Below are positions 1 to 64,000 of a stretch of DNA of 64,000 bases, one piece after another (position 1 is the stretch's first letter; each line of letters starts with the position of its first letter). The stretch spans positions 253,568 to 317,567 of the forward strand of contig CAZLEV010000001.1 in assembly GCA_964558645.1 (NCBI GenBank), given 5' to 3'. The notes below the pieces were generated by a model. The model was not told the DNA's origin. It made no database searches and worked only from the letters and a program-made list of their open reading frames with translations. Source of the stretch: an uncultured archaeon. Its GTDB lineage: Archaea > Asgardarchaeota > Thorarchaeia > Thorarchaeales > Thorarchaeaceae. The translations under genes were made by a program, and so were the position numbers.

Positions 1-626
1 TCTATCCGCGATTTCCGAACGGGACAGACTTCACACGGTGTTTCACGGTCAGCCCAGATCTCGTAGCACCTTTTACCTTGCAACCGTTCAGCAGTTTCAC
101 CAACAGATTCTGCCGCCGACCTATTAGCCCAAATGATTCTGTGATCCAAGTCTTGTAGCAGGATGTGAAACGGGGAACTGTCGAGAATCGCGGCCTTTTC
201 TCTCTCAGATTCGGCAAGCTTGAGTTCGGCTTTTCTCTGCTCTCTTTCTGCTTGGTAACGATTAGCCTCTTGCACTATCACTCTTGCAAGCATCTGATAC
301 TGCGTCTGTACATCGTGGCTCTTCTGCATGTATCGGTCAGCTCCCAGATTCAGCGCTCTTATTGCAACTTCCTCTCGCCCCTTCCCAGTTAACAGAATGA
401 ATGGGATATCGGTCTCCCTTCGGATTATCTCCAGTAGCTGAAGCCCGTCCATCTCTGGCATGGCGTAGTCAGAGATCACGATATCGTATTCCTCTTCTCT
501 GAGCAGATTAAGTGCATCTCTTGCAGAAGTTGTAGAAGTAACGTTGAATCTTTCATCTTCCTTTGTGAGAAACACCTTTGCTATCTCAAGGAAGTCCTCC
601 TCATCGTCGACATGCAAGATCTTCAT
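1..626 (-). CDS. REC-PAS signalling protein, probably a hybrid sensor kinase; runs off the window edge
   Basis: Manual translation (absent from ORF track): MKILHVDDEEDFLEIAK...YDIVISDYAMPEMDG...LLTGKG...GADRYMQK is a receiver domain, followed by PAS-like ILDSSPFHILLQDLDHRIIWANR...GKRCYEIW...CEVCP. Confidence 0.9.
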   Translation of the reverse strand, partial: MKILHVDDEEDFLEIAKVFLTKEDERFNVTSTTSARDALNLLREEEYDIVISDYAMPEMDGLQLLEIIRRETDIPFILLTGKGREEVAIRALNLGADRYMQKSHDVQTQYQMLARVIVQEANRYQAEREQRKAELKLAESEREKAAILDSSPFHILLQDLDHRIIWANRSAAESVGETAERLQGKRCYEIWADRETPCEVCPVRKSRI

Positions 627-987
627 TCGATATACCCCTTGAAGTCCCTCTGTTCGGGAGGTTCTCACTCCTAGGTTATCAGGTGGTTACAGATTGGGCT
701 CTATGTCATATAACAGTTTACAGAGCGTATCTTACACGTGTGTTCTAAGTGTTGTGGGTTACTACCTGGATATCGTTGCAGTCCGAGAAGACTGACTGAC
801 GTTATCGATGAGGAGTTCACCAAAGTCCAATGAAGAATAGCTGGGAATATGCCTGGGTGACAAAGGGCCAGACTCTCAGCACTCGTCAGAGGCGAGAGAA
901 ATCGTCACGCTTGAGGGGGCACGCTTTGCCGAAGTTATCAAGGGATGCGAGATGTCCGATTGAGTAGGGACGGACTGTAGGAATCTG

Positions 988-1413
988 CTATTCTTCCATC
1001 TGCCCTCGGGTATCATAGTATGTGGTTGCGGGGCATCCTGGGCAATTGAATTCTGATTTTAGAGAGCACTTGGAGCAGTCAGAGCCGCAGGGAGATATGT
1101 CCTCTTCAGAACCCTCCAAGTGGATGGGCATTTGGAACTCCTCAATAGGCTTATCGATGAAAGAGAGCTCTACAGCATCTGCACCCAGAGCAGTCGGATT
1201 GTCTTCTAGGTAGGTGAATAACCCCCGCATATCATCTTGCAACGCGAATACACCATAGTAGACATTCTTGGTTGTTCCCGATAGTATGAGTCTTGGGCAG
1301 TCCTTCATACTCATTGCATTGTCTTGTGCCTGCCCGGGTGTTGCGAACCTCGCTCGCATAATGCCAAGAATATGATTCGGATTCTCGTTCATAATAGAAT
1401 TGGCCCCTTTCAT
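988..1413 (-). CDS. Hypothetical protein with C-terminal Cys cluster (DUF3795-like)
   Basis: SPCGSDCSKC...CPGC; true start may be the second Met (MNENP). Confidence 0.7.
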   Translation of the reverse strand: MKGANSIMNENPNHILGIMRARFATPGQAQDNAMSMKDCPRLILSGTTKNVYYGVFALQDDMRGLFTYLEDNPTALGADAVELSFIDKPIEEFQMPIHLEGSEEDISPCGSDCSKCSLKSEFNCPGCPATTYYDTRGQMEE

Positions 1414-1602
1414 GCCTATGATATGATTTTGATGACAGGACTCAGATGTAGTATTGTTCTAGTTTCAGACTATCGCTTACAGCAAATCCCAGAAGTCCCA
1501 ATGACGGACCATTGCATGCACAGCCCACTAATCAGTTTAAGATGACCAAGAAAAAGCAGAGATGGACTGAGCCCTGTGGTAGAGAGTTCAGTCCAGGTTT
1601 GC

Positions 1603-1773
1603 TCAATCCTCTATCTTTTCAAAATCAGCTTTTCCCGCGCCGCACATAGGGCAGACCCAATCATCAGGAATATCCTCAAATTTCGTTCCCGGCTCGACAC
1701 CCGAGTCAGGGTCACCTTTTTCCTCGTCGTACACCCAGCCACAAACTAAGCACTCATAACGAGCCAATGTCAT
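1603..1773 (-). CDS. Rubredoxin
   Basis: Manual translation (below ORF-track cutoff): [56 protein letters not shown], with two CxxCG knuckles. Confidence 0.97.
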
Positions 1774-2082
1774 ATCTCTCCTATTGTTCGTGTCAGCGTT
1801 GACTGCTCTGTTGTCTTAAAGAGTTTACTGTCGTCAGTAGGTGGCGACTATCAGTCGCTGTTCCACGCGTTTGTGGTCGGGCGTCCATCTCCATGAGAAG
1901 TCCTCAAGCTTATACCCGTATGTCCACGAGCCCGGTGGGCCGGTCTTGGTATGTCGCTAATTGCCGCTCAATCACTGAATCCTGATCCAGACAGGTGGTT
2001 TTAAGCTCGTATGAAGGCCGGCCTCATGTAGCATATGGACGATTTTGTATGACTGTATTAGACACTGGATAGACTGAAGGGC

Positions 2083-2994
2083 ATGTTTCTGGGTGCATCA
2101 GTAGGGGCACAGGACGTCGCAGTCTCTTCTCCTACTTTCCAAGAGCAACGAAACCGCAGAACGTGGCACACGTACAAGGTCATTCCCATCCGACTCACGG
2201 GGACCATCACGACCGAGAAGTCCCCCTACTGGAAGGAGTACGGCCGGTGACACATCACCGCGGGCGGGAACCTGATCGATGTGGTACGTGGGTGTCGTGG
2301 TGATGTCCTCCATGACAACCGGGGGTGTTTCGGAGACTGCTATGCAAAGGACGCATCCCGACGGTTCCGCGTCCTCTTCAATAAGCCCCAGCGCATGGAG
2401 TTCAGGAAAGACCCCCTCACAAGAGATGTTGACCGGCTTGGAGATGAGTGGGTTCGCAGCGGTGTTGTCGGAGCCCTTGCCTTCGCGTGGAACCTCCCCC
2501 GCGATGTCACCCACTTCCTCGACCAGTGGGGCATCACGGTAGTACATCTCACCCGCTTCTGGGAGGAACCTGACGACCTGCTTCTTGCGGAACTTGCCCG
2601 ATATGAGAGCATCATCTACGGCTCAGTCAGTATCCTCGACCCGCCAGCCATCCGAAACCGTATCCTGCACAACCTCGACAGGTACGAGGAGTTCGGTGGT
2701 CGTTCTGTTTGTAGAGTGGTCACAGTGGCCGTCAGAGACGATTCGGAGCTCTGGGACCTGCAGGCTGACCTTATGCACCTAGACTCAGTCCTCGGACAGC
2801 CTTTACGATTCCAGGGGTCAAACCCCTTCATCGATGTGTTCAATCTAGACATCTGCGAGCCCATCCCGGCCAACACCGCAGGCAAGCCCTCTCACAAGTG
2901 GAAGAGCGCGGGTCAGCTCTATCCGAAGCGTGCCTGTGTCGGTCACTGCTGGTCGTGCTACCATCAGTGTGTCGGTAACGTGAGGTGCTGGTGA
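2083..2994 (+). pseudogene. Radical-SAM-like (DUF5131/Gp37-Gp68-like) gene with one in-frame TGA at 2248-2250
   Basis: ATG 2083 is in frame with ORF 2281..2994; motifs GC...GCFGDCYA and C-terminal CVGHCWSCYHQC. Confidence 0.5.
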
Positions 2995-3007
2995 TGGGGT
3001 TGTCTGA

Positions 3008-3841
3008 CTACAGCCCGAGGATGACCTCTCGTTCCTCAGGGCTGTACCTGTCCAGTGCAGCCCGCAGCTCTGGATGTTCTAAGAACATGTCGAGTTCTCT
3101 CAGCGTGCGAAGCATCGAGTGTGGGGTGTCCCTGGACTCATCACGAATCCTGTCACAGAGTGCCTCAATCACAGCAGGGTCTTCTCGTATCCATGCGAAT
3201 CGCTTCACCATGATGGCCGCATCGATGAGGCTCTTGTCCTGTCTGATACTCTCGATGATCCTCGGTTTTGCTCTCACGAAGGCGCGATGGAAGTCCTCAT
3301 CCTCTGCAAGATACGGGACGTATGCCACCAGGGCTGCGTGATGCCAGTTCCTGCGTATCGATTCGAGGATATCATCTCTCCGTGCAAGGATGGCACGCTT
3401 GATCTGTGGATGGTGACACAGCCCCAGCCCAGCACACACGATGTGAACCTGGAACAGGATACTCTCACAGCTGGCGATGTTGTACGCTATGGCCTGTCGG
3501 ATGATGTCGAGCTCCCGGTACTCACGGACGAAAGAGATAGCGTCGACCAGAAGGGTGTTGCCCCCTCGAAGGCCGTCAGCAAAGGCCAGCTGAACCTCCT
3601 CCTCCAGCCAGAGCTCCCTCAGGTCGCGGAGGACAACAACGAAGTAGTGAGCCACCACGCGGTTCATCAGGATGCGGTGGGTCAGGGACGCGATAAGGCC
3701 GTTGGTCTTGTACAGCTCGTAGAATCGGTCCTTATGGTGGCGGAGCAGGTGAGCCTCGTCAGGGTATTGATAGTCCTCTCCAGTGGTCGATACCAGCTCG
3801 ATGAGCGCATCGGCAATCTGTTTGTCGATGGGCAAGTCCAT
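3008..3841 (-). CDS. Hypothetical helical protein
   Basis: 277-aa ORF with purine-rich RBS-like sequence upstream and protein-like composition. Confidence 0.7.
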   Translation of the reverse strand: MDLPIDKQIADALIELVSTTGEDYQYPDEAHLLRHHKDRFYELYKTNGLIASLTHRILMNRVVAHYFVVVLRDLRELWLEEEVQLAFADGLRGGNTLLVDAISFVREYRELDIIRQAIAYNIASCESILFQVHIVCAGLGLCHHPQIKRAILARRDDILESIRRNWHHAALVAYVPYLAEDEDFHRAFVRAKPRIIESIRQDKSLIDAAIMVKRFAWIREDPAVIEALCDRIRDESRDTPHSMLRTLRELDMFLEHPELRAALDRYSPEEREVILGL

Positions 3842-4095
3842 GCTATGTCCCCCCTCTCAGAGTCCCAAACTACCTATATAGACTACGCCATTAGGAGGCG
3901 ATATCGTTTTTAGTTCTCTTCTTCAATTGATGGGTATCATGACTATTGAACGGGGAGTACTGGAGAGCATCTGCAGACTTGTGATGGAGATGAGCATGAG
4001 AAAGCGTCGTGGGCTACACACCATGACACTGAGGAGGATCAAGAGGCTCTTGGAGGGGAAGGGTCTAGTCTAAACCTCGATTGGAGTGAAGACCA

Positions 4096-5388
4096 ATGGA
4101 TGAGCAACCAAGCGAAGACGGAATCAGGGGAGGCCTTCATGGGGACTCCTCTGTGGAAGAACCAGACGAGAGATACCCCCCATCCAACGAGAAAGTCTTG
4201 TTTCTCCTCAACAAGCACACAGGCGTTGCACCGTATTCGCACGAATTCCAACTGGGCGGCTTAGACCCTCAGATGCTCTCGGGGTTCGTAGGTGCCATGG
4301 GGAGTTTTCTGGGAGAATTCGCTGGTTCCGAGGAGTCGACGTGGAAGACGGTCTATGGCGCAGATAGCACGTTTGTTGTCGAGACAGGAAAGTGGATTGT
4401 GGGTGTCTTGGCCGTATCCAGAGAAACAGGCCGATTGAGAAGCCAATTGCGAAGTATTGTGAGGGAGTTCGAGCAGACGTTCGGCGCTCTCAAGGACGCA
4501 GATGGTCTAGAAGGTAGAGTCTTCGAGCAGTTCGACCAGTTCGTGCGCAGAGTCTTCAGTAGAGAGCGGATAGCAGCGCAGTCGGTTCTCTATTGGAGGC
4601 GAAAACGCCCTGAGGACCTGTTCGTGTCGTTAGAAAGTCCTTCAGATTCGTACCACCTGACCAAATCTCTCATGTACCTCAGGAACGGCATGTCTGTGAG
4701 CCAGATATCTCAAGAAACAGAAGTCCCTCTGGACAAGGCGAAGGACCTTCTTTCGCACGCGTACTGGCGTGACATGATAGATGTCAAATACGTTCCGTCA
4801 CCCAATGACATCCTCGAGCTCTCAGAGGGCGCGCTCACCAAGGCACTGAATCCGGAGAATCCTCTTGGGTTGGCCACTGACACACGAAGCCTACTTGGAG
4901 CTCTCGATGGTCGGACCAGTCTGGACGTACTGAGTGCCCGAATTCAGCATGGTGAAAGAGATGCTGTTCTTCAGGAAGTTGGCCGCCTTATCTCCATGGG
5001 TGTCGTGAGCAGAATCACGATCGAAAAGAAGCTGCTCCTTGTCAATGAATGCGTCCTGACTAGGCTCGCACAGGCATGTTCTGAGTTGCTTCAGAGTGCT
5101 GAACTTCGGGGGATACTTGGACAGTTGATTCATGAGGGGGTTCCTCATCATCCTTGGCTCGCCAGAGTTCGAGTGGATGTCGACCTATGTGTGATCTGCA
5201 GTGCAGACGGATCTCTGAGTCCGCAGGATCTTGACTGGGCCTCTCAGGCACTCGAATATCTCACTGAACGTTTTGTCGATTCACTCTCTACGAAGCTCAA
5301 TAAACGCGATGCACAGGACCTGCTGCACTACGCTCGAAGGCACTGTCAGGAAGATTGGGTTTCCGAGTTGAATGAAGGACTCATCTAG
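4096..5388 (+). CDS. Longin-like domain protein with probable winged-helix modules (Asgard-type)
   Basis: N-terminal LFLLNKHTGVAPYS...DPQMLSGFVGAMGSFLGEF...LRSIVREFEQTF pattern; later helix-turn-helix-like segments (MSVSQISQETEVPLDKAKDLL; LDGRTSLDVL). Confidence 0.65.
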   Translation: MDEQPSEDGIRGGLHGDSSVEEPDERYPPSNEKVLFLLNKHTGVAPYSHEFQLGGLDPQMLSGFVGAMGSFLGEFAGSEESTWKTVYGADSTFVVETGKWIVGVLAVSRETGRLRSQLRSIVREFEQTFGALKDADGLEGRVFEQFDQFVRRVFSRERIAAQSVLYWRRKRPEDLFVSLESPSDSYHLTKSLMYLRNGMSVSQISQETEVPLDKAKDLLSHAYWRDMIDVKYVPSPNDILELSEGALTKALNPENPLGLATDTRSLLGALDGRTSLDVLSARIQHGERDAVLQEVGRLISMGVVSRITIEKKLLLVNECVLTRLAQACSELLQSAELRGILGQLIHEGVPHHPWLARVRVDVDLCVICSADGSLSPQDLDWASQALEYLTERFVDSLSTKLNKRDAQDLLHYARRHCQEDWVSELNEGLI

Positions 5389-5978
5389 AGATGGCGGACT
5401 GCCTATCCAAAGAAGACTCACTGGGCGATCATCGAGACCTAGATATGCATATACCATAGTGCACAACTGAGACCGAACGTAATCAAGGGTTGCTGCCGCC
5501 GCTCTAAGTATTTGTTTCTCTACAACTACACTTTGACTGGTTCTGCGCGCATCGTAACATGCAATTCAAGAAGTGGAGGCAAGTTGCATATCAAGGACTG
5601 TCTGGTGAAAAACGGGTGTCGTCGCACCTGAGTCTCACTATTGGCACCCCCTCCTGCTGTGAGCCAGATGTACTATCTCCGTCTATCTCGCATCCTCCAT
5701 GAACCCGCCTGCTGTACTCAAGTCGCCGGGAGAGGCGCGACTCTTCTTGAATGACATCCCAGGTCCCTATATACCTGCTTCTCTCCGTCTTCATCGCTTT
5801 CGTGGTATTGCGTCATCACCTCGCGATGGCATGAGCGAAACGAGAGGTACACGCCCCGAATTCATGTAGGAACCACTGTTACGTATGAAATATCGTTATA
5901 AACTATTGAGGATGTTTTCTTGTATGTGCAGGAGCCCAAAGCCTGTTTGCACTAAACGACAAGGGGAACAACGGCGGA

Positions 5979-7067
5979 ATGGAAGACCTACAACTATTGG
6001 TATCCCTAATAGAAGGAACCAATGACCTCATTCACAGCGTGAAACCCAATGGACACTTCGAGTTCGTCAACAGAGCATGGCTTGAGACCATGGGGTATGA
6101 TGATACGGAAGTTGACCAGCTTGAACTCAAGGAGATTATATTTCCAGGCGAGATGAAGAAGCACCAACAGACTGTTGCAGGGATTCTCAAGGGACAAGCG
6201 CGAACGAATGTTCAGACGACTTTCGTCACCAAGCATGGCGATATGGTCCATGTGGAGGGGAATCTCTTTCCTCGAATGGAGGGAAACCAGATTGTGGCAG
6301 CCACAGGCTTCTTCCGTGATGTCACAGACAGGAAGAGAACCCGCGAGAAGCTGAGAGAGTCGCGAGCGAGAATCGAGTTTCTTGTTGATCTGATGGTGCA
6401 TGATCTGACTAACATCAATCAAGAGATACTCTCAACCTTCGAGGTCCTGCTGTACAATCCTTCCATTCCCAAGCGGATGGAGGGCTTTATCCGTGAGGGA
6501 CTAAGCGAGGTTGACCGAGCTTCGAACCTGATCTCAAACGTACGCAAGCTCACGCGTCTAGATACCCTCACTCCAGTCCAGAAAGAGTGGGAATTCACCA
6601 AGATCCTTCGAGAAGCCGCCAGCTCCGTGAAGAGCGACTTCCAGTCAAAAGAGCTGGATCTTGAGATCAATGTGGATGAAGGCGCCTACTACATCGTTGG
6701 CGATGAGTATCTCAAGGATGTTTTCTACAGTCTGTTCCATAATTCGATGAGATTCGATGATAGTGAGAGAGTGAGAGTCATCGTGGATACCGAAGAGGTG
6801 GAGCACACCCCATTCCTGAGGGTCGAGGTGAAGGACTTCGGACCGGGTATCCCTGACGATGACAAGGAGGCCATATTCCGCAGGTTGTCGCATCGTCGTG
6901 AGAGCATCATGGGTCTCGGGTTAGGCCTTTCTCTGGCGAAGAAGATACTCGAGAACAACGGTGGATATATTCGGGTCGAGGACCGGATAGAGAACGATCA
7001 CACAAAGGGCGCGAACTTTGTATTGCTTCTTAGACACAAACGGGGCACTGAGATACAGGAGGAATGA
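5979..7067 (+). CDS. PAS sensor histidine kinase
   Basis: PAS domain; H-box HDLTN; N-box HNS; DFGPGI; GLGLGL. Confidence 0.95.
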   Translation: MEDLQLLVSLIEGTNDLIHSVKPNGHFEFVNRAWLETMGYDDTEVDQLELKEIIFPGEMKKHQQTVAGILKGQARTNVQTTFVTKHGDMVHVEGNLFPRMEGNQIVAATGFFRDVTDRKRTREKLRESRARIEFLVDLMVHDLTNINQEILSTFEVLLYNPSIPKRMEGFIREGLSEVDRASNLISNVRKLTRLDTLTPVQKEWEFTKILREAASSVKSDFQSKELDLEINVDEGAYYIVGDEYLKDVFYSLFHNSMRFDDSERVRVIVDTEEVEHTPFLRVEVKDFGPGIPDDDKEAIFRRLSHRRESIMGLGLGLSLAKKILENNGGYIRVEDRIENDHTKGANFVLLLRHKRGTEIQEE

Positions 7068-7441
7068 TAATGGCTCGGATAATGATTGTGGACGATGATA
7101 TATTTCTTCACAAGGTGCTAGAGCGGATTCTATCGATAGGAGGGCATCAAGTTGTTGGCCATGCCAGTGACGGTGCAGAGGCCATCGAGGAGTTCATGAA
7201 GATGAACCCTCGACCGGACATCATTCTAATGGACCATCGAATGCCGGTGATGAATGGAATCACGGCAACAAGAGAGATTAAGCATCTGGACCCCCATTCA
7301 AGGATTCTCTTCGTCAGCGCAGACGATTCTGTCGTAGATGAGGCAGTAGATGCAGGTGCCGTTGGGTTCCTGACCAAGCCGGTTCGCGCTGCGACTTTGT
7401 TGGCCTCTATCGAAGGCCAGGTGGAGCAGAAATCATCATAA
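7064..7441 (+). CDS. Stand-alone response regulator receiver (CheY-like)
   Basis: IVDDD, MDHRMPVMNG, KP; ATGA overlap with the kinase. Confidence 0.95.
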   Translation: MIMARIMIVDDDIFLHKVLERILSIGGHQVVGHASDGAEAIEEFMKMNPRPDIILMDHRMPVMNGITATREIKHLDPHSRILFVSADDSVVDEAVDAGAVGFLTKPVRAATLLASIEGQVEQKSS

Positions 7442-8046
7442 TAAGTCTTCTCCGCTATCTTCACGCCGCTGGCAGACACGTTGCGGGAGATGTTTGCTTG
7501 ATAATGTTCTAGGTGTTGCATGCAAGCAGATGAGTCGCGAACGAAGAAACGCCATCCATGCCTTCGTGAGCATCCTGCCCAGAAGAAACATCTTTTTCAG
7601 ACATATTCTCCATCCTCTCTTGGCAGAAGGTAGATTAGACTATCAAGAAGGTCACCTCGCAGATATGCCATAGAGGATTACTCCTCCAACCGTAATGACA
7701 ACTTCTTGAGCATTGCATCAAAGACTCACTCGGATATCCGCTTGGCCGGAGAACCTTTTCGGACCAGACATACTCCCCCAAGGACCGATATCTATATCAA
7801 ACTCATGAGGTATCTAGGTCTAGTCCATCAGTCGCAGGGTTTCGCTCGAATGAGCTGCAGAAGACTGGCTTCCGCATCGCGCGATTCATCTGCAAAGACC
7901 ATAGTATCTAGATGAAGACCATGAGGCATACGTATGGATATGGTATCCGGGGATCACCAGAGTGGAGTATTTAGGTACCTTGGGCTCCACAGTCTGTGCG
8001 GAAAGCGCTGAGCTCACAGGCGATTCGTGTACGTGCAGTGATAGTC

Positions 8047-9141
8047 ATGGCTAGGAAACAGAACTCTGACGAATCCGACACTAGTGAAGAAGAGATCGCC
8101 GGCGAATTGGCTCACTTGGAGAGAATCGCCCATCAGATGGTGTGCCTCCGCCACGCTTCAAGGACCCTATCTGATCCAGAGCGGCCGCTCTTGGAGGTTC
8201 TCGACACTCTGGTGCACATGCTCCCCGAGGGTTGGCAGGCACCAGATCTTGCGGTGATGAGGGTCATCATCGACGACAAGGAGTCAGCTACGACGGGATT
8301 CATGGAAACCGACCTCTGTATCAAGTCCGACGTGATGATACGAGGCAACAAGCGGGGAGTGGTTCAGGTGTGTTATCTCTCAGATGAAACGAGGGTTGTC
8401 CCTGACGGCTTCCTTGATGGAGAGATCACGCTCCTGGACACAATCGCGGACGAGATTGCAGCCTTCGTTGACAGAAAGGATATGCTGCGGGCCAAGGAGC
8501 AACAGCACCGAGAGCTGGGTATCATCGCCTCGCTCCTCAGGCACGACGTTCGCAACGACTTGGGCGTCATCCTGAGCACTCTGGATCTAGCTCGAATGAT
8601 AACCGCGGAGGACGACAGCGAACTTCAGGACATTGTGGACACCATCGAGGCCACCTGTGAGAGAATCCTGTCTCTGGTTTCTACACTGGGCGAGTCCGCT
8701 CGAGTGGCAGATATGGATGTGTGTACCCTCTTGTCTCTGGTATCCAAAAGGGCGGAGGAAGTCAACAGGAATCTCTCAGTTCGTGTGAAGGTCGCCAAAT
8801 CCGCTCGCAACATCAAGATTCCGGACAGCAGACTTATCCCTGCCGTCTTTGACAATCTTCTGAGAAACTCAGCTGTATATGGCGGAGCCGACCCACAGGT
8901 CATCATTGATGCCTCGATGAAAAATGGGGAGCTTGAGGTCATCGTGTCTGATGATGGACCTGGAATTGCTGATGAGGTGAGGGGTCGGCTCTTCGAGAGA
9001 GGCGTGACTACCTCCGGCTCCGGACTCGGGCTGTATCTTTCGAGGCAGATCATCGAGGGAGTTGGGGGGAACATAGAACTAGTCGAGGGACATGCATCAT
9101 CGGGTGCCACATTCCTCATCACCCTGCCAATCAGAAGATGA
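8047..9141 (+). CDS. Histidine kinase with GAF-like input domain
   Basis: HDVRN, NLLRNS, DDGPGI, GSGLGL. Confidence 0.92.
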   Translation: MARKQNSDESDTSEEEIAGELAHLERIAHQMVCLRHASRTLSDPERPLLEVLDTLVHMLPEGWQAPDLAVMRVIIDDKESATTGFMETDLCIKSDVMIRGNKRGVVQVCYLSDETRVVPDGFLDGEITLLDTIADEIAAFVDRKDMLRAKEQQHRELGIIASLLRHDVRNDLGVILSTLDLARMITAEDDSELQDIVDTIEATCERILSLVSTLGESARVADMDVCTLLSLVSKRAEEVNRNLSVRVKVAKSARNIKIPDSRLIPAVFDNLLRNSAVYGGADPQVIIDASMKNGELEVIVSDDGPGIADEVRGRLFERGVTTSGSGLGLYLSRQIIEGVGGNIELVEGHASSGATFLITLPIRR

Positions 9142-9455
9142 CAACTTGCCTTACTAGCAGACAATGAGGGGCGATATCTGATCGTTGCAGTAGAGTAACA
9201 TAGGGATACGGATTGCTTGGTCTTCTTCGACCAATGATTCGATGGCCGCGGTATTCAGTGCTTGTGAAACCGGGCCACATCAAAGACCCGCGTGGTTTGG
9301 CGGGATTGATGAGAAATACGCAGCGTCATGTCACGAATTAGTTTATATCGTTAGGTCTGTTAGTAGACAGATTAGGGATTAGAGACCGGGTTAGCGAAAT
9401 GCTCCATGTATTCTTTAGAGACACATTGTATCATGGTGCACTCGGGTAGGTCATC

Positions 9456-11471
9456 TTGGGTCCCAAGGGCGTGACTGGATTGAACCCCGAAGAGAAGGCA
9501 GATCGGCATTATGATACTAGCCCCCGCTATGCTGCTCTCGTCAAGAACATGGTGAATGCCTTCGCTCGACACAGAATCATCACAGATGATGAGGGACGAC
9601 CAATTGACTACGAGTTTCTCGAGGTGAATGGTTCCTTCGAGGACATGACCGGACTCAAGAGAAAACAGGTGCTGGGACGACGTGTGAGTGAGTGCATTCC
9701 AGGGATCAGGGAGGACGAGTTCGATTGGATCGGGACATACGGAGAGGTGGCTCTGACCGGTAAGAGCATATCCTTTGACCAGTATTCTAAACCGCTTGAC
9801 CGATGGTATTCAGTCACCGCTTTCAGCCCTCAGAAGGGAGAGTTCGTGACCATCTTCACTGAGATCACCGAACATGTGAAGACCGAGGAACATCTACGAA
9901 GGACTCTGGAGGAGCTCGAACGGCTTGACAGGGCCTATCGAGTGCTAAGCCGGGGAAACCAGACCATGCTCAAGGCTCAGGAAGAAGACAGACTCTTGGA
10001 TGATGTCTGTCGAGTAGTAGTGGAGAATGGAGGATACCCACTGGCCTGGATTGGGTACTTGGGTGACAATCAGGGACAGACCGCAACCCCAATGGGTGTC
10101 TACGGTAAGGACTACGGTTTCGTTAAACAGACCATACGCGTCATGGACAGAGACCCTGGCGAAACCCCCTGTGGACTAGCACTGAAGAAAGGAAAACCCT
10201 TCGTCCATCGTGAGTCGGACCACCGACCTAGTTATTGGTGGGGGCGAGTGATGAAGCAACACGGTTTCGAGTCGGTCACTATATTCCCATTGAAGGTGGC
10301 AGGGAGCATGATAGGATTCCTCAGCATCTACTCACACGAACCGAGTGCATTCGCGATGGAGGAGGTCGCAGTTCTAGAGGAGCTATCGCGTGACCTTTCT
10401 TATGGCATAGAAATGGTGAGAACTCGAGAGGAACGCAATGGTCTTCAATGGGAGATAAATAGGAAGTCTGTGTTCCTCGAAGCAATCCTCAACTCTACAC
10501 GGGATGGACTGCTGGTGGTGAGTAACGATAGGGAGGTGCTCTACACCAATGAGCGCTTTCTTGATCTCTGGAAGATTCCGAGGAGTATCGCGGAGTATGC
10601 GAACGACTATGAGCTCATCAGCCATGTGAGAGAGCAGCTGATCGATCCTGATGAGTTTGAGCAAAGGATTGCCGATATGATGAGCTCCACAGATTCCTCC
10701 GTCGATGTCCTTCATTTCAAAGACGGTCGCGTGTTCAACCGCGCGTCACAGCCACTGCTCCATGAGGGTAAGATGATAGGACGGGTCTGGAGTTTCACTG
10801 ATGTCACACCGATTGCCCGTGCCAGGAGTACAGCTGAACTCTATTTGGACCTCCTCACCCATGATATCAGAAACGCCATGCAGGGTATCAGTCTTGGAAC
10901 AGGTCTCATTGATGCCGCCGAAGATGATCAAGGACTGGTGGACTCTGCTCTTGAGCAGATACAAGAGGCAACGGACAGATGCATTCGACTCATTTCGAAG
11001 GCTCAGAGCATAAAAGGGATCGGGGCCGAGCCCCTGCGGAGGGTATCGTTGAGTCAGGCCGTGCGAGAATGCACTGAGGCTCTTCGGGCAGAGTGGCGAG
11101 ATACTAATGTGAGTGTTGAGATCTCGGATGATTCCGCTACTATTATGGCCGACTCTTATCTCGATAGGCTCATCATGAATCTACTGGAGAATGCAGTCGA
11201 ACACAACGACAGGGAATCACGAGAAGTGCATGTGCGCCTTGAACAGCTGGGGCCGGGATTCGAGCTCTCCATAGCGGACAACGGGCCGGGAATTCCCCCG
11301 CAAAGACGGGAGGAGTTGCTTGACCCAGATAGACGGTATGGTGGGGTCGGACTGCACATCGTATCACAGATAGTGGAGAAGTACGGCGGACAGATGGCGA
11401 TAGATGCTCGGAAAAAGGATGAACCATCTGCTGGGTCAGTGGTGAGAGTATGGATTCCGTCGGCGATATGA
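9456..11471 (+). CDS. PAS-GAF-PAS histidine kinase
   Basis: PAS, GAF (YPLAWIG...FPLKV...FAMEEVAVLEELSRDLSYGI), HDIRN, NLLENA, DNGPGI. Confidence 0.95.
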   Translation: MGPKGVTGLNPEEKADRHYDTSPRYAALVKNMVNAFARHRIITDDEGRPIDYEFLEVNGSFEDMTGLKRKQVLGRRVSECIPGIREDEFDWIGTYGEVALTGKSISFDQYSKPLDRWYSVTAFSPQKGEFVTIFTEITEHVKTEEHLRRTLEELERLDRAYRVLSRGNQTMLKAQEEDRLLDDVCRVVVENGGYPLAWIGYLGDNQGQTATPMGVYGKDYGFVKQTIRVMDRDPGETPCGLALKKGKPFVHRESDHRPSYWWGRVMKQHGFESVTIFPLKVAGSMIGFLSIYSHEPSAFAMEEVAVLEELSRDLSYGIEMVRTREERNGLQWEINRKSVFLEAILNSTRDGLLVVSNDREVLYTNERFLDLWKIPRSIAEYANDYELISHVREQLIDPDEFEQRIADMMSSTDSSVDVLHFKDGRVFNRASQPLLHEGKMIGRVWSFTDVTPIARARSTAELYLDLLTHDIRNAMQGISLGTGLIDAAEDDQGLVDSALEQIQEATDRCIRLISKAQSIKGIGAEPLRRVSLSQAVRECTEALRAEWRDTNVSVEISDDSATIMADSYLDRLIMNLLENAVEHNDRESREVHVRLEQLGPGFELSIADNGPGIPPQRREELLDPDRRYGGVGLHIVSQIVEKYGGQMAIDARKKDEPSAGSVVRVWIPSAI

Positions 11472-11909
11472 TGGAAAGCGGGCTGCCGCCGATCATCCTA
11501 GTGCAAGAATGCAGGTTACGACCTTTCTGTTGTAACCGGTTGGATATCCAAGATCCTAGAAACCTTTAGGCCTACTGAGGGAGTAGATGATTAAGCGGAC
11601 AAACGTAGGGTCAGTGGTGGCGCTGCTCAAGAACTCAGATGTTAGGCGCGCGTGCATGGAGGTAGGGCATGGTTCCACAGCCCGTCATGACTAATATCTC
11701 ATAATAGGATATAAATGATTCCGTGACGGACGATGCCGCTTGCGGTATGGGTTTTACATATCTGACCGGCTTCCATCGGAGTCCCTCGCCGTTGATGTCA
11801 TCTCTGAAGGCACAAGCATTCCTGCACATGATAGTTGGCGGCTGACTGGTCAAACTGAGGTGACTGGATTACGTTGGATTATGGTGCCTATGATACTCCT
11901 CCGGAAGTA

Positions 11910-11923
11910 CCGTCACATGACGG
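11910..11923. promoter_or_regulatory. Palindromic operator CCGTCACATGACGG followed by TATA-like TTTTAT (11932)
   Basis: Perfect 6-bp arms; upstream of ORF 12004. Confidence 0.75.
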
Positions 11924-12003
11924 CTGATGACTTTTATCGGTGTTCTTTCAGTCCAGCATTGTCTGAATCTAGAACAACCTAGGTTCGAGCTGAGGAATTT
12001 ACA

Positions 12004-12210
12004 ATGAGTGAAAAGCAGCATAGAATTGACATTGCTTGGATCCTGGCAACTCTGGGACTTCTGGGAACTATCATGGTGGCCTTCGTGCATCTACTCACAC
12101 TTCAAGACCCTGTGAGTTCCATCGTGTACCAACTAGTGTGTGTGAGCTTCATTCTCTGTGGTATCTTCTTGGCTCTATACTCTCCTCCAACTGAGGAAGT
12201 GACAGTCTAG
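12004..12210 (+). CDS. Small two-TM membrane protein
   Basis: Two hydrophobic segments; operator and TATA-like element upstream. Confidence 0.65.
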   Translation: MSEKQHRIDIAWILATLGLLGTIMVAFVHLLTLQDPVSSIVYQLVCVSFILCGIFLALYSPPTEEVTV

Positions 12211-12560
12211 CGAGCCCACCAGCCTAGGGCAATCCGCTCACCTGATTGTTTCTGGATAGTGCAGTAGTCCCCTCTAGGCAATACGGTTGGGTTCTGCGTT
12301 GTCCTTCACTCAGCTATCTGAAAGATGTCCTGATCCAGATTGCGATGGTGCAATCTCGAGGTGTCTTCGGTCATAGCTAACTAGGTGAAGAACCATCAAC
12401 TATCATTCTCTCTAAGAGAATCATCATCGAGGAAAAGAGGTACTATCGTTGCGGGGAAGAGTTCTAACATGCACGAGGAGAGAAGCAGTATTTCCAGAGA
12501 GGACATCGGCCGCGTAGGGGTCTGCGCAATGACTCCGTTGGCGAGAGGAGGGGCGACCAA

Positions 12561-12574
12561 CAGTCACACGACGG
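12561..12574. promoter_or_regulatory. Operator variant CAGTCACACGACGG
   Basis: Close match to the consensus, ~60 nt upstream of the DUF3795 gene. Confidence 0.6.
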
Positions 12575-12635
12575 CTGAAAGTAGAATAGTCCCCTTGCAC
12601 CTAGCATGTACTACTAACAAGGGAGATGGCACAAC

Positions 12636-12899
12636 ATGGATGAGAATCTACTTGCTCCGTGTGGACACTACTGTGGTTCCTGCGTAGTGTTCACAAAGGG
12701 AAAATGTCTGGGCTGTCGGGAAGAAGGAAAGAAGCGAGCTGCCGAGGGAATCGAGTTTTGTAAGATTCAGGAGTGTGCAACTCAACGGGGCGTTGCGTGT
12801 CACGAGTGTCCCGGCATGCCCTGTGACCGATATGGAGATTCGATATATAATAGCGGCTTCATCGATTGGATACGCGAGGAGCTTCAAAAGACCGCCTGA
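12636..12899 (+). CDS. DUF3795-like Cys-rich protein
   Basis: APCGHYCGSC...CLGC...CKIQEC...CHEC..MPC. Confidence 0.85.
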   Translation: MDENLLAPCGHYCGSCVVFTKGKCLGCREEGKKRAAEGIEFCKIQECATQRGVACHECPGMPCDRYGDSIYNSGFIDWIREELQKTA

Positions 12900-12936
12900 C
12901 TCAGGCGATCTCATGATTGGGATCTACATAGCATAC

Positions 12937-13417
12937 CTAAGAGTGACCATGGCACATCTTGCCATTGAGGTGGTGCACAAAGTGGTCGCCCCTTCTCTTG
13001 AACCCTAGGCGGCGGTATAGAGTAGAAGTCGCATTTGCAGCCAGGAGGAAGACTTTGTCGACACCCATATTGGCGCACTCTTCCAAGACCTGACGAATCA
13101 TCTCGCTTGCGATCCCCTGTCTTCTCCGGTGGGGCTCTACAAACAGGTTGTGAAGGTATGCATCCACACCATTCGGCCCCTTGGGTCGTTGGTAGCGTAC
13201 ACATCGATGCAAGAGCACAGCCTCCCACCACTTCCTTCTCCTTGTATGCCAGAAAGCAAATGGGTCCATCATCCCAATTCTCTTCTAGGTGCTCCCTAAC
13301 CGATGCAGCCGTCAGCTCGAGTGAGTTACTATCCCATCCCATGGTTCGGAGCAGCTCGACTCGGTGGCGTACAATGAGTTCAACATGCGTGGGGTTAGCT
13401 CGAATCACTTGAATCAT
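12937..13417 (-). pseudogene. GNAT acetyltransferase with +1 frameshift near 13177-13186
   Basis: N-half in ORF 12911..13417 and C-half (PNGVDAYLHNLFVEPHRRRQGIA) in ORF 12937..13272; collinear with intact paralog 23178..23657. Confidence 0.88.
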
Positions 13418-13479
13418 GTATCTTCCACTCTCTTGCTATTCCTGCTAGGCTTGTGACAGAATGTACATGCCATGGTAAT

Positions 13480-13529
13480 CATTCCCTCCGGGTGCCTCGA
13501 TGTTAGGTGCACCGAGGCCGGAAGAGATG
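13480..13529 (-). ncRNA. Conserved hairpin in the GNAT 5' leader (candidate cis-regulatory RNA)
   Basis: GCCUCGGUG-cacctaa-CAUCGAGGC plus outer stem; homologous hairpin at 23719-23770 with compensatory changes. Confidence 0.45.
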
Positions 13530-13641
13530 TACGGAGTCTCCCTCACGCATCCGTTTGCCCTCGGAGATAGAGAGACCCTTTCAGTGGGTCACGAAATCAT
13601 GACCAGTGTCACATCCAGGGCGAAGGGTTCTTAGTGTCCTG

Positions 13642-13655
13642 CCGGCATGTGACTG
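13642..13655. promoter_or_regulatory. Operator variant CCGGCATGTGACTG
   Basis: 225 nt upstream of the GNAT start; same position and CACTAAGAA flank as the 23884 site. Confidence 0.65.
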
Positions 13656-14181
13656 TATCGGCCGGTCGTCAGATACAATACAGCGATGCCATGAGTTCGC
13701 TCAGTTCTGTTTCGAGTATCTCGTCTACTGGGGTGGCGGTTCCAAGCAGAAACAATGTGACCGGGGACAACTGGGTTTCGGTTCTCCGTGAGGGGATCTT
13801 GGCGAGCGCGATGCCGCTTCTCTACTTGATAGACCCCCAGGATAGGTGATTCAGCCACACCATCGGCACACATCATCCAACATCATGACCTAGTCTACAG
13901 TGTGCGTTCGCTTGAGAGTTCTCCCTCTCATCTCAAGACCCGCTGTATCTGATCACCTCTGTTCTCAGCACAACAGGCCACAGAGTGATACCGAGAGAAA
14001 CACAAGACCAACCCAGATGGCTGAAAGAGACGTGAGGTGAGCCATCGAGTGTCAAGGGGAAGGGGCTCAACACTCACATCAAAGGGAACATCCTCCCTAC
14101 GCCTCCAACCCGCCGTTCCCAGTACCGTACCGGCGTCCACGCATCAAATCTCAGCCCCTACTGGGAATTCGCTCTCGCCCC

Positions 14182-17100
14182 TCATAGGTTCCTCAGAATG
14201 AGACCAGGTTCTTCGAGCATCGCCTTTTGGGCAGCCAAGTAACAGATTACGACCATGACGAGAAACTCGATGAACAGGAAGGGAAGAATCGTAGCAAGAG
14301 GGAACGCAAGCGTGTATGCACGGAGCAGTTTGAACGGCGCAAGACCAAACGTCAGTACCGTCATGGCATAACCAAAAACGGATCCGATGATGATGCTTGT
14401 CGCAGCGGATGACATGATATTTCCTGCGAACTCTCCGAAGACTAGAGCCGTGATGTGTCTTCTTGTTCCTCCAAGTGCTCGAAAGGTAGCATACTCCATC
14501 TGTTTCTCATAGATTGCGGATGTCAGAAACAGGAGAATGCAGGCAAAGCTCAACGCCATTGCCATGTATACCATGACTTCACTCAGTCCCTGCAGGCCGG
14601 ACAGGAAAAGGGCCACCGATGGGGCAAGTTTCTCCCAGTCGAGGGTTTCGATTGAGCAGGCATCAACCCCGGGCAGGTTGTCGAGATAAGAAACAACTCT
14701 CGTGTGATTGGCGAAAGGTGCCAGTCTCACAAAGAAAAGATTTATGGACCTCTTGCTCACAATACTGGTAAGAAACTCTTGATTTACTAGCGCAAACCCC
14801 CCTCTTCCTACCTGGAACCCCAAGAGCGAAACGAATGCATCTACAGGGAGGTCCGCAGTTGCTGCCATACCTAGTCCTGGTGCACTCCTCATCACACCCA
14901 CAATTTGGAATTGGTGAGTGATGAGTTGACCCATTACGTCAAGACTGACATCGATATCCTCGCCAACACTCACATTCCAGGTGTCTGCGTAATGAGAGCT
15001 GACCACAATTCCGTTGCAAGTGTTAGAGAGCGCCGTAAGGACCTCCTCAGGAGAGGAATCAATGAAGTCGCTCTGTTGCACCTTCGCGATTGTGAGGAAC
15101 TCGTCTGGTACGATACCTTCGAGGAAGAATGAGTTGGAGCCAGCAGATGCTGCAACCTCAAAAATGGGAGTTGCCTGATAGACACCGGGAACAGCGAGCA
15201 GTGTCCTTTCGAACTCGAGTTCTCCCTGTTGAACTTGGACGCGAACATCCGCTCCTATCGCATGCTGCAATTCATATCTGATGTTCTGATCCAAACTTGC
15301 ACTCTGTACCAACACGATTGTCGCCGCACTGAGTGTTAGGTTTAAGATCGCCAACAGGGGAATGAGATGCCCTTTTCGTCTCCTGAGACTCCGACTCAGA
15401 TAGAGGCTCTTCTCTCCCAGGAGGAAGCTGATTCGCTCCAAGACGAGTGCAGCTGCGCAACGGATGACTTGAGCCGAATAATAAGCGGTGAGTAGCAGAG
15501 CTCCCGAAGTCACTGCCACGCCAGCTACAGCCATGACTCCTGCAGGAAGGAGCGCCGTCGGCAAGACTACTGCGATGGTGAGCAAGGTCACAAGAATCCC
15601 CAACTGGAGCTTGATATGGTGCTCTTCGGTCGCTCCGTGTTCGACGATTGTCATAGGTTGACCGATCTCGAAGACTGCCACGTTGCGAGAAACGTGGACA
15701 AGATAGGTCGTGGGAAGTACTAGCGATATCCCTCCTGCCAGCGCAAGTGAGAGCCATGGCACTGAGAGGTTGCTCCAGTAGATCAAATACTCGGTCGGAT
15801 TAAATGTCAAGAGGCCCATCCTGGAGTCGATGAGCGGTGCTAGGATTACGGAGAGCGCGATACCGACAATGAAGGTCAGTACGGATAGTATTGAGGCCTC
15901 GCACAGGAATGTGGCCAATATCTGATTATAGGAGGCCCCCTTGGCTCTCAGGGTGCTCACCTCTCTCTTCCGCCTGCGGACTGAGATGTCTGAAGTCAAG
16001 ACTGATAGCACTAGACTCATGACCAGCAAAGGGACTACCGCAACCGTGAGTATTCTACTCTGGGAGTAGGCTGCGATAATCCTATCGAGAAACATTGTCT
16101 CAGCGACTCCGAGAGCGTTAATGGTTGGATATTCTTCCTCAATGTAGGTCATGATGTTTCGGATGTTGGCACCCATACTCTCTACACCCGCCCGAAGAAG
16201 ACTCTGTTCTGAGGTCCGGATGAAGACTCTGGGCGGAAAGAAGCCTCTATCTCGTATCTCGTTGAGATTAGCCTCCCTCACTTGATCTTGTAGCATTATG
16301 ACTGCGTCGGTAAGGCCTAAGACTTCCACAGGTTCTTCGAAGGGGTCCCAATTCTTCCGATGGATTGAGGAGAACAGCCCGCTAAGCATGGAGCGTCGTT
16401 TTATATCGAAAATGCCCGCAACTCTCAAACCGTCTATGTCAAGCTTGCCGAGTTTCTCAGGAGTTTTTGACACCGCTGGATCTCCTCCAAATCTCAGAAG
16501 GTCAAAGCTCATCTCCATGCCTGTGCGGACCGGAATCCCGTACACCTCATTGAAGAAGGATGCGAACCCGTTGGAGACGAGGACCTCTCCCAGACTCAGG
16601 GAGAACTCGCCCTCCCAGATGAACTCTCTGGACCAATAGTCGAGAGATTTGCTGTCAACAAAGATGACCCGGGTGTCTTTGAGCCCTTGTGCATAGTTCA
16701 TGTCCATCACACGATAATGGTGCCAATCGGAATCTTGCGGCATCCTGACTATGCCGATTGTAGTAGGTGAGAGGTCGGTCGATTCCACGAATATGCTCTC
16801 TTCCGCAGCCTCCTGAGCCTGGAGAAGATGTTGGATGTTCAGCTCAGAACCTGATTCTCTCAGGGCAATCTGATAGCTGCTGTCCTGAAAATAGTCGTGG
16901 GATGCAAGAGTCATCCCTGTCGAAGTCCAGATGAAGACAGTCGTAGGAATGGCAAGGCTCAGGCTCAACACGAAGACTGTGGCAATACTCTGGAGCTTGT
17001 GGTCTTTCAGAGAAGACAGCGCGTGACTTGTTGGCCAAATCAGACCGGCAACAATCGTGCTTCTCTGGTCATTTCTCGGAGCCGGCATGACCCATCCCAC
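14182..17100 (-). CDS. FtsX/MacB-type ABC transporter permease (duplicated architecture)
   Basis: RRKREVSTLRAKGAS and EYATFRALGG motifs; two large extracytoplasmic domains. Confidence 0.9.
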   Translation of the reverse strand: MGWVMPAPRNDQRSTIVAGLIWPTSHALSSLKDHKLQSIATVFVLSLSLAIPTTVFIWTSTGMTLASHDYFQDSSYQIALRESGSELNIQHLLQAQEAAEESIFVESTDLSPTTIGIVRMPQDSDWHHYRVMDMNYAQGLKDTRVIFVDSKSLDYWSREFIWEGEFSLSLGEVLVSNGFASFFNEVYGIPVRTGMEMSFDLLRFGGDPAVSKTPEKLGKLDIDGLRVAGIFDIKRRSMLSGLFSSIHRKNWDPFEEPVEVLGLTDAVIMLQDQVREANLNEIRDRGFFPPRVFIRTSEQSLLRAGVESMGANIRNIMTYIEEEYPTINALGVAETMFLDRIIAAYSQSRILTVAVVPLLVMSLVLSVLTSDISVRRRKREVSTLRAKGASYNQILATFLCEASILSVLTFIVGIALSVILAPLIDSRMGLLTFNPTEYLIYWSNLSVPWLSLALAGGISLVLPTTYLVHVSRNVAVFEIGQPMTIVEHGATEEHHIKLQLGILVTLLTIAVVLPTALLPAGVMAVAGVAVTSGALLLTAYYSAQVIRCAAALVLERISFLLGEKSLYLSRSLRRRKGHLIPLLAILNLTLSAATIVLVQSASLDQNIRYELQHAIGADVRVQVQQGELEFERTLLAVPGVYQATPIFEVAASAGSNSFFLEGIVPDEFLTIAKVQQSDFIDSSPEEVLTALSNTCNGIVVSSHYADTWNVSVGEDIDVSLDVMGQLITHQFQIVGVMRSAPGLGMAATADLPVDAFVSLLGFQVGRGGFALVNQEFLTSIVSKRSINLFFVRLAPFANHTRVVSYLDNLPGVDACSIETLDWEKLAPSVALFLSGLQGLSEVMVYMAMALSFACILLFLTSAIYEKQMEYATFRALGGTRRHITALVFGEFAGNIMSSAATSIIIGSVFGYAMTVLTFGLAPFKLLRAYTLAFPLATILPFLFIEFLVMVVICYLAAQKAMLEEPGLILRNL

Positions 17101-17361
17101 CCGTGTGTCTCCTCACATCTTCAGACTGAGACCACGGAAGCAGGTAAGAGCCTGTGCCTTCTGCGTCTTGATTTCTTCCGAGCGTTTCTGTATATGTCTG
17201 TGAGATTCAGGATAGTCACACGGCCGAGCGGGAAAGCAGTGTTCAACTGGACGTTGCCTGCATCTCTGTTTCACTGCTACTGGCGCCACATTGCAAGAAT
17301 CCCATCGATTGACTGTCTTCACCATCATCCATCAGCATGGACGAGCTCAGTGGGAATGATA

Positions 17362-17387
17362 GTAAACTTTGTACCGTCATATGACAG
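17362..17387 (-). promoter_or_regulatory. Operator CCGTCATATGACAG (17374-17387) adjoining BRE/TATA-like TACAAAGTTTAC
   Basis: The 15-mer GTAAACTTTGTACCG is identical at 17362, 19842 and 27136. Confidence 0.75.
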
Positions 17388-17476
17388 CATCCGGGTAAGC
17401 CGCAAACTCAACGCAATGTTTCTCAAGGAACACTTGGTCTCTGATGGCCCCCCTGAGCCAATTTGTATGGCTTGAC

Positions 17477-18180
17477 TCATGTTTCCAGTCGAGGAAAGGA
17501 CTCGATGATCCGACTGAGATTGATCTCCTCCCGTTTCGATTCGGGAGCCTTCCGGAAGAGCTCGAGATAAGGAACGATTGCAGCGATGAGCTTGTTCTCC
17601 GCCTTTCGGAGATGGTCTGAATGTCTGCCCTTCGTGGCATTTGATAGTATCCGTTCGTGTAGGCAGTGAGGAGCGCCTCAATCTGCTTGTCGGTGAGTTC
17701 AGAGAACAGAGCATCAGCGGTGAGGGTGAGGGAACTGGCTATGAATCCATCAAAGGGCACCTTCCTGAGGATCTCATACGTGATGTCTCGCTGATCTAGA
17801 AGACGCATAACCTCTCTTACGTCCGACTGCTTGAAAGCTATAAGCCGATAGTGTTCCCACCCCTCCATATAGACCACGGGGCTGATCTGAAGCAGATTAC
17901 AGGCGTCAAACAAGACGGTGACAGAGTTCTCAGCATTGCATTGGCAGTCCTGAATGATCGCGTGGATATTTCCACAATCCGAGAAATGTTCTATCGTTAC
18001 TCCGATTTCTGTCGCCGCCTTTAGGAGATGCTCGGTGTCCTCATCCTCCTTTGTCACGAACTCCATGATCTCATATTGCCGATTGCACCAGAGGAACATC
18101 TTGACGTCGGAGAAGTCCCGTGACAGATTGGCAAAAGGGCAGTCATGAGTCAGACGCAAGAGAATCTCGAACATCGTCAT
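17477..18180 (-). pseudogene. HTH_10 (Bat-type) regulator with a 43-nt frameshifting deletion in the HTH
   Basis: Paralog of 27638..28384; C-terminus HLRKAENKLIAAIVPYLELFRKAPESKREEINLSRIIESFPRLET is intact in another frame. Confidence 0.9.
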
Positions 18181-18231
18181 ATGACAGAATCTGTACTCAG
18201 CGCATATATGTCCTGAGTCGTCATGTGACGG
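18174..18231 (-). promoter_or_regulatory. Paired operators (18174-18187 over the ATG; 18218-18231) flanking TATA-like CATATAT
   Basis: 44-bp spacing, same as 28378/28422. Confidence 0.8.
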
Positions 18232-18413
18232 TACCATACTCCGGTGGCCATTTCTTATGATGCCGTCCCAAGACTCGGACAGGTCCTCTGTGAGAGGGGG
18301 GACTGATGCTACTGTGCGGAGATGATACCTGCTCTGTGTCGACATTGATGAACACATCAGATCCCCCCTTCAGATGCGCGATACCGATTGGAGAAGAGAG
18401 TAGACCGGTAGGA

Positions 18414-18779
18414 CTAGTCAGCATCTCTCATCTCTCTCAGCAACTGAACCGCCTTAGCGTATTTCTCGGATTTTTGCGACCAAGATGTCAGATGGTCGCA
18501 CACGAAGTCATCGCACTCCGAGCAGTGACGCAGACCATGCTGGTCAACACAGCACTTCAATATGTGGCAGTCTGGGCTCCAGTGAATCTCACGGTCGCCC
18601 GGACAACCTCGGCAGTACATCTTCTTCTCCATAGCCTCTTTGACTCCCTCCTCCGGACCGATCCACTCCATACTCCGGTACCACTCAATCACTCTCTTGG
18701 CAGCCGATGTATCGGACGGCAAGAGTCGAATGTCACACTTCTCGCAGTCGATGCCGCAGGGCGCAATCATACTATCCAT
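18414..18779 (-). CDS. DUF3795-like Cys-rich protein
   Basis: IAPCGIDCEKC...CRGC...DCHILKCC...HCSECDDFVC. Confidence 0.88.
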   Translation of the reverse strand: MDSMIAPCGIDCEKCDIRLLPSDTSAAKRVIEWYRSMEWIGPEEGVKEAMEKKMYCRGCPGDREIHWSPDCHILKCCVDQHGLRHCSECDDFVCDHLTSWSQKSEKYAKAVQLLREMRDAD

Positions 18780-18836
18780 GTCATATCACCTCCCACTCAA
18801 TCTGAAACTCAGAGCAGGAGAGTCTGCTCCAGTAAG

Positions 18837-18850
18837 TGGTCAGTTGACAG
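18837..18850. promoter_or_regulatory. Operator variant TGGTCAGTTGACAG
   Basis: GTCA-NN-TGAC core, 58 nt upstream of the DUF3795 start. Confidence 0.5.
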
Positions 18851-18875
18851 AGCTGTGCTATGTTCCGGACCTTCA

Positions 18876-19748
18876 TCAGCATCTATCACCACTATTCTCT
18901 TTTCTCAAGGTATTTCCCAGAGGTTGCAGAAGCTCCTCAAGAGAACCTAGTTCCAAATCGGGGATAATCACATCCCTGTAAGGTTCGTTTATGCTCCTAG
19001 TTGCAGGTCTCTCTATAAGTATCGACATGATTCCCGCGGCGTTTGCCCCAGCGATGTCGGTCTCAAGCAGGTTGCCAACCATCACCGTTTCATCGGGCGA
19101 GAACCCTGTCTTCTGGAGCAGTCTGCGGAAGGAGTCAGGAGATGGTTTACAGACCGTTGCAGCTCTGACACCGGCAGAGAACTCGATTGCTGCGACTAGA
19201 GCTCTGGGACCGATGGTGATCTCCTCATTTCCGAGGTATCTGGTCTGACAGATGGGTCGCTCATCTATATATAGAAGCCGAGCCCCATCTCTCACAAGTC
19301 GCACGGCAAAGGAGACCTCCTGAACCGTGAGCCCTCGATTCAGACCAACGATAACGAAGTCTGCTGGAGGGTTGACCACCACCTCTGCACCCTGAGCCAC
19401 AAGGTCCTCATGCATTGCACTCTCCCCAATTGCAAAACACCGTGCCCCGTCCTTCTCTGAGCTAATGTACTGCGCAGTCACTGACGAACCAGTGAAGACG
19501 AGATCTTGGGTAATCTTGAAGCCGGTCCTGTTCATCGCTTCCGTGATCTCTCGAACCGACATGAAGCATATGTTCGAATAGAGTGCGGTCGTCTTTCCGC
19601 ATGTCTGGAGAAGCCCATAGAGTGCAAGTGCGTCATCATAGAGCTCAGGACCGGTCAGGGATTTCCAGAGTGTTCCTCCTATGTCAAAGATCCAGAAATC
19701 CTTACGAACAGCACCGACCAATTCCCGGCAGATATCCGCCGTCTTCAT
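18876..19748 (-). CDS. HAD-IIA (NagD-like) hydrolase with atypical catalytic motifs
   Basis: FDIGGTL, SN, CKP, GNLLETDIAGA. Confidence 0.85.
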   Translation of the reverse strand: MKTADICRELVGAVRKDFWIFDIGGTLWKSLTGPELYDDALALYGLLQTCGKTTALYSNICFMSVREITEAMNRTGFKITQDLVFTGSSVTAQYISSEKDGARCFAIGESAMHEDLVAQGAEVVVNPPADFVIVGLNRGLTVQEVSFAVRLVRDGARLLYIDERPICQTRYLGNEEITIGPRALVAAIEFSAGVRAATVCKPSPDSFRRLLQKTGFSPDETVMVGNLLETDIAGANAAGIMSILIERPATRSINEPYRDVIIPDLELGSLEELLQPLGNTLRKENSGDRC

Positions 19749-19841
19749 CTGTTGTCACCTCGAATGAGTCTCCACTCATTCACATCTATCAGTCCATCAG
19801 AGCATTCCAGGTGCATGACGGAACGTCATCTCCCTGCCGAT

Positions 19842-19867
19842 GTAAACTTTGTACCGGCAGACGCCGG
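19842..19867 (-). promoter_or_regulatory. Operator variant CCGGCAGACGCCGG (19854-19867) with TACAAAGTTTAC element
   Basis: Lies between the divergent HAD and methyltransferase genes. Confidence 0.65.
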
Positions 19868-19948
19868 TAGAAGAGAGAATAACACTATTAGCCATCGTTC
19901 TGCTGTTGAACCCTGCAAGACAAGGGGCTCATCCAGAATTCCAAATAG

Positions 19949-20956
19949 GTGACATCGAAGATGTTGAAGACCGTCCAAGGGCTACTGTGCTGTCCGGCCT
20001 GTCATGGGGACTTGGCATGGAGCATTGACGAGGAGATTCAAGAGCGAATGGTTCATACTGAGGTCAGGTGTACCGGGTGTTCACGGGCCTACGCTGTCAC
20101 AGATGAGGTAGGTGTCTTTCTACTGAATGAGACTTCTGATGACGATCTCTGGAAGGTTGTGGAGAGTGGCCTAGCACGGAGACTGAGGGAGAATCCGCAG
20201 TATGAGGAACAACTGATGAACAGTGATTTCTCTTCACTCAATGCAGCGGACAAGCTTTTACATACTACAATCCTCGATGAACGAGGCATGTATGACCTTG
20301 CGAGGGCTAGACGGAAGACTGCTGTAGAAGAGTTGTACCCCTCCCCTTACCGTGAGCAATACAAAGCAAAGAAGGGGCAGCTCCTGACGCTTCTGGCTGA
20401 AGAGAATGCCGTGATAGTAGATCTTGCCTCGGGCATGGCGGGTCTGGCGGAAGCATTTGCTGGGCTCGAAAGCCCCGTTGTCTTCAGTGATATCAGCCCG
20501 AGTGTCCTCTTCAGGAACCAGAAACGACTACGACACTTCGGGCTCTACGACAAGACCAGTCTCTTGGCATTTGATGTCCAAAGGATGCCCTTCCGTGATA
20601 GCTCCATACCTGTCTTCACTTCCAATATCGGTCTCACAAACATACGAGACAGCAAGGGCTTTGTTCAGGAACTCTCGCGCTGCCTGAGAGGAAGGGCATA
20701 CTTCATCACTTTCTTCTTTCCTGACAACGGAGATAGAAACGCTCAGTTGCTGGAGCAGCTAGACATGGAGCTTGCATTTGAAGACAGACTGCAGAAGATT
20801 GCAGAGCGCCATCTGGAGGTCGAGATTCTGTATCGAGCCAGCTCAGAAATAAAGCCCACTGTGCAGAGTGAGATATTCGGTGTCGGGATTGACGCCCTCC
20901 CCGTGGAGCCAACAACGGTGACATGGGCAATAGTCAAGATGGACCCCTACCAGTAG
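19949..20956 (+). CDS. Class I SAM-dependent methyltransferase with N-terminal Zn-ribbon (Trm112-like)
   Basis: CPAC...CTGC; VDLASGMAG; SDIS; FDVQRMPFRDSS. Confidence 0.85.
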   Translation: MTSKMLKTVQGLLCCPACHGDLAWSIDEEIQERMVHTEVRCTGCSRAYAVTDEVGVFLLNETSDDDLWKVVESGLARRLRENPQYEEQLMNSDFSSLNAADKLLHTTILDERGMYDLARARRKTAVEELYPSPYREQYKAKKGQLLTLLAEENAVIVDLASGMAGLAEAFAGLESPVVFSDISPSVLFRNQKRLRHFGLYDKTSLLAFDVQRMPFRDSSIPVFTSNIGLTNIRDSKGFVQELSRCLRGRAYFITFFFPDNGDRNAQLLEQLDMELAFEDRLQKIAERHLEVEILYRASSEIKPTVQSEIFGVGIDALPVEPTTVTWAIVKMDPYQ

Positions 20957-21296
20957 GCTCTTCTCTTTCTCCGACAGAGTCGTCCGTTCCAGAGGTGCAT
21001 GCTCCGGAGCGGATTACGGTAAGATATCCCCGCAGCTGATTGGCATATCCGAATATCCCCCTACTGAGCTTGTCGGCAATGCAATCGATGTCTGAATTCC
21101 GAACGCGCAGGACAAAGACAGATTCGAAACCGCGAAGAACTCATTGCTTGCTGGCGTGGGAAGGGATTTGGGATTTGAGCCAGAAGCCTGGAACAGAGCG
21201 AGCAAGGGGAAAAGCACGGATAGAACTGGTTCTCTTGGACCAATCTCCTCAGGCAATGGCTCAGCTCCGGCGACACGTTCAGAGCCAAGACCTCTC

Positions 21297-22142
21297 CTAG
21301 ATGAGGCGGTCAGTACCGTTCGCTCCCTCGCAACCACTACGGTCCAACTCGTGGCAGAGTCTGAAGGCTGTGACAGCGGTCTCTGTAGTCAGCAGGTTGC
21401 CCCAAGAATCACGGCAACTGAGGAGTCTGAGCAAGACATCCAGCCCGCGCTGGATAACATCATGACCTCCGGGAAGGCCTGCGGCTAGCATCGAATCCAG
21501 CAACCATGTTAGTGGTCGGACGCCAAGGGTGGGTAGCCAGCCAAGGGTCTTTTCCCTGCAGTACTGGATCGTATCCTCATCGATTTCTGCTCGGTCGGGG
21601 TACAGAGACAACAGACTCCATGTGTTATACCATGTTGCGCTCACGAGCTCTCGGTCATGCCACCGCTTGCTCAACCAATCTACCGCGGCGTTGATTAGGG
21701 GTTGGTCTCCGTGACCCAGGGATACCAGTCTCATGGGCACTGCTGCGGTGAAGTAGAACCTGTCGATTTCACTGTCAGACTGTAGCCATTCCTGCGGTGA
21801 GTGTTCCAGTTTCCGGGGAATCTCATAGAATGACCCGTCCGCATCCTGGATAGACCGGAGGAAGGTCACAGTCGTTTCCGTGACCATCGTGTCCTCAAGC
21901 CCGAACTCCCTTAACCATCGCATACAGTGGATGGTACCACCCAGCGAGCCCGTACGGGACTCTTCTTCCTCTGCGTTGGAGTAGTCCCAGCTCCCATTAT
22001 CGAACTGGTATCCCGAGAGAACCTCTGTTGCTCTATTCTTGCTCACCCTGCCCTGTAGGACCCTCTCTAGGCGAATAAGGTCAAGCCGGTTACCACTCTC
22101 TCGGATGTAGTCCAGTATCCCTCTCAGTCGCCTCTTCGACAT
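21297..22142 (-). CDS. Prenyltransferase/squalene-cyclase-repeat (alpha-alpha toroid) protein
   Basis: QW-like motifs YQFDNGSW and IQDADGSF; AAVDWL. Confidence 0.65.
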   Translation of the reverse strand: MSKRRLRGILDYIRESGNRLDLIRLERVLQGRVSKNRATEVLSGYQFDNGSWDYSNAEEEESRTGSLGGTIHCMRWLREFGLEDTMVTETTVTFLRSIQDADGSFYEIPRKLEHSPQEWLQSDSEIDRFYFTAAVPMRLVSLGHGDQPLINAAVDWLSKRWHDRELVSATWYNTWSLLSLYPDRAEIDEDTIQYCREKTLGWLPTLGVRPLTWLLDSMLAAGLPGGHDVIQRGLDVLLRLLSCRDSWGNLLTTETAVTAFRLCHELDRSGCEGANGTDRLI

Positions 22143-22148
22143 GACCTC

Positions 22149-23111
22149 CTATCTCCCATCTCGTTTCTCTCTCAGTTCGACGAGCCTCTCTGCCAGAGTG
22201 CGGATATCGCCAAGATCATTCGCATCATGAACCAGGCGAACCCACCCATGTGGGAGCGTCGAGGGATTGTAGCATGCGGAGAGGCCAGCAGCCATTGAAC
22301 CAACACAATCTGCATCACCCCCGAGACCGGCTGCGCAGATTGCGGCCTGCTCGGCGTGACGGTGGCTGATGAATATGGCCATAGCAGCGCTCACCCCCTC
22401 CCACGCAGTGAAACCCGGATTGAGTCCGAACTTGCGCAACTCCTCTATGTCTGAGCCTTGGGTCACTGTCTGACGAACCCATTCTAGCCGTCGCGACACA
22501 CGGGGACAGTAATCCTCCTCACCAATTTTCGAGTACTCAGAGTGCTGTGCTGCCCTGATGGATGCCTGCAGGATATCTTCAGGTTCTAGGTCTTCAAGCG
22601 CTGCTGAGAAGGCAGCAGCCATCGCACTGGATGCTGCCACGGCACTGCGAGAGTTGTGACTACATCTCACCAGGAGCTCGGCGTCCTTCACAAGTCTATC
22701 GATATGCCGTATGGTGTTGATGATGCCTGCTCCGGCAATCCTGATAGGCGCGCCATTGCCGATACGTGTCATGCGCACTCCCTGCTGAGCGGCTACGACC
22801 AGTCTGCTCCAACTTGGCCATCCCTTCACCTCTTCTGAACAGAGGCTGTTGATCAGATGACTCTCGTCCACGCCTTCTCGTTCAACTATGGATCTCGCAA
22901 CAATGAGTGTCAGCCTTGTGTCATCTGTGACCTCCGCTCTCTTCCAAGAATATCGAGAATTCGGCTGGATCGGCTCTCTGAACTCCTGAATAGGGTCACC
23001 ATATCGGGTGGTAATCTCCGGTGGCCAGAATCCCTCGGTCATCTTTCCGAAGGCATCACCCACTGCTATCCCATTCAGTAGTGCCTCTGTCTTGTCAATT
23101 TGCGCCCTCAT
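22149..23111 (-). CDS. ADP-ribosylglycohydrolase (DraG/ARH family)
   Basis: GDAFG, TDDT, GNGA, GGDADC. Confidence 0.92.
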   Translation of the reverse strand: MRAQIDKTEALLNGIAVGDAFGKMTEGFWPPEITTRYGDPIQEFREPIQPNSRYSWKRAEVTDDTRLTLIVARSIVEREGVDESHLINSLCSEEVKGWPSWSRLVVAAQQGVRMTRIGNGAPIRIAGAGIINTIRHIDRLVKDAELLVRCSHNSRSAVAASSAMAAAFSAALEDLEPEDILQASIRAAQHSEYSKIGEEDYCPRVSRRLEWVRQTVTQGSDIEELRKFGLNPGFTAWEGVSAAMAIFISHRHAEQAAICAAGLGGDADCVGSMAAGLSACYNPSTLPHGWVRLVHDANDLGDIRTLAERLVELREKRDGR

Positions 23112-23177
23112 GCAGTATCACCTTCGCGTGAGTTCTCTGACCTCTTCCAACATCAATGTTTTGACCCTGAATGGGAC

Positions 23178-23657
23178 TCAGGTACAGTCATACGATGAAC
23201 CGTCTGCTAGATGGTGGATGTAGTAGTCGGGTCTTCTAAGAAAGCCCTGTCGCTCGTAGAGGGTGGACTCGGGATTTGCAGCGAGGAGGGTCACCTTGTC
23301 AATCCCCATGCTGCGAGCTTCTTCCAGTACATGACTGAGCAAGAAGCTCGCAATCCCCCGCCCTCTCCAGTGAGGTTCCACGAACATGTTGTGGAGATAC
23401 GCATCCAGACCATTGGGATTCCGACTGGTGGGCAGAGTGTGCATCAATCCAAGAGCACATCCTCCGACCACATGTCCGCCGTTGTGCGCGAGATAGCAGA
23501 TGAGTGCGTTTTCCCAGTTCTTCTTCAGGTAGTCCCTCACAAATCCAGCCGTCAGCTCAAGCGACATATCATCCCATCCCATTGTTCGGAGCATCTCAAC
23601 CCGATGACGGACAACGAGTTCAGTGTGTTCAGGACCGGATCGAATCACATAGACCAT
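23178..23657 (-). CDS. GNAT acetyltransferase
   Basis: YLHNMFVEPHWRGRGIA...LYERQGF. Confidence 0.92.
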   Translation of the reverse strand: MVYVIRSGPEHTELVVRHRVEMLRTMGWDDMSLELTAGFVRDYLKKNWENALICYLAHNGGHVVGGCALGLMHTLPTSRNPNGLDAYLHNMFVEPHWRGRGIASFLLSHVLEEARSMGIDKVTLLAANPESTLYERQGFLRRPDYYIHHLADGSSYDCT

Positions 23658-23718
23658 AGTTCACATCTTCCTACAGATTTTGCAGGGGTTTCGTTGTTCG
23701 TGCTGAGTGGAAGTCTCC

Positions 23719-23770
23719 GAGTCCTCGGGGTGCCCCGGCAGCACTTTTGCCGAGGCACAAAGAAGTACTC
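23719..23770 (-). ncRNA. Conserved hairpin in the GNAT 5' leader (candidate cis-regulatory RNA)
   Basis: GCCUCGGCA-aaagugc-UGCCGGGGC plus outer GAGU/ACUC stem. Confidence 0.45.
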
Positions 23771-23883
23771 GCAGTTCTTCCAGAGGGTGACTCTGTCCCA
23801 GGAGAGATAGAGAGTGTGCGTCTCATCGGTTCACCATATCGTGACCGGCCTTGCTATGAGGTTTAGGACTTCTTAGTGTAGTG

Positions 23884-23897
23884 CCGTCACATGACGG
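23884..23897. promoter_or_regulatory. Palindromic operator (TG)CCGTCACATGACGG(CA)
   Basis: Perfect 8-bp arms; between the divergent GNAT operon and the CoaB-like operon. Confidence 0.8.
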
Positions 23898-23984
23898 CAG
23901 AAGCAAGAAACGAGTCTTCGTATATCGAGATCCGAAGACCTGCGAAGTCTTCGTACTGGCATATCGATACTTCGCAAGCAGGAG

Positions 23985-24740
23985 ATGGAGACAAGAAGAA
24001 TGACACACTGCAAGAGTGACTGTGAAAGAGTGGAAGGGCTTCTAGCTGGCTGGAGTCTGTTGGTAACAGCAGGGCCGACTAGAGGATGGGTAGACAGGAT
24101 ACGTTTCCTCACTACACCGTCTACGGGGAAGATGGGGCTGGCTGTGGCACAGTGCGCCCGTGACCTAGGGGCAGAGGTAGCGTTGGTCATAGGACCCAAC
24201 AACCTGCCGGCTCCCGAGGGCATTGAGGTGTACGACGTGGAAACACCTGACGAGATGAAAGGGATGGTCATGAGTCTGCTTCGAAAGAAGATGATTCATG
24301 GGCTGGTCGCTGCAGCGTCCGTACTTGACTATGTTCCTGAGCATGTGGAGAATCGCAGGATTCCCTCGGGTGCAAGAGAGTTTGCAGTCAGGTTTAGGCC
24401 CACTGCAAAGGTCATCAATGAGGCAAGGTTGAGACACAAGGACCTGTACATCGTTGCCTTCAAGACGGAATGGGCCCTAGATGACAGCGAGCTTCACATG
24501 TCAGCCAGGGAATTGATGGACTCGGGAGTGGCCAACGTGGTCGTAGCCAATGATGCAGCAAGAAAGGGGGCTGGGTTTGGCTGGGACACTAACCAAGTCT
24601 TGATTACGGGACCAGGCGAATCATCTGAGATTCTCCCCCTCATGTCGAAGGAAGACGTATCTTATCATCTGCTCAATCGCATCGCAAGGGACATCAGTGA
24701 CTGGTGCCAAGAGAGACGCATAGGCGGTCCGCATCGATGA
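23985..24740 (+). CDS. Stand-alone phosphopantothenate-cysteine ligase (CoaB/DFP domain)-like protein
   Basis: VTAGPT...DRIRF...STGKMG, AAASVLDY, AFKTE, VVAND; no CoaC flavoprotein domain. Confidence 0.85.
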   Translation: METRRMTHCKSDCERVEGLLAGWSLLVTAGPTRGWVDRIRFLTTPSTGKMGLAVAQCARDLGAEVALVIGPNNLPAPEGIEVYDVETPDEMKGMVMSLLRKKMIHGLVAAASVLDYVPEHVENRRIPSGAREFAVRFRPTAKVINEARLRHKDLYIVAFKTEWALDDSELHMSARELMDSGVANVVVANDAARKGAGFGWDTNQVLITGPGESSEILPLMSKEDVSYHLLNRIARDISDWCQERRIGGPHR

Positions 24741-25750
24741 AGACCATGACGGTTGAGAACAAGCGTTTTAGCTGGGGTCGAGTGGAGAGCAAAGAGGAGT
24801 TTCAGGACTTCGTTCGCGGGCTGGAGCTGCAACCACCTTTCATTGTCAAACCGAACTGGATATGCGAGGACTATGGGCATTTCACCGACCCGCTGGTACT
24901 TGAATGGGTCTTGGAGGCGCTTCATCCCGATGGAGAGCTTGTGGTGACAGAGGCCTATTCAGCCAGAAACATGCTTGTCTGCGGGGCACCCAATACGGTG
25001 AGGTTCAATGAGCAACAACTTGAGATGGTCAGGGAGTCTGAACAGGGCTTCATGGATCGAACGGGTATTGGGGACATTCTTCAAAGGCTGGATGTTGAGT
25101 ATGTGAACGTTGCCGAGGAGATGCTCGCCGGTCGGGCTGTTGAGCCATCGATTGTACGCCAAAGAGTCGTAGACTTCTATGGAGAAGTGGCGAGAGAGGA
25201 GTTCTACACCTTCATCCCTACGAAGCTCTATGCTCTGAGAGAGGGAACTTTCATCAATCTGGCCAAGTTCAAGATCTTCTTCAGTATGTGCACAAAGAAC
25301 GTCTTTGGGATGATTCCCGAGTATGTGGGATATGGCTCCCGTTATGTCTACCATGGGGAGAAGGATATACATCTCTCAGAGAACATTGTAGACATCAACC
25401 GGGTCTATCGTGCACTCTTCAACGTTGTAGGAATCGTAGAAGGGGTTAGAACCTTGAGCTGCGAGCCCGGGAAGGGCACTGCCACTCACTCTTCCAAGTT
25501 CGGCTACGACTATGATGTCATGGAGGACTGCGAGCTCGTCTACTATGGCGACGATCCTCTATGGCTTGATGCTTTCATCCATCAACAATGTGGAAGAGAC
25601 CCCGTCAAGACAGACCATCTTGGGCGCGCACTGCATTTCTTCGAACCATGGCCAGAGAGAGTCCTATCAAGAGCGATAGAGGAAGGAAACCCCCTCCTCA
25701 GATGCTCGGAAGATGAAGAGACAGGTTCTCGTGAATGGGCACCTCTCTGA
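24737..25750 (+). CDS. DUF362-like protein
   Basis: IVKPNW, TDP, INLAKFK, KNVFG..P; ATGA overlap with the upstream gene. Confidence 0.75.
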   Translation: MKTMTVENKRFSWGRVESKEEFQDFVRGLELQPPFIVKPNWICEDYGHFTDPLVLEWVLEALHPDGELVVTEAYSARNMLVCGAPNTVRFNEQQLEMVRESEQGFMDRTGIGDILQRLDVEYVNVAEEMLAGRAVEPSIVRQRVVDFYGEVAREEFYTFIPTKLYALREGTFINLAKFKIFFSMCTKNVFGMIPEYVGYGSRYVYHGEKDIHLSENIVDINRVYRALFNVVGIVEGVRTLSCEPGKGTATHSSKFGYDYDVMEDCELVYYGDDPLWLDAFIHQQCGRDPVKTDHLGRALHFFEPWPERVLSRAIEEGNPLLRCSEDEETGSREWAPL

Positions 25751-25856
25751 TCCAGGAGAACTGGGTAGTGGGTGTTGCCTATCCCGTGGTCAGAGGAAAT
25801 GACACTCATGTTCTGCCGGCCCTCGTAGACATCAGGCATCGCGGGGTACCGGTAGC

Positions 25857-26894
25857 TCAGTGGTGGGATGGCCGCTCTCTCATCCGAATGGCTTCGGAGG
25901 GACAGACCGATGCGCACAGGCCGCATCCATAGCAGAGATCTGCCGGAGCATGGGCAAGTCCGCTCCTGAGTATCATGCACCCGAATGGGCAGGACTCAAT
26001 ACAGACACCGCACCCGATGCACAGATCATGATCAACGGATGCGAGATACCCTGAAGGCTTGATACAACCTCTCATGCCGAATCTTAGGAGGGCCTGGAAC
26101 TCATGGCAACAACACGCACAGCAGCTGCAGATGGCGTTTGCTTTCTGCTGAGTTGAAAACAGTGTCATGGTGACAAGGCCTTTTCCGTTTCCCATGTTCA
26201 TCACATCCAACGCGTCGCTGATGGTCAGAGGCCTCGCCTGACCGCGGGACAGATGATACTGCGCAACCTCATCGAGGAGGATGCAGGTATCCAGAGGCCC
26301 TTCGCATTGCCCAGACAGCTTCCGGCATGTGCATTCCGTGAGTGCTATCTTCTCCGCCTGTTCCAATACACGTCTCCGCATGTCATGGTCCAAGACCTGT
26401 CTCTGAACCGGAAGTGTCTTCTGTACCGGAATCACCTCAGACGAGTGCTCCAGCCTACCTTTCTTCATTCTTGACGCAATTGTCATCACATAATACCTGT
26501 TGTAGTACTGCCTCAACTTCTCACGCTGCCCCGCATCTAAGTGATCCAGCCGGCCCTCCTTGAGCTGTGTCTTGACTATCTCAGGGAGAGGCCTCATCAT
26601 ATAGCGTGTCTTCGTGTCTGTTGTGGACCGTGAGATGAAGCCTGTCAGGTACAGTCTACCGACCCGCTCACGGACTCTATCAGGAACATCACCGCCGAGG
26701 ACGTGATTCATCTCATCTACAGTGCGAGGTGTTCGGGCAATCGAGGCAAGAATTCGTAGCTCGTCCGATGAGAGAAGATGGTTCAGCGTACGCTGTAGTA
26801 TGACCGATACGGCTGGTGTTCGAAGGGGGAGTTCGGGAGACCGTTCTTCTTTCAGTTCCACCATCACCTGCTGTGACTCTGCAGACGATTCCAC
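25857..26894 (-). CDS. 4Fe-4S dicluster protein with N-terminal winged-helix-like region
   Basis: CTCR...C...C, ICSCCACCC, CIGCGVCIESCP, CYGCGLCASVCP; GGAGG RBS. Confidence 0.9.
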   Translation of the reverse strand: MESSAESQQVMVELKEERSPELPLRTPAVSVILQRTLNHLLSSDELRILASIARTPRTVDEMNHVLGGDVPDRVRERVGRLYLTGFISRSTTDTKTRYMMRPLPEIVKTQLKEGRLDHLDAGQREKLRQYYNRYYVMTIASRMKKGRLEHSSEVIPVQKTLPVQRQVLDHDMRRRVLEQAEKIALTECTCRKLSGQCEGPLDTCILLDEVAQYHLSRGQARPLTISDALDVMNMGNGKGLVTMTLFSTQQKANAICSCCACCCHEFQALLRFGMRGCIKPSGYLASVDHDLCIGCGVCIESCPFGCMILRSGLAHAPADLCYGCGLCASVCPSEAIRMRERPSHH

Positions 26895-27135
26895 TCAGAG
26901 GCCTCCTCCGCGCCGGTCCGCGGGTGATTCTTTCCGGAGTCTACGAGCCGTACTTTCCGGTCATGACTGATTCGGATTGGCCTGTGCCAATTCATCGGGT
27001 CATTCGTGGGAGGATGCCCCTCATCGTCGTATCTGCATGTCTTGTTGGGTCCGGGAGCAGTCCTGCAAGAGGCCCTACCTATCCTGACTGTTCGGACCGT
27101 TCTTGACCTTCATAGAACATGGTTCGATCTCTCTA

Positions 27136-27161
27136 GTAAACTTTGTACCGACAGGTGACAG
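27136..27161 (-). promoter_or_regulatory. Operator CCGACAGGTGACAG (27148-27161) with TACAAAGTTTAC element
   Basis: Third copy of the shared 15-mer. Confidence 0.7.
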
Positions 27162-27255
27162 CAGCGGGTCAAGAGGAGGAGTAGAAGATGCACTCAGGAG
27201 AGCGATGAGAGGTGTGTTCGCACTCATCTGGCCTGGAGTGGAGGAGGGGCACCGT

Positions 27256-27453
27256 CTAGCGTCGCCACAAGGCAAGGACCCTCGCCTTGTGCTTCTCAAG
27301 CTCTTTCAGATGCTCCTCACTTACTCGGTGAAAATCGGGGTAGTCCCGTGAACAATCAGCGGGGACTTGCTTCTCGTTCTCAGGGGTGATTTCCTCCTCA
27401 TCTGCTTCATTCGCTTCACATGGGCCCCTGCGTTTCTTGACTAGTCGTGTCAT
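27256..27453 (-). CDS. Small hypothetical protein
   Basis: 65-aa charged ORF directly behind operator 27502. Confidence 0.4.
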   Translation of the reverse strand: MTRLVKKRRGPCEANEADEEEITPENEKQVPADCSRDYPDFHRVSEEHLKELEKHKARVLALWRR

Positions 27454-27501
27454 GTTGGGTCTTCACGACATCACCCACTGGAAATCGTCGTAAGTCTTGC
27501 A

Positions 27502-27515
27502 CCGGCATGTGACAG
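27502..27515. promoter_or_regulatory. Operator CCGGCATGTGACAG
   Basis: Followed on the minus strand by TGCAAGACTTAC. Confidence 0.7.
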
Positions 27516-27637
27516 TACTATCCCGGTTATAGAGGAGAGAACTTGGAGATTGAGGGGTGCTCAAGGTCATGAGGACTGTTGACTCAATCTGGGCCATATG
27601 AAACAGATCTGTCAGAGGAAGAGAATCTCACTTCTTT

Positions 27638-28384
27638 TCAGGCCTCGAGTCGAGGAAAGGACTCGATGACCCGACTGAGATTGATCTCCTCTCGCTTCGA
27701 TTCGGGGGCCTTTCTGAAGAGTTCTAGATAGGGAACGAGGGCTGCAACGAGCTTGTTCTCAGCCTTTCTGAGATGCTCCTGGAATGTCGTTCGAACTACA
27801 TCAGCTTTCCTAGATATGGTCCGAACATCTGCCCCGCGCGGTATCTGATAATACCCGTTGGTATAGGCTGTGAGGAGAGCGTCGATCTGCTTGTCTGTAA
27901 GATCAGAAAAGAGGGCATCAGCTGTGAGAGTCAGAGAGCTTGCTATGAATCCGTCAAAGGGCACCTTTCGAAGTATCTCTGACTCAATCCCGCGCTTGTC
28001 CAACAGCCGCATCATCTCAGAGAAGTGGCTCTGTTTGAATGCCACCAGACGGTAGTGTTCCCATCCCTCCATGTACACAACGGGACTGATCTGAAGGAGG
28101 TTGCAGGAGTCAAAGAGGACGCTGACCGAGTTATCTTCAGTGCACTGGCAGTCCTTGGTGACTGCGTGTATGTTTCCACAGTCAGAGAAATGCTCCACAG
28201 TTGTGCCAATCGAAGCTGCGGCCTCAAGAAGTCCATCGATGTCCTCATAACCGTGAGTCACGAACTCCATGATCTCATGGTGGCGGTTACACCAGAGAAA
28301 CATCTTCACGTCGGGAAAGCGCCGCGAGAGATTCGCGAATGGGCAATCGTGTGTGAGCCTCAGCAGAATCTCAAACATCGTCAT
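27638..28384 (-). CDS. HTH_10 (Bat/NarO/DmsR-type) transcriptional regulator with Cys/His-rich N-domain
   Basis: LTDKQIDALLTAYTNGYYQIPR...TTFQEHLRKAENKL; HDCPF, WCN, HFSDCGNIH, DCQC. Confidence 0.93.
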   Translation of the reverse strand: MTMFEILLRLTHDCPFANLSRRFPDVKMFLWCNRHHEIMEFVTHGYEDIDGLLEAAASIGTTVEHFSDCGNIHAVTKDCQCTEDNSVSVLFDSCNLLQISPVVYMEGWEHYRLVAFKQSHFSEMMRLLDKRGIESEILRKVPFDGFIASSLTLTADALFSDLTDKQIDALLTAYTNGYYQIPRGADVRTISRKADVVRTTFQEHLRKAENKLVAALVPYLELFRKAPESKREEINLSRVIESFPRLEA

Positions 28385-28449
28385 ATGACAATACTAGCGT
28401 TCTGTCCATATATGCTCTGAGCCGTCACGTGACAGCACTACGCATAAAT
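28378..28449. promoter_or_regulatory. Paired operators (28378-28391 over the ATG; 28422-28435) with TATA-like elements on both sides of 28422
   Basis: CATATAT on the minus side and CATAAAT on the plus side, each starting at the 8th nt from the operator. Confidence 0.8.
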
Positions 28450-28569
28450 GATTCTTGACAGGCAATATCCGCGGGTTGCAGGTTGTCGACTGTGGCTGGT
28501 CAAATTGGCTTGGCCAACCACTTATCAGCAGAGTATCAACTCAGTCGGCAGACTTGGAGGCTGGATGAG

Positions 28570-29376
28570 GTGACCAGAGAGCACAGAATTCGCCCGATGA
28601 GGGCCAATGATTGGCATGCATTCAACCGAATCGACAAGGAGCTGTTTCCCGATGATGTGATGAGAGAGCGGTGGTTCTTGTTGACTCTGACTCTAGAGAG
28701 GGAGGAGTTTCTCGCCCTTGATGTCGGGGGTAGGCTAGCAGGTATGTTGATCTTGGCTCGGAGTGGTGAACATGTCGGACATCTCAGACGTATCGGAGTG
28801 GCAAAAGCTCACCAGAGAATGGGGTATGGTAGATTGCTGATGAGATATGCGATCGACTGGTTTCGAGAAGAGGGTTTCAAGAGGGCATATCTCTACACGC
28901 AAGACTTCAATATCCCCGCCCAGAACCTCTACAGGCAGTTCGATTTTCAGGTGAGCGGAACATCGTGGCAATACATTGTTCCGTTTCAGTCAGTGACCCC
29001 CTCTGGCGGATTCATCTGTCAGGAGATTGATGAGAGTGAAATCCGTGAGGTAGAGGCAAAGTATCCACGGGAATTCCCTGCGGAACGGATACAGAGGGAT
29101 CTGTCTTCGGACAGGTTCCGGGTGATGACACTGAGAGATCACTCACGTGAATTGAAAGGTGCCTGTAGGTTCTTCCCCGAACTGCCTGGCTGCACCTTTG
29201 CCATTGAGGAAACCGACTGTTTTGATGACTTCATCGCCGGATTACGTCACCTGTGTCCTGACTTCGACTATGTGCGGGTCACCTTCAGCGACTGTCCTCC
29301 TCTGGCTTACCTCTGCAGTGAACGAGGCTATGCACTGCACCATCGCCTCCTCAGGATGACTCTCGAACTGACCTGA
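28570..29376 (+). CDS. GNAT acetyltransferase (RimI-like N-domain plus second domain)
   Basis: HLRRIGVAKAHQRMGYG...NIPAQNLYRQFDF; start uncertain (ORF opens at 28483). Confidence 0.88.
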   Translation: MTREHRIRPMRANDWHAFNRIDKELFPDDVMRERWFLLTLTLEREEFLALDVGGRLAGMLILARSGEHVGHLRRIGVAKAHQRMGYGRLLMRYAIDWFREEGFKRAYLYTQDFNIPAQNLYRQFDFQVSGTSWQYIVPFQSVTPSGGFICQEIDESEIREVEAKYPREFPAERIQRDLSSDRFRVMTLRDHSRELKGACRFFPELPGCTFAIEETDCFDDFIAGLRHLCPDFDYVRVTFSDCPPLAYLCSERGYALHHRLLRMTLELT

Positions 29377-29467
29377 GACCGCCCTTCCGGTGGAGACGGC
29401 AGTAGGGCCAAATGTGCATTGCTTTCGAGTCAATGCCTACACCAAGTGAGAAGTTTATTGCTTCCGG

Positions 29468-29833
29468 ATGCCTGAGACGTGTGGAGTGCTTAGCCGTCGA
29501 GCCCCCGAAGGGGGAGGGCTCCTGGATACAGATGCTGGCATCATCAGGATCAACGTGGACGAGCATGACGGTTTCGCGGCCTATGGCACCCTGTCAATCG
29601 ACGCAATCATCCCTACGGGTATTGCTGGCCCGTTGTTTGTCCTGCTGGACATCGACCTTCCAGAGGGGTACGGCGGCAGGCTCCGCACCAACAAGGCTCC
29701 CATCTCCTTCGTGGAGCGGGTGGGCTGGGGTTACTATGGCAACGGGGTGCATGCCACAGCCGAGACAGTCTATGACCCAAGAATCGGGATTGGCTGTGGT
29801 TGCACATCCATCGTCGCCCGTCTCATCGACTGA
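29468..29833 (+). CDS. Hypothetical protein or gene fragment
   Basis: Protein-like composition only. Confidence 0.35.
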   Translation: MPETCGVLSRRAPEGGGLLDTDAGIIRINVDEHDGFAAYGTLSIDAIIPTGIAGPLFVLLDIDLPEGYGGRLRTNKAPISFVERVGWGYYGNGVHATAETVYDPRIGIGCGCTSIVARLID

Positions 29834-30629
29834 CCACCTAAGCGACCCTCATCGATTACATACCGGCTTACATCGTCGACACAACACAAGACAGCATGAG
29901 TCATGTATCGTTACTCAGAAGACACGGTCTTAGACAGGCCGATACCGAGTGGGCGGTCTCCTGCATCGCGCACTTGGATGATGTGACAGAGAGGGGCGAC
30001 TTGCCCGTTTTTCTCTGCCAGGAACACGTTATCGCACAGCACAGGGACAAATGGTCCTCAGTCAGTCCAGACGCCCCCCCGCAGGTTCTTCCTGAACCTC
30101 AGCCATGATATGGACCCCAAGAGCAGGGAGAGCCTGGCACCGCCCGTGCAGGTCTTCGACTCCCTCAGACACTGGTGTGACTGGGTCTGCATGAAGTGTA
30201 GGAGGCTGTTTCCGCTGGAAGAAGGCAAACTTGTGGTGATGGCAGATGTCAGGAACGTAATCATTCTGCATCTGCTTGGTGATTATGCCAACTTCTTTGC
30301 GGTTTGCCCCACGGAAATCTATCTTGCGCTGAGACAGATTGCAGAGCATAGGATACTAAGCTACGAGAGGAGTTCTTCACGACTGCGCTTTCTCAGCGTG
30401 CTTCCACACAAGCGAAGACCGGGGAAGCCCTTTCTAATCGGAAGTATGCAATCCTAAGAATAAGAGATCTCTGTGGGCTTGAGCAGGCTAGGCATGACCA
30501 TGCTCATTTTGCCATTTTGTTGTCACCTTCACAACGACATATAGGCGTCAGTTCGGTTCTCGTTTCTCTGTGAACTGAATAAAGGGATTCGGTTGAGCCC
30601 CCCTGAGGGACTCAGACCGTCTGAAGATA

Positions 30630-31982
30630 TCAATACTCCATGTCGGGCTGGTCATCTTCAACCACGTCGTGGTAGGGCTCTTCTTCATCGGGCTCCTCGT
30701 CAACGGTCTCTTCGATTGATTCCTCAGGTGTTGACGCTTCGGTTTCAGGTGCCCCTTCAATCTCAGTGCGCGGCTCGACCTCCTCAGGTTCTTCGTGAAT
30801 AGGCTCCTCGTCCTCAACGGCTGGTTCTGGCTCCATCTCTTCCTCTTCGGGAAGCACCTCCACTGGTTCCTCCTCGACCTCAGCCGGTTTGCTAAGCCTT
30901 CTCAAGAAGAGGAACTCCATGACGAGAGCTACGAATGGAAAGATGAAGAGCTTGACTAGGTCTCCTGCTGCAGCACCGAATGATGGGTCCGGGAAGAGAA
31001 TGGGAAACAACATGTCCGTGAAGTAGTATCCCGATGCAAGGAAGAACGTGATCATGGCAGCCGTCTGGGCAGAGATCTTGAGCCGTGTGTCCATCTCGGC
31101 TCTACTAGCTAGCGTCTGGCCCACTGAACTCATGGTGTAGAACACGAAGAAGATTGAGATTATCAGATCCACCGGCTGGAATGCCGCGGCAACAGTCTGT
31201 CCGGCATTGTAGATGAAATAGGCGGAGTAGAGAGAGATGAACAGTCCAAGGAGTGCAATATTGAACACGGTTGATGTGTTACGATTGCGCTTGATGATGA
31301 TTGAGTTGAGGAAGCTGAACAGCAGCGCAAGAGCAGTACCAAGCAACAGAAGCAGGAGTCTGAATGGATTGGCGAGGAGAGTTCCAAGGTTGGTCATAGT
31401 GGTGTATAGGAATGAACCGGCAATTGCCAGATAGCAGAATATGTTGCCGGCAAAGACAAGGCCCATTTTTAGATCAGAGATTCCTGTGGCCTGTACCTTC
31501 TCTGCATATCGCAGACTGGTTCGGGTCGAAAAATAGGCTTGGAACGAGATCCATCCGACAAAGGCGATTCCAAATATGAGTATCTCCAAGAACGGGAGGA
31601 AGAAGAAGAGAAGCATGGCGAAGGTCATACCACTGACGATTAGCCACGGTATGAGCATCACAAATGACCGAGAATACGACTCATCCGACGCCAGAAACCT
31701 CTCTTGGCGCAGTCCTGTGACAATCGTTGCGAAAAGGAAGAACATGGGCATGACTCCGCCCGTGGCTGCGAAGATGAAGGCGATGAATCCCCTAAGAACT
31801 GGATCTGCAATTCCAGCTGTCAGTGCCAATCCAAGCGTGCCTGTGATGGTCATCCACAGGATTCCGACAAGAAACACTGCCAGTAGCCATCTCAATCTCT
31901 TGTTCTGCCAGAACAGTCTGAGCCCTTCAACGAATGATGTGATCATTGGAATCTCCATATCTTTCTCTCCTAACCAATTCAT
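30630..31982 (-). CDS. Polytopic membrane protein with acidic Glu/Pro-rich C-tail
   Basis: About 10 hydrophobic segments; EEEP-rich tail. Confidence 0.85.
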   Translation of the reverse strand: MNWLGEKDMEIPMITSFVEGLRLFWQNKRLRWLLAVFLVGILWMTITGTLGLALTAGIADPVLRGFIAFIFAATGGVMPMFFLFATIVTGLRQERFLASDESYSRSFVMLIPWLIVSGMTFAMLLFFFLPFLEILIFGIAFVGWISFQAYFSTRTSLRYAEKVQATGISDLKMGLVFAGNIFCYLAIAGSFLYTTMTNLGTLLANPFRLLLLLLGTALALLFSFLNSIIIKRNRNTSTVFNIALLGLFISLYSAYFIYNAGQTVAAAFQPVDLIISIFFVFYTMSSVGQTLASRAEMDTRLKISAQTAAMITFFLASGYYFTDMLFPILFPDPSFGAAAGDLVKLFIFPFVALVMEFLFLRRLSKPAEVEEEPVEVLPEEEEMEPEPAVEDEEPIHEEPEEVEPRTEIEGAPETEASTPEESIEETVDEEPDEEEPYHDVVEDDQPDMEY

Positions 31983-32443
31983 TTAGTGAGTATGTAAACA
32001 ATCTCTTCTTCAAGCGTTTCTTTCACTTGAGGCTTTTCAACGATGATACCTAACTCTTCTCCATCTTTGGAGAAGAACACAATCCATGGTATATGTGTCA
32101 CGCCCCACTCCTCCATCTCCGGTGGAGAAGGTGGAATCTTCCATTGGTGCTCTGGGTCCAGCGGCGCTGTCTTGATATCGCCAAAGACTCGCACCTCCAT
32201 TCCGGTCTTCTCCTCGATGAGCTTGAGAACGGGTATGGCTCGCTTGCAGTCTCCACACCAAGGTGCACTGAAGACAACGCAGACCGTGTGCTGGGCTATC
32301 TTCTCAAGATCTCGCAATGCACTCGTGTCCAGTGAGTACTCTTCAAGTTCCTCGAGAAGGATGTCCTTGTCCTTGCCGCGGTGCGCCTCAATGTACTCAT
32401 CCAGTGTTCTCGAGCGCTTCCGGATATTGTCAAGATTAACCAT
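31979..32443 (-). CDS. Thioredoxin family protein
   Basis: WCGDC motif; cis-Pro (HIP). Confidence 0.9.
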   Translation of the reverse strand: MVNLDNIRKRSRTLDEYIEAHRGKDKDILLEELEEYSLDTSALRDLEKIAQHTVCVVFSAPWCGDCKRAIPVLKLIEEKTGMEVRVFGDIKTAPLDPEHQWKIPPSPPEMEEWGVTHIPWIVFFSKDGEELGIIVEKPQVKETLEEEIVYILTK

Positions 32444-32586
32444 AGCGATTCATCACCATGCATCAAAGCCATTTTCCACAGTGAGTTGAGTATCCAAATA
32501 TAGCCTTCGATGGACATTCGCAGATGCACCAATAAGGCTCATTAGTCTTCTAAAGCATCGGATGCACAAGCACTCCAGAGGAGGTA

Positions 32587-33138
32587 ATGTCCATGATTCG
32601 TCAGATCTTCAAAGTCTTGGTTGTTGGACCTCGGAATGTGGGCAAGTCCTCACTCATTGCTAGACACTTGCACGACAACTTCGAAGAAAGCTACGTGGCA
32701 ACTGTTGGAGTTGACATGAACGCCACTAGAATCGACCTGCCTGATGGAACCATAATCCTGTCAGTCGTTGACCTGGGCGGACAGCAGAGTTTTGCATCAT
32801 TGCGGCTCAGTTTCTATCAGGGGGCTCACCACATAATCCTAGTATACGATACAGACGACCGTCAGTCATTCGATGCCATCCCCACATGGTTTGATGGAAT
32901 CACGAAGGGTTTTTGTTTTTCGGGTGGACGCCAGTTACGGGGGTCTCTGGTCGCTAACAAGATTGACCTCGAAGAGCCTCATGCAGTCACCGCAGAGGAA
33001 GGTAAGCTGCTAGCTGATACGATCTCCTTTCGTTTCTTCAGGACCAGTGCGAAGACTGGAGAGGCCGTGAATGAGGTATTTGTTCATGCAGCTTCCGACG
33101 CTCGAGAGTCCATGAAGGCCCTTTCCTCAGGACAGTGA
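32587..33138 (+). CDS. Rab-like small GTPase
   Basis: GPRNVGKS, TVGVD, DLGGQ, NKID, SAK. Confidence 0.95.
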   Translation: MSMIRQIFKVLVVGPRNVGKSSLIARHLHDNFEESYVATVGVDMNATRIDLPDGTIILSVVDLGGQQSFASLRLSFYQGAHHIILVYDTDDRQSFDAIPTWFDGITKGFCFSGGRQLRGSLVANKIDLEEPHAVTAEEGKLLADTISFRFFRTSAKTGEAVNEVFVHAASDARESMKALSSGQ

Positions 33139-33145
33139 CTTCGTG

Positions 33146-33565
33146 CTATTCGGTCGGAGCATACCCTTCCGTTCCGATCAATCGCTTGAATCGCAAGTAG
33201 TAATAGAAATCAAGGCCGAATAAGAATACTCCCTGAATGATGACACCTACTCCGTTGCCGACGATATAAGGGTCTTGCCAGACGAGGATGAGGAGTAGCA
33301 GTCCCACAAGTTGATAACCAATGTCTAGGATGACATTTACGAGAAGGACCTTTGCTATCTTGTCTATGGGCTGGTCCTGTTTTCTACGAAAGCCCACGAG
33401 AGCTATCACTGAGTCGATGATTCCCCAGAGGATGGCTTGTAGGCCAATTCCTTGGACGAAAAGGTCTGGGACAAATGAGAGTATCACTCCAATGGTGATG
33501 CTAGCCACACTCCATACCATTAGCGTCCTGACAAGGTTTTGCTTCAGTAGATCCTTGGTATCCAT
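33146..33565 (-). CDS. Four-TM membrane protein
   Basis: Hydrophobic segments; WGIID and QGVFL motifs. Confidence 0.8.
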   Translation of the reverse strand: MDTKDLLKQNLVRTLMVWSVASITIGVILSFVPDLFVQGIGLQAILWGIIDSVIALVGFRRKQDQPIDKIAKVLLVNVILDIGYQLVGLLLLILVWQDPYIVGNGVGVIIQGVFLFGLDFYYYLRFKRLIGTEGYAPTE

Positions 33566-33666
33566 ATTGTTGTTCTACCTCCTGCTCTCAATGTAGTCTT
33601 TCGCTGTGACTATTCAATCATCCGATTGATTCAATAACCTCTGACATCATTGTGGTCCTGAATATC

Positions 33667-35010
33667 ATGTCGCGCATTCACATCGACAAGATCGAAAGAA
33701 AGAAGTGGATATCCCTTGGCATATTCCTACTTGTAGATCTACTCCAAGTTCTATTCGTGACATTGATTGACCTAGACCCGGCTAGGCCGTCTATTGTTGG
33801 ACTCGACTTCTCTCGTACCAATCCATTGGTTTCAGTTTCTCTCTTTCTAACTATCGCATTCCTCCAAGTCGTCATGATCTACGGAGTTGCCCTCACCATG
33901 GTCCGCAGGGATGATATGATTGAGATATATCCTGAGTACCATGGGGCGGATGATTGGGATTCCAATTATAGCCGTGAGCAACTTGTTGAATGGACGCAGT
34001 CTGCGGCTGAAGAATGTGAAGTTGGAGTTGACAAGATTTTCTTGATGGAGTCACCCCTTCCAAACGCATTCACCTTTGGTCTCCCGTTCATTGGCACCAT
34101 TGTTGCACTTCACAGCAACCTGCTTGACCTGCTTGCACCAGATGAGGTTAGAGCCATTATCACACATGAGGTGGCTCACATTCGTCATCGCGATTCAATC
34201 GTGCAGATTATTCTTCGCATGCCATCTGTCTTTGTGGATACGATATACCTCTACATCTATCTTCGGCTGATCCTTGGAATCATGGATGCTCTTCTTGTTT
34301 CCTTCGACTTCATAGTCGTCAGCATCAGAATAGCTGTTCTATTGGGATTCTTCTTGATGTCTCGAGTAATGATGCTGGTGTCCCGGCTCTTCGTCAAGAA
34401 GGCTGCCCGATATGCCGAAATGATGGCAGACCACTACTCGGCTGAAGCCCTAGGAACAGAGTCCACGATCAACGCTCTTCTCCTCCTTGGGCAGCGCATT
34501 GAAGCACTGGCGGCCTTTGTGGAGGAGATGAAGTGGCTGCACAGTCTGGAATCAGACAATATCCGCGGAATGAGCGGTGCCGAACTAAAGCGGTTGGTTG
34601 ATGAGTTCCCTGTGAGTGCCATTGATGAGGGTGAGGCACGACTGTTGGCTCCTGAAATCTACTTGAAACTCAAGCTCGAACGGCTAAGACAGATATATGC
34701 TCTGCGGGTTGATGACGAGTCTATTCGTGAGATGGTCAGACCTGCAGCTGAGGACCTGATTGAGAAGAGAAAGAGAGAGCATCCTGAGATAGAAGCACAG
34801 GCGGATCAGACAGTTGACTGGAGGGATGCTGATCGGGATGGAGACCTCCGGCTATCATCTCAGGAGATTAGAGTCTTCATAGAAACACTCCGAAAGAATC
34901 CTAACAAGTTCCTTTTCGAGAATGAGATCGACGAGAACATCTTGATGTTGGATCATCCCGACTTCAGAAGGCGAGTCCTGTTTCTTGCTGATGCATTCGA
35001 GGTCGAGTAG
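33667..35010 (+). CDS. M48 (HtpX-like) zinc metalloprotease with EF-hand-like loop
   Basis: PNAF, HEVAH, EMMADH, HP; DRDGDLRLSSQE. Confidence 0.9.
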   Translation: MSRIHIDKIERKKWISLGIFLLVDLLQVLFVTLIDLDPARPSIVGLDFSRTNPLVSVSLFLTIAFLQVVMIYGVALTMVRRDDMIEIYPEYHGADDWDSNYSREQLVEWTQSAAEECEVGVDKIFLMESPLPNAFTFGLPFIGTIVALHSNLLDLLAPDEVRAIITHEVAHIRHRDSIVQIILRMPSVFVDTIYLYIYLRLILGIMDALLVSFDFIVVSIRIAVLLGFFLMSRVMMLVSRLFVKKAARYAEMMADHYSAEALGTESTINALLLLGQRIEALAAFVEEMKWLHSLESDNIRGMSGAELKRLVDEFPVSAIDEGEARLLAPEIYLKLKLERLRQIYALRVDDESIREMVRPAAEDLIEKRKREHPEIEAQADQTVDWRDADRDGDLRLSSQEIRVFIETLRKNPNKFLFENEIDENILMLDHPDFRRRVLFLADAFEVE

Positions 35011-35035
35011 GTATCTTACTGGTGTTGTGATAAGA

Positions 35036-35722
35036 GTGTCTGAGAATCCTGTAATTACACAACAAAGTCAACTTGACATCGGCACCCTTGTCACCCGGCT
35101 CAGAGGTGGGCGCTTTCCGAAGGATGTGCTGCCTTCTTCAGAGCTTGTTCATGAAGGAGCCTCACTCCTCTTGGGCCGTACCCTGCATCGCGTGTGTTCC
35201 GCAAGGCGGAAGAAGGCTGATTGCGTCCATGTTTCGAACGTTGAGATTCGAAGCAAGGTTCTCTCACGCCTTCTCTCTGATGGTTCGAAGGTCTTTCCCT
35301 ATCTCATATCGATTGATCATAGATACGAAGAATGGATTCAACGACTCGATGATACAATTCATCAGTACTTCTTTGAGCGGCTTGGGGATTCGGCCATATT
35401 CGAGCTTCGCGATGAGCTAGCCAACTCGATAACTGAGGAGTTTGGCTTTTCCCATGTTTCTGACTTTCGTCCCGGATCCATTGATGACTGGCCCCTTAGC
35501 GGACAAAGAGATCTCTTCCGAATCTTGGGGGATACAGAGAGCTTGATTGGAGTGAAACTCTCAGAGAGCTTCCTGATGTATCCAAGAAAGTCACTCTCAG
35601 GCATCATGTTCGAAACCGAACAGGCCTTTCATTCATGTTTTCTGTGTAATTCTCGCGTTTGTGAGAGCCGCCTTGGAGACTTCGACCCCTCACTTAGACT
35701 TGAATTCGGCTTGGACATTTGA
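35036..35722 (+). CDS. Methionine synthase activation-domain-like protein
   Basis: PGSIDDWPLSGQRDLF...GVKLSESFLMYPRKSLSGI...CFLC...C. Confidence 0.75.
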   Translation: MSENPVITQQSQLDIGTLVTRLRGGRFPKDVLPSSELVHEGASLLLGRTLHRVCSARRKKADCVHVSNVEIRSKVLSRLLSDGSKVFPYLISIDHRYEEWIQRLDDTIHQYFFERLGDSAIFELRDELANSITEEFGFSHVSDFRPGSIDDWPLSGQRDLFRILGDTESLIGVKLSESFLMYPRKSLSGIMFETEQAFHSCFLCNSRVCESRLGDFDPSLRLEFGLDI

Positions 35723-35759
35723 AAGCTAGATTGAAGGCGCGTCATAAGGTCAAGAATCT

Positions 35760-37220
35760 CTATGCAGCTAGCGGTATCTCAATCTGAAACCTTGCACCCC
35801 TGCCCTTCTCTGATTCCAGTAGACTGATTTTCCCGCCGATAGCAGAGACTATCTGCTTTGACAAGTACAGACCTAGCCCACTACCTGTGGTTGAAACCCC
35901 CCTCTTGAACAGGTTCTCTCTTATTTCTGAAGAGATTCCCGGTCCGTTGTCGGTGTACTCTATGATTGCGCGATTCTTGTCCTTCTTCGCAGATATCCAT
36001 ACTTCTACTCCCCTCTCTCCAAAGCGAACAGAGTTTCTGAGCAGATTCTCGAACACGATTGGAAGCAGCTTGCTGAGCGGAATCTCGCTTTTCTCAAGGG
36101 CATCATCAATGTCGGTATCTACCGTGATGCGACTGCTCTTTTTAGCGCGCTCAACAACACTCTCAATGAGATCTACAAAGCTTCGGGTTGCTTTCTCTGC
36201 AGGACTCTGGAATGCATTTAGAAGATCCTTCATTCTCTCTGCTGCAGCAGATGCTGAACGTAGCATCGAATGCGCCTCTCCTCCCTTCCGTTCCATCAGC
36301 ATCTGCGCGGCTTCGACGTATCCGTGAATGGCTTGTAAATCGTTGCTCAGATCATGCCTTAAGACTGATGTGTACATACTCAGTTCTCTGGCAGCAAGAA
36401 TCAGATCTGCCTCACTCTGTTCTCTTCTTGATAAGTCTCGAATGATTGACAAGAATATGTCTCTGTCATGGTTTTCTATCCGAGTCACTGCAATCTCAAC
36501 AGGGACAGTGGTTCCGTCTTTCCTCTGAAGCTTTCTCGGTATAGTTATCTCGTCGGGTGCTTGAGGGTCCGAATAGATCTGGAGGGATTCGTCTGATGTC
36601 ATCTGCGGAGCGTCCAGCTGTCTGGTGGTCATCTCGAGTAGTTCGTTTCGCGAGTAGCCAAGCAGTGCCTCTGCCGCTCTATTGGCATCGATTATTCTCT
36701 CTTGAGAGTCCTCTATAAGGATCGCATCGTGAGCGTTTTCGAAGAGTCCGCGATACATCTCTTCGCTCTTTCTCAACGCTTCGAGTGCTTTTCTCTCTCC
36801 CGTGACATCAAAGACAACAGATATGGTTCCGTCTATGTTACCCTGTGAGTTCACTCTTGGAGCTGCCGAGAGTCGGATTGTCCTGATATTCCCTTCGGGG
36901 TCAGCTACATGTATCTCGTATGTAGATGATTCTCCCTTCTTTCGCTTCTGGGTCTCACGAAGGACCGTTTCCATGTCGTTTCCCACTACCAAGTCATGGG
37001 CTCGAAGCCCGACAAGGTCTTCCGGCTCGACATCAATGATATCCGCAGCTGCTTGATTCACTATCTCAATTCTCTCGGCCATGTCCGTGACGACAACACC
37101 AACCGGAAGAGCATCGGCAAACTCCTGAACTGCGCTGTAGGACACGCCCGTAGTATGCATCTGTTGACTACTCCCCGCAGCGTCCCCCGTGCTCTTCTTT
37201 GCCTTCTCATTCAACGCCAA
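35760..37220 (-). CDS. PAS-PAS histidine kinase
   Basis: HDLSN, NLLRNS, DNGPGI, GSGLGL. Confidence 0.95.
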   Translation of the reverse strand: MALNEKAKKSTGDAAGSSQQMHTTGVSYSAVQEFADALPVGVVVTDMAERIEIVNQAAADIIDVEPEDLVGLRAHDLVVGNDMETVLRETQKRKKGESSTYEIHVADPEGNIRTIRLSAAPRVNSQGNIDGTISVVFDVTGERKALEALRKSEEMYRGLFENAHDAILIEDSQERIIDANRAAEALLGYSRNELLEMTTRQLDAPQMTSDESLQIYSDPQAPDEITIPRKLQRKDGTTVPVEIAVTRIENHDRDIFLSIIRDLSRREQSEADLILAARELSMYTSVLRHDLSNDLQAIHGYVEAAQMLMERKGGEAHSMLRSASAAAERMKDLLNAFQSPAEKATRSFVDLIESVVERAKKSSRITVDTDIDDALEKSEIPLSKLLPIVFENLLRNSVRFGERGVEVWISAKKDKNRAIIEYTDNGPGISSEIRENLFKRGVSTTGSGLGLYLSKQIVSAIGGKISLLESEKGRGARFQIEIPLAA

Positions 37221-37506
37221 TCAAGTCCGGGTATATCTATGAATCTTCTTGGACGAGGTTCTGTGGGTATCGATTCCATTGCTTCTAAAGGTTCCTAAAA
37301 AGCCCCACAGTGCACAGCGCGCTCCCTCATTGCTGACTTTCTGACTCATTTTGTGGGCATCAGCTCAATTAAGGACTCCTACCATGCTCTCGTTTGGCCA
37401 GATGGTCTTTCTCTCAGGGTATGCGACTCATCTATCGGTTTTCGGACAAGACAGTCCCAGTTGACCAATGAATCTGATCCACTGAACTCTCCTCTCATTA
37501 GATCTC

Positions 37507-38025
37507 TTAGTCATCCTCAGGTCTAAGAAGTGCTGAGAGATTCAGCCGTGGATCCTCCTTGATCACTTTTGCGATAACCTGCGTGAAGGTTCTGACCACC
37601 CCTTCCACAGCCATGATCTTGTTGAGAATTTTCAAGAACTCCTCTCTGTTCGTCGATCGAGTCAGGACAAAGAAATCCTGCTCGCCCAGAGAGTAGTAGA
37701 CTGCTCCGACACCCGGGATGTTTGAGAGTTCCTTGCCAATGCTCTCGTCAGAATATTCCTTGCATTTCACGAGAATTCGGATGATGGTGATATAGTCGAG
37801 ACCTATCAGCTCCGGGTTAATCTTGGCATAGTAGCCGTCAATGATATTCTCTTTCTCAAGTCGTTTGACACGATAGTGTACTGTAGATGTTGGCACTGTG
37901 GAACTAGGGTCGTTCGGGTGCCGAATTCTGTCTGCTATATCCTGCAGCGGCATTCTGCAGTCACGCTGCAGCTCTTGAAGGATTTTCACGTCGAGCCTGT
38001 CAAGCTTCTTTCTCTTTCCCATCAA
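37507..38025 (-). CDS. Lrp/AsnC family regulator
   Basis: LDRLDVKILQELQRDCR...STVHYRVKRLEKENII. Confidence 0.93.
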   Translation of the reverse strand: MMGKRKKLDRLDVKILQELQRDCRMPLQDIADRIRHPNDPSSTVPTSTVHYRVKRLEKENIIDGYYAKINPELIGLDYITIIRILVKCKEYSDESIGKELSNIPGVGAVYYSLGEQDFFVLTRSTNREEFLKILNKIMAVEGVVRTFTQVIAKVIKEDPRLNLSALLRPEDD

Positions 38026-38208
38026 AAAGCCCCTTAATCCTTATGTGCATCTCGGGATTTCTTGAAGGCGGGCATATTAAGACATTGTGGTTTTCTTGTA
38101 CAGGATTCAAAATACTGCAACTTGGTCGCAATCACAGCAAGTGCGTATCGAATTTCTTAAAAGTGACTCAATACATTGCTCGGCCTCCCCCGAAACGAGA
38201 TGATGTCC

Positions 38209-39162
38209 ATGGCTGAAACCAAGATCGGAGTTGTTGCCATCGGTGGCAACAGTCTAATACGCGACAAGAGTGATATGCGCATTGAGAAGCAATTTGAGGC
38301 TGCAGCTGAGACCTGCAAGCACATTGCGGACATGATTCTTCAGGGATGGAACATCGTTATCACATCGGGAAATGGACCACAGGTTGGTTCGATTCTGAGA
38401 CGATCAGAAATAGCAGCGGATCAGGTTCATGAGATTCCTCTCGACTATTGTGGGGCCATGAGTCAGGGACAGATTGGCTACATGATTGCTCGGGCTCTCA
38501 ATAACGAGTTCAAGACCCGCGGTATCGAAAAGAGTATCGCCCCCGTTGTCAGCCAAGTTGTTGTTGACCGCGAGGACCCGGCCTTTGATAACCCTACAAA
38601 ACCCATTGGCTCATTCATGGATAAGGGGACCGCCAAGAAACGTGCTGACGAGCTCGGATGGCAGGTCGTCGAGGACTCAGGTCGAGGATGGCGCAGGGTT
38701 GTTCCTTCACCCATTCCTATTGAGATTGCGGAACTTCAAGGTATTGACTGTATGGTGAAAAACGGTGTAATCGTGTACGCTGTTGGCGGCGGTGGGATTC
38801 CAGTCGTACGAAAAGAAGATGGTCACCTTGAAGGAGTTGCGGCTGTGATTGACAAGGATTACGCTTCCAGTCTGCTGGCAAACAAGCTGGATGCCGATCT
38901 CTTGGTGATTTCTACAGATGTAGAGCAAGTCTATCTCAACTTCGGCGAGCCTGATGAGAAAGCGGTAGAAACCATGACAGTGAGTGAGGCAAAGGAGTAT
39001 ATTGACGATGGCCACTTCGCTCCTGGCAGTATGCTACCGAAGATTAAGGCCTCAATTCAGTTTATTGAGCGAGGTGGGGACATGGCACTCATCACAAATC
39101 CCCCCAACATCACACGTGCACTCAAGGGTGAAACTGGCACCCGAATAGTCCCTGATAAGTGA
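38209..39162 (+). CDS. arcC: Carbamate kinase
   Basis: GGNS, GNGPQVG, PTKPIG, GWRRVVPSP, VIDKD, GSMLPK. Confidence 0.97.
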   Translation: MAETKIGVVAIGGNSLIRDKSDMRIEKQFEAAAETCKHIADMILQGWNIVITSGNGPQVGSILRRSEIAADQVHEIPLDYCGAMSQGQIGYMIARALNNEFKTRGIEKSIAPVVSQVVVDREDPAFDNPTKPIGSFMDKGTAKKRADELGWQVVEDSGRGWRRVVPSPIPIEIAELQGIDCMVKNGVIVYAVGGGGIPVVRKEDGHLEGVAAVIDKDYASSLLANKLDADLLVISTDVEQVYLNFGEPDEKAVETMTVSEAKEYIDDGHFAPGSMLPKIKASIQFIERGGDMALITNPPNITRALKGETGTRIVPDK

Positions 39163-39359
39163 CTTCGAAGCCAATCCTGTGGCTCACATTCAAAGGCTCC
39201 CTGGATGTCTTCATCAGTTTCAATCCTGGAGCAACCTTCATTGGGGAAGATGTTGGTTAGAGCTCGCCATCTTGCGTTGCTGCTATTTGTGTCCACAGTA
39301 TTATAGAGACACAGGCTCACCGAAGGTAATATCTCCAGCTCTGTGAACGTCATGCTGCA

Positions 39360-40070
39360 ATGAGAGATTCTATCGATCAACGCGAGATTGTGAAGTACAC
39401 CGGTAGGACACGGACATCCCAGACTGAACTGCTGGCACGTGAGACCCTTGTGGAGGTTTTCTTGGAGGGACATTCTATTGATCTCTTGCAGTGCAGTCCA
39501 GGTCAAGAAGAAGAACTCGCTCGTGGGCATCTCTATGCAAAAGGCTTGCTCAGAAACCCTGTCACTCCTGCAGAGATTCGGATAGCCCCTGATAGAATCA
39601 CTGTAAGCTTTCTTTCGTCTCTTGCCGGCGCAGAGAACTCTTCCCCCGACGACTCGCACGAATATCATCTGGATACGGACTTGATATATTTGAAGCTGGC
39701 CGAACTCGAGGGCTCTCAGTCAACATTCAAGAAGACAGGAGCTACTCATGCCTCGCTGTGCCAATCCATCGATTCCTCCGAGTGCTACTTCGCGGAAGAC
39801 ATCAGTAGACATAACGCCATGAGTAAGGCGATCGGTGCCGCACTGATCGACGGCGTATTCCCAGATGCGTGCCTTCTTTTGACGACAGGCCGGTTAACAG
39901 GATCACTTGTTCACAGCTGCTCCTATGCCAATCTCGCTGCTGTGGCTTCAAAAGCAGTCGCCACAACAGAGGGAATATCAAAGGCACGGGATGCGGATCT
40001 CACCTTGTTAGGTTCTTTGAGTTCGTCTGGGTTCTGGCTGTATCACGAGGGAACAACCAAGATTGTCTGA
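39360..40070 (+). CDS. fdhD: FdhD/NarQ family formate dehydrogenase accessory protein
   Basis: ELARGHL, TGATH, EDISRHNA, TGR. Confidence 0.85.
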   Translation: MRDSIDQREIVKYTGRTRTSQTELLARETLVEVFLEGHSIDLLQCSPGQEEELARGHLYAKGLLRNPVTPAEIRIAPDRITVSFLSSLAGAENSSPDDSHEYHLDTDLIYLKLAELEGSQSTFKKTGATHASLCQSIDSSECYFAEDISRHNAMSKAIGAALIDGVFPDACLLLTTGRLTGSLVHSCSYANLAAVASKAVATTEGISKARDADLTLLGSLSSSGFWLYHEGTTKIV

Positions 40071-40073
40071 TGA

Positions 40074-40943
40074 CTAGAACTGCGTAAGAGCTCCTTTTGA
40101 TCTGACATACTTTTCGGTTCTCTTGAACAAGGCCATTCCTATCAGCAGGTACACCGAGTCGAGAATCAACAGAGCAACCACAGCTTGCCCTACTGCAGGC
40201 CCAGCTAGCCCGAATATCAGGAAGTTCCTGAAGGCGTCCACTGACCATGTCAATGGCGAAGCGGCAGAAAGATACTGGATGATGGGTGGAAAGACGGCTA
40301 GAGGATATGCCATCGGAGCTAGCAGGGTGAGTCCACCTGCTAGGAACTCTATCACCATCCAGCCCTGTTTGGCTAGGAGCACAACACAGACCAGTGTAAG
40401 CACGATTCCCTGCATACCGATGACCATGAGCGAGATGATGGCAAGTGCTGGAAGGATACCCCAGACATTTAGGGATACACCAAAGAGCAGCATTGAGCCT
40501 ACCAGCTGCAGTATCACTCCAAGACCGCCGTGCTGGATGTTGTGCAGCAAAGCTCCCAATACAAGGGTGTTCTTCTTGATGGGTGTTGTCATGAGGGTTT
40601 CAAGGGTGCCCGCATTCTGTTCTCGTCTGAATGAATTGGCGGTGCCCCACATGAGACTCATCGTGAGCCCCAGAACTGCAGTCCCTATGGCTACATAACT
40701 CACCCAGTCTGAAGTTCCCACAAGACTCTCAAGGTTCACCGATTCAGGTCCTCCGCTAACCGCATTGCCCGCAAGCAACATGGGAATCAGCCAGATAAAG
40801 GGCATGGCGATGAACCAGAGCACACTGAGCGGGTAGCTCAGTTCGACCCTCCAGATTCTCACTGCAATGGCCTGAGCAGCTTGGAGTTCAGACCTGAGCC
40901 CTTCCCGCTTCTGCAACTCCTGATTCATGTCACTCTGTGCCAT
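40074..40943 (-). CDS. ABC-2 type permease
   Basis: REQNAGTLE; YP; PLTW. Confidence 0.9.
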   Translation of the reverse strand: MAQSDMNQELQKREGLRSELQAAQAIAVRIWRVELSYPLSVLWFIAMPFIWLIPMLLAGNAVSGGPESVNLESLVGTSDWVSYVAIGTAVLGLTMSLMWGTANSFRREQNAGTLETLMTTPIKKNTLVLGALLHNIQHGGLGVILQLVGSMLLFGVSLNVWGILPALAIISLMVIGMQGIVLTLVCVVLLAKQGWMVIEFLAGGLTLLAPMAYPLAVFPPIIQYLSAASPLTWSVDAFRNFLIFGLAGPAVGQAVVALLILDSVYLLIGMALFKRTEKYVRSKGALTQF

Positions 40944-41819
40944 CTAGAAGCCTCCCATGCTCCCGCGTTTCTTTGTCCACCTCTCTGCGTATCTGAAACA
41001 TAAGAGACCCATGATCCAGAAGGCGAAGATCAGTAATGCCAGTCCACCTAGGGTGTAGAGGAATGAGACAGTTTCGAGGGCTCCACCAATCGCCAGCTCC
41101 CGTATTGTCATGATTGCGATTGTTGCTGGCAGGGCATAAGCCACCATCTGAGCAGCACGGGGCAGGACCTGAATCGGATAGCTCACCGGCGAGAGAGCGA
41201 ATACGACATTGTCAATCAGTTCTGTGAGGACGCTGGGGTCCTTGAAGACAATGATGAGACCTGCAATCATGAATCCGAAACCGAAGAGGGCGACGACCAT
41301 CATCATGAGAATCAGTATGATGGGGCCAATGGTTGTGAGGGCATAGCCTACTCCAAATACGACACATGATGTTCCCAGCATGATGAGTGCTGACATCGAT
41401 GTTGAAACAGTATCGCTGATGGCAGCCCCGATGAGTATACTCGTTCTTGGAACGGGGGCGACAAAGAGCGGCTCAAGGGTGCCACTGAACTGCTCCCAGC
41501 GGAAGTTCTGGCCTATCGACCAAATCGTTGTATCAACATAGGTGTAGACGAACCAACCGATGACTGCAAAGGCAATGAAATCCTCGAAGCCCGAGATCTC
41601 TGTGAAGTGCATACTGGCGGTTCCTCCAATAGCGGTCATCATGAGGAGGTACGGTGCGAACCACATCAAAGGGAGGAAAGCCCATGCGAGTATATTGGCG
41701 GGGTATCGCATTGCGATTCGGAGGTTCTTCTCAGCAAAGACCCGTACAGCGTTCCAGTCGATGATGCAGGGTCTGAATTCCATCGCTTCCGACGAAGCAC
41801 TAGAAAACGATTCTTCCAT
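40944..41819 (-). CDS. ABC-2 type permease
   Basis: EQFSGTLE; YPIQVLP. Confidence 0.9.
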   Translation of the reverse strand: MEESFSSASSEAMEFRPCIIDWNAVRVFAEKNLRIAMRYPANILAWAFLPLMWFAPYLLMMTAIGGTASMHFTEISGFEDFIAFAVIGWFVYTYVDTTIWSIGQNFRWEQFSGTLEPLFVAPVPRTSILIGAAISDTVSTSMSALIMLGTSCVVFGVGYALTTIGPIILILMMMVVALFGFGFMIAGLIIVFKDPSVLTELIDNVVFALSPVSYPIQVLPRAAQMVAYALPATIAIMTIRELAIGGALETVSFLYTLGGLALLIFAFWIMGLLCFRYAERWTKKRGSMGGF

Positions 41820-42811
41820 CAGTCCTCGATCCTCCTTCCGGTAAGCTTCAAGAACACATCGTCTAGGGTCGGTTCTTTCACTTCGAAGTGCTCAACCTTC
41901 AGGCTTTGGTCCTCATGAAGCAAGTTCAGTATTCTGTGTGCAAGATCGTAACCATCTTGTGCAGTGACGACGAGTTCTGAGTATCCGTTCCTGGATGTCT
42001 TTGAAGCCGACATAACTTCTGACATTGCCCTGATCGGCTCGATGTCGGGCACGCCCACTACTCGAATGTGGAGGCTATCGTAGTTCCTCACATCCTCCTT
42101 CAGCTCATGAGGTGTGCCCAGGCTCTTTATTTCTCCCTCGTTAATCAGAGCAATCTTGTCACACAGCATGTCTGCTTCGTGCATATAATGCGTTGTCAGA
42201 AGAATCGTCTTATGGCAGAGCTCTCGCTTGATGTGGTTTCTCAAGTCGGTGGCAAAGGTTGGATCAAGACCTTGCGTCGGTTCATCCAAGAGCAGAACTG
42301 GAGGGTCATGTAGCAGAGCACGAGCAAAGACGATCTTCATGCGCATACCATGACTGAGTGCTTCCGCTTTCTCGTCTGCCTTCTCTAATAGCCCCATCAT
42401 TCCCAGTAGTTCGTCTGCCCGTTCCTTTGCCTCGCTCTTTGTCATGCGGTAGAGCTTCCCAAAGAACACTAAGTTCTCTCTGGCCGAAAGCTTCCAGTAG
42501 ATGCTCCGTTCATTGCCCTGACATACTCCGATGACCGCACGAACGTATTCTGGCTGTTGCAGTATGTCGTAATTCATTATGCGTGCTGTGCCTGAGGTGG
42601 GTAGGACGAGCGTCGCCAGTGTCTTCACTAGTGTAGTCTTGCCTGCTCCATTCGGACCTAGGAGACCGTAGACTCTATTACGCGGAATATCCAATGAGAC
42701 AGACCTGAGCGCATCCACCTCTTTCTTTGAAGTGGGAATTACCACTGCTCTTCTTCTGATTGACACGAATGTCTTCGATAGGTTATCTACTTCTACACTA
42801 AGATTATTCAA
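41819..42811 (-). CDS. ABC transporter ATP-binding protein (DrrA-like)
   Basis: GPNGAGKT, LSHGM, LLLDEPT, TTHYM; TTG start after GGAGG inferred. Confidence 0.95.
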   Translation of the reverse strand: MNNLSVEVDNLSKTFVSIRRRAVVIPTSKKEVDALRSVSLDIPRNRVYGLLGPNGAGKTTLVKTLATLVLPTSGTARIMNYDILQQPEYVRAVIGVCQGNERSIYWKLSARENLVFFGKLYRMTKSEAKERADELLGMMGLLEKADEKAEALSHGMRMKIVFARALLHDPPVLLLDEPTQGLDPTFATDLRNHIKRELCHKTILLTTHYMHEADMLCDKIALINEGEIKSLGTPHELKEDVRNYDSLHIRVVGVPDIEPIRAMSEVMSASKTSRNGYSELVVTAQDGYDLAHRILNLLHEDQSLKVEHFEVKEPTLDDVFLKLTGRRIED

Positions 42812-43049
42812 TTCGGCATTCCCTCCATGGTGTAATGGAGTTTGACTTTCAAATAACTCAGAACTAACAGGCCCGATCTCGCCCCAGAATAAGACTATTC
42901 CCGGGTATCTCATGCCGGGCCATTTCAGAGAATAATATATTCGTCCGACATGCTGGCCACCATTCTGGTGAGCATTGCAATCTGATATAAGAATTTCCAC
43001 ACACGCGATATATAAGAGATAGTTCATTCTTCATGAGATATGATGTCTC

Positions 43050-43412
43050 ATGGTGAACTACAGACGAGTTGGCATATCGGTTGCGTTTGGTTCGATTCTA
43101 GGAGTACTCTGCATAGTCGGAGTAGGCTCGAGGATTCCAGGTGGCTATCTGGGAAACATGATCTATCTCATTGGTATGTGGTATAATCGATTGATAATGG
43201 GCATGCTCATTGGGTTTGTTGATGATGTTGTGTTGATTGGCGAAAGGGAAGACCTTGGCAATTCGTTAGTTCGGGGTCTCATATTCGGATTCCTTGTATC
43301 AAGTGCCATTTTCCTCTCAACAGAGTTTCGTGATTTGCCAAGTCTCTTTGCTGGATTCGCCTACGGCGTTATTATCGATGCAGTTGCGACCCGGCTGACA
43401 GTAACTGCGTAG
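43050..43412 (+). CDS. Small membrane protein
   Basis: Four Gly-rich hydrophobic segments. Confidence 0.75.
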   Translation: MVNYRRVGISVAFGSILGVLCIVGVGSRIPGGYLGNMIYLIGMWYNRLIMGMLIGFVDDVVLIGEREDLGNSLVRGLIFGFLVSSAIFLSTEFRDLPSLFAGFAYGVIIDAVATRLTVTA

Positions 43413-43456
43413 TAGAATCTTCATCTCGCACACGGTACGTATCGATAATGTATTAG

Positions 43457-44383
43457 GTGACCAATCACGACGACACCAGTATCATGCAGTTAGTTCCTGA
43501 AGTGATCATCGGTGCGCTGGCTGGGCTACTTGGTTCAGCTCTCTATGCCGGCTCTGTAGTCATCTATCGCTCTCAGGCTGAGGAGATACCTGCATTAGTT
43601 GTAAGCGCAACAAAGATGTTTGTCGCTCTTCCTTTCATGACTATTCTCATTCTCTTTGGGTTCGGCCCTGCGCTCTTTGCCCTCCCCGCTGAGACTGTGT
43701 TCTTCCTTGCTATGTCCATTATCTTAGGTGCAGTCATCGGTGATACCCTCTATCTGATCAGTCAGGAACGGATAGGTGTATCCTACGCCTTCCCCATTGC
43801 GATGTCTTTTCCTATCTTGACATACTTCTTCGCAATGATTCTACTGGGCGAGTCATTCCTGTTCTTCAGGCTTATTGGGGTCTTCATCTCTGTCGCTGGT
43901 GTGGTCACAATCTCGCGGGAACGTCATACGACTGATGACGATACGATGAAACCATTCGATTTCCTTGGCGTGGGCCTGGCCTTGACTACGGCTGTCCTCT
44001 ACGCAGCTGGGGCAATCATACTACAAGTCGGTGTAGCCGATGCCGACCCAGTCACCACGAACTTTGTCCGTGTGTTGTTCGGTTCCATAGCTTTTGTTCC
44101 GATGCTGGGGGCTGCATTTGGAAAAGGCATGAAACGACCGACAAAAGGTGCGCTGAAGGCGGTCGCAGTGGCCGGTTTCTTTGGCATGGCTATCGGTTCG
44201 CTCCTGTATGTGACATCGGTCAAGTTCGCAGGCGCCACGATTACTTCTGTTGTTGCATCAACCGCTCCGCTCTTTGCTGTTCCCATCTCAGTATTCTATC
44301 TAAAGGAAGAAGTTACAAAGCGAGCTCTCTGGGGTATTGTGATGACAGTACTGGGGGTTGTTCTCGTAGTAACGGGGATGTAA
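43457..44383 (+). CDS. EamA/DMT transporter
   Basis: Two repeats of five TM segments. Confidence 0.9.
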   Translation: MTNHDDTSIMQLVPEVIIGALAGLLGSALYAGSVVIYRSQAEEIPALVVSATKMFVALPFMTILILFGFGPALFALPAETVFFLAMSIILGAVIGDTLYLISQERIGVSYAFPIAMSFPILTYFFAMILLGESFLFFRLIGVFISVAGVVTISRERHTTDDDTMKPFDFLGVGLALTTAVLYAAGAIILQVGVADADPVTTNFVRVLFGSIAFVPMLGAAFGKGMKRPTKGALKAVAVAGFFGMAIGSLLYVTSVKFAGATITSVVASTAPLFAVPISVFYLKEEVTKRALWGIVMTVLGVVLVVTGM

Positions 44384-44432
44384 TGTCTGTGATGCCCGAG
44401 ATGCTCTTCAAAGGATAGTGCCATTCGTTCAT

Positions 44433-47078
44433 CTAGTTAAGAACTGGAATGCGGATGAGGAATCTTGCCCCCTCATCAGGCTTGCCTTCAACCCTGTCCT
44501 CGACCTCTATTCGCCCCTCGTACTTTTCAGCAATCTGATTGGCCTGATGTAGGCCTAATCCGCCAAATCTCCTTGCATTGTTCAGTAGGCTTTCTTTTAC
44601 AGAAGCACTAATACCAGGCCCGTTATCGGCTATGCTAACGACGAACTCCTCGCCTTCTTTCTCTAGGTTGACCCAGACTTTCTTAGAGGGTTTCGGATTA
44701 TGTTCCACAGCGTTGGTCAGGATGTTAGTGATGAGTAGCTCAAGATACCCGTCCGCTAGAATCGGGGCCTCATCGACACTGTATTCTGTCTTGAATTCTA
44801 CATCACTGATTCTGCCAGACAGAGCTCTGATACACTCGGAGAGCGAGTCTTTGAGGTCTCTTTGGGTCAAGGGCATACCCATGAGTTGCTCGGTGGCACG
44901 AACGTCTTCAATCATCCGAGAGCATCTCTGTACCGACTCGCCAATTACCTCTAGCAGAGAGTCCTTAATCTTGTCATCTGTTGCGGTTCTGAGTAACGCT
45001 GCACTACTCATGACTACCTGCATCTGGTTTCGGATGTCGTGGCTCATCAAATCGAGATAGAGATCTGCACGACTCTCAGCTGACCTGATATCTCTCTCAG
45101 CGTCTTTCTTTTCTGTCACATCGACAAGCACAGTCTGGATGGCTGGCTTTCCGTCATATTCTATCTGCCCCGCGAAACTCTCAACCCATCTCATGGAGCC
45201 ATCCTTGTGGATGAGTCGGTATTCGTACCGAGGCACGACCGGTCTTCCCGCTTGTCTGTCTTCGATTCTCTGTTTGAGGACCTCTTGATCATCTGGATGA
45301 AACAGATTCCAGACTTCGTCGAGCTTCATTTCGAGAAGATCTTCAACGGGATAGCCTACCATCTCAGCAAATGCACTGTTGACATAGGCAAGTCCATCAT
45401 CTGTAAGAATTGTCAGTCCCTGCAGGCTATGCTCCGCGAGACTCCTATACTTCTGTTCCGACTTGCGTATGGCTTTATCTTGTTCCCAGCGATCGGTGAC
45501 ATCCTGATATGTACCAAGGATACCAACGACATTGCCCTCATCGTCGTGAAGGGGAACCTTGTTGGTTTCGAGTTTTCTTTCAGAACCGTCTGCAAAATGT
45601 GCAGACTCGATAATTCCAATCTCAGGAGAGTCTGTTTCCATCACTCTCTTGTCGACTTCCCGGAAGAACTCGACCTCCTCCCGAGTCCAAGCAAGGTCAT
45701 GGTCCGTCTTCCCGATAATCTCTTGAGGCGAGGCGACTCCTGCGGCTCTAGCAAAATTCTCGTTGCATCCGAGATATACTCCATTTCGGTCTTTCCAGAA
45801 TACATTCTGTGGAATATTGTCAAGTATGGTCTTGAGCATTTCTTGAGACTCACGAAGCTGACGCTCGGCCTTCTTCCTCTCGGTGACATCTATGACGAGG
45901 ATCTGGGTAGCCGTCCTCCCTTCGTAGTTAATTTGACTGGAGAAGGCCTCAACCCACCGGATCTCTCCATTGGGCCTAACAAATCGATACTGATACGGTG
46001 AGGGGGTCGGTTCACCCCTTTCGCGTTTTTCTGCAAGTTCAAGGATGTATGCCTTGTCTTCAGAGTGAATCATGTCCCATGCTTCTTCCGTGGCCATATT
46101 CATAATGTCTTCTGGAGCCCGTCCTACAATCTCTCCAAAGGCGGGATTCACGTATGCATATCGCTTGTCCTGTATGATTGTGAGACCCTGAAGGCTCTCC
46201 TCAGCCAGGGTTCTGTATTTCTTCTCCGTCTTTCTGAGTTCTCTCTCAGTTTCCTTGAGTTCGGTGATGTCCGTTAGAACTCCAAAGGTGCCCACAAACT
46301 TGTCTTGCTCATCTCGGAGCTCGCGAGGAGTCACCAACATATGGATTGTATCACCGCTCTTAGAGATCATCTTGACCTCGAAGCGTTCGATCTTGCCGGT
46401 TCGGCGGCGGCGAATATACTCTTGAACTTCTTTGTGTTGACTTGGCTCTACGAACTCCAAGATATGATGCCCTATCACTTCCTCCTCTTGATAGCCTAGA
46501 ATCTCATAGAACCGGTCATTCACATATTCGATAACGTATTCTTCATCACCCTGGATTACAGCCTCATTCATGGTATCTATGAGGTGCTTGTATCTCCTCT
46601 CGCTCTCACGTATCATCTTCTGGGCTTTGCGGTATCCTGTGATGTCGGTTATGACTGCGTAGCTGCCATAGTAGTTTCCATCCCAGTCCAAGATTGGAGT
46701 TGCAGACACAATTGTAGGCACTCTCTCGCCAGTCCAGTGAAGCCATGCAAGTTCGTATTGTGAAGAAACACCTCGTCGGCGCTTTTCTTCTATCTCCTTG
46801 ACCTTCTTCCACTCTTCTTCAGGAAGGAATGATTTGAGTGACTTGCCCTTTATATCGCCCGCTGGGTGGCCAATGAGCTCAACAAAGCTCCGGTTGACAT
46901 ATGTGATCTCTTCTTTTTCATCTACCACTACAAAAGCATCGTTCATGAGATCAACAAGATCCTGAAATGGTATTATCCGTCCCCCGACTCTCACTGAGGA
47001 TCTTCCGCTTTCAGCATCTTCGAATCTCTTCTCCAATTTGCTCTCACCTAGAGGGTCCCGTGATTCCTTCTGGCTCAC
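44433..47078 (-). CDS. Multi-PAS (about 5) histidine kinase
   Basis: Repeated DITE/DVTE linkers; HDIRN; NILTNA; DNGPGI. Confidence 0.95.
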
Positions 47079-47246
47079 AGTCTGTATGAGAGATAGGTGG
47101 AAGAATGCCTTATTTTCACTTGTGGTTATGTCCCGGTTGGGGCACGTTTCATCGGAGTGACTCTTTGACTCTCAGCCCCGAAGACCCACAATCTTTTCAG
47201 TCTCTTTTCCTTCACTCCTTTTCGAGTATTCTGGGAGTCGATGTGA

Positions 47247-48785
47247 TTGGAAGACAAGGACTGGTCATGGGTCGGCAATCTGTGCGGGCGGCGTTCGCAG
47301 TTAACTCCCGAGAGAGAAGCAGTTTATGACAATATTACTAAGAAGCGACATACCTTTGCAGAGCTCGACGAGAGGGCTAACCGACTCTCTCATGTGATTC
47401 AAGAGCGCGGAGTCTCAAAAGGTGACCGCGTGGCTTTGTATTCGAAGAACCGTCTGGAGATGCTTGACTTCTTCTTTGCCTGCGGGAAGATTGGAGCCAT
47501 TATGGTCCCATTCAACGTACGCTTGGCAAGACGAGAGGTCGACTATCTGATTGACAAGACTGACCCAACGATGGTAGTTTATGATCCTGATTTGGGGGAG
47601 CATTTCAACAAAATACGCCCTGGATTCGGTAAGCGCAATGTGCTGGTGATGGGTGATACCGCCATCGACGATGACTTATCTACAGAGGAGCTTATGATGG
47701 AAGCGTCAGCTGATGCTATTGACCGTCCAAAGGTCCTCTTTGAGGATCCTCATCTCATCGTCTTCACTGGGGGCACTACAGGTCTCCCGAAGGGAGCAGT
47801 CTTATCTCATAGAGGAATCTTCTGGAACTCGGTCAACACCATAGTCTCTTGGGGGCTGCGGCCCGACGACGTTCAACCACTATTGTTTCCGTTGTTTCAT
47901 ACTGGTGGATGGAATGTGCTGCTCGTACCGTTCTATCATCTGGGAGCGAAGACAGTACTCATGGGGGACTTCGATCCATCTGAGACTCTACAGATAATCG
48001 AGCAGGAGAAGTGCACCATCGTTATAGGAGTGCCTACCATGTTTCAGATGATTGCTCAAGACGACATGTTTGAGTCCACAGATTTTGATACTGTAAGGGT
48101 CTTTATCAGCGGAGGGGCTCCCTGTCCGATTGCCATCATGGAGAACTACTGGAATCGGGGCAAGCCTTTCAAGATGGGATACGGTCTCACTGAATGTGGT
48201 CCGAATAATTTCTATCTGCCAATCCCTGACATCAAACGCAAGCCGAACTCAGTAGGGTATCCAGTCATCCACTGCGACATGAGAATAGTTGATGACAAGG
48301 GTAGGGACGTTTCGCAGGGCGATGTTGGAGAGCTGCTTCTCAAAGGTCCCCATGTCTTCAACGGCTATTGGGATGATCCTGAAGAGACTGACGAGGTCTT
48401 AGAATCTGACGGATGGCTCCACACGGGTGATCTTGCTCAGATGGATGACGAGGGATTCTACTACATAGTGGGACGCAAGAAAGACATGTTCATATCAGGC
48501 GGAGAGAATGTCTTTCCAACTGAGATAGAAGAGCTATTGTACAAGCATCCTGCAATCCTCGAAGCCGCTGTGATTGGAGTACCAGATGACAAATGGGGTG
48601 AGGTTGGGAAGGCATTCGTTTCATTGAAGAAGGGCCACGAACTGACTGAAGACGCCATTCATGGATTCTTAGATGGCAAGCTTGCGCGATACAAGATACC
48701 CAAGTACTATGAGATTCGAGAGAGTCTACCTAAGAGCGGAGCAGGCAAGATACTGAAGCGCGAACTGAAGGAGGAGCAAAGATGA
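47247..48785 (+). CDS. Acyl-CoA synthetase (long-chain/MenE-like)
   Basis: FTGGTTGLPKG, GYGLTE, TGD, GGENV, GK. Confidence 0.95.
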   Translation: MEDKDWSWVGNLCGRRSQLTPEREAVYDNITKKRHTFAELDERANRLSHVIQERGVSKGDRVALYSKNRLEMLDFFFACGKIGAIMVPFNVRLARREVDYLIDKTDPTMVVYDPDLGEHFNKIRPGFGKRNVLVMGDTAIDDDLSTEELMMEASADAIDRPKVLFEDPHLIVFTGGTTGLPKGAVLSHRGIFWNSVNTIVSWGLRPDDVQPLLFPLFHTGGWNVLLVPFYHLGAKTVLMGDFDPSETLQIIEQEKCTIVIGVPTMFQMIAQDDMFESTDFDTVRVFISGGAPCPIAIMENYWNRGKPFKMGYGLTECGPNNFYLPIPDIKRKPNSVGYPVIHCDMRIVDDKGRDVSQGDVGELLLKGPHVFNGYWDDPEETDEVLESDGWLHTGDLAQMDDEGFYYIVGRKKDMFISGGENVFPTEIEELLYKHPAILEAAVIGVPDDKWGEVGKAFVSLKKGHELTEDAIHGFLDGKLARYKIPKYYEIRESLPKSGAGKILKRELKEEQR

Positions 48786-49801
48786 GAATAGGCATCGAGG
48801 CAATAGGGGTCTACATCCCACCTGAGCGTCATACGGCAGAGTATATCTCTGAGCAGTCAGGAACGCCACTGGAGGTCATGAGGACTAAGATTGGCTTGAA
48901 GAGCAAGGCCGTTCCGGGACCGGGCGACCACACAGTTGCAATGGGAGTAAAGGCTTCCAAGATTGCAATAGAGCGGGCAGGCATAGACCCGGCCGAAGAC
49001 ATCGATCTTGTGATCTGGGCGGGGGAGGTCTATGCAGAACACCCCATGCAGACTTATGGAATCAAACTTCAAAACGACGTCGGAGCCGCCAGAGCTTGGG
49101 CATTCGACATCAACCAGCGCTGCGGAACTGTTGTAGTTGGAATGATTCTGGCGAAGTCGCTGATTGAAACTCAGGGATATGAGCGGGTCCTCATCGCGAG
49201 TGGCTACAGAAACTGCGACCTCATAGACTACTCCAACATCCGTACACGCTTCATGCATGATCTTGCTGCGAGTGGTGTTGCGATGATTCTCAAGGCCAAC
49301 CATTCTAGTAACGTGGTTTTGGAGGGGTCCGTTATCTCTGACGGCCGCTTCTCGGAATACGTCTATGTTCCTGCAGGAGGGACAGTCATGCCGATGACAT
49401 GTGAAGCGCTCGAGAAGCGGTTGCAGTATTTGGATGTGACAGATCCAGAAGCCCTGAAAGAGGGCCTAGATGCCCTATCCATGGAGAACTTTCTCAAGGT
49501 AGTTGACGACTCGCTAGAGAAGAGTGGATACAGACGCGAAGATATAGACTATCTTGGACTCATACGCATGAAGCGCAGCGCTTTCGAGTATGTAGCCAAG
49601 GAGCTAGGCGTCGACCCATACAAGCAGAGTTCGTATTTTGACGAGTACGGTCACATGGGACAGAACGACGCGATTGTTTCTATCGAGGATGGGTTACGAG
49701 ATGGAAAGATCAAAGAGGGCGACCTTGTTGTTCTTACAGCTGCAGGAATCGGCTGGGCTTGGAACGCTATCACTGTGAAATGGGGTCCTTGGGAGGAGTG
49801 A
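48782..49801 (+). CDS. FabH-like ketoacyl synthase III family protein
   Basis: FDINQRCG, YGHMGQ, AAGIGWAW. Confidence 0.88.
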   Translation: MRIGIEAIGVYIPPERHTAEYISEQSGTPLEVMRTKIGLKSKAVPGPGDHTVAMGVKASKIAIERAGIDPAEDIDLVIWAGEVYAEHPMQTYGIKLQNDVGAARAWAFDINQRCGTVVVGMILAKSLIETQGYERVLIASGYRNCDLIDYSNIRTRFMHDLAASGVAMILKANHSSNVVLEGSVISDGRFSEYVYVPAGGTVMPMTCEALEKRLQYLDVTDPEALKEGLDALSMENFLKVVDDSLEKSGYRREDIDYLGLIRMKRSAFEYVAKELGVDPYKQSSYFDEYGHMGQNDAIVSIEDGLRDGKIKEGDLVVLTAAGIGWAWNAITVKWGPWEE

Positions 49802-49806
49802 AGAAG

Positions 49807-50238
49807 ATGAACGATATTGAGATGACTAAGTATGAAGACTTGAAGATTGGGGATTCAGCCAGCATCACACATACAATCACCGAGGATGATATCGAGACCT
49901 TTGGTGATCTGAGCGGCGATTACAATCCGCTGCACTTCAATGAGGAATGGGCCAAGACGACCATGTTCAAGGGACGTATAGCTCATGGTATCCTGACTGC
50001 AGCGTATATCAGTGCAGTCATTGGCATGAAGCTCCCTGGTCCTGGCACAATATACCTGTCGCAGTCTATGAGATTTAGACGCCCGGTTCGGATTGGAGAT
50101 ACTATCAAAGCAACCGTTGACGTGAAGGAGAAGGATGACGAGAAGGAACGCATCACTCTGGGAACCATTGTCACGAATCAAGATGGCGAAACTGTGCTTC
50201 AGGGCGAAGCACTCATCATGCTGATGAAACACGAGTAG
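49807..50238 (+). CDS. MaoC/PhaJ (R)-specific enoyl-CoA hydratase
   Basis: SGDYNPLH...AHG...PGPG. Confidence 0.93.
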   Translation: MNDIEMTKYEDLKIGDSASITHTITEDDIETFGDLSGDYNPLHFNEEWAKTTMFKGRIAHGILTAAYISAVIGMKLPGPGTIYLSQSMRFRRPVRIGDTIKATVDVKEKDDEKERITLGTIVTNQDGETVLQGEALIMLMKHE

Positions 50239-50411
50239 TTCAAACCATTGTCGAGTCCCCCGAACTCTGCGGCTGTCTATAGACGCCATCTATGAAACAT
50301 CGCGAGTGCCTGAATAGCTTCTGCGATGGCCTTTCCAAAGATTGATAGAGTTTGTTACCTGAATGCACTTAAGCACCAAAGACTATTGGCTGAAGCTGGA
50401 GAGAGCGTCTG

Positions 50412-51311
50412 ATGTCTGATACAGCGGAGCTTCCGGTGATACAAATCCGAATACGAATCCAGAAACCTGTTCAAGAGGTATGGGAGCTCTTCATGGACCC
50501 CATCATCATGCTTCAGTGGCTGGGGAATGAGATTAGCTCTGATTTCAATGAGGGTGGAGGAATCACCTTTCTGGGGAAGAATGCACCAACCACGCCTGAA
50601 ATCGGTAATCGCTGGAATATTAAGAGGATACGTGAAGACAAGGTGGTTCTCCTTACATGGGAGATTTTTGGCCAAGAAACATTGTGTGTGATACGATTCC
50701 GAGAGATTGGACCGGGAACGGTGATGGAGGTCAAACACGGACCGATGCCAGCCGCAGCAAGGTCCTATCATCTTCCTGAACATTGGACGTTGCTGCTGGC
50801 AAATTTCAAGGCTGTGCTAGAACTCGGAGGTCCCGCTCTGAGGTTCGATTACTCCAAGTATCACCCGACGAGAGTTACACACTACGACTTGAAGGATGTT
50901 CGACTCAGTGTCCTCATTCGCGCTCCTCCTTCGTTGCCTTTCGATGTCTGGACCAATCCCGAGAAGCTCAAGCACTTCATCCGAGCTGAGAATCCTGTTG
51001 TAGATGACCAATATGGTGGTCTCTACACCTGGTGGGCTGAAGGCATGGGGCCAGTGGTTTTTACCAAGATGGAACCCGAGAGCGAGATCGAGTTCTCCTG
51101 GGTCTATCAAGATGAGCCTGAAACCCGTGTGAACGTTCGTTTTGAGCCTGTTGATGACGACACGCTCGTTGCCCTGCATCATTACGGATTTCACAGACCA
51201 GAAGATGTTGTGGGCTACCGGATCGGCTGGGCCTCGATTCTCGCCGAGCTTAAACTAGTATGCGAACTGGGCGAATCAGGAATCGAGAGGATAAGCGACT
51301 GGGAAGTGTGA
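50412..51311 (+). CDS. Tandem SRPBCC/AHSA1-like domain protein
   Basis: Two repeats ending HW..LL.NFK and GWASILAELK. Confidence 0.85.
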   Translation: MSDTAELPVIQIRIRIQKPVQEVWELFMDPIIMLQWLGNEISSDFNEGGGITFLGKNAPTTPEIGNRWNIKRIREDKVVLLTWEIFGQETLCVIRFREIGPGTVMEVKHGPMPAAARSYHLPEHWTLLLANFKAVLELGGPALRFDYSKYHPTRVTHYDLKDVRLSVLIRAPPSLPFDVWTNPEKLKHFIRAENPVVDDQYGGLYTWWAEGMGPVVFTKMEPESEIEFSWVYQDEPETRVNVRFEPVDDDTLVALHHYGFHRPEDVVGYRIGWASILAELKLVCELGESGIERISDWEV

Positions 51312-51335
51312 ATCAGCTCAAGGCACTATGGCTGG

Positions 51336-52088
51336 TCAGGCAAAAACAGGGAACAACCCAACAAGAGGCATGGTTGGGAAGAGGAGTACCCATATCATGA
51401 ATGAAGTCACGAGTGGGAGAAAGAAGTTGTCCAGCCACCCAGTGGAAAGGAGCTCGGTCAGAGAAATAGCAACAGACACCAAAGCAATCTGAGGAAGAAG
51501 GCACGGTATACAGCAGTCTGAGTAGATCAGTAGCGATGTCGAGGTTGATACTATTGCGAACAGGAACACCGCGATTGACCCCTCTACTGACTTGTTTCTG
51601 AAGCCGACGCCGACATACTCCCGCCCGATGTTCCGGCCAACCACCTCGCCAGATGCATCAGCCCAAGAAACAGCTAGGATGGCAGCGACGAAGATCTCTG
51701 GTCTTGGAAGAAACAGGACAAAAGAAATGGCGAAGGACAAAAGGCCCATGAATCCCGATGCAAAGGTATTCTTGTTCGATTCTCCTGGCCGACTCCCTGC
51801 AAGAAGGAGGTCGAAGAGGAGAGAGCTCTTATGGGCCCAGAGGTAGAAGAGCACTGTGAGGAATATGCCAGTTGCCAGTGCGGGGCCGCTCAAGTTGGAG
51901 TAGCCTACCACGGTGAGGCCGATGACAGTTCCCATGCTGACATGCACCAGTTTGCGGGGTTTCCATCTCTCAACCCCCTTCTCAGACAATTTGTACGCCA
52001 CGACCAATACTATGGTCCCTGCTATGCCCGTCAGGATGGCCATTGTAACATCTAGTGTTGTCAGCTCCCCAAAGTACAGGTCAACCAT
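51336..52088 (-). CDS. Polyprenol (dolichol/phytol) kinase family protein
   Basis: RKLVH, WADASGEVVG, KSVEGS, DNFFLP. Confidence 0.88.
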   Translation of the reverse strand: MVDLYFGELTTLDVTMAILTGIAGTIVLVVAYKLSEKGVERWKPRKLVHVSMGTVIGLTVVGYSNLSGPALATGIFLTVLFYLWAHKSSLLFDLLLAGSRPGESNKNTFASGFMGLLSFAISFVLFLPRPEIFVAAILAVSWADASGEVVGRNIGREYVGVGFRNKSVEGSIAVFLFAIVSTSTSLLIYSDCCIPCLLPQIALVSVAISLTELLSTGWLDNFFLPLVTSFMIWVLLFPTMPLVGLFPVFA

Positions 52089-52180
52089 AGCATATCATGC
52101 ACACTCATGCAGGTCTGCCTTTTGTCTATTGCTGTGCTGAATGACTTGGAGAAAGATATCTTCGATTATTGAGGGATTGC

Positions 52181-52600
52181 TCAAGCCTCCTCTAGTCCAA
52201 GAAGCGCGGCCTGACGTGACAGACCCCAGACCCCCTTAACGAGCCGGGTCATGTTTTCTTCTGTCTGTTTGATGATATGTTCTCTCTCAACACTTCTAAC
52301 CTGAGATGTGTGATTGATGACCTTCTTAAGAGGCGCGCTTGGAGGAACTTCGGGGGGCATCATAGGTGCAGGAGAAGACATGGCCTCATGAGAACTTCGG
52401 TCACGAAAAGTCAAGCGGCGGAAATCTTGTTCATTGGGCGGTTCAAGGTGCGGGGGTTCGCTGGCATCATAACCGGGCTGGAGAATTTGGACCATGAGGG
52501 CATCTTCAGGCTGGGAAGAGAGGGAGTACACCTGTCCCAGCTGAATTCCGAGCACACCTGTTACGTCGGTTGAATCATGATGCTGTTTCCCCCAGTACAT
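52181..52600 (-). CDS. Hypothetical protein
   Basis: ORF fills the intergenic gap. Confidence 0.45.
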   Translation of the reverse strand: MYWGKQHHDSTDVTGVLGIQLGQVYSLSSQPEDALMVQILQPGYDASEPPHLEPPNEQDFRRLTFRDRSSHEAMSSPAPMMPPEVPPSAPLKKVINHTSQVRSVEREHIIKQTEENMTRLVKGVWGLSRQAALLGLEEA

Positions 52601-52652
52601 TTATGAACTCGCCAGATCTCTCCCTTCGCATTAGGAATCGGAGCAGTAACCT

Positions 52653-53342
52653 GTGATATGGAAAACCAAGATTCGAGTGGTGGGCTGTTGCCTTATCATC
52701 GCGATCATCGGATTGGCTATCCTCATCCCATATGTGCTAGATGCACCGAGTATTGAAAAGACAAGGTCCGGCATGGTAACGTTCTCATCTGTGGCTGGCG
52801 AGTCTGTCTATGTGGAGGGCAGATTCTCATTCATGACACTGTGGGAGACCAGAGGAAACTATACGGCATCTGGAGGAGTAGAGATTGGTTTCAAGTTTAC
52901 GTCAACCCTTCCATTTCAGAACCTGTCATTCTCAATGTATCCTCGCTATTCTTCGGGGCATGGAAACCTCTCGGTGAACGAAACAGTGACTCTGAAACTT
53001 CAATCACAGACACTCAATGAGTCATGGACATACAGCGATTACCAGGGCTCAGGGTGGTGGGACATCGGCCTTGGAAATCGCAGTTCAAGCCTTCCCATAT
53101 TCAACCCGGACAGACTGGCGTTCAATGCCACCCTGTGGTGGCGTTGGATCCTTACAGATGTGGAAGCTTCTGGTGATACACATGAATCCAGATTCACTTT
53201 TACTATTACGCTAACAGAAAGACTACACCTCCACGATATGGGAGAAGTGAGAACTGCTACCTTTTGGTCTGCTCTACTCGGTATTGCAGTGGTTGTCATA
53301 GGCACTTGGAAGTATCAGTCTATCAGAATCACCGAAGATTAG
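52653..53342 (+). CDS. Membrane-anchored extracellular hypothetical protein
   Basis: N- and C-terminal TM segments; several NxS/T sequons. Confidence 0.75.
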   Translation: MIWKTKIRVVGCCLIIAIIGLAILIPYVLDAPSIEKTRSGMVTFSSVAGESVYVEGRFSFMTLWETRGNYTASGGVEIGFKFTSTLPFQNLSFSMYPRYSSGHGNLSVNETVTLKLQSQTLNESWTYSDYQGSGWWDIGLGNRSSSLPIFNPDRLAFNATLWWRWILTDVEASGDTHESRFTFTITLTERLHLHDMGEVRTATFWSALLGIAVVVIGTWKYQSIRITED

Positions 53343-53821
53343 GAGTATCTCTTCAGGAACTTATGATATCACTCCGAAAAAGCGGCTCAATCAAGACGAG
53401 GATATTGGCGGTTCCAGCTATGCCTGTGCTCGGTTTCAACCAGAGCAATCGGATATGCTAATGAGAGTGCGATGGCTCCATGAGTATCCATGTGCGGTTT
53501 GCCTGTTTTTTTTGGGCTTTCCCAGTTTCTTGCTCGGAAGAAGTCAGACCATAGAAAGCCCATAGAAAGGGCATCGTCATTCACTGAACCATATGTCCGG
53601 TCTACCATCAACTATCCCGCTGCTGAATGGCTCGTCTGAGTATATGTAGAAGTCAAAACCCTCTTGGGTACTTCTCCAGTAGAGTAGGCCTCGGTAGAAG
53701 TTGCGTTCCCACCTGCAAACCTCATCGTAGCCCGGAAACAGACTCTCTTGAGCCCGATCTCAATTCCGACAGAAGCATATATCTTCTTGGTGGTCTTGAA
53801 TCCTAGAGTAATCCAGCCTGA

Positions 53822-54307
53822 GTGATGGAAGCCATGACCGAAAAGATTCCCAACATAAAGATGCATCATGATTTTGCAGTTACCACTCACAACGCGCTAT
53901 GGTCAATCCTTGACAAGACTGAACCATCTGATGAGGAGCTGGAGGAGGCGATGCATATGGCCCATGCCAGCCGAAATCACTGGAGCAAGGCAGGCTCAAT
54001 CATCAATATCGCAAGAGCCGAGTATATGATCTCGCGAGTATACTTTTCTATGGATCGTGCTGAACCTACACTCTTTCACGCCGAGCGGTGTCTGGAGCTT
54101 ACAGAGGAGGCCAAGAAGACTGACGACGCCTTTCAGGACTGGGACCTTCCCTTTGCCTATGAGGTCGTTGCGAGGGCCCACGCGATTGCTGGCAATAAAG
54201 ATGAGTGCTATACGTATCGAGAACTTGCCCAGAAGGAAATCGATGCCCTTGAGAGCGACGAAGACAAGAAGATTACGCAGGGCGAACTCGATAAGCTCCA
54301 GTGTTGA
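53822..54307 (+). CDS. Conserved hypothetical helical protein
   Basis: HASRNHW...ARAEYMISRVY...FAYEVVARA. Confidence 0.8.
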   Translation: MMEAMTEKIPNIKMHHDFAVTTHNALWSILDKTEPSDEELEEAMHMAHASRNHWSKAGSIINIARAEYMISRVYFSMDRAEPTLFHAERCLELTEEAKKTDDAFQDWDLPFAYEVVARAHAIAGNKDECYTYRELAQKEIDALESDEDKKITQGELDKLQC

Positions 54308-54644
54308 TGATGTGGCTGTCATCAGAGTCCCTGAGATGATATACTACTTGCAGATGCAACACAGTCCATAGTCGTCGGCACTACGTGCGTCTTCGCAGTC
54401 AACTCCCCTTTTGACATCCGAACCAATCGGCAGTACTTGACTTCCATTTTCAACACGGCGGCATCATCGACCGTCATCTCTGGCAATTGGTGTTTCTTGT
54501 AAGAGCACTGACATTCAAGGCCGATCCTCTGTTCTGCACCGAGCTGAGGTATCGCATGAAAAACAAAGCAACTTAAATATTAGTTTGCTACTCGTGCGAG
54601 TATTGTTGAGTTCCAGTTGTGAACTCATATGGCGGGAATTCGAG

Positions 54645-56471
54645 ATGAAAAGTAGGAAAACGTTCTTCATTCTTTTTCTAGTAATCCTGTTTTCGGTGAC
54701 GGTTTCATCCAACTTCGCATATGCCGCGAACACAAACCGTGCACTCGATTACAGTACGGCTCGGAGCGCTTCTCGGACAGTAGAATCGTATGTGCTGGAA
54801 TCTGACCATCCTTACAGTAACAATTTCGATCATACCTGGAGCATAACCAAGCAGGATGCGACGCAGATACGGGTCCATTTCACATACATAGAGGTGGAAA
54901 GCAACTACGACTATCTCTACGTGTACGATTATGCTAACAATCAACTCCACAAACTGACGGGTACGTACTCCTCGGGTGGGTGGTCTGCCTGGAGCTATGG
55001 GTCCACAATCAAGGTCAGGCTTGACACAGACTACTCGGTCACAAAGTGGGGATTCAAGATTGACAAGATCGAGTATGAGGGAGGCGGCGGTGGCGGAGGA
55101 GACAATGTTCTCCAAAACGGCGTCACAGCCACAAGTTCACTCTCAGGGACGGGTGCCACAGAAATGTGGACGATAGAGGTGGAGTCCAACGCAGTCAATA
55201 TGCATTCTGTGCTTACCTGTGGATCCGCTGACTTCGACCTCTATGGGCGACGAGGAGCTGAGCCAACAACTTCGACCTATGATTGGCGCGGCTACACAAG
55301 CGGTGGAGAGGACGTGAACTTCGCAAACCCGGGCGCCGGTACATGGTACATCATGGTACGCTCGTACAGCGGATCTGGCACATATTACCTCACCGTGACT
55401 ATTGAGTACGACTCGGGTGGCGGCGGAGATAACACACTCCAAAACGGTGTTGCTGTAACTAGTTCACTCTCTGGAACAGGCGACACAGAAATGTGGACGA
55501 TAGAAGTGGAGTCTAGTGCTCTCAACATGCATTCTGTTCTCACATGCGGGTCGGCCGACTTCGATCTCTATGGACGAAGAGGAGCCGAACCAACGACTTC
55601 GACCTATGATTGGCGCGGCTACACAAGCGGTGGAGAGGACGTGAACTTCGCAAACCCGGGCGCCGGTACATGGTACATCATGGTGCGTTCGTACAGCGGG
55701 TCTGGATCGTACCAGTTGACTGTGACCATTGAGTACGATTCGGGTGGCGGTGCAGGTGATGGGGTGGTCAGGAAGTGGGCTGTCATAGTTGGGATCAGTG
55801 ACTACAAGGCTATCAGCGACCTCTCATATTGTGATGAGGACGCAACAGACTGGTACAACTATCTCACGTATACCATGGACTACGACTACATCAGAGTACT
55901 TGGAGACGGTCATACATCCAACTATCCATCGTACTATGCCCTTGCGACAGAGGCCAATGTGAAATCATCTCTTAACTGGCTCATCTCCAATGCAGATGAG
56001 GATGACCAAGTGGCTTTCATTACTTCTGGACATGGTAGCGGCAATGGCTATGGCTCGTCCTTCTTGTGCATGTGGGACTGCAATAGTGGGGAAAGCGGTG
56101 AAGACGGCAACCTCTACGATACCGAGCTTGCATCTTACATTGGCAACATTGTGGCTGAGAGCATTTTCATCTTCGTGGATCATTGCTACAGCGGAGGTCT
56201 CATTCCGGAGATTCAGGCGCTGTCCAATAGTGATTCGGTCTACATGACCACCACATGTACTCAGAACGGCTACGGGTATGATGACCCATCACATCAGAAC
56301 GGTGCATGGACCTACTACTTCCTTGAGTTCGGTCTCATCAACCATTTCGGTAGTAGTCCGAGTACAACGATGGAATCCTGTTTCTCCTATGCCCTAAACT
56401 ACTACCCGCACAGTGGTGGGGATACTCCCCAAGAATTCGATGGCAACACTGGTTCATCATTCACACTTTGA
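54645..56471 (+). CDS. Secreted CUB-PPC-PPC-caspase-fold (C14-like) protease
   Basis: Signal peptide; CUB (ESDHPY...YDYL...TDYSVTKWGF); two PPC repeats; WAVIVGISDY, SGHG, DHCYSG dyad. Confidence 0.88.
   Translation: MKSRKTFFILFLVILFSVTVSSNFAYAANTNRALDYSTARSASRTVESYVLESDHPYSNNFDHTWSITKQDATQIRVHFTYIEVESNYDYLYVYDYANNQLHKLTGTYSSGGWSAWSYGSTIKVRLDTDYSVTKWGFKIDKIEYEGGGGGGGDNVLQNGVTATSSLSGTGATEMWTIEVESNAVNMHSVLTCGSADFDLYGRRGAEPTTSTYDWRGYTSGGEDVNFANPGAGTWYIMVRSYSGSGTYYLTVTIEYDSGGGGDNTLQNGVAVTSSLSGTGDTEMWTIEVESSALNMHSVLTCGSADFDLYGRRGAEPTTSTYDWRGYTSGGEDVNFANPGAGTWYIMVRSYSGSGSYQLTVTIEYDSGGGAGDGVVRKWAVIVGISDYKAISDLSYCDEDATDWYNYLTYTMDYDYIRVLGDGHTSNYPSYYALATEANVKSSLNWLISNADEDDQVAFITSGHGSGNGYGSSFLCMWDCNSGESGEDGNLYDTELASYIGNIVAESIFIFVDHCYSGGLIPEIQALSNSDSVYMTTTCTQNGYGYDDPSHQNGAWTYYFLEFGLINHFGSSPSTTMESCFSYALNYYPHSGGDTPQEFDGNTGSSFTL
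55101..55750 (+). repeat. Internal tandem repeat, 327-nt period (two PPC domains)
   Basis: Includes an identical 89-nt block at 55269-55357 and 55596-55684. Confidence 0.9.
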
Positions 56472-56505
56472 GAGGGGCTCTGGCCCCTCCTATCCTTTTT
56501 TCTTT
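56472..56505 (+). terminator. Hairpin plus T-tract terminator
   Basis: GAGGGGC-TCTG-GCCCCTC followed by TTTTTTCTTT directly after the stop codon. Confidence 0.65.
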
Positions 56506-56835
56506 CTCCCCATCATTGCTACCTACACAAAGCAGCATGAACACTCAGAGTATGTATGGAAAGATTTGTGGATGTGCTGTATCAAGCTTGCTCCCGTACA
56601 GTGGAGTTCTCAGACAAGGAGCAGACACCTCTGCCGAAACAATATCAACTCACTTCCAGCACAGAAGATACAGAGGATGATTACTCTTAGAGGTGTACTC
56701 ATAGTACAATGGTCACGTCAAGCATTTGAAACCCGGTGAAGGAAAAACGCTTGACTTACCAGGTGTTCTAGATAAGGGATTACGAGGATGGCTTGAGAAG
56801 AAAGAAACAAAAGCTAGCCGATGGGTCGATAGGAC

Positions 56836-58092
56836 ATGATTGAGGTTGCACCCGACCAGGCACGGAGCTTTGTGTTAGACACGCAGGCTATTCGGTCCAA
56901 TTCTCCTTGTCAGTCAGTCATGGACGTCGCGCGGAGAATTCATAATATCCAGATTGATACTATCTCTGTGGTGACGCGGAGCCACAATCTCATCTGCTTC
57001 AATCGGTTCAGTGACTATTACGAAGGCGATGTGTGGGAAGCTCAGAAGAGCGGTAAACTCTTCGAGTATTCGTCGCATGCTCAGTGTCTGATGCCGATAG
57101 AGTCACTTCCATTTTACATGTGGAAGATGCACAAGTTCAGAGAGCAAGAGAAAGGCTACTGGGCCAAATGGGGCAGAGAGAACAGAGATTTGGTCGACGC
57201 CGTTTACGATCACGTAAAGAAGAACGGAGTGACCTCCTCAAGCGACTTCAAGGATGACGGAAGAAAGCGCGACGGTTGGTGGGACTGGAAGAAAGAGAAG
57301 CGGGCACTAGAGTTTCTCGCTACGGAGGGCAGACTCATGGTTGCTTTTCGAAGCAACTTTCAGAAGCACTTCGATGTGTCTGAGCGCGTCGTTCCTCTCA
57401 GTCAGAGTACTGAGCCAATGCCTGAAGATATGATTCCCGAGTACATAGTCTCGGTAGTCTTTGGATCCCTGGGTCTGGCGAGTGCACAAGATTTGAAGAC
57501 ATACGTGGGTAGGAGGCCGGCAAGGGTGTTCTGGTCTGGGCGAACAACAGAGATTGAGAGCTATCTGGAAGGCTGTTGTAAGAGTGGGGTGTTAACCGAG
57601 GTAGCGGTTGGGGGAGCCAACGAGAGATACTTTGTACTGTCATCTAGCGCTAAGGTACTGGAGCAGTCTCTGTCACGGTTGAATGTAGGGCCTGTCAGGT
57701 TTCTAAGTCCTTTTGATAATATTGTCCGAGACCGCCATTATCCGAAGCATCTGTGGGGTTTTGGATACAGATTGGAGGCCTATACGCCAGCAAAAGACAG
57801 AGAATACGGGTACTATGTTCTGCCTATGTTGCACGGTATCAATATCGTTGGGCGTGTCGACATGAAGGTGCATCGCAAGGATTCAACTCTCGAGATCCTG
57901 TCTCTATACCTTGAGCACGATGATACAAAATCAGATGATTTTCCTATCCGTTTGTGTGAGGGTTTGCGTGACTTTGGACGATTTCATTCTTGCCGACTAT
58001 TGAAAATAGGCTCAATCCATCCGCAAGAGCGCAGAACGCAGCTCATAGACAGACTGGAGGACACATTGGACATGGAGTTGGTTCAGGCATAG
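56836..58092 (+). CDS. YcaQ/AlkZ-family (HTH_42) DNA glycosylase
   Basis: IQIDTI..V.RSH, LSPFD, YGYYVLP, GRVD.K. Confidence 0.9.
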   Translation: MIEVAPDQARSFVLDTQAIRSNSPCQSVMDVARRIHNIQIDTISVVTRSHNLICFNRFSDYYEGDVWEAQKSGKLFEYSSHAQCLMPIESLPFYMWKMHKFREQEKGYWAKWGRENRDLVDAVYDHVKKNGVTSSSDFKDDGRKRDGWWDWKKEKRALEFLATEGRLMVAFRSNFQKHFDVSERVVPLSQSTEPMPEDMIPEYIVSVVFGSLGLASAQDLKTYVGRRPARVFWSGRTTEIESYLEGCCKSGVLTEVAVGGANERYFVLSSSAKVLEQSLSRLNVGPVRFLSPFDNIVRDRHYPKHLWGFGYRLEAYTPAKDREYGYYVLPMLHGINIVGRVDMKVHRKDSTLEILSLYLEHDDTKSDDFPIRLCEGLRDFGRFHSCRLLKIGSIHPQERRTQLIDRLEDTLDMELVQA

Positions 58093-58206
58093 AACCAATC
58101 CTTTTCGTCGTGCTTCTATGGCAGCTATTACGCTAACCTTATCTTTTTGAAGTATTATTCATTAGAAACCATAAGGACATGGTACAGACACCTAGGAGAA
58201 GTATTG

Positions 58207-58794
58207 ATGAGAGATCAGGATGACGGAAGCAGGATTCTGAAGGCTGCACTGATAGGCGACGGCGCTGTGGGGAAGACCAGCATTCGGCGTGACTATCTGG
58301 GGGAGGATTTCATAGAGGGACACCTCGCTACAATCGGAGTTGACCTCGCAACAAAGAAGGTACTCTTTGAGGATGAAGTTGTGAAGTTCATCATCTGGGA
58401 TTTGGCAGGCCAGCCGACCTTTGAGAAGGTGCGCGGACACTATTATCATGGATGTAACGGATTGCTGCTGGTATATTCGGTTGTGGACCGTGATTCGTTT
58501 GACAATGCAAGCAAGTGGCTCGTGGAAGCCTATCGTAATATGGGCAAGCTGCCGCCGACAATCATCATCGGAAACAAGATTGACATCCGCAACTTGGCAC
58601 CATATTCTGAAAGGGTTTCAACTGCGGAGGGCAAGCAGTTTGCAGAGTATTTCATGAAAAAACTCGATGTTCCTGCGGTCTTCATTGAAACATCTGCCAA
58701 GACAGGTGAGAACATTCAGGAGGCCTTCAACAAGCTTCTGAGAATGATGGCTGAAGCCGAGGACGATAAGAGTCACCACTACGTGGGCGAATGA
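58207..58794 (+). CDS. Rab-like small GTPase
   Basis: GDGAVGKT, TIGVD, WDLAGQ, GNKID, ETSAK. Confidence 0.95.
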   Translation: MRDQDDGSRILKAALIGDGAVGKTSIRRDYLGEDFIEGHLATIGVDLATKKVLFEDEVVKFIIWDLAGQPTFEKVRGHYYHGCNGLLLVYSVVDRDSFDNASKWLVEAYRNMGKLPPTIIIGNKIDIRNLAPYSERVSTAEGKQFAEYFMKKLDVPAVFIETSAKTGENIQEAFNKLLRMMAEAEDDKSHHYVGE

Positions 58795-58859
58795 ATCAGT
58801 GGTACTCATCGCAACTTTAATAACCCGATGCACTATTGTTAACACAATGATTCGGGCTG

Positions 58860-61481
58860 ATGGGTATGAGTGAGCAAGATAGAAGCAGCAAGTCACGTAT
58901 TTCCATGAAGATAGAAGGTATGCATTGTGCTTCCTGTGTGGCCACCATCGAGAAATCACTTCTCAATGAAGATGGTGTATTGAAGGCGACCGTCAGTCTT
59001 CTTGATGAGAAGGCCGTCATCAATTACGATCCTGAGAAGGTAGACAGGGAAAGACTGGAGCATGCCGTGGAATCTGTCGGATACAGACCAAAGCGTCCCA
59101 CGATGACACTTACATTGGCTCCCAAGCCGACTCCGAATCAGTGGGATATCCTGATTGAAGGAGTTGAATCGATAGATGGAATCATGTCAACAAAGATCTT
59201 TCCTGATTCGGGGAGAATTATTGTAGAATATGATGACGACTTGGTAACCGCAAGAATCGTCAAACGCGTCATAGAAGAAGAAGGATTCGAGGTCGCGAGT
59301 AGCACTGAGGCACTCGGCGATAGAGAAACACTGGCTAGAGAAACGGAGATTCGCTATTACGGAGCTCTTCTATTATTCTCATTGGTCTTTACAATTCCTC
59401 TTGCGCTTACAGGATTTGGATTACTGACTCCCCTTATTCAGCCCTTTATTGCACCAGACATTTTCATGTTCTTACTAGCAACCCCTGTTCAGTTTGTTGC
59501 TGGCTATCCATTCTACAAATCCGGACTTAGAGGTCTAGTCCACGGAAAGACCAATATGGACACACTGATAATGCTCGGAACAAGCGCGGCATACTTCTTC
59601 TCTGTTGCTGCCACGTTCATCTTCCCAGATTTCGTGCCTTTCTACAGTACTTCAGCTTGGCTGATTGCGTTCATAATCCTTGGCAGATTCTTGGAAGCCA
59701 TTGCAAAGGGAAGAACCTCAAAATCCATTAGAAGTCTTATGGACCTGCAGGCGAACATAGCTACAGTTGTAAGAAATGGCGAAGAAATCACATTGCCTGT
59801 TGAGGACGTTGAAGTTGGAGATACCATATTGGTCCGTCCGGGAGAGAAGATTCCTGTCGATGGTAGGGTACTCCAAGGCGAATCCAAAGTAGACGAATCG
59901 ATGATCACTGGTGAGGCCATCCCGGTCGACAAGACCCCTGGTGATCAGGTAGTTGGTGCTACCATCAACAAGAATGGTGTCCTCCGGATTGAAGCCACAC
60001 AAGTCGGTCAGGATACCATGCTATCTCAGATTGTCAAGCTTGTAGAGGAAGCTCAGAGTGAAAAGCCTCCAATTCAACGAAGGGCTGACGCTATTGCAGA
60101 AGTCTTCGTTCCATTCGTTCACGTGATTGGTTTCGCCACATTCCTTGGGTGGTTGTTCATAGGAGCAGCAGAGTGGACTCTGGCTCTGAGTTTCACCATT
60201 GCTGTTCTGGTTGCAGCCTGTCCATGTGCACTTGGGCTTGCTACACCCACGGCAATCATGGTGGGATTAGGCAAGGGTGCTCAGTCTGGTATCTTGATCA
60301 AGACTGGTGCAGGGCTTGAAACAATACCGAAGATTGACACGATCATATTTGATAAGACAGGAACCCTTACCATTGGAAGACCAACAGTCACAGACTTCAT
60401 CTTGCTTCCAGGCATTGACAAGGAACTGGCTCTATCCGAGATCGCAGCTGTTGAGAAGAACAGCGAGCACCCGTTGGCTGAAGCAATAGTAAGATATGCT
60501 CAGAAAGAGGAGGTCGATATTCCGTCGAGTGAAGACTTCAGCTATGAGCAAGGTAGCGGAGTTCAGGCTATGGTCAATGGGAATGAGATACGCGTTGGCA
60601 AGGATGAGTATCTTCGTGCTGGCGGTATTGATATCTCCGAACTAGAACATCACAGCGCAGGACTTCAAGAACAAGGAAAGACAACTGTCTATGCTTCTAG
60701 AAACAACAAGCCATTGGCGGTGATCGGCATCGCAGACGCCATCAAACCATCGTCAATGAGCGCAGTGAAATCCCTCAAGAAGATGGGCCTTGATGTGTGG
60801 ATGATAACCGGCGACAAAGAACGTACTGCAAGAGCTGTTGCAGAGAAGATTGGAATTGAGAATGTCCTATCTGAAGTTCTTCCTGTAGACAAAGCTGACA
60901 AAGTCAAAGAACTACAGAACGAAGGAAAGGTTGTTGCCATGACAGGCGACGGAGTTAATGATGCTCCTGCTCTTGCTCAGGCCGATGTAGGGATAGCACT
61001 AGGCTCAGGAACGGATGTGAGTGTGGAGACTGGAGAGATTGTGCTTGTCCGCGATGACCTCATGGATGTTGTTGCCGCCATAAAACTCGGTAAGAAGACA
61101 ATGGTCAAGATAAGACAGGGCTTCTTCTGGGCTTTTGTCTATAACATGGCATTGCTGCCCATCGCAGCTGGTCTATTCTATCCTTTCTTTGGACTGGCAC
61201 TGCGACCTGAGTTTGCTGGACTCGCCATGGCAATGTCAAGTGTGTCTGTGGTGAGCAATGCACTTCTTCTGAACCGATTCGATCCGACGGAACCTATTGA
61301 AGAGGAGGATGTTCCAGAAGAGGAATCCGCAAGCACCATCGCCATCGATCCTATTTGTAAGATGGAAGTAGACACGGCCACTGCAGAACTGTACTCTGAC
61401 TACGAAGGCGAACGGTATTACTTCTGTGCTCCTTACTGTAAGCAGACATTCGATGAGAATCCGAGTCAGTACATAGAGTAA
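58860..61481 (+). CDS. copA: Cu(I)-transporting P1B ATPase with C-terminal YHS/TRASH domain
   Basis: GMHCASC, TGE, CPC, DKTGT, HP, GDGVND, YN, MAMSS; DPIC...YYFC..YC. Confidence 0.95.
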
Positions 61482-61583
61482 TAGGGATTTGAGGACCACA
61501 ATCGTCCTCTCAGAGTTCACCCGACAGTGCTTAATAGTAGGATGTATTCTTGCTTCCTGTATGGTTCACAAGGAGTGAGGATA

Positions 61584-63008
61584 TTGCTAACACGACTTCA
61601 GAAGATCTACTTCGGGATGGCTCGACTTGGGCCCAGCATCATGCTCGACATGCTCTCGCTTGCAACTACGCTTTTCTACTACTCATTTCAGAATCTTCCA
61701 GGCATCTACACAGGAATGTCACTGGCAATAAGCTATCTTGTTATTGCAGCATCTCAATTCGCGTTCGGATATCTTAGTGACAGGACACCTACAAAGAGAT
61801 GGGGCCGTAGAAAACCCTACGTCATTATCGGTGCGCCACTCATGGCGCTCTCGTTCCTGTTCATCTTCACGCCGCACTGGTTCGTGGCCCAAAGTGACGT
61901 GATTGGGCTATTCATCTATGCAACAGCGACTCTTGCGGTGTTCAAGATGCTCTATGGCATGGTTACAACGCCGTTCCAGTCATGGATGCCCGAACTGACG
62001 GAGCCAGAGGAGCGCCCCTCGGTTTCTCAATGGCAGAACGTGGCAAACTTCTTGGGATTTGTTGTTGGTGTACTAATGACCTCACTGCTTGCCGGACTCT
62101 CTGTAGGATATGGTCTTCCCACCGAGATACTGTTCATGATTATCGCAATCATGGTGATTCAGGTTGTCGGTTTCATCCCATCAGTGGTCAATCTAAAACA
62201 GGAGGGCAAATTCATTCCTCAGCCTAATCTGAAGAAGGATTTGGGAATCGTTTTGGAGAACCGCGATTTTCTTGGTTGGTTACTGGCCCAGGGGCTTCTA
62301 TCTGTCGGCTTTGCAATGGTGACCTCTCTGGCCTTTCCATTTGTGAATGACTACCTAAGCTTTGGAATGCTGGATCTGCTTATCTTCGGAGTCGAGCTCT
62401 TGCTTGTCGTCTTCGTGTTCTTCCTAATCTGGCGCTGGGGAATAAGAAACAAGGGTAAGCGCGTGACTTTGCAGGCTGCAATGCTTCTAGGAGGTATTGC
62501 GCTTCCGTTCACAGTGGTTGTGGCGAGCAAACTCGTTGGTTTCATTCTCATAGCTCTGGTGGCAGCCTCAGTCGCAGGGTACTACCTCTTCCCTTACATA
62601 GTATATGCAGATTTTGCGCATAAGGACGAGATCCTAACAGGTGAGGGTAAGGCTGGCATCTATACTGGCTTTCCGTCTATACCCCTCAACATATCACAGG
62701 CCTTCTCTGCGATGCTCATGGGAGTGATTCTGGATCTCCCAAGGAATCTTCCTGTAGTCGGTAGTCCAGAGCAGTTGGTGACTATGGGGTACATAGTATG
62801 GGGTCCTGTCGCGGGAGTATTCGTGCTGCTATCAGTCCTGGTGTTGTTCAAGGTCGACTTGGACCCAGACTTCGAAGCAATAGCAGCGAGTCAGACGGTG
62901 CTCGCTGTCGACCCAGCTGTGGATGAGGATGTACATGAACCATCTGACGCGGCTCCGATGGAGGAGAATGAAGGTTTCACTGAACAAGGTCTTAGCCGTG
63001 ACGATTGA
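61584..63008 (+). CDS. MFS transporter (GPH/MFS_2-like)
   Basis: GYLSDRT...WGRRKPY; about 12 TM segments. Confidence 0.9.
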   Translation: MLTRLQKIYFGMARLGPSIMLDMLSLATTLFYYSFQNLPGIYTGMSLAISYLVIAASQFAFGYLSDRTPTKRWGRRKPYVIIGAPLMALSFLFIFTPHWFVAQSDVIGLFIYATATLAVFKMLYGMVTTPFQSWMPELTEPEERPSVSQWQNVANFLGFVVGVLMTSLLAGLSVGYGLPTEILFMIIAIMVIQVVGFIPSVVNLKQEGKFIPQPNLKKDLGIVLENRDFLGWLLAQGLLSVGFAMVTSLAFPFVNDYLSFGMLDLLIFGVELLLVVFVFFLIWRWGIRNKGKRVTLQAAMLLGGIALPFTVVVASKLVGFILIALVAASVAGYYLFPYIVYADFAHKDEILTGEGKAGIYTGFPSIPLNISQAFSAMLMGVILDLPRNLPVVGSPEQLVTMGYIVWGPVAGVFVLLSVLVLFKVDLDPDFEAIAASQTVLAVDPAVDEDVHEPSDAAPMEENEGFTEQGLSRDD

Positions 63009-63330
63009 TAGGAGTTACCGCCAACGGTGGCACGTGACCGGTCAACATGCAGGCCATGCTGTCTGGACCCATGATACCCCCGGAGATGAAATACACGGAA
63101 CCGTCGTTGGCGTTCATTTCGATTCATGCATCGCGTGTATGAAGTGTAAAGATGTTTGCCCCGTAGATGTATTCATTGAGATTGTCTATAAGGGGGCCAC
63201 CGTTGTTGACCCCGTGAGTGAAGCTCTCTGCATTTTCTGCCTGGCCTGTGAGGTGGCCTGTCCAACGGAGGCTATATGTGTCCAGAGCGAGGTCGGTTCT
63301 GACGACACGCTTGACGCACTTCTTGGCTAG
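62998..63330 (+). CDS. Zinc-containing dicluster ferredoxin (Zfx-like)
   Basis: QHAGH...IHGTVVGV.FDSCIACMKCKDVCP...DPV...CIFCLACEVACP; GTG start inferred. Confidence 0.85.
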   Translation: MTIDRSYRQRWHVTGQHAGHAVWTHDTPGDEIHGTVVGVHFDSCIACMKCKDVCPVDVFIEIVYKGATVVDPVSEALCIFCLACEVACPTEAICVQSEVGSDDTLDALLG

Positions 63331-63415
63331 GTCCAGTCCGCAAAAAGATCAACGAGAGGAAACGGTAGAGTCTTTATGCCTCTTTGTCCATCAGGTTCAT
63401 TGCGAGGTTAGAAAC

Positions 63416-64000
63416 TTGTTTGATGTCCTGTTAACCGATGAAGAGAAGACGCTTCGTGATGAGGTTCGTGCATTCGTTAGAGACGACATTGACGCAGAGC
63501 TACTTGTGTTGATGGATGGAAAGGAGAAGGAGTATCCCTACGAGTTCATCAAAGCTGCTGCTGAGAAGAACCTGCTTGGTCTTCGATTTCCGAAGGAATA
63601 TGGTGGTCGTGGTCTTGGCTGGGTCTCTGAGATGCTTGCTATTGAAGAGATAGGAGTATTGGGAATAGCGCTGGGTTGTGCCTATTCACTACCTAGCATT
63701 GTGGGAGAGAGTATCAATAGGTTCGGAACCGAGAAACAGAAGAAGGAATACCTTAAGCCCACTCTCGAGGGCAAGCTGATCTGTGGTGAGGGACTCACTG
63801 AACCCCGTGGTGGCAGCGATTTCTTTGGAACTAACACCACCGCCAAGAAGGAAGGTGACGCATTCGTCATCAATGGGCAGAAGAGGTTCGTTGCCGGGGG
63901 CGTTGGTGCTGATTATTTCATCATCTACGCCAAGACTGACTTCGATGCGCCTCCACACAAGTCGCTCAGTGCATTTCTTGTAGATCGAGGTATGGGGGTT
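63416..64000 (+). CDS. Acyl-CoA dehydrogenase; runs off the window edge
   Basis: Manual translation: PKEYGGRG...QKKEYL...GLTEPRGGSD...INGQKRFV. Confidence 0.93.
   Translation, partial: MFDVLLTDEEKTLRDEVRAFVRDDIDAELLVLMDGKEKEYPYEFIKAAAEKNLLGLRFPKEYGGRGLGWVSEMLAIEEIGVLGIALGCAYSLPSIVGESINRFGTEKQKKEYLKPTLEGKLICGEGLTEPRGGSDFFGTNTTAKKEGDAFVINGQKRFVAGGVGADYFIIYAKTDFDAPPHKSLSAFLVDRGMGV

Follow-up and report, generated by a model that had tools for sequence, protein, structure and literature searches.

A palindromic candidate operator for HVO_A0563_N/HTH_10 regulators in two paralogous islands of an uncultured Thorarchaeia genome

We analyzed a 64,000-nucleotide stretch of a Thorarchaeaceae genome (hereafter, the window) and found a recurrent 14-bp palindrome that the HTH_10 regulator encoded in the same island very probably uses as its DNA site. 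From sequence comparison, we consider it likely that the palindrome is the cognate operator of regulators with the HVO_A0563_N/HTH_10 architecture, acting in an activating circuit. The same site is present at the same promoter position in relatives of the regulator from two archaeal phyla, which gives a circuit of gene control that can be tested, a rarity among uncultured archaea. No description of the operator was found in the literature searched, in agreement with the preliminary description of this DNA.

The palindrome has the consensus CCGTCAYRTGACGG, with the invariant core G-W-C-A-Y-R-T-G-W-C. Allowing up to two mismatches to CCGTCANNTGACGG, we detected 10 matches in the window, all of them within 11910-28435 and none in the rest of the 64 kb, as had been noticed earlier. 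There are 127 such matches genome-wide, which corresponds to 0.58 expected in 16.5 kb; the Poisson probability of 10 matches is ~7e-10. Exact copies of CCGTCA-NN-TGACRG were found at four sites (11910, 17374, 23884, and 28422), compared to 0.03 expected. The motif is not equally frequent across the genome, because 8 of the 17 matches with no more than one mismatch fall in two islands that constitute 0.7% of its length. At the level of three mismatches, the number of matches in the window is that of chance (33 found versus 27 expected). The motif families were also recovered independently by a de novo repeat search, and the motif is real and non-random. According to the gene calls, the island sites are located outside credible genes or on the ATG of the regulators, as originally claimed, and within the island the motif does not occur in coding DNA; where a called ORF overlaps a site, it is either a regulator ORF extended too far or a small ORF that lacks homologues. 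About 13 sites had been proposed, and a palindrome-like 14-mer is indeed found at all 13 coordinates, but only four fit the pattern as it was written. Judged as putative operators, 10 of the 13 hold up well; paralogy supports 28378, decay has left a remnant at 19854, and we regard 18837 as doubtful. A solid site lies upstream of 12 of the ~14 transcription units, consistent with the earlier impression that nearly every unit is preceded by one.

Contig C4 (64.6-73.7 kb) holds the genome's only other cluster of the motif, in which six further sites accompany a third regulator of this type. The regulon, initially viewed as self-contained, therefore spans two paralogous islands, with ~14 transcription units in the extended circuit of this genome and about 20 operators in total. 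Overall identity between the intergenic regions of the two islands is 70-80%, so that no better conservation of the sites than of the surrounding sequence is visible in this comparison.

The intact regulator of the window (27638..28384, minus strand, 248 aa) has a HVO_A0563_N sensor domain followed by HTH_10. It belongs to both Pfam families by gathering score, with 65.3 bits for PF24280 (cut-off 27) and 61.8 bits for PF04967 (cut-off 23.1; profile positions 1-52 of 53), and the Pfam scan of this protein returned these two families only, with no GAF, PAS or BAT domain. Its conserved residues are W31-C32-N33, C79, C81, and H118, together with Q202 in the recognition helix. In the structure model (pLDDT 82), a helical DNA-binding domain comes after two beta-alpha-beta units. 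Two HTH_10 regulators had been reported for the window; the one just described is intact, but the other (17477..18180, minus strand) is a pseudogene. An out-of-frame 43-bp deletion between 17615 and 17614 removes helices 2-3 of HTH_10, including the recognition helix, and shifts the frame, and the HTH_10 match is limited to profile positions 1-32 of 53. The same deletion is present in an independent sediment sample. The intact copies are the window gene and its paralogue on contig C4. Exactly three genes of the genome combine PF24280 with HTH_10, and all three are within the two motif clusters, as the proposed co-occurrence of motif and regulator predicts. In a control search, the PF24280 family was detected in Haloferax volcanii.

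Each regulator gene of the window has two sites. The upstream site of the intact gene (28422..28435; 5' edge at -51) is common to the divergent GNAT294 gene (28492..29376, plus strand), and TATA hexamers are located 8 nt away on either side of it (28408-28413 and 28444-28449). The second site (28378..28391) has three mismatches and spans the ATG (minus strand TTGTCAT-ATG-ACGA); it is supported because its positional paralogues, 18174 and C4:70029, likewise sit on a regulator start codon. The pseudogene has an upstream site at 18218..18231, also with the 5' edge at -51 and with ATATAT after a gap of 8 nt, and a second site at 18174..18187 that spans its ATG.

The other sites, given here without strand, precede diverse genes. 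The perfect palindrome at 11910..11923 (CCGTCACATGACGG) is followed 8 nt downstream by TTTTAT and 80 nt downstream by the ATG of a 68-aa membrane protein (12004..12210, plus strand). The site at 12561..12574 (two mismatches; homologous site at C4:64636) is 61 nt upstream of a DUF3795 gene whose product has a CX3CX2C motif (12636..12899, plus strand), and that at 13642..13655 (two mismatches) is 224 nt upstream of the gene for a 168-aa paralogue of GNAT159 that has no Pfam match of its own (12911..13417, minus strand). At 17374..17387 (one mismatch), the site is followed on the minus strand by the BRE/TATA-like TACAAAGTTTAC; it would drive sm71 (17113..17328, minus strand) and, less surely, the 968-aa FtsX/MacB-type permease (14182..17088, minus strand) that sm71 precedes. 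The doubtful site 18837..18850 (three mismatches) is 57 nt upstream of the gene for a second DUF3795 protein (121 aa; 18414..18779, minus strand), has no TATA at +9, and has no counterpart in the C4 island. The degenerate remnant 19854..19867 (CCGGCAGACGCCGG, three mismatches) is in the divergent spacer between a HAD-IIA hydrolase gene (18876..19748, minus strand) and a gene that encodes a Trm112-like domain with a class I methyltransferase (19961..20956, plus strand); it has kept its TACAAAGTTTAC flank, and a good site, C4:73726, is found at the corresponding position of the paralogous island. The perfect site 23884..23897 separates two operons: GNAT159, ADP-ribosylglycohydrolase and a 281-aa protein without an assigned family (21297..23657, minus strand), and a CoaB-like protein (DFP C-terminal domain) with DUF362 (24000..25750, plus strand). 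The site 27148..27161 (two mismatches) is 253 nt upstream of a wHTH-ferredoxin gene (25857..26894, minus strand), whose 345-aa product has a C-terminal 2x[4Fe-4S] domain, and 27502..27515 (two mismatches; homologue at C4:69154) is 48 nt upstream of sm65 (27256..27453, minus strand). The flank TACAAAGTTTAC is common to 17374, 19854 and 27148, and the flank CACTAAGAA to 13642 and 23884.

The small genes sm65 and sm71 are two copies of a partner-gene family that encodes proteins of 65-80 aa. This unannotated protein was found in 52 of 80 loci, and in 39 of those 52 its gene comes directly after a site; the conserved core of the system consists of the regulator and this protein, both of whose genes are preceded by an operator. 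In sm65, sm71 and the small proteins of loci L059 and L024, neither bHLH nor any other Pfam family was detected, even at E up to 1. The CAYRTG core of the palindrome recalls an E-box; an E-box/bHLH system was rejected, as there is no bHLH match among the island proteins scanned, and the likeness is most likely a coincidence, as supposed at the outset.

In Bathyarchaeia and Thorarchaeota, the palindrome is located upstream of 60 of 69 orthologous regulator genes; many of these loci are closely related, so the counts overstate independent support. Its 5' edge relative to the ATG is at -50/-51 in 44 genes, -52/-53 in four, and -62 to -64 in 10, i.e., 58 of 60 are in the ranges -50 to -53 or -62 to -64; the other two are at -74 and -18. 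At these promoters, the palindrome is followed by 8 nt and then by a TATA box. Of 180 flanks in the relatives, 45 have an all-A/T hexamer that begins at +9 relative to the end of the site, compared to ~1-7 at most off-peak offsets; in the genome under study, a hexamer with five of six A/T is found at +9 in 16 of 38 flanks. The site adjoins BRE/TATA from upstream and overlaps neither the TATA box nor the start. In the -62/-63 subclade, the distance from TATA to ATG is longer by a 12-nt leader containing GGTG; because this subclade keeps the site-to-TATA spacing only, the site is tied to the promoter, not to the coding sequence. The conservation of the putative operator at the regulators' own promoters points to autoregulation.

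Operator variants track the regulator clades. The half-site is GTCA in the Bathyarchaeia-type clade and in this genome, and GACA in the main Thorarchaeota clade, and two minor Thorarchaeota clades have variants of their own. Residue 202 of the recognition helix is Q in 33 of 33 GTCA-type and L in 16 of 16 GACA-type proteins, a covariation that represents a single evolutionary event, which limits its weight. Sites with at most one mismatch number 10 in this genome versus 0-3, the control level, in 24 relatives, and relatives that lack this regulator clade have control-level counts, as anticipated if motif and regulator belong together. Five chromosome-level MAGs (four Bathyarchaeota, one Atabeyarchaeia) contain 1-3 copies each, with a near-perfect copy at the regulator promoter in four of the five.

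The haloarchaeal proteins Bat (of the bop regulon) and NarO and DmsR (of Haloferax), like the regulator studied here, have a C-terminal HTH_10 (PF04967) behind an N-terminal sensor domain. Their target is a short sequence located upstream, close to the promoter, as may be the case here by analogy. The bop UAS is presumably ~40-50 bp before a near-leaderless start, similar to the -37..-50 position in our promoters. Bat acts via a UAS located 5' of bop, brp and crtB1 (PMC1447603), and NarO has been reported to activate nar and to repress dms (PMC10062603). In contrast to these proteins, the sensor here is HVO_A0563_N (PF24280) without GAF, PAS or BAT, the hosts are Thorarchaeota and Bathyarchaeia and not halophiles, and the content of the regulon differs; a Bat-type bacterio-opsin activator, with GAF/PAS and BAT ahead of HTH_10, was rejected as the identity of the regulator. 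The operator is also unrelated to the CGAA-type semi-palindrome of haloarchaeal denitrification promoters. HVO_A0563-type proteins share the PF24280 and PF04967 architecture; no paper on HVO_A0563 was found in the literature searched. A site just upstream of BRE/TATA is used by Ptr2, TFB-RF1 and GvpE, and by SurR and TrmBL1 when they act as activators; their protein families are unrelated to our regulator, and the site geometry would be analogous. The layout also resembles that of the LuxR/TraR type, in which a ligand-type N-domain is joined to a small helical DNA-binding domain and a dimer binds a palindrome. In Foldseek, TraR and LuxR-type entries were weak matches only (E 5e-3 to 5e-2, TM ~0.2), the best structural match of the N-domain being Thermoplasma Ta1207 (TM 0.42), and the proteins studied here do not belong to the LuxR/TraR family.

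The motif is enriched, keeps its geometry at promoters, occurs together with the regulator and is conserved across clades; from these observations, we infer that the regulators bind the operator, presumably as dimers. That one of the two regulator copies of the window is dead and yet has kept its operators counts against this pairing. With 8 nt between the operator and a TATA-like hexamer, the site directly abuts the BRE position, and a regulator bound beside BRE would most likely help to recruit TFB/TBP, i.e., activate. This argument is made from the position of the site, and it inclines us modestly toward activation over repression. However, from the same position a protein might just as well keep TFB from binding. 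No RNA run was found to contain this DNA. The regulators' own promoters are leaderless, and there a second operator, 44 bp from the first, covers the start codon and the transcription start; it would probably provide negative feedback (autorepression). The ancestral circuit, common to Bathyarchaeia and Thorarchaeota, would have been small, with one operator ahead of the regulator gene and one ahead of the gene for the 65-80-aa protein; in this genome, operators have been extended to DUF3795, GNAT, HAD, methyltransferase, ADP-ribosylglycohydrolase, CoaB-DUF362, ferredoxin-domain and FtsX-permease genes.

The pairing of operator and regulator could hold with the regulator acting as a repressor that keeps TFB/RNAP off until a signal arrives, sitting against BRE and its own start codon, with the island as a derepressed stress/detoxification set; we regard this as possible, but less probable than activation as the sign of the circuit. 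All three regulator paralogues have the second site directly on their ATG/transcription start, and paired sites in tandem, separated by 13-25 bp as is common for repressors, are found at many Bathyarchaeia promoters. Good TATA boxes are more typical of repressed promoters, and well-formed elements (ATATAT, ATAAAT, AAAGTTTAC) are found at several of the promoters analyzed. On the other hand, the sole site at most promoters ends 8 nt upstream of TATA, off both TATA and the start, the start-codon site is limited to the paralogues of this genome and one Atabeyarchaeia locus, and activation has been reported for Bat and NarO, which are characterized HTH_10 proteins. A position upstream of TATA means activation for archaeal regulators such as Ptr2, TFB-RF1, SurR and TrmBL1.

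The HTH_10 protein might instead be a mere member of the regulon, with the palindrome bound by another local factor, either the wHTH-ferredoxin protein or the 65-80-aa protein, although we find this improbable. The former is a second possible DNA-binding protein of the island, and its L064 homologue has an N-terminus that scores as a TrmB winged helix; the latter accompanies the operator in the loci counted above. The wHTH-ferredoxin gene, however, is found in only 6 of 81 loci searched, compared to the operator at ~60 of 69 regulator promoters. Moreover, no DNA-binding domain is recognizable in the small proteins, and the operator variants follow the HTH_10 clades. Least probable is the absence of any regulatory function, the copies being leftovers of segmental duplication, a small mobile repeat, or chance palindromes. 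The islands are paralogous and several copies share flanks (TACAAAGTTTAC and CACTAAGAA), but there are at least five unrelated flank classes with only the 14-mer in common. Moreover, the central bases vary (CACATG, CATGTG, CATATG, CACGTG) with the palindrome kept, the position before TATA boxes is fixed in two phyla, and no Rfam family, tandem array or transposase was found for the motif copies.

Under the preferred reading, an activating circuit of the HTH_10 regulators, the signal would probably be read by the N-terminal domain, and a redox or metal input is suggested because this domain keeps C32, C79, C81, and H118. A broader redox/metal or chemical-stress theme would be consistent with the gene content and these sensor-domain Cys/His residues. 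DUF3795 genes recur behind sites across loci, and a second multi-site island, in a Bathyarchaeote, contains five DUF3795 genes, a HAD hydrolase gene and a wHTH-ferredoxin gene.

The literal pattern CCGTCANNTGACRG has four matches in the window (11910, 17374, 23884 and 28422; 0.03 expected), and an unguided repeat search of the window finds the same motif families again. With up to two mismatches to the full palindrome there are 10 sites, all within 11910-28435 (hereafter, the island) and none in the other 47 kb, in line with the preliminary description, which had noticed no comparable intergenic copies elsewhere in the window. The genome (3.63 Mb in 37 contigs; the window is C1:253568-317567) contains 127 such matches, i.e., 0.58 expected per 16.5 kb, compared to the 10 found in the island (P about 7e-10); the genome-wide scan proposed earlier thus shows that the motif is not evenly spread. 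At three mismatches, the window contains 33 matches versus 27 expected, which is the chance level; therefore, the three previously claimed sites of this class need independent support. Site 28378, on the regulator start codon, corresponds exactly in position to 18174 and to C4:70029 on another contig. Site 19854 is a decayed copy, with a flank common to 17374 and 27148, and aligns with a good site of the paralogous island; 18837 has neither a TATA at the usual distance nor a counterpart in that island. Among the 13 sites originally claimed, the 10 within two mismatches and the positionally supported 28378 stand, but 19854 is decayed and 18837 appears doubtful as an operator. Under a stricter threshold of one mismatch, the genome has 10 copies, compared to 0-3 copies per genome in 24 relatives, the level of the reversed-pattern control; the two islands account for eight of the 10, and another adjoins a fourth HTH_10 gene, which differs in type.

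The decisive evidence for the predicted pairing of operator and regulator is the cross-genome comparison. Scanning one genome per species for relatives of the regulator (the intact copy, 27638-28384 on the minus strand, encodes 248 aa), we obtained 80 loci. Most belong to Bathyarchaeia, at up to 58% identity, or to Thorarchaeota, at about 44%, and one locus each is labelled Atabeyarchaeia and Hermodarchaeota; the layout was read from the stretch of 90 nt before each regulator gene. The regulators in genomes of the window's own family prove identical to those of named Thorarchaeota MAGs, which makes the host a Thorarchaeote. The recurring arrangement in these relatives is the palindrome, 8 nt, ATAAAT or ATATAT, about 22 nt, and the ATG. 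By strict count, the palindrome precedes 60 of the 69 related regulator genes, and most of the remaining genes have one-base variants of the core; the co-occurrence with the regulator clade, which the preliminary description had suggested examining, is thus observed. Relative to the ATG, the 5' edge of the palindrome lies at -50/-51 in 44 genes, at -52/-53 in four and at -62 to -64 in 10. In the -62/-63 subclade the additional 12 nt form a short leader with GGTG; since the leader grows at constant site-to-TATA spacing, the site is tied to the promoter and not to the reading frame. Of the 180 flanks pooled from the sites of related loci, 45 have an all-A/T hexamer that starts at offset +9 after the site, compared to roughly 1-7 at most non-peak offsets, and the same peak is seen at the sites of the window's genome. 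The TATA lies at -28 to -23 from the regulator ATG, so leaderless mRNAs are expected for the regulator. Each of five chromosome-level MAGs (four Bathyarchaeota and one Atabeyarchaeia) has 1-3 copies of the palindrome, with a copy at the regulator promoter in four of the five. The palindrome and the regulator are therefore solidly supported as a predicted operator-regulator pair.

Operator variants follow the regulator clades: CCGTCAYRTGACGG is the operator of the Bathyarchaeia-type clade and of the window's genome, CCGACATATGTCGG that of the main Thorarchaeota clade, and ACGTCATATGACGT and CTGTCATATGRCAG those of two minor Thorarchaeota clades. The recognition helix, R-T-T-F-x-E-H-L, is otherwise invariant; its residue 202 is Q in 33/33 proteins of the GTCA type and L in 16/16 of the GACA type. 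It should be noted that the Q202/L202 difference represents a single evolutionary event, and the association is therefore a hypothesis, not a statistical result. In the same genome, the fourth HTH_10 regulator (C23:24524-26246, equivalent to L002:4525-6247), which lacks PF24280, is divergent from an EamA transporter gene, and a related palindrome, CCGTCACAGGACGG, lies between the two, directly at the regulator start. The same HTH_10/EamA layout is present in two related genomes, G009 (L009) and G003 (L008), with CCGTCCTATGACGG/AG; judging from this arrangement, the C23 locus looks like a sister operator-regulator pair.

The island had been described as a self-contained regulon around two HTH_10 regulators. 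Both genes are there, but the copy at 17477-18180 (minus strand) has lost 43 bp compared to its paralogue, between 17615 and 17614, which shifts the frame and removes the codons where helix 2 ends and the recognition helix begins. In another study, an independent sediment sample yielded a contig that crosses the deletion junction gap-free, so the deletion is not an assembly error; by its sequence, this copy is dead. Nor is the regulon self-contained: the sole other cluster of sites in the genome (contig C4, 64.6-73.7 kb) has six sites and surrounds the third PF24280/HTH_10 gene, along with paralogues (55-80% identical at the protein level) of DUF3795a, CoaB, DUF362, the ferredoxin-domain protein, the small protein sm65, GNAT294, DUF3795b, the HAD hydrolase and the methyltransferase. 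In a footprinting comparison, the spacers of the two islands are 70-80% identical overall and the sites do not stand out; because these spacers are too alike, the argument rests on the cross-phylum comparison. In a Thorarchaeota genome, the regulator copy L006 (G004:C66:13188-13901) has an in-frame TAA and keeps its operator 37 nt before the ATG; it is apparently another decaying paralogue.

The predicted regulator proteins are members of both the HTH_10 and the HVO_A0563_N (PF24280) families of Pfam, and they differ from the Bat type since GAF, PAS and BAT domains are absent. In the structure model (pLDDT 82), two beta-alpha-beta units make up the N-terminal domain, and the C-terminal DNA-binding domain is helical. 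Foldseek against PDB gave weak matches only (N-terminal domain best to Ta1207, TM 0.42; TraR/LuxR about TM 0.2), and the similarity was too weak to assign a function from them. W31, C32, N33, C79, C81 and H118 show almost no variation, or none, in 63 sequences, which suggests a metal, Fe-S or thiol-based input.

The position of the sites bears on the direction of control. A dimer of the regulator would bind the palindrome, placed immediately upstream of the BRE; in this, the circuit resembles those other autoregulated archaeal transcription factors that have an upstream site adjoining BRE/TATA. A site just upstream of the BRE is the activator position in archaeal regulators. Because of this position, and because characterised HTH_10 proteins have been reported as activators (PMC10062603, PMC1447603), activation seems somewhat more probable than repression. 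The three paralogues of this genome and one Atabeyarchaeia locus have a second operator across the ATG, which reads TGTCAT-ATG-ACG on the coding strand, encodes Met-Thr and is placed 44 bp from the first operator; the TATA box lies between the two. This dual arrangement fits negative feedback, in which the start-codon operator would act on the regulator gene itself. As to the alternative that the motifs belong to an RNA element, no Rfam family was matched in window positions 11000-30000.

Gene calls for the island were taken from two public contigs with the same DNA and combined with Pfam and NCBIfam scans; a codon-usage gene caller missed several island genes and served only as a rough coding/non-coding label. 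The preliminary description placed sites before nearly every transcription unit, and this holds for most of them: the 68-aa membrane protein; DUF3795a; the GNAT paralogue p168; the small protein sm71 (17113-17328, minus strand) followed by an FtsX-type permease; the regulator pseudogene; GNAT159 with an ADP-ribosylglycohydrolase and a 281-aa protein, divergent from CoaB-like and DUF362 genes; a 345-aa protein with two [4Fe-4S] motifs; sm65 (27256-27453, minus strand); and the intact regulator with the divergent GNAT294. It does not hold for DUF3795b, which has a doubtful site only, or for the HAD-IIA hydrolase and its divergent methyltransferase, where the site is decayed. Across units, the site-to-ATG distance is 37 to 253 nt. 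In the NCBIfam scan, family matches besides the two regulator domains are generic and under the equivalog cut-offs; hence, a physiological theme of Fe-S or redox, small-molecule modification and export is a guess. Among sequencing runs, the window DNA is listed for only two DNA runs, both from marine sediment, and for no RNA run.

We also clustered, for the related loci, those genes that immediately follow a site. Besides the regulator, two small-protein groups emerged, from 23 Bathyarchaeia and 16 Thorarchaeota loci. Both groups, sm65 and sm71 have a common C-terminal helix motif, roughly A-L-x-E-x-E-x-R/K-K-A-x-A-L, and many end in S-F-I-R/C. The profile of the family matches in 52 of the 80 loci, many of them truncated, and has two matches in the window's genome. 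A Pfam scan of four members (sm65, sm71, L059 and L024) matched no family, an ESM Atlas look-up gave no usable match, and the predicted complex with the regulator scored 0.00, which weighs neither for nor against an interaction. Because the small protein recurs behind sites across related loci, the ancestral circuit appears to have consisted of the regulator and the small protein. DUF3795 genes are the next commonest targets in the related loci. An independent multi-operator island is found in Bathyarchaeota isolate PFL10 (L064:1-10026), with six sites, two regulators (one apparently truncated), five DUF3795 genes, a HAD hydrolase, DUF3788, SDR, AzlC and a TrmB-wHTH/ferredoxin protein homologous to the 345-aa protein of the window.

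The origin of the islands was considered separately. With a G+C content of 0.524, the island ranks among the highest 1.7% of genome windows, a protein query did not find the regulator in two other genomes of the genus (95% and 87% complete), and a quick tree places the window's regulator pair among Bathyarchaeia with moderate support (SH-aLRT 81-84). A tree with these regulators as the sister group of the main Thorarchaeota clade is not rejected (AU test, p 0.50); a separate rejection concerned the grouping of all Thorarchaeota rows, which are themselves not one clade. Transfer from Bathyarchaeia is possible, but not established.

To our knowledge, gene regulation in Asgard archaea and Bathyarchaeia is almost unexplored, as these lineages are largely uncultured, and none of their promoters have been mapped. 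The literature searched describes neither the operator nor HVO_A0563, nor any regulon from Thorarchaeota or Bathyarchaeia, in agreement with the preliminary description, which knew of no such operator in Asgard archaea. Tentatively, and as a possible though rather unlikely reading, the system would be an old redox/metal switch common to Bathyarchaeia and Asgard archaea, with a Cys/His HVO_A0563_N/HTH_10 sensor-regulator, an operator 8 bp upstream of the TATA and a modulating partner of 65-80 aa, which would here have taken control of about 14-20 promoters for Fe-S and small-molecule-modifying genes. If so, Asgard archaea would have their first defined transcription-factor regulon, and its specificity code could be read off (Q202 for GTCA, L202 for GACA). 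The parts, i.e., a regulator, a 14-bp operator at a strictly kept promoter position, naturally occurring specificity variants and a small conserved partner gene, make up a compact, sequence-defined circuit for uncultured lineages; recombinant protein alone is enough to test it. The circuit would give a first functional context, co-regulation, to DUF3795 and DUF362 proteins and the unannotated small-protein family, exemplify a two-gene autoregulatory module growing into a regulon of about 14 transcription units, and supply predicted archaeal promoters with BRE/TATA and leaderless starts.

Several further observations should be mentioned. PWM ranking, being circular for the training sites, was used solely to list candidates outside the islands, and none of these (C2:340052, C17:304, C9/C11 and C6:120491) was convincing. 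At C2:340052 (L097), the operator-like CTGTCAGATGACGG is followed by TACAAT..., with no clear TATA at +9, 73 nt upstream of a metallo-beta-lactamase-fold (MBL-fold) hydrolase gene, a possible remote regulon member. Contigs C9 (116-122 kb) and C11 (8-14 kb) share an identical sequence of at least several kb, genes and motif matches included; therefore, the assembly has a duplicated stretch or the two contigs overlap. Within the island, minus-strand spacers of about 225 nt (13418-13641 and 23658-23883) separate operator/TATA from the ATG of two GNAT paralogues; they are 74% identical to each other, match no Rfam family, and could be long 5' leaders or contain an unrecognised small ORF. A PAS-GAF-PAS histidine kinase gene (9471-11471, plus strand) ends 440 nt ahead of the first operator, and no response regulator was seen in the island. 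Both DUF3795 proteins (12636-12899 and 18414-18779) start with C-x3-C-x2-C and contain additional Cys pairs, and these residues suggest that the uncharacterised family has an Fe-S or zinc site.
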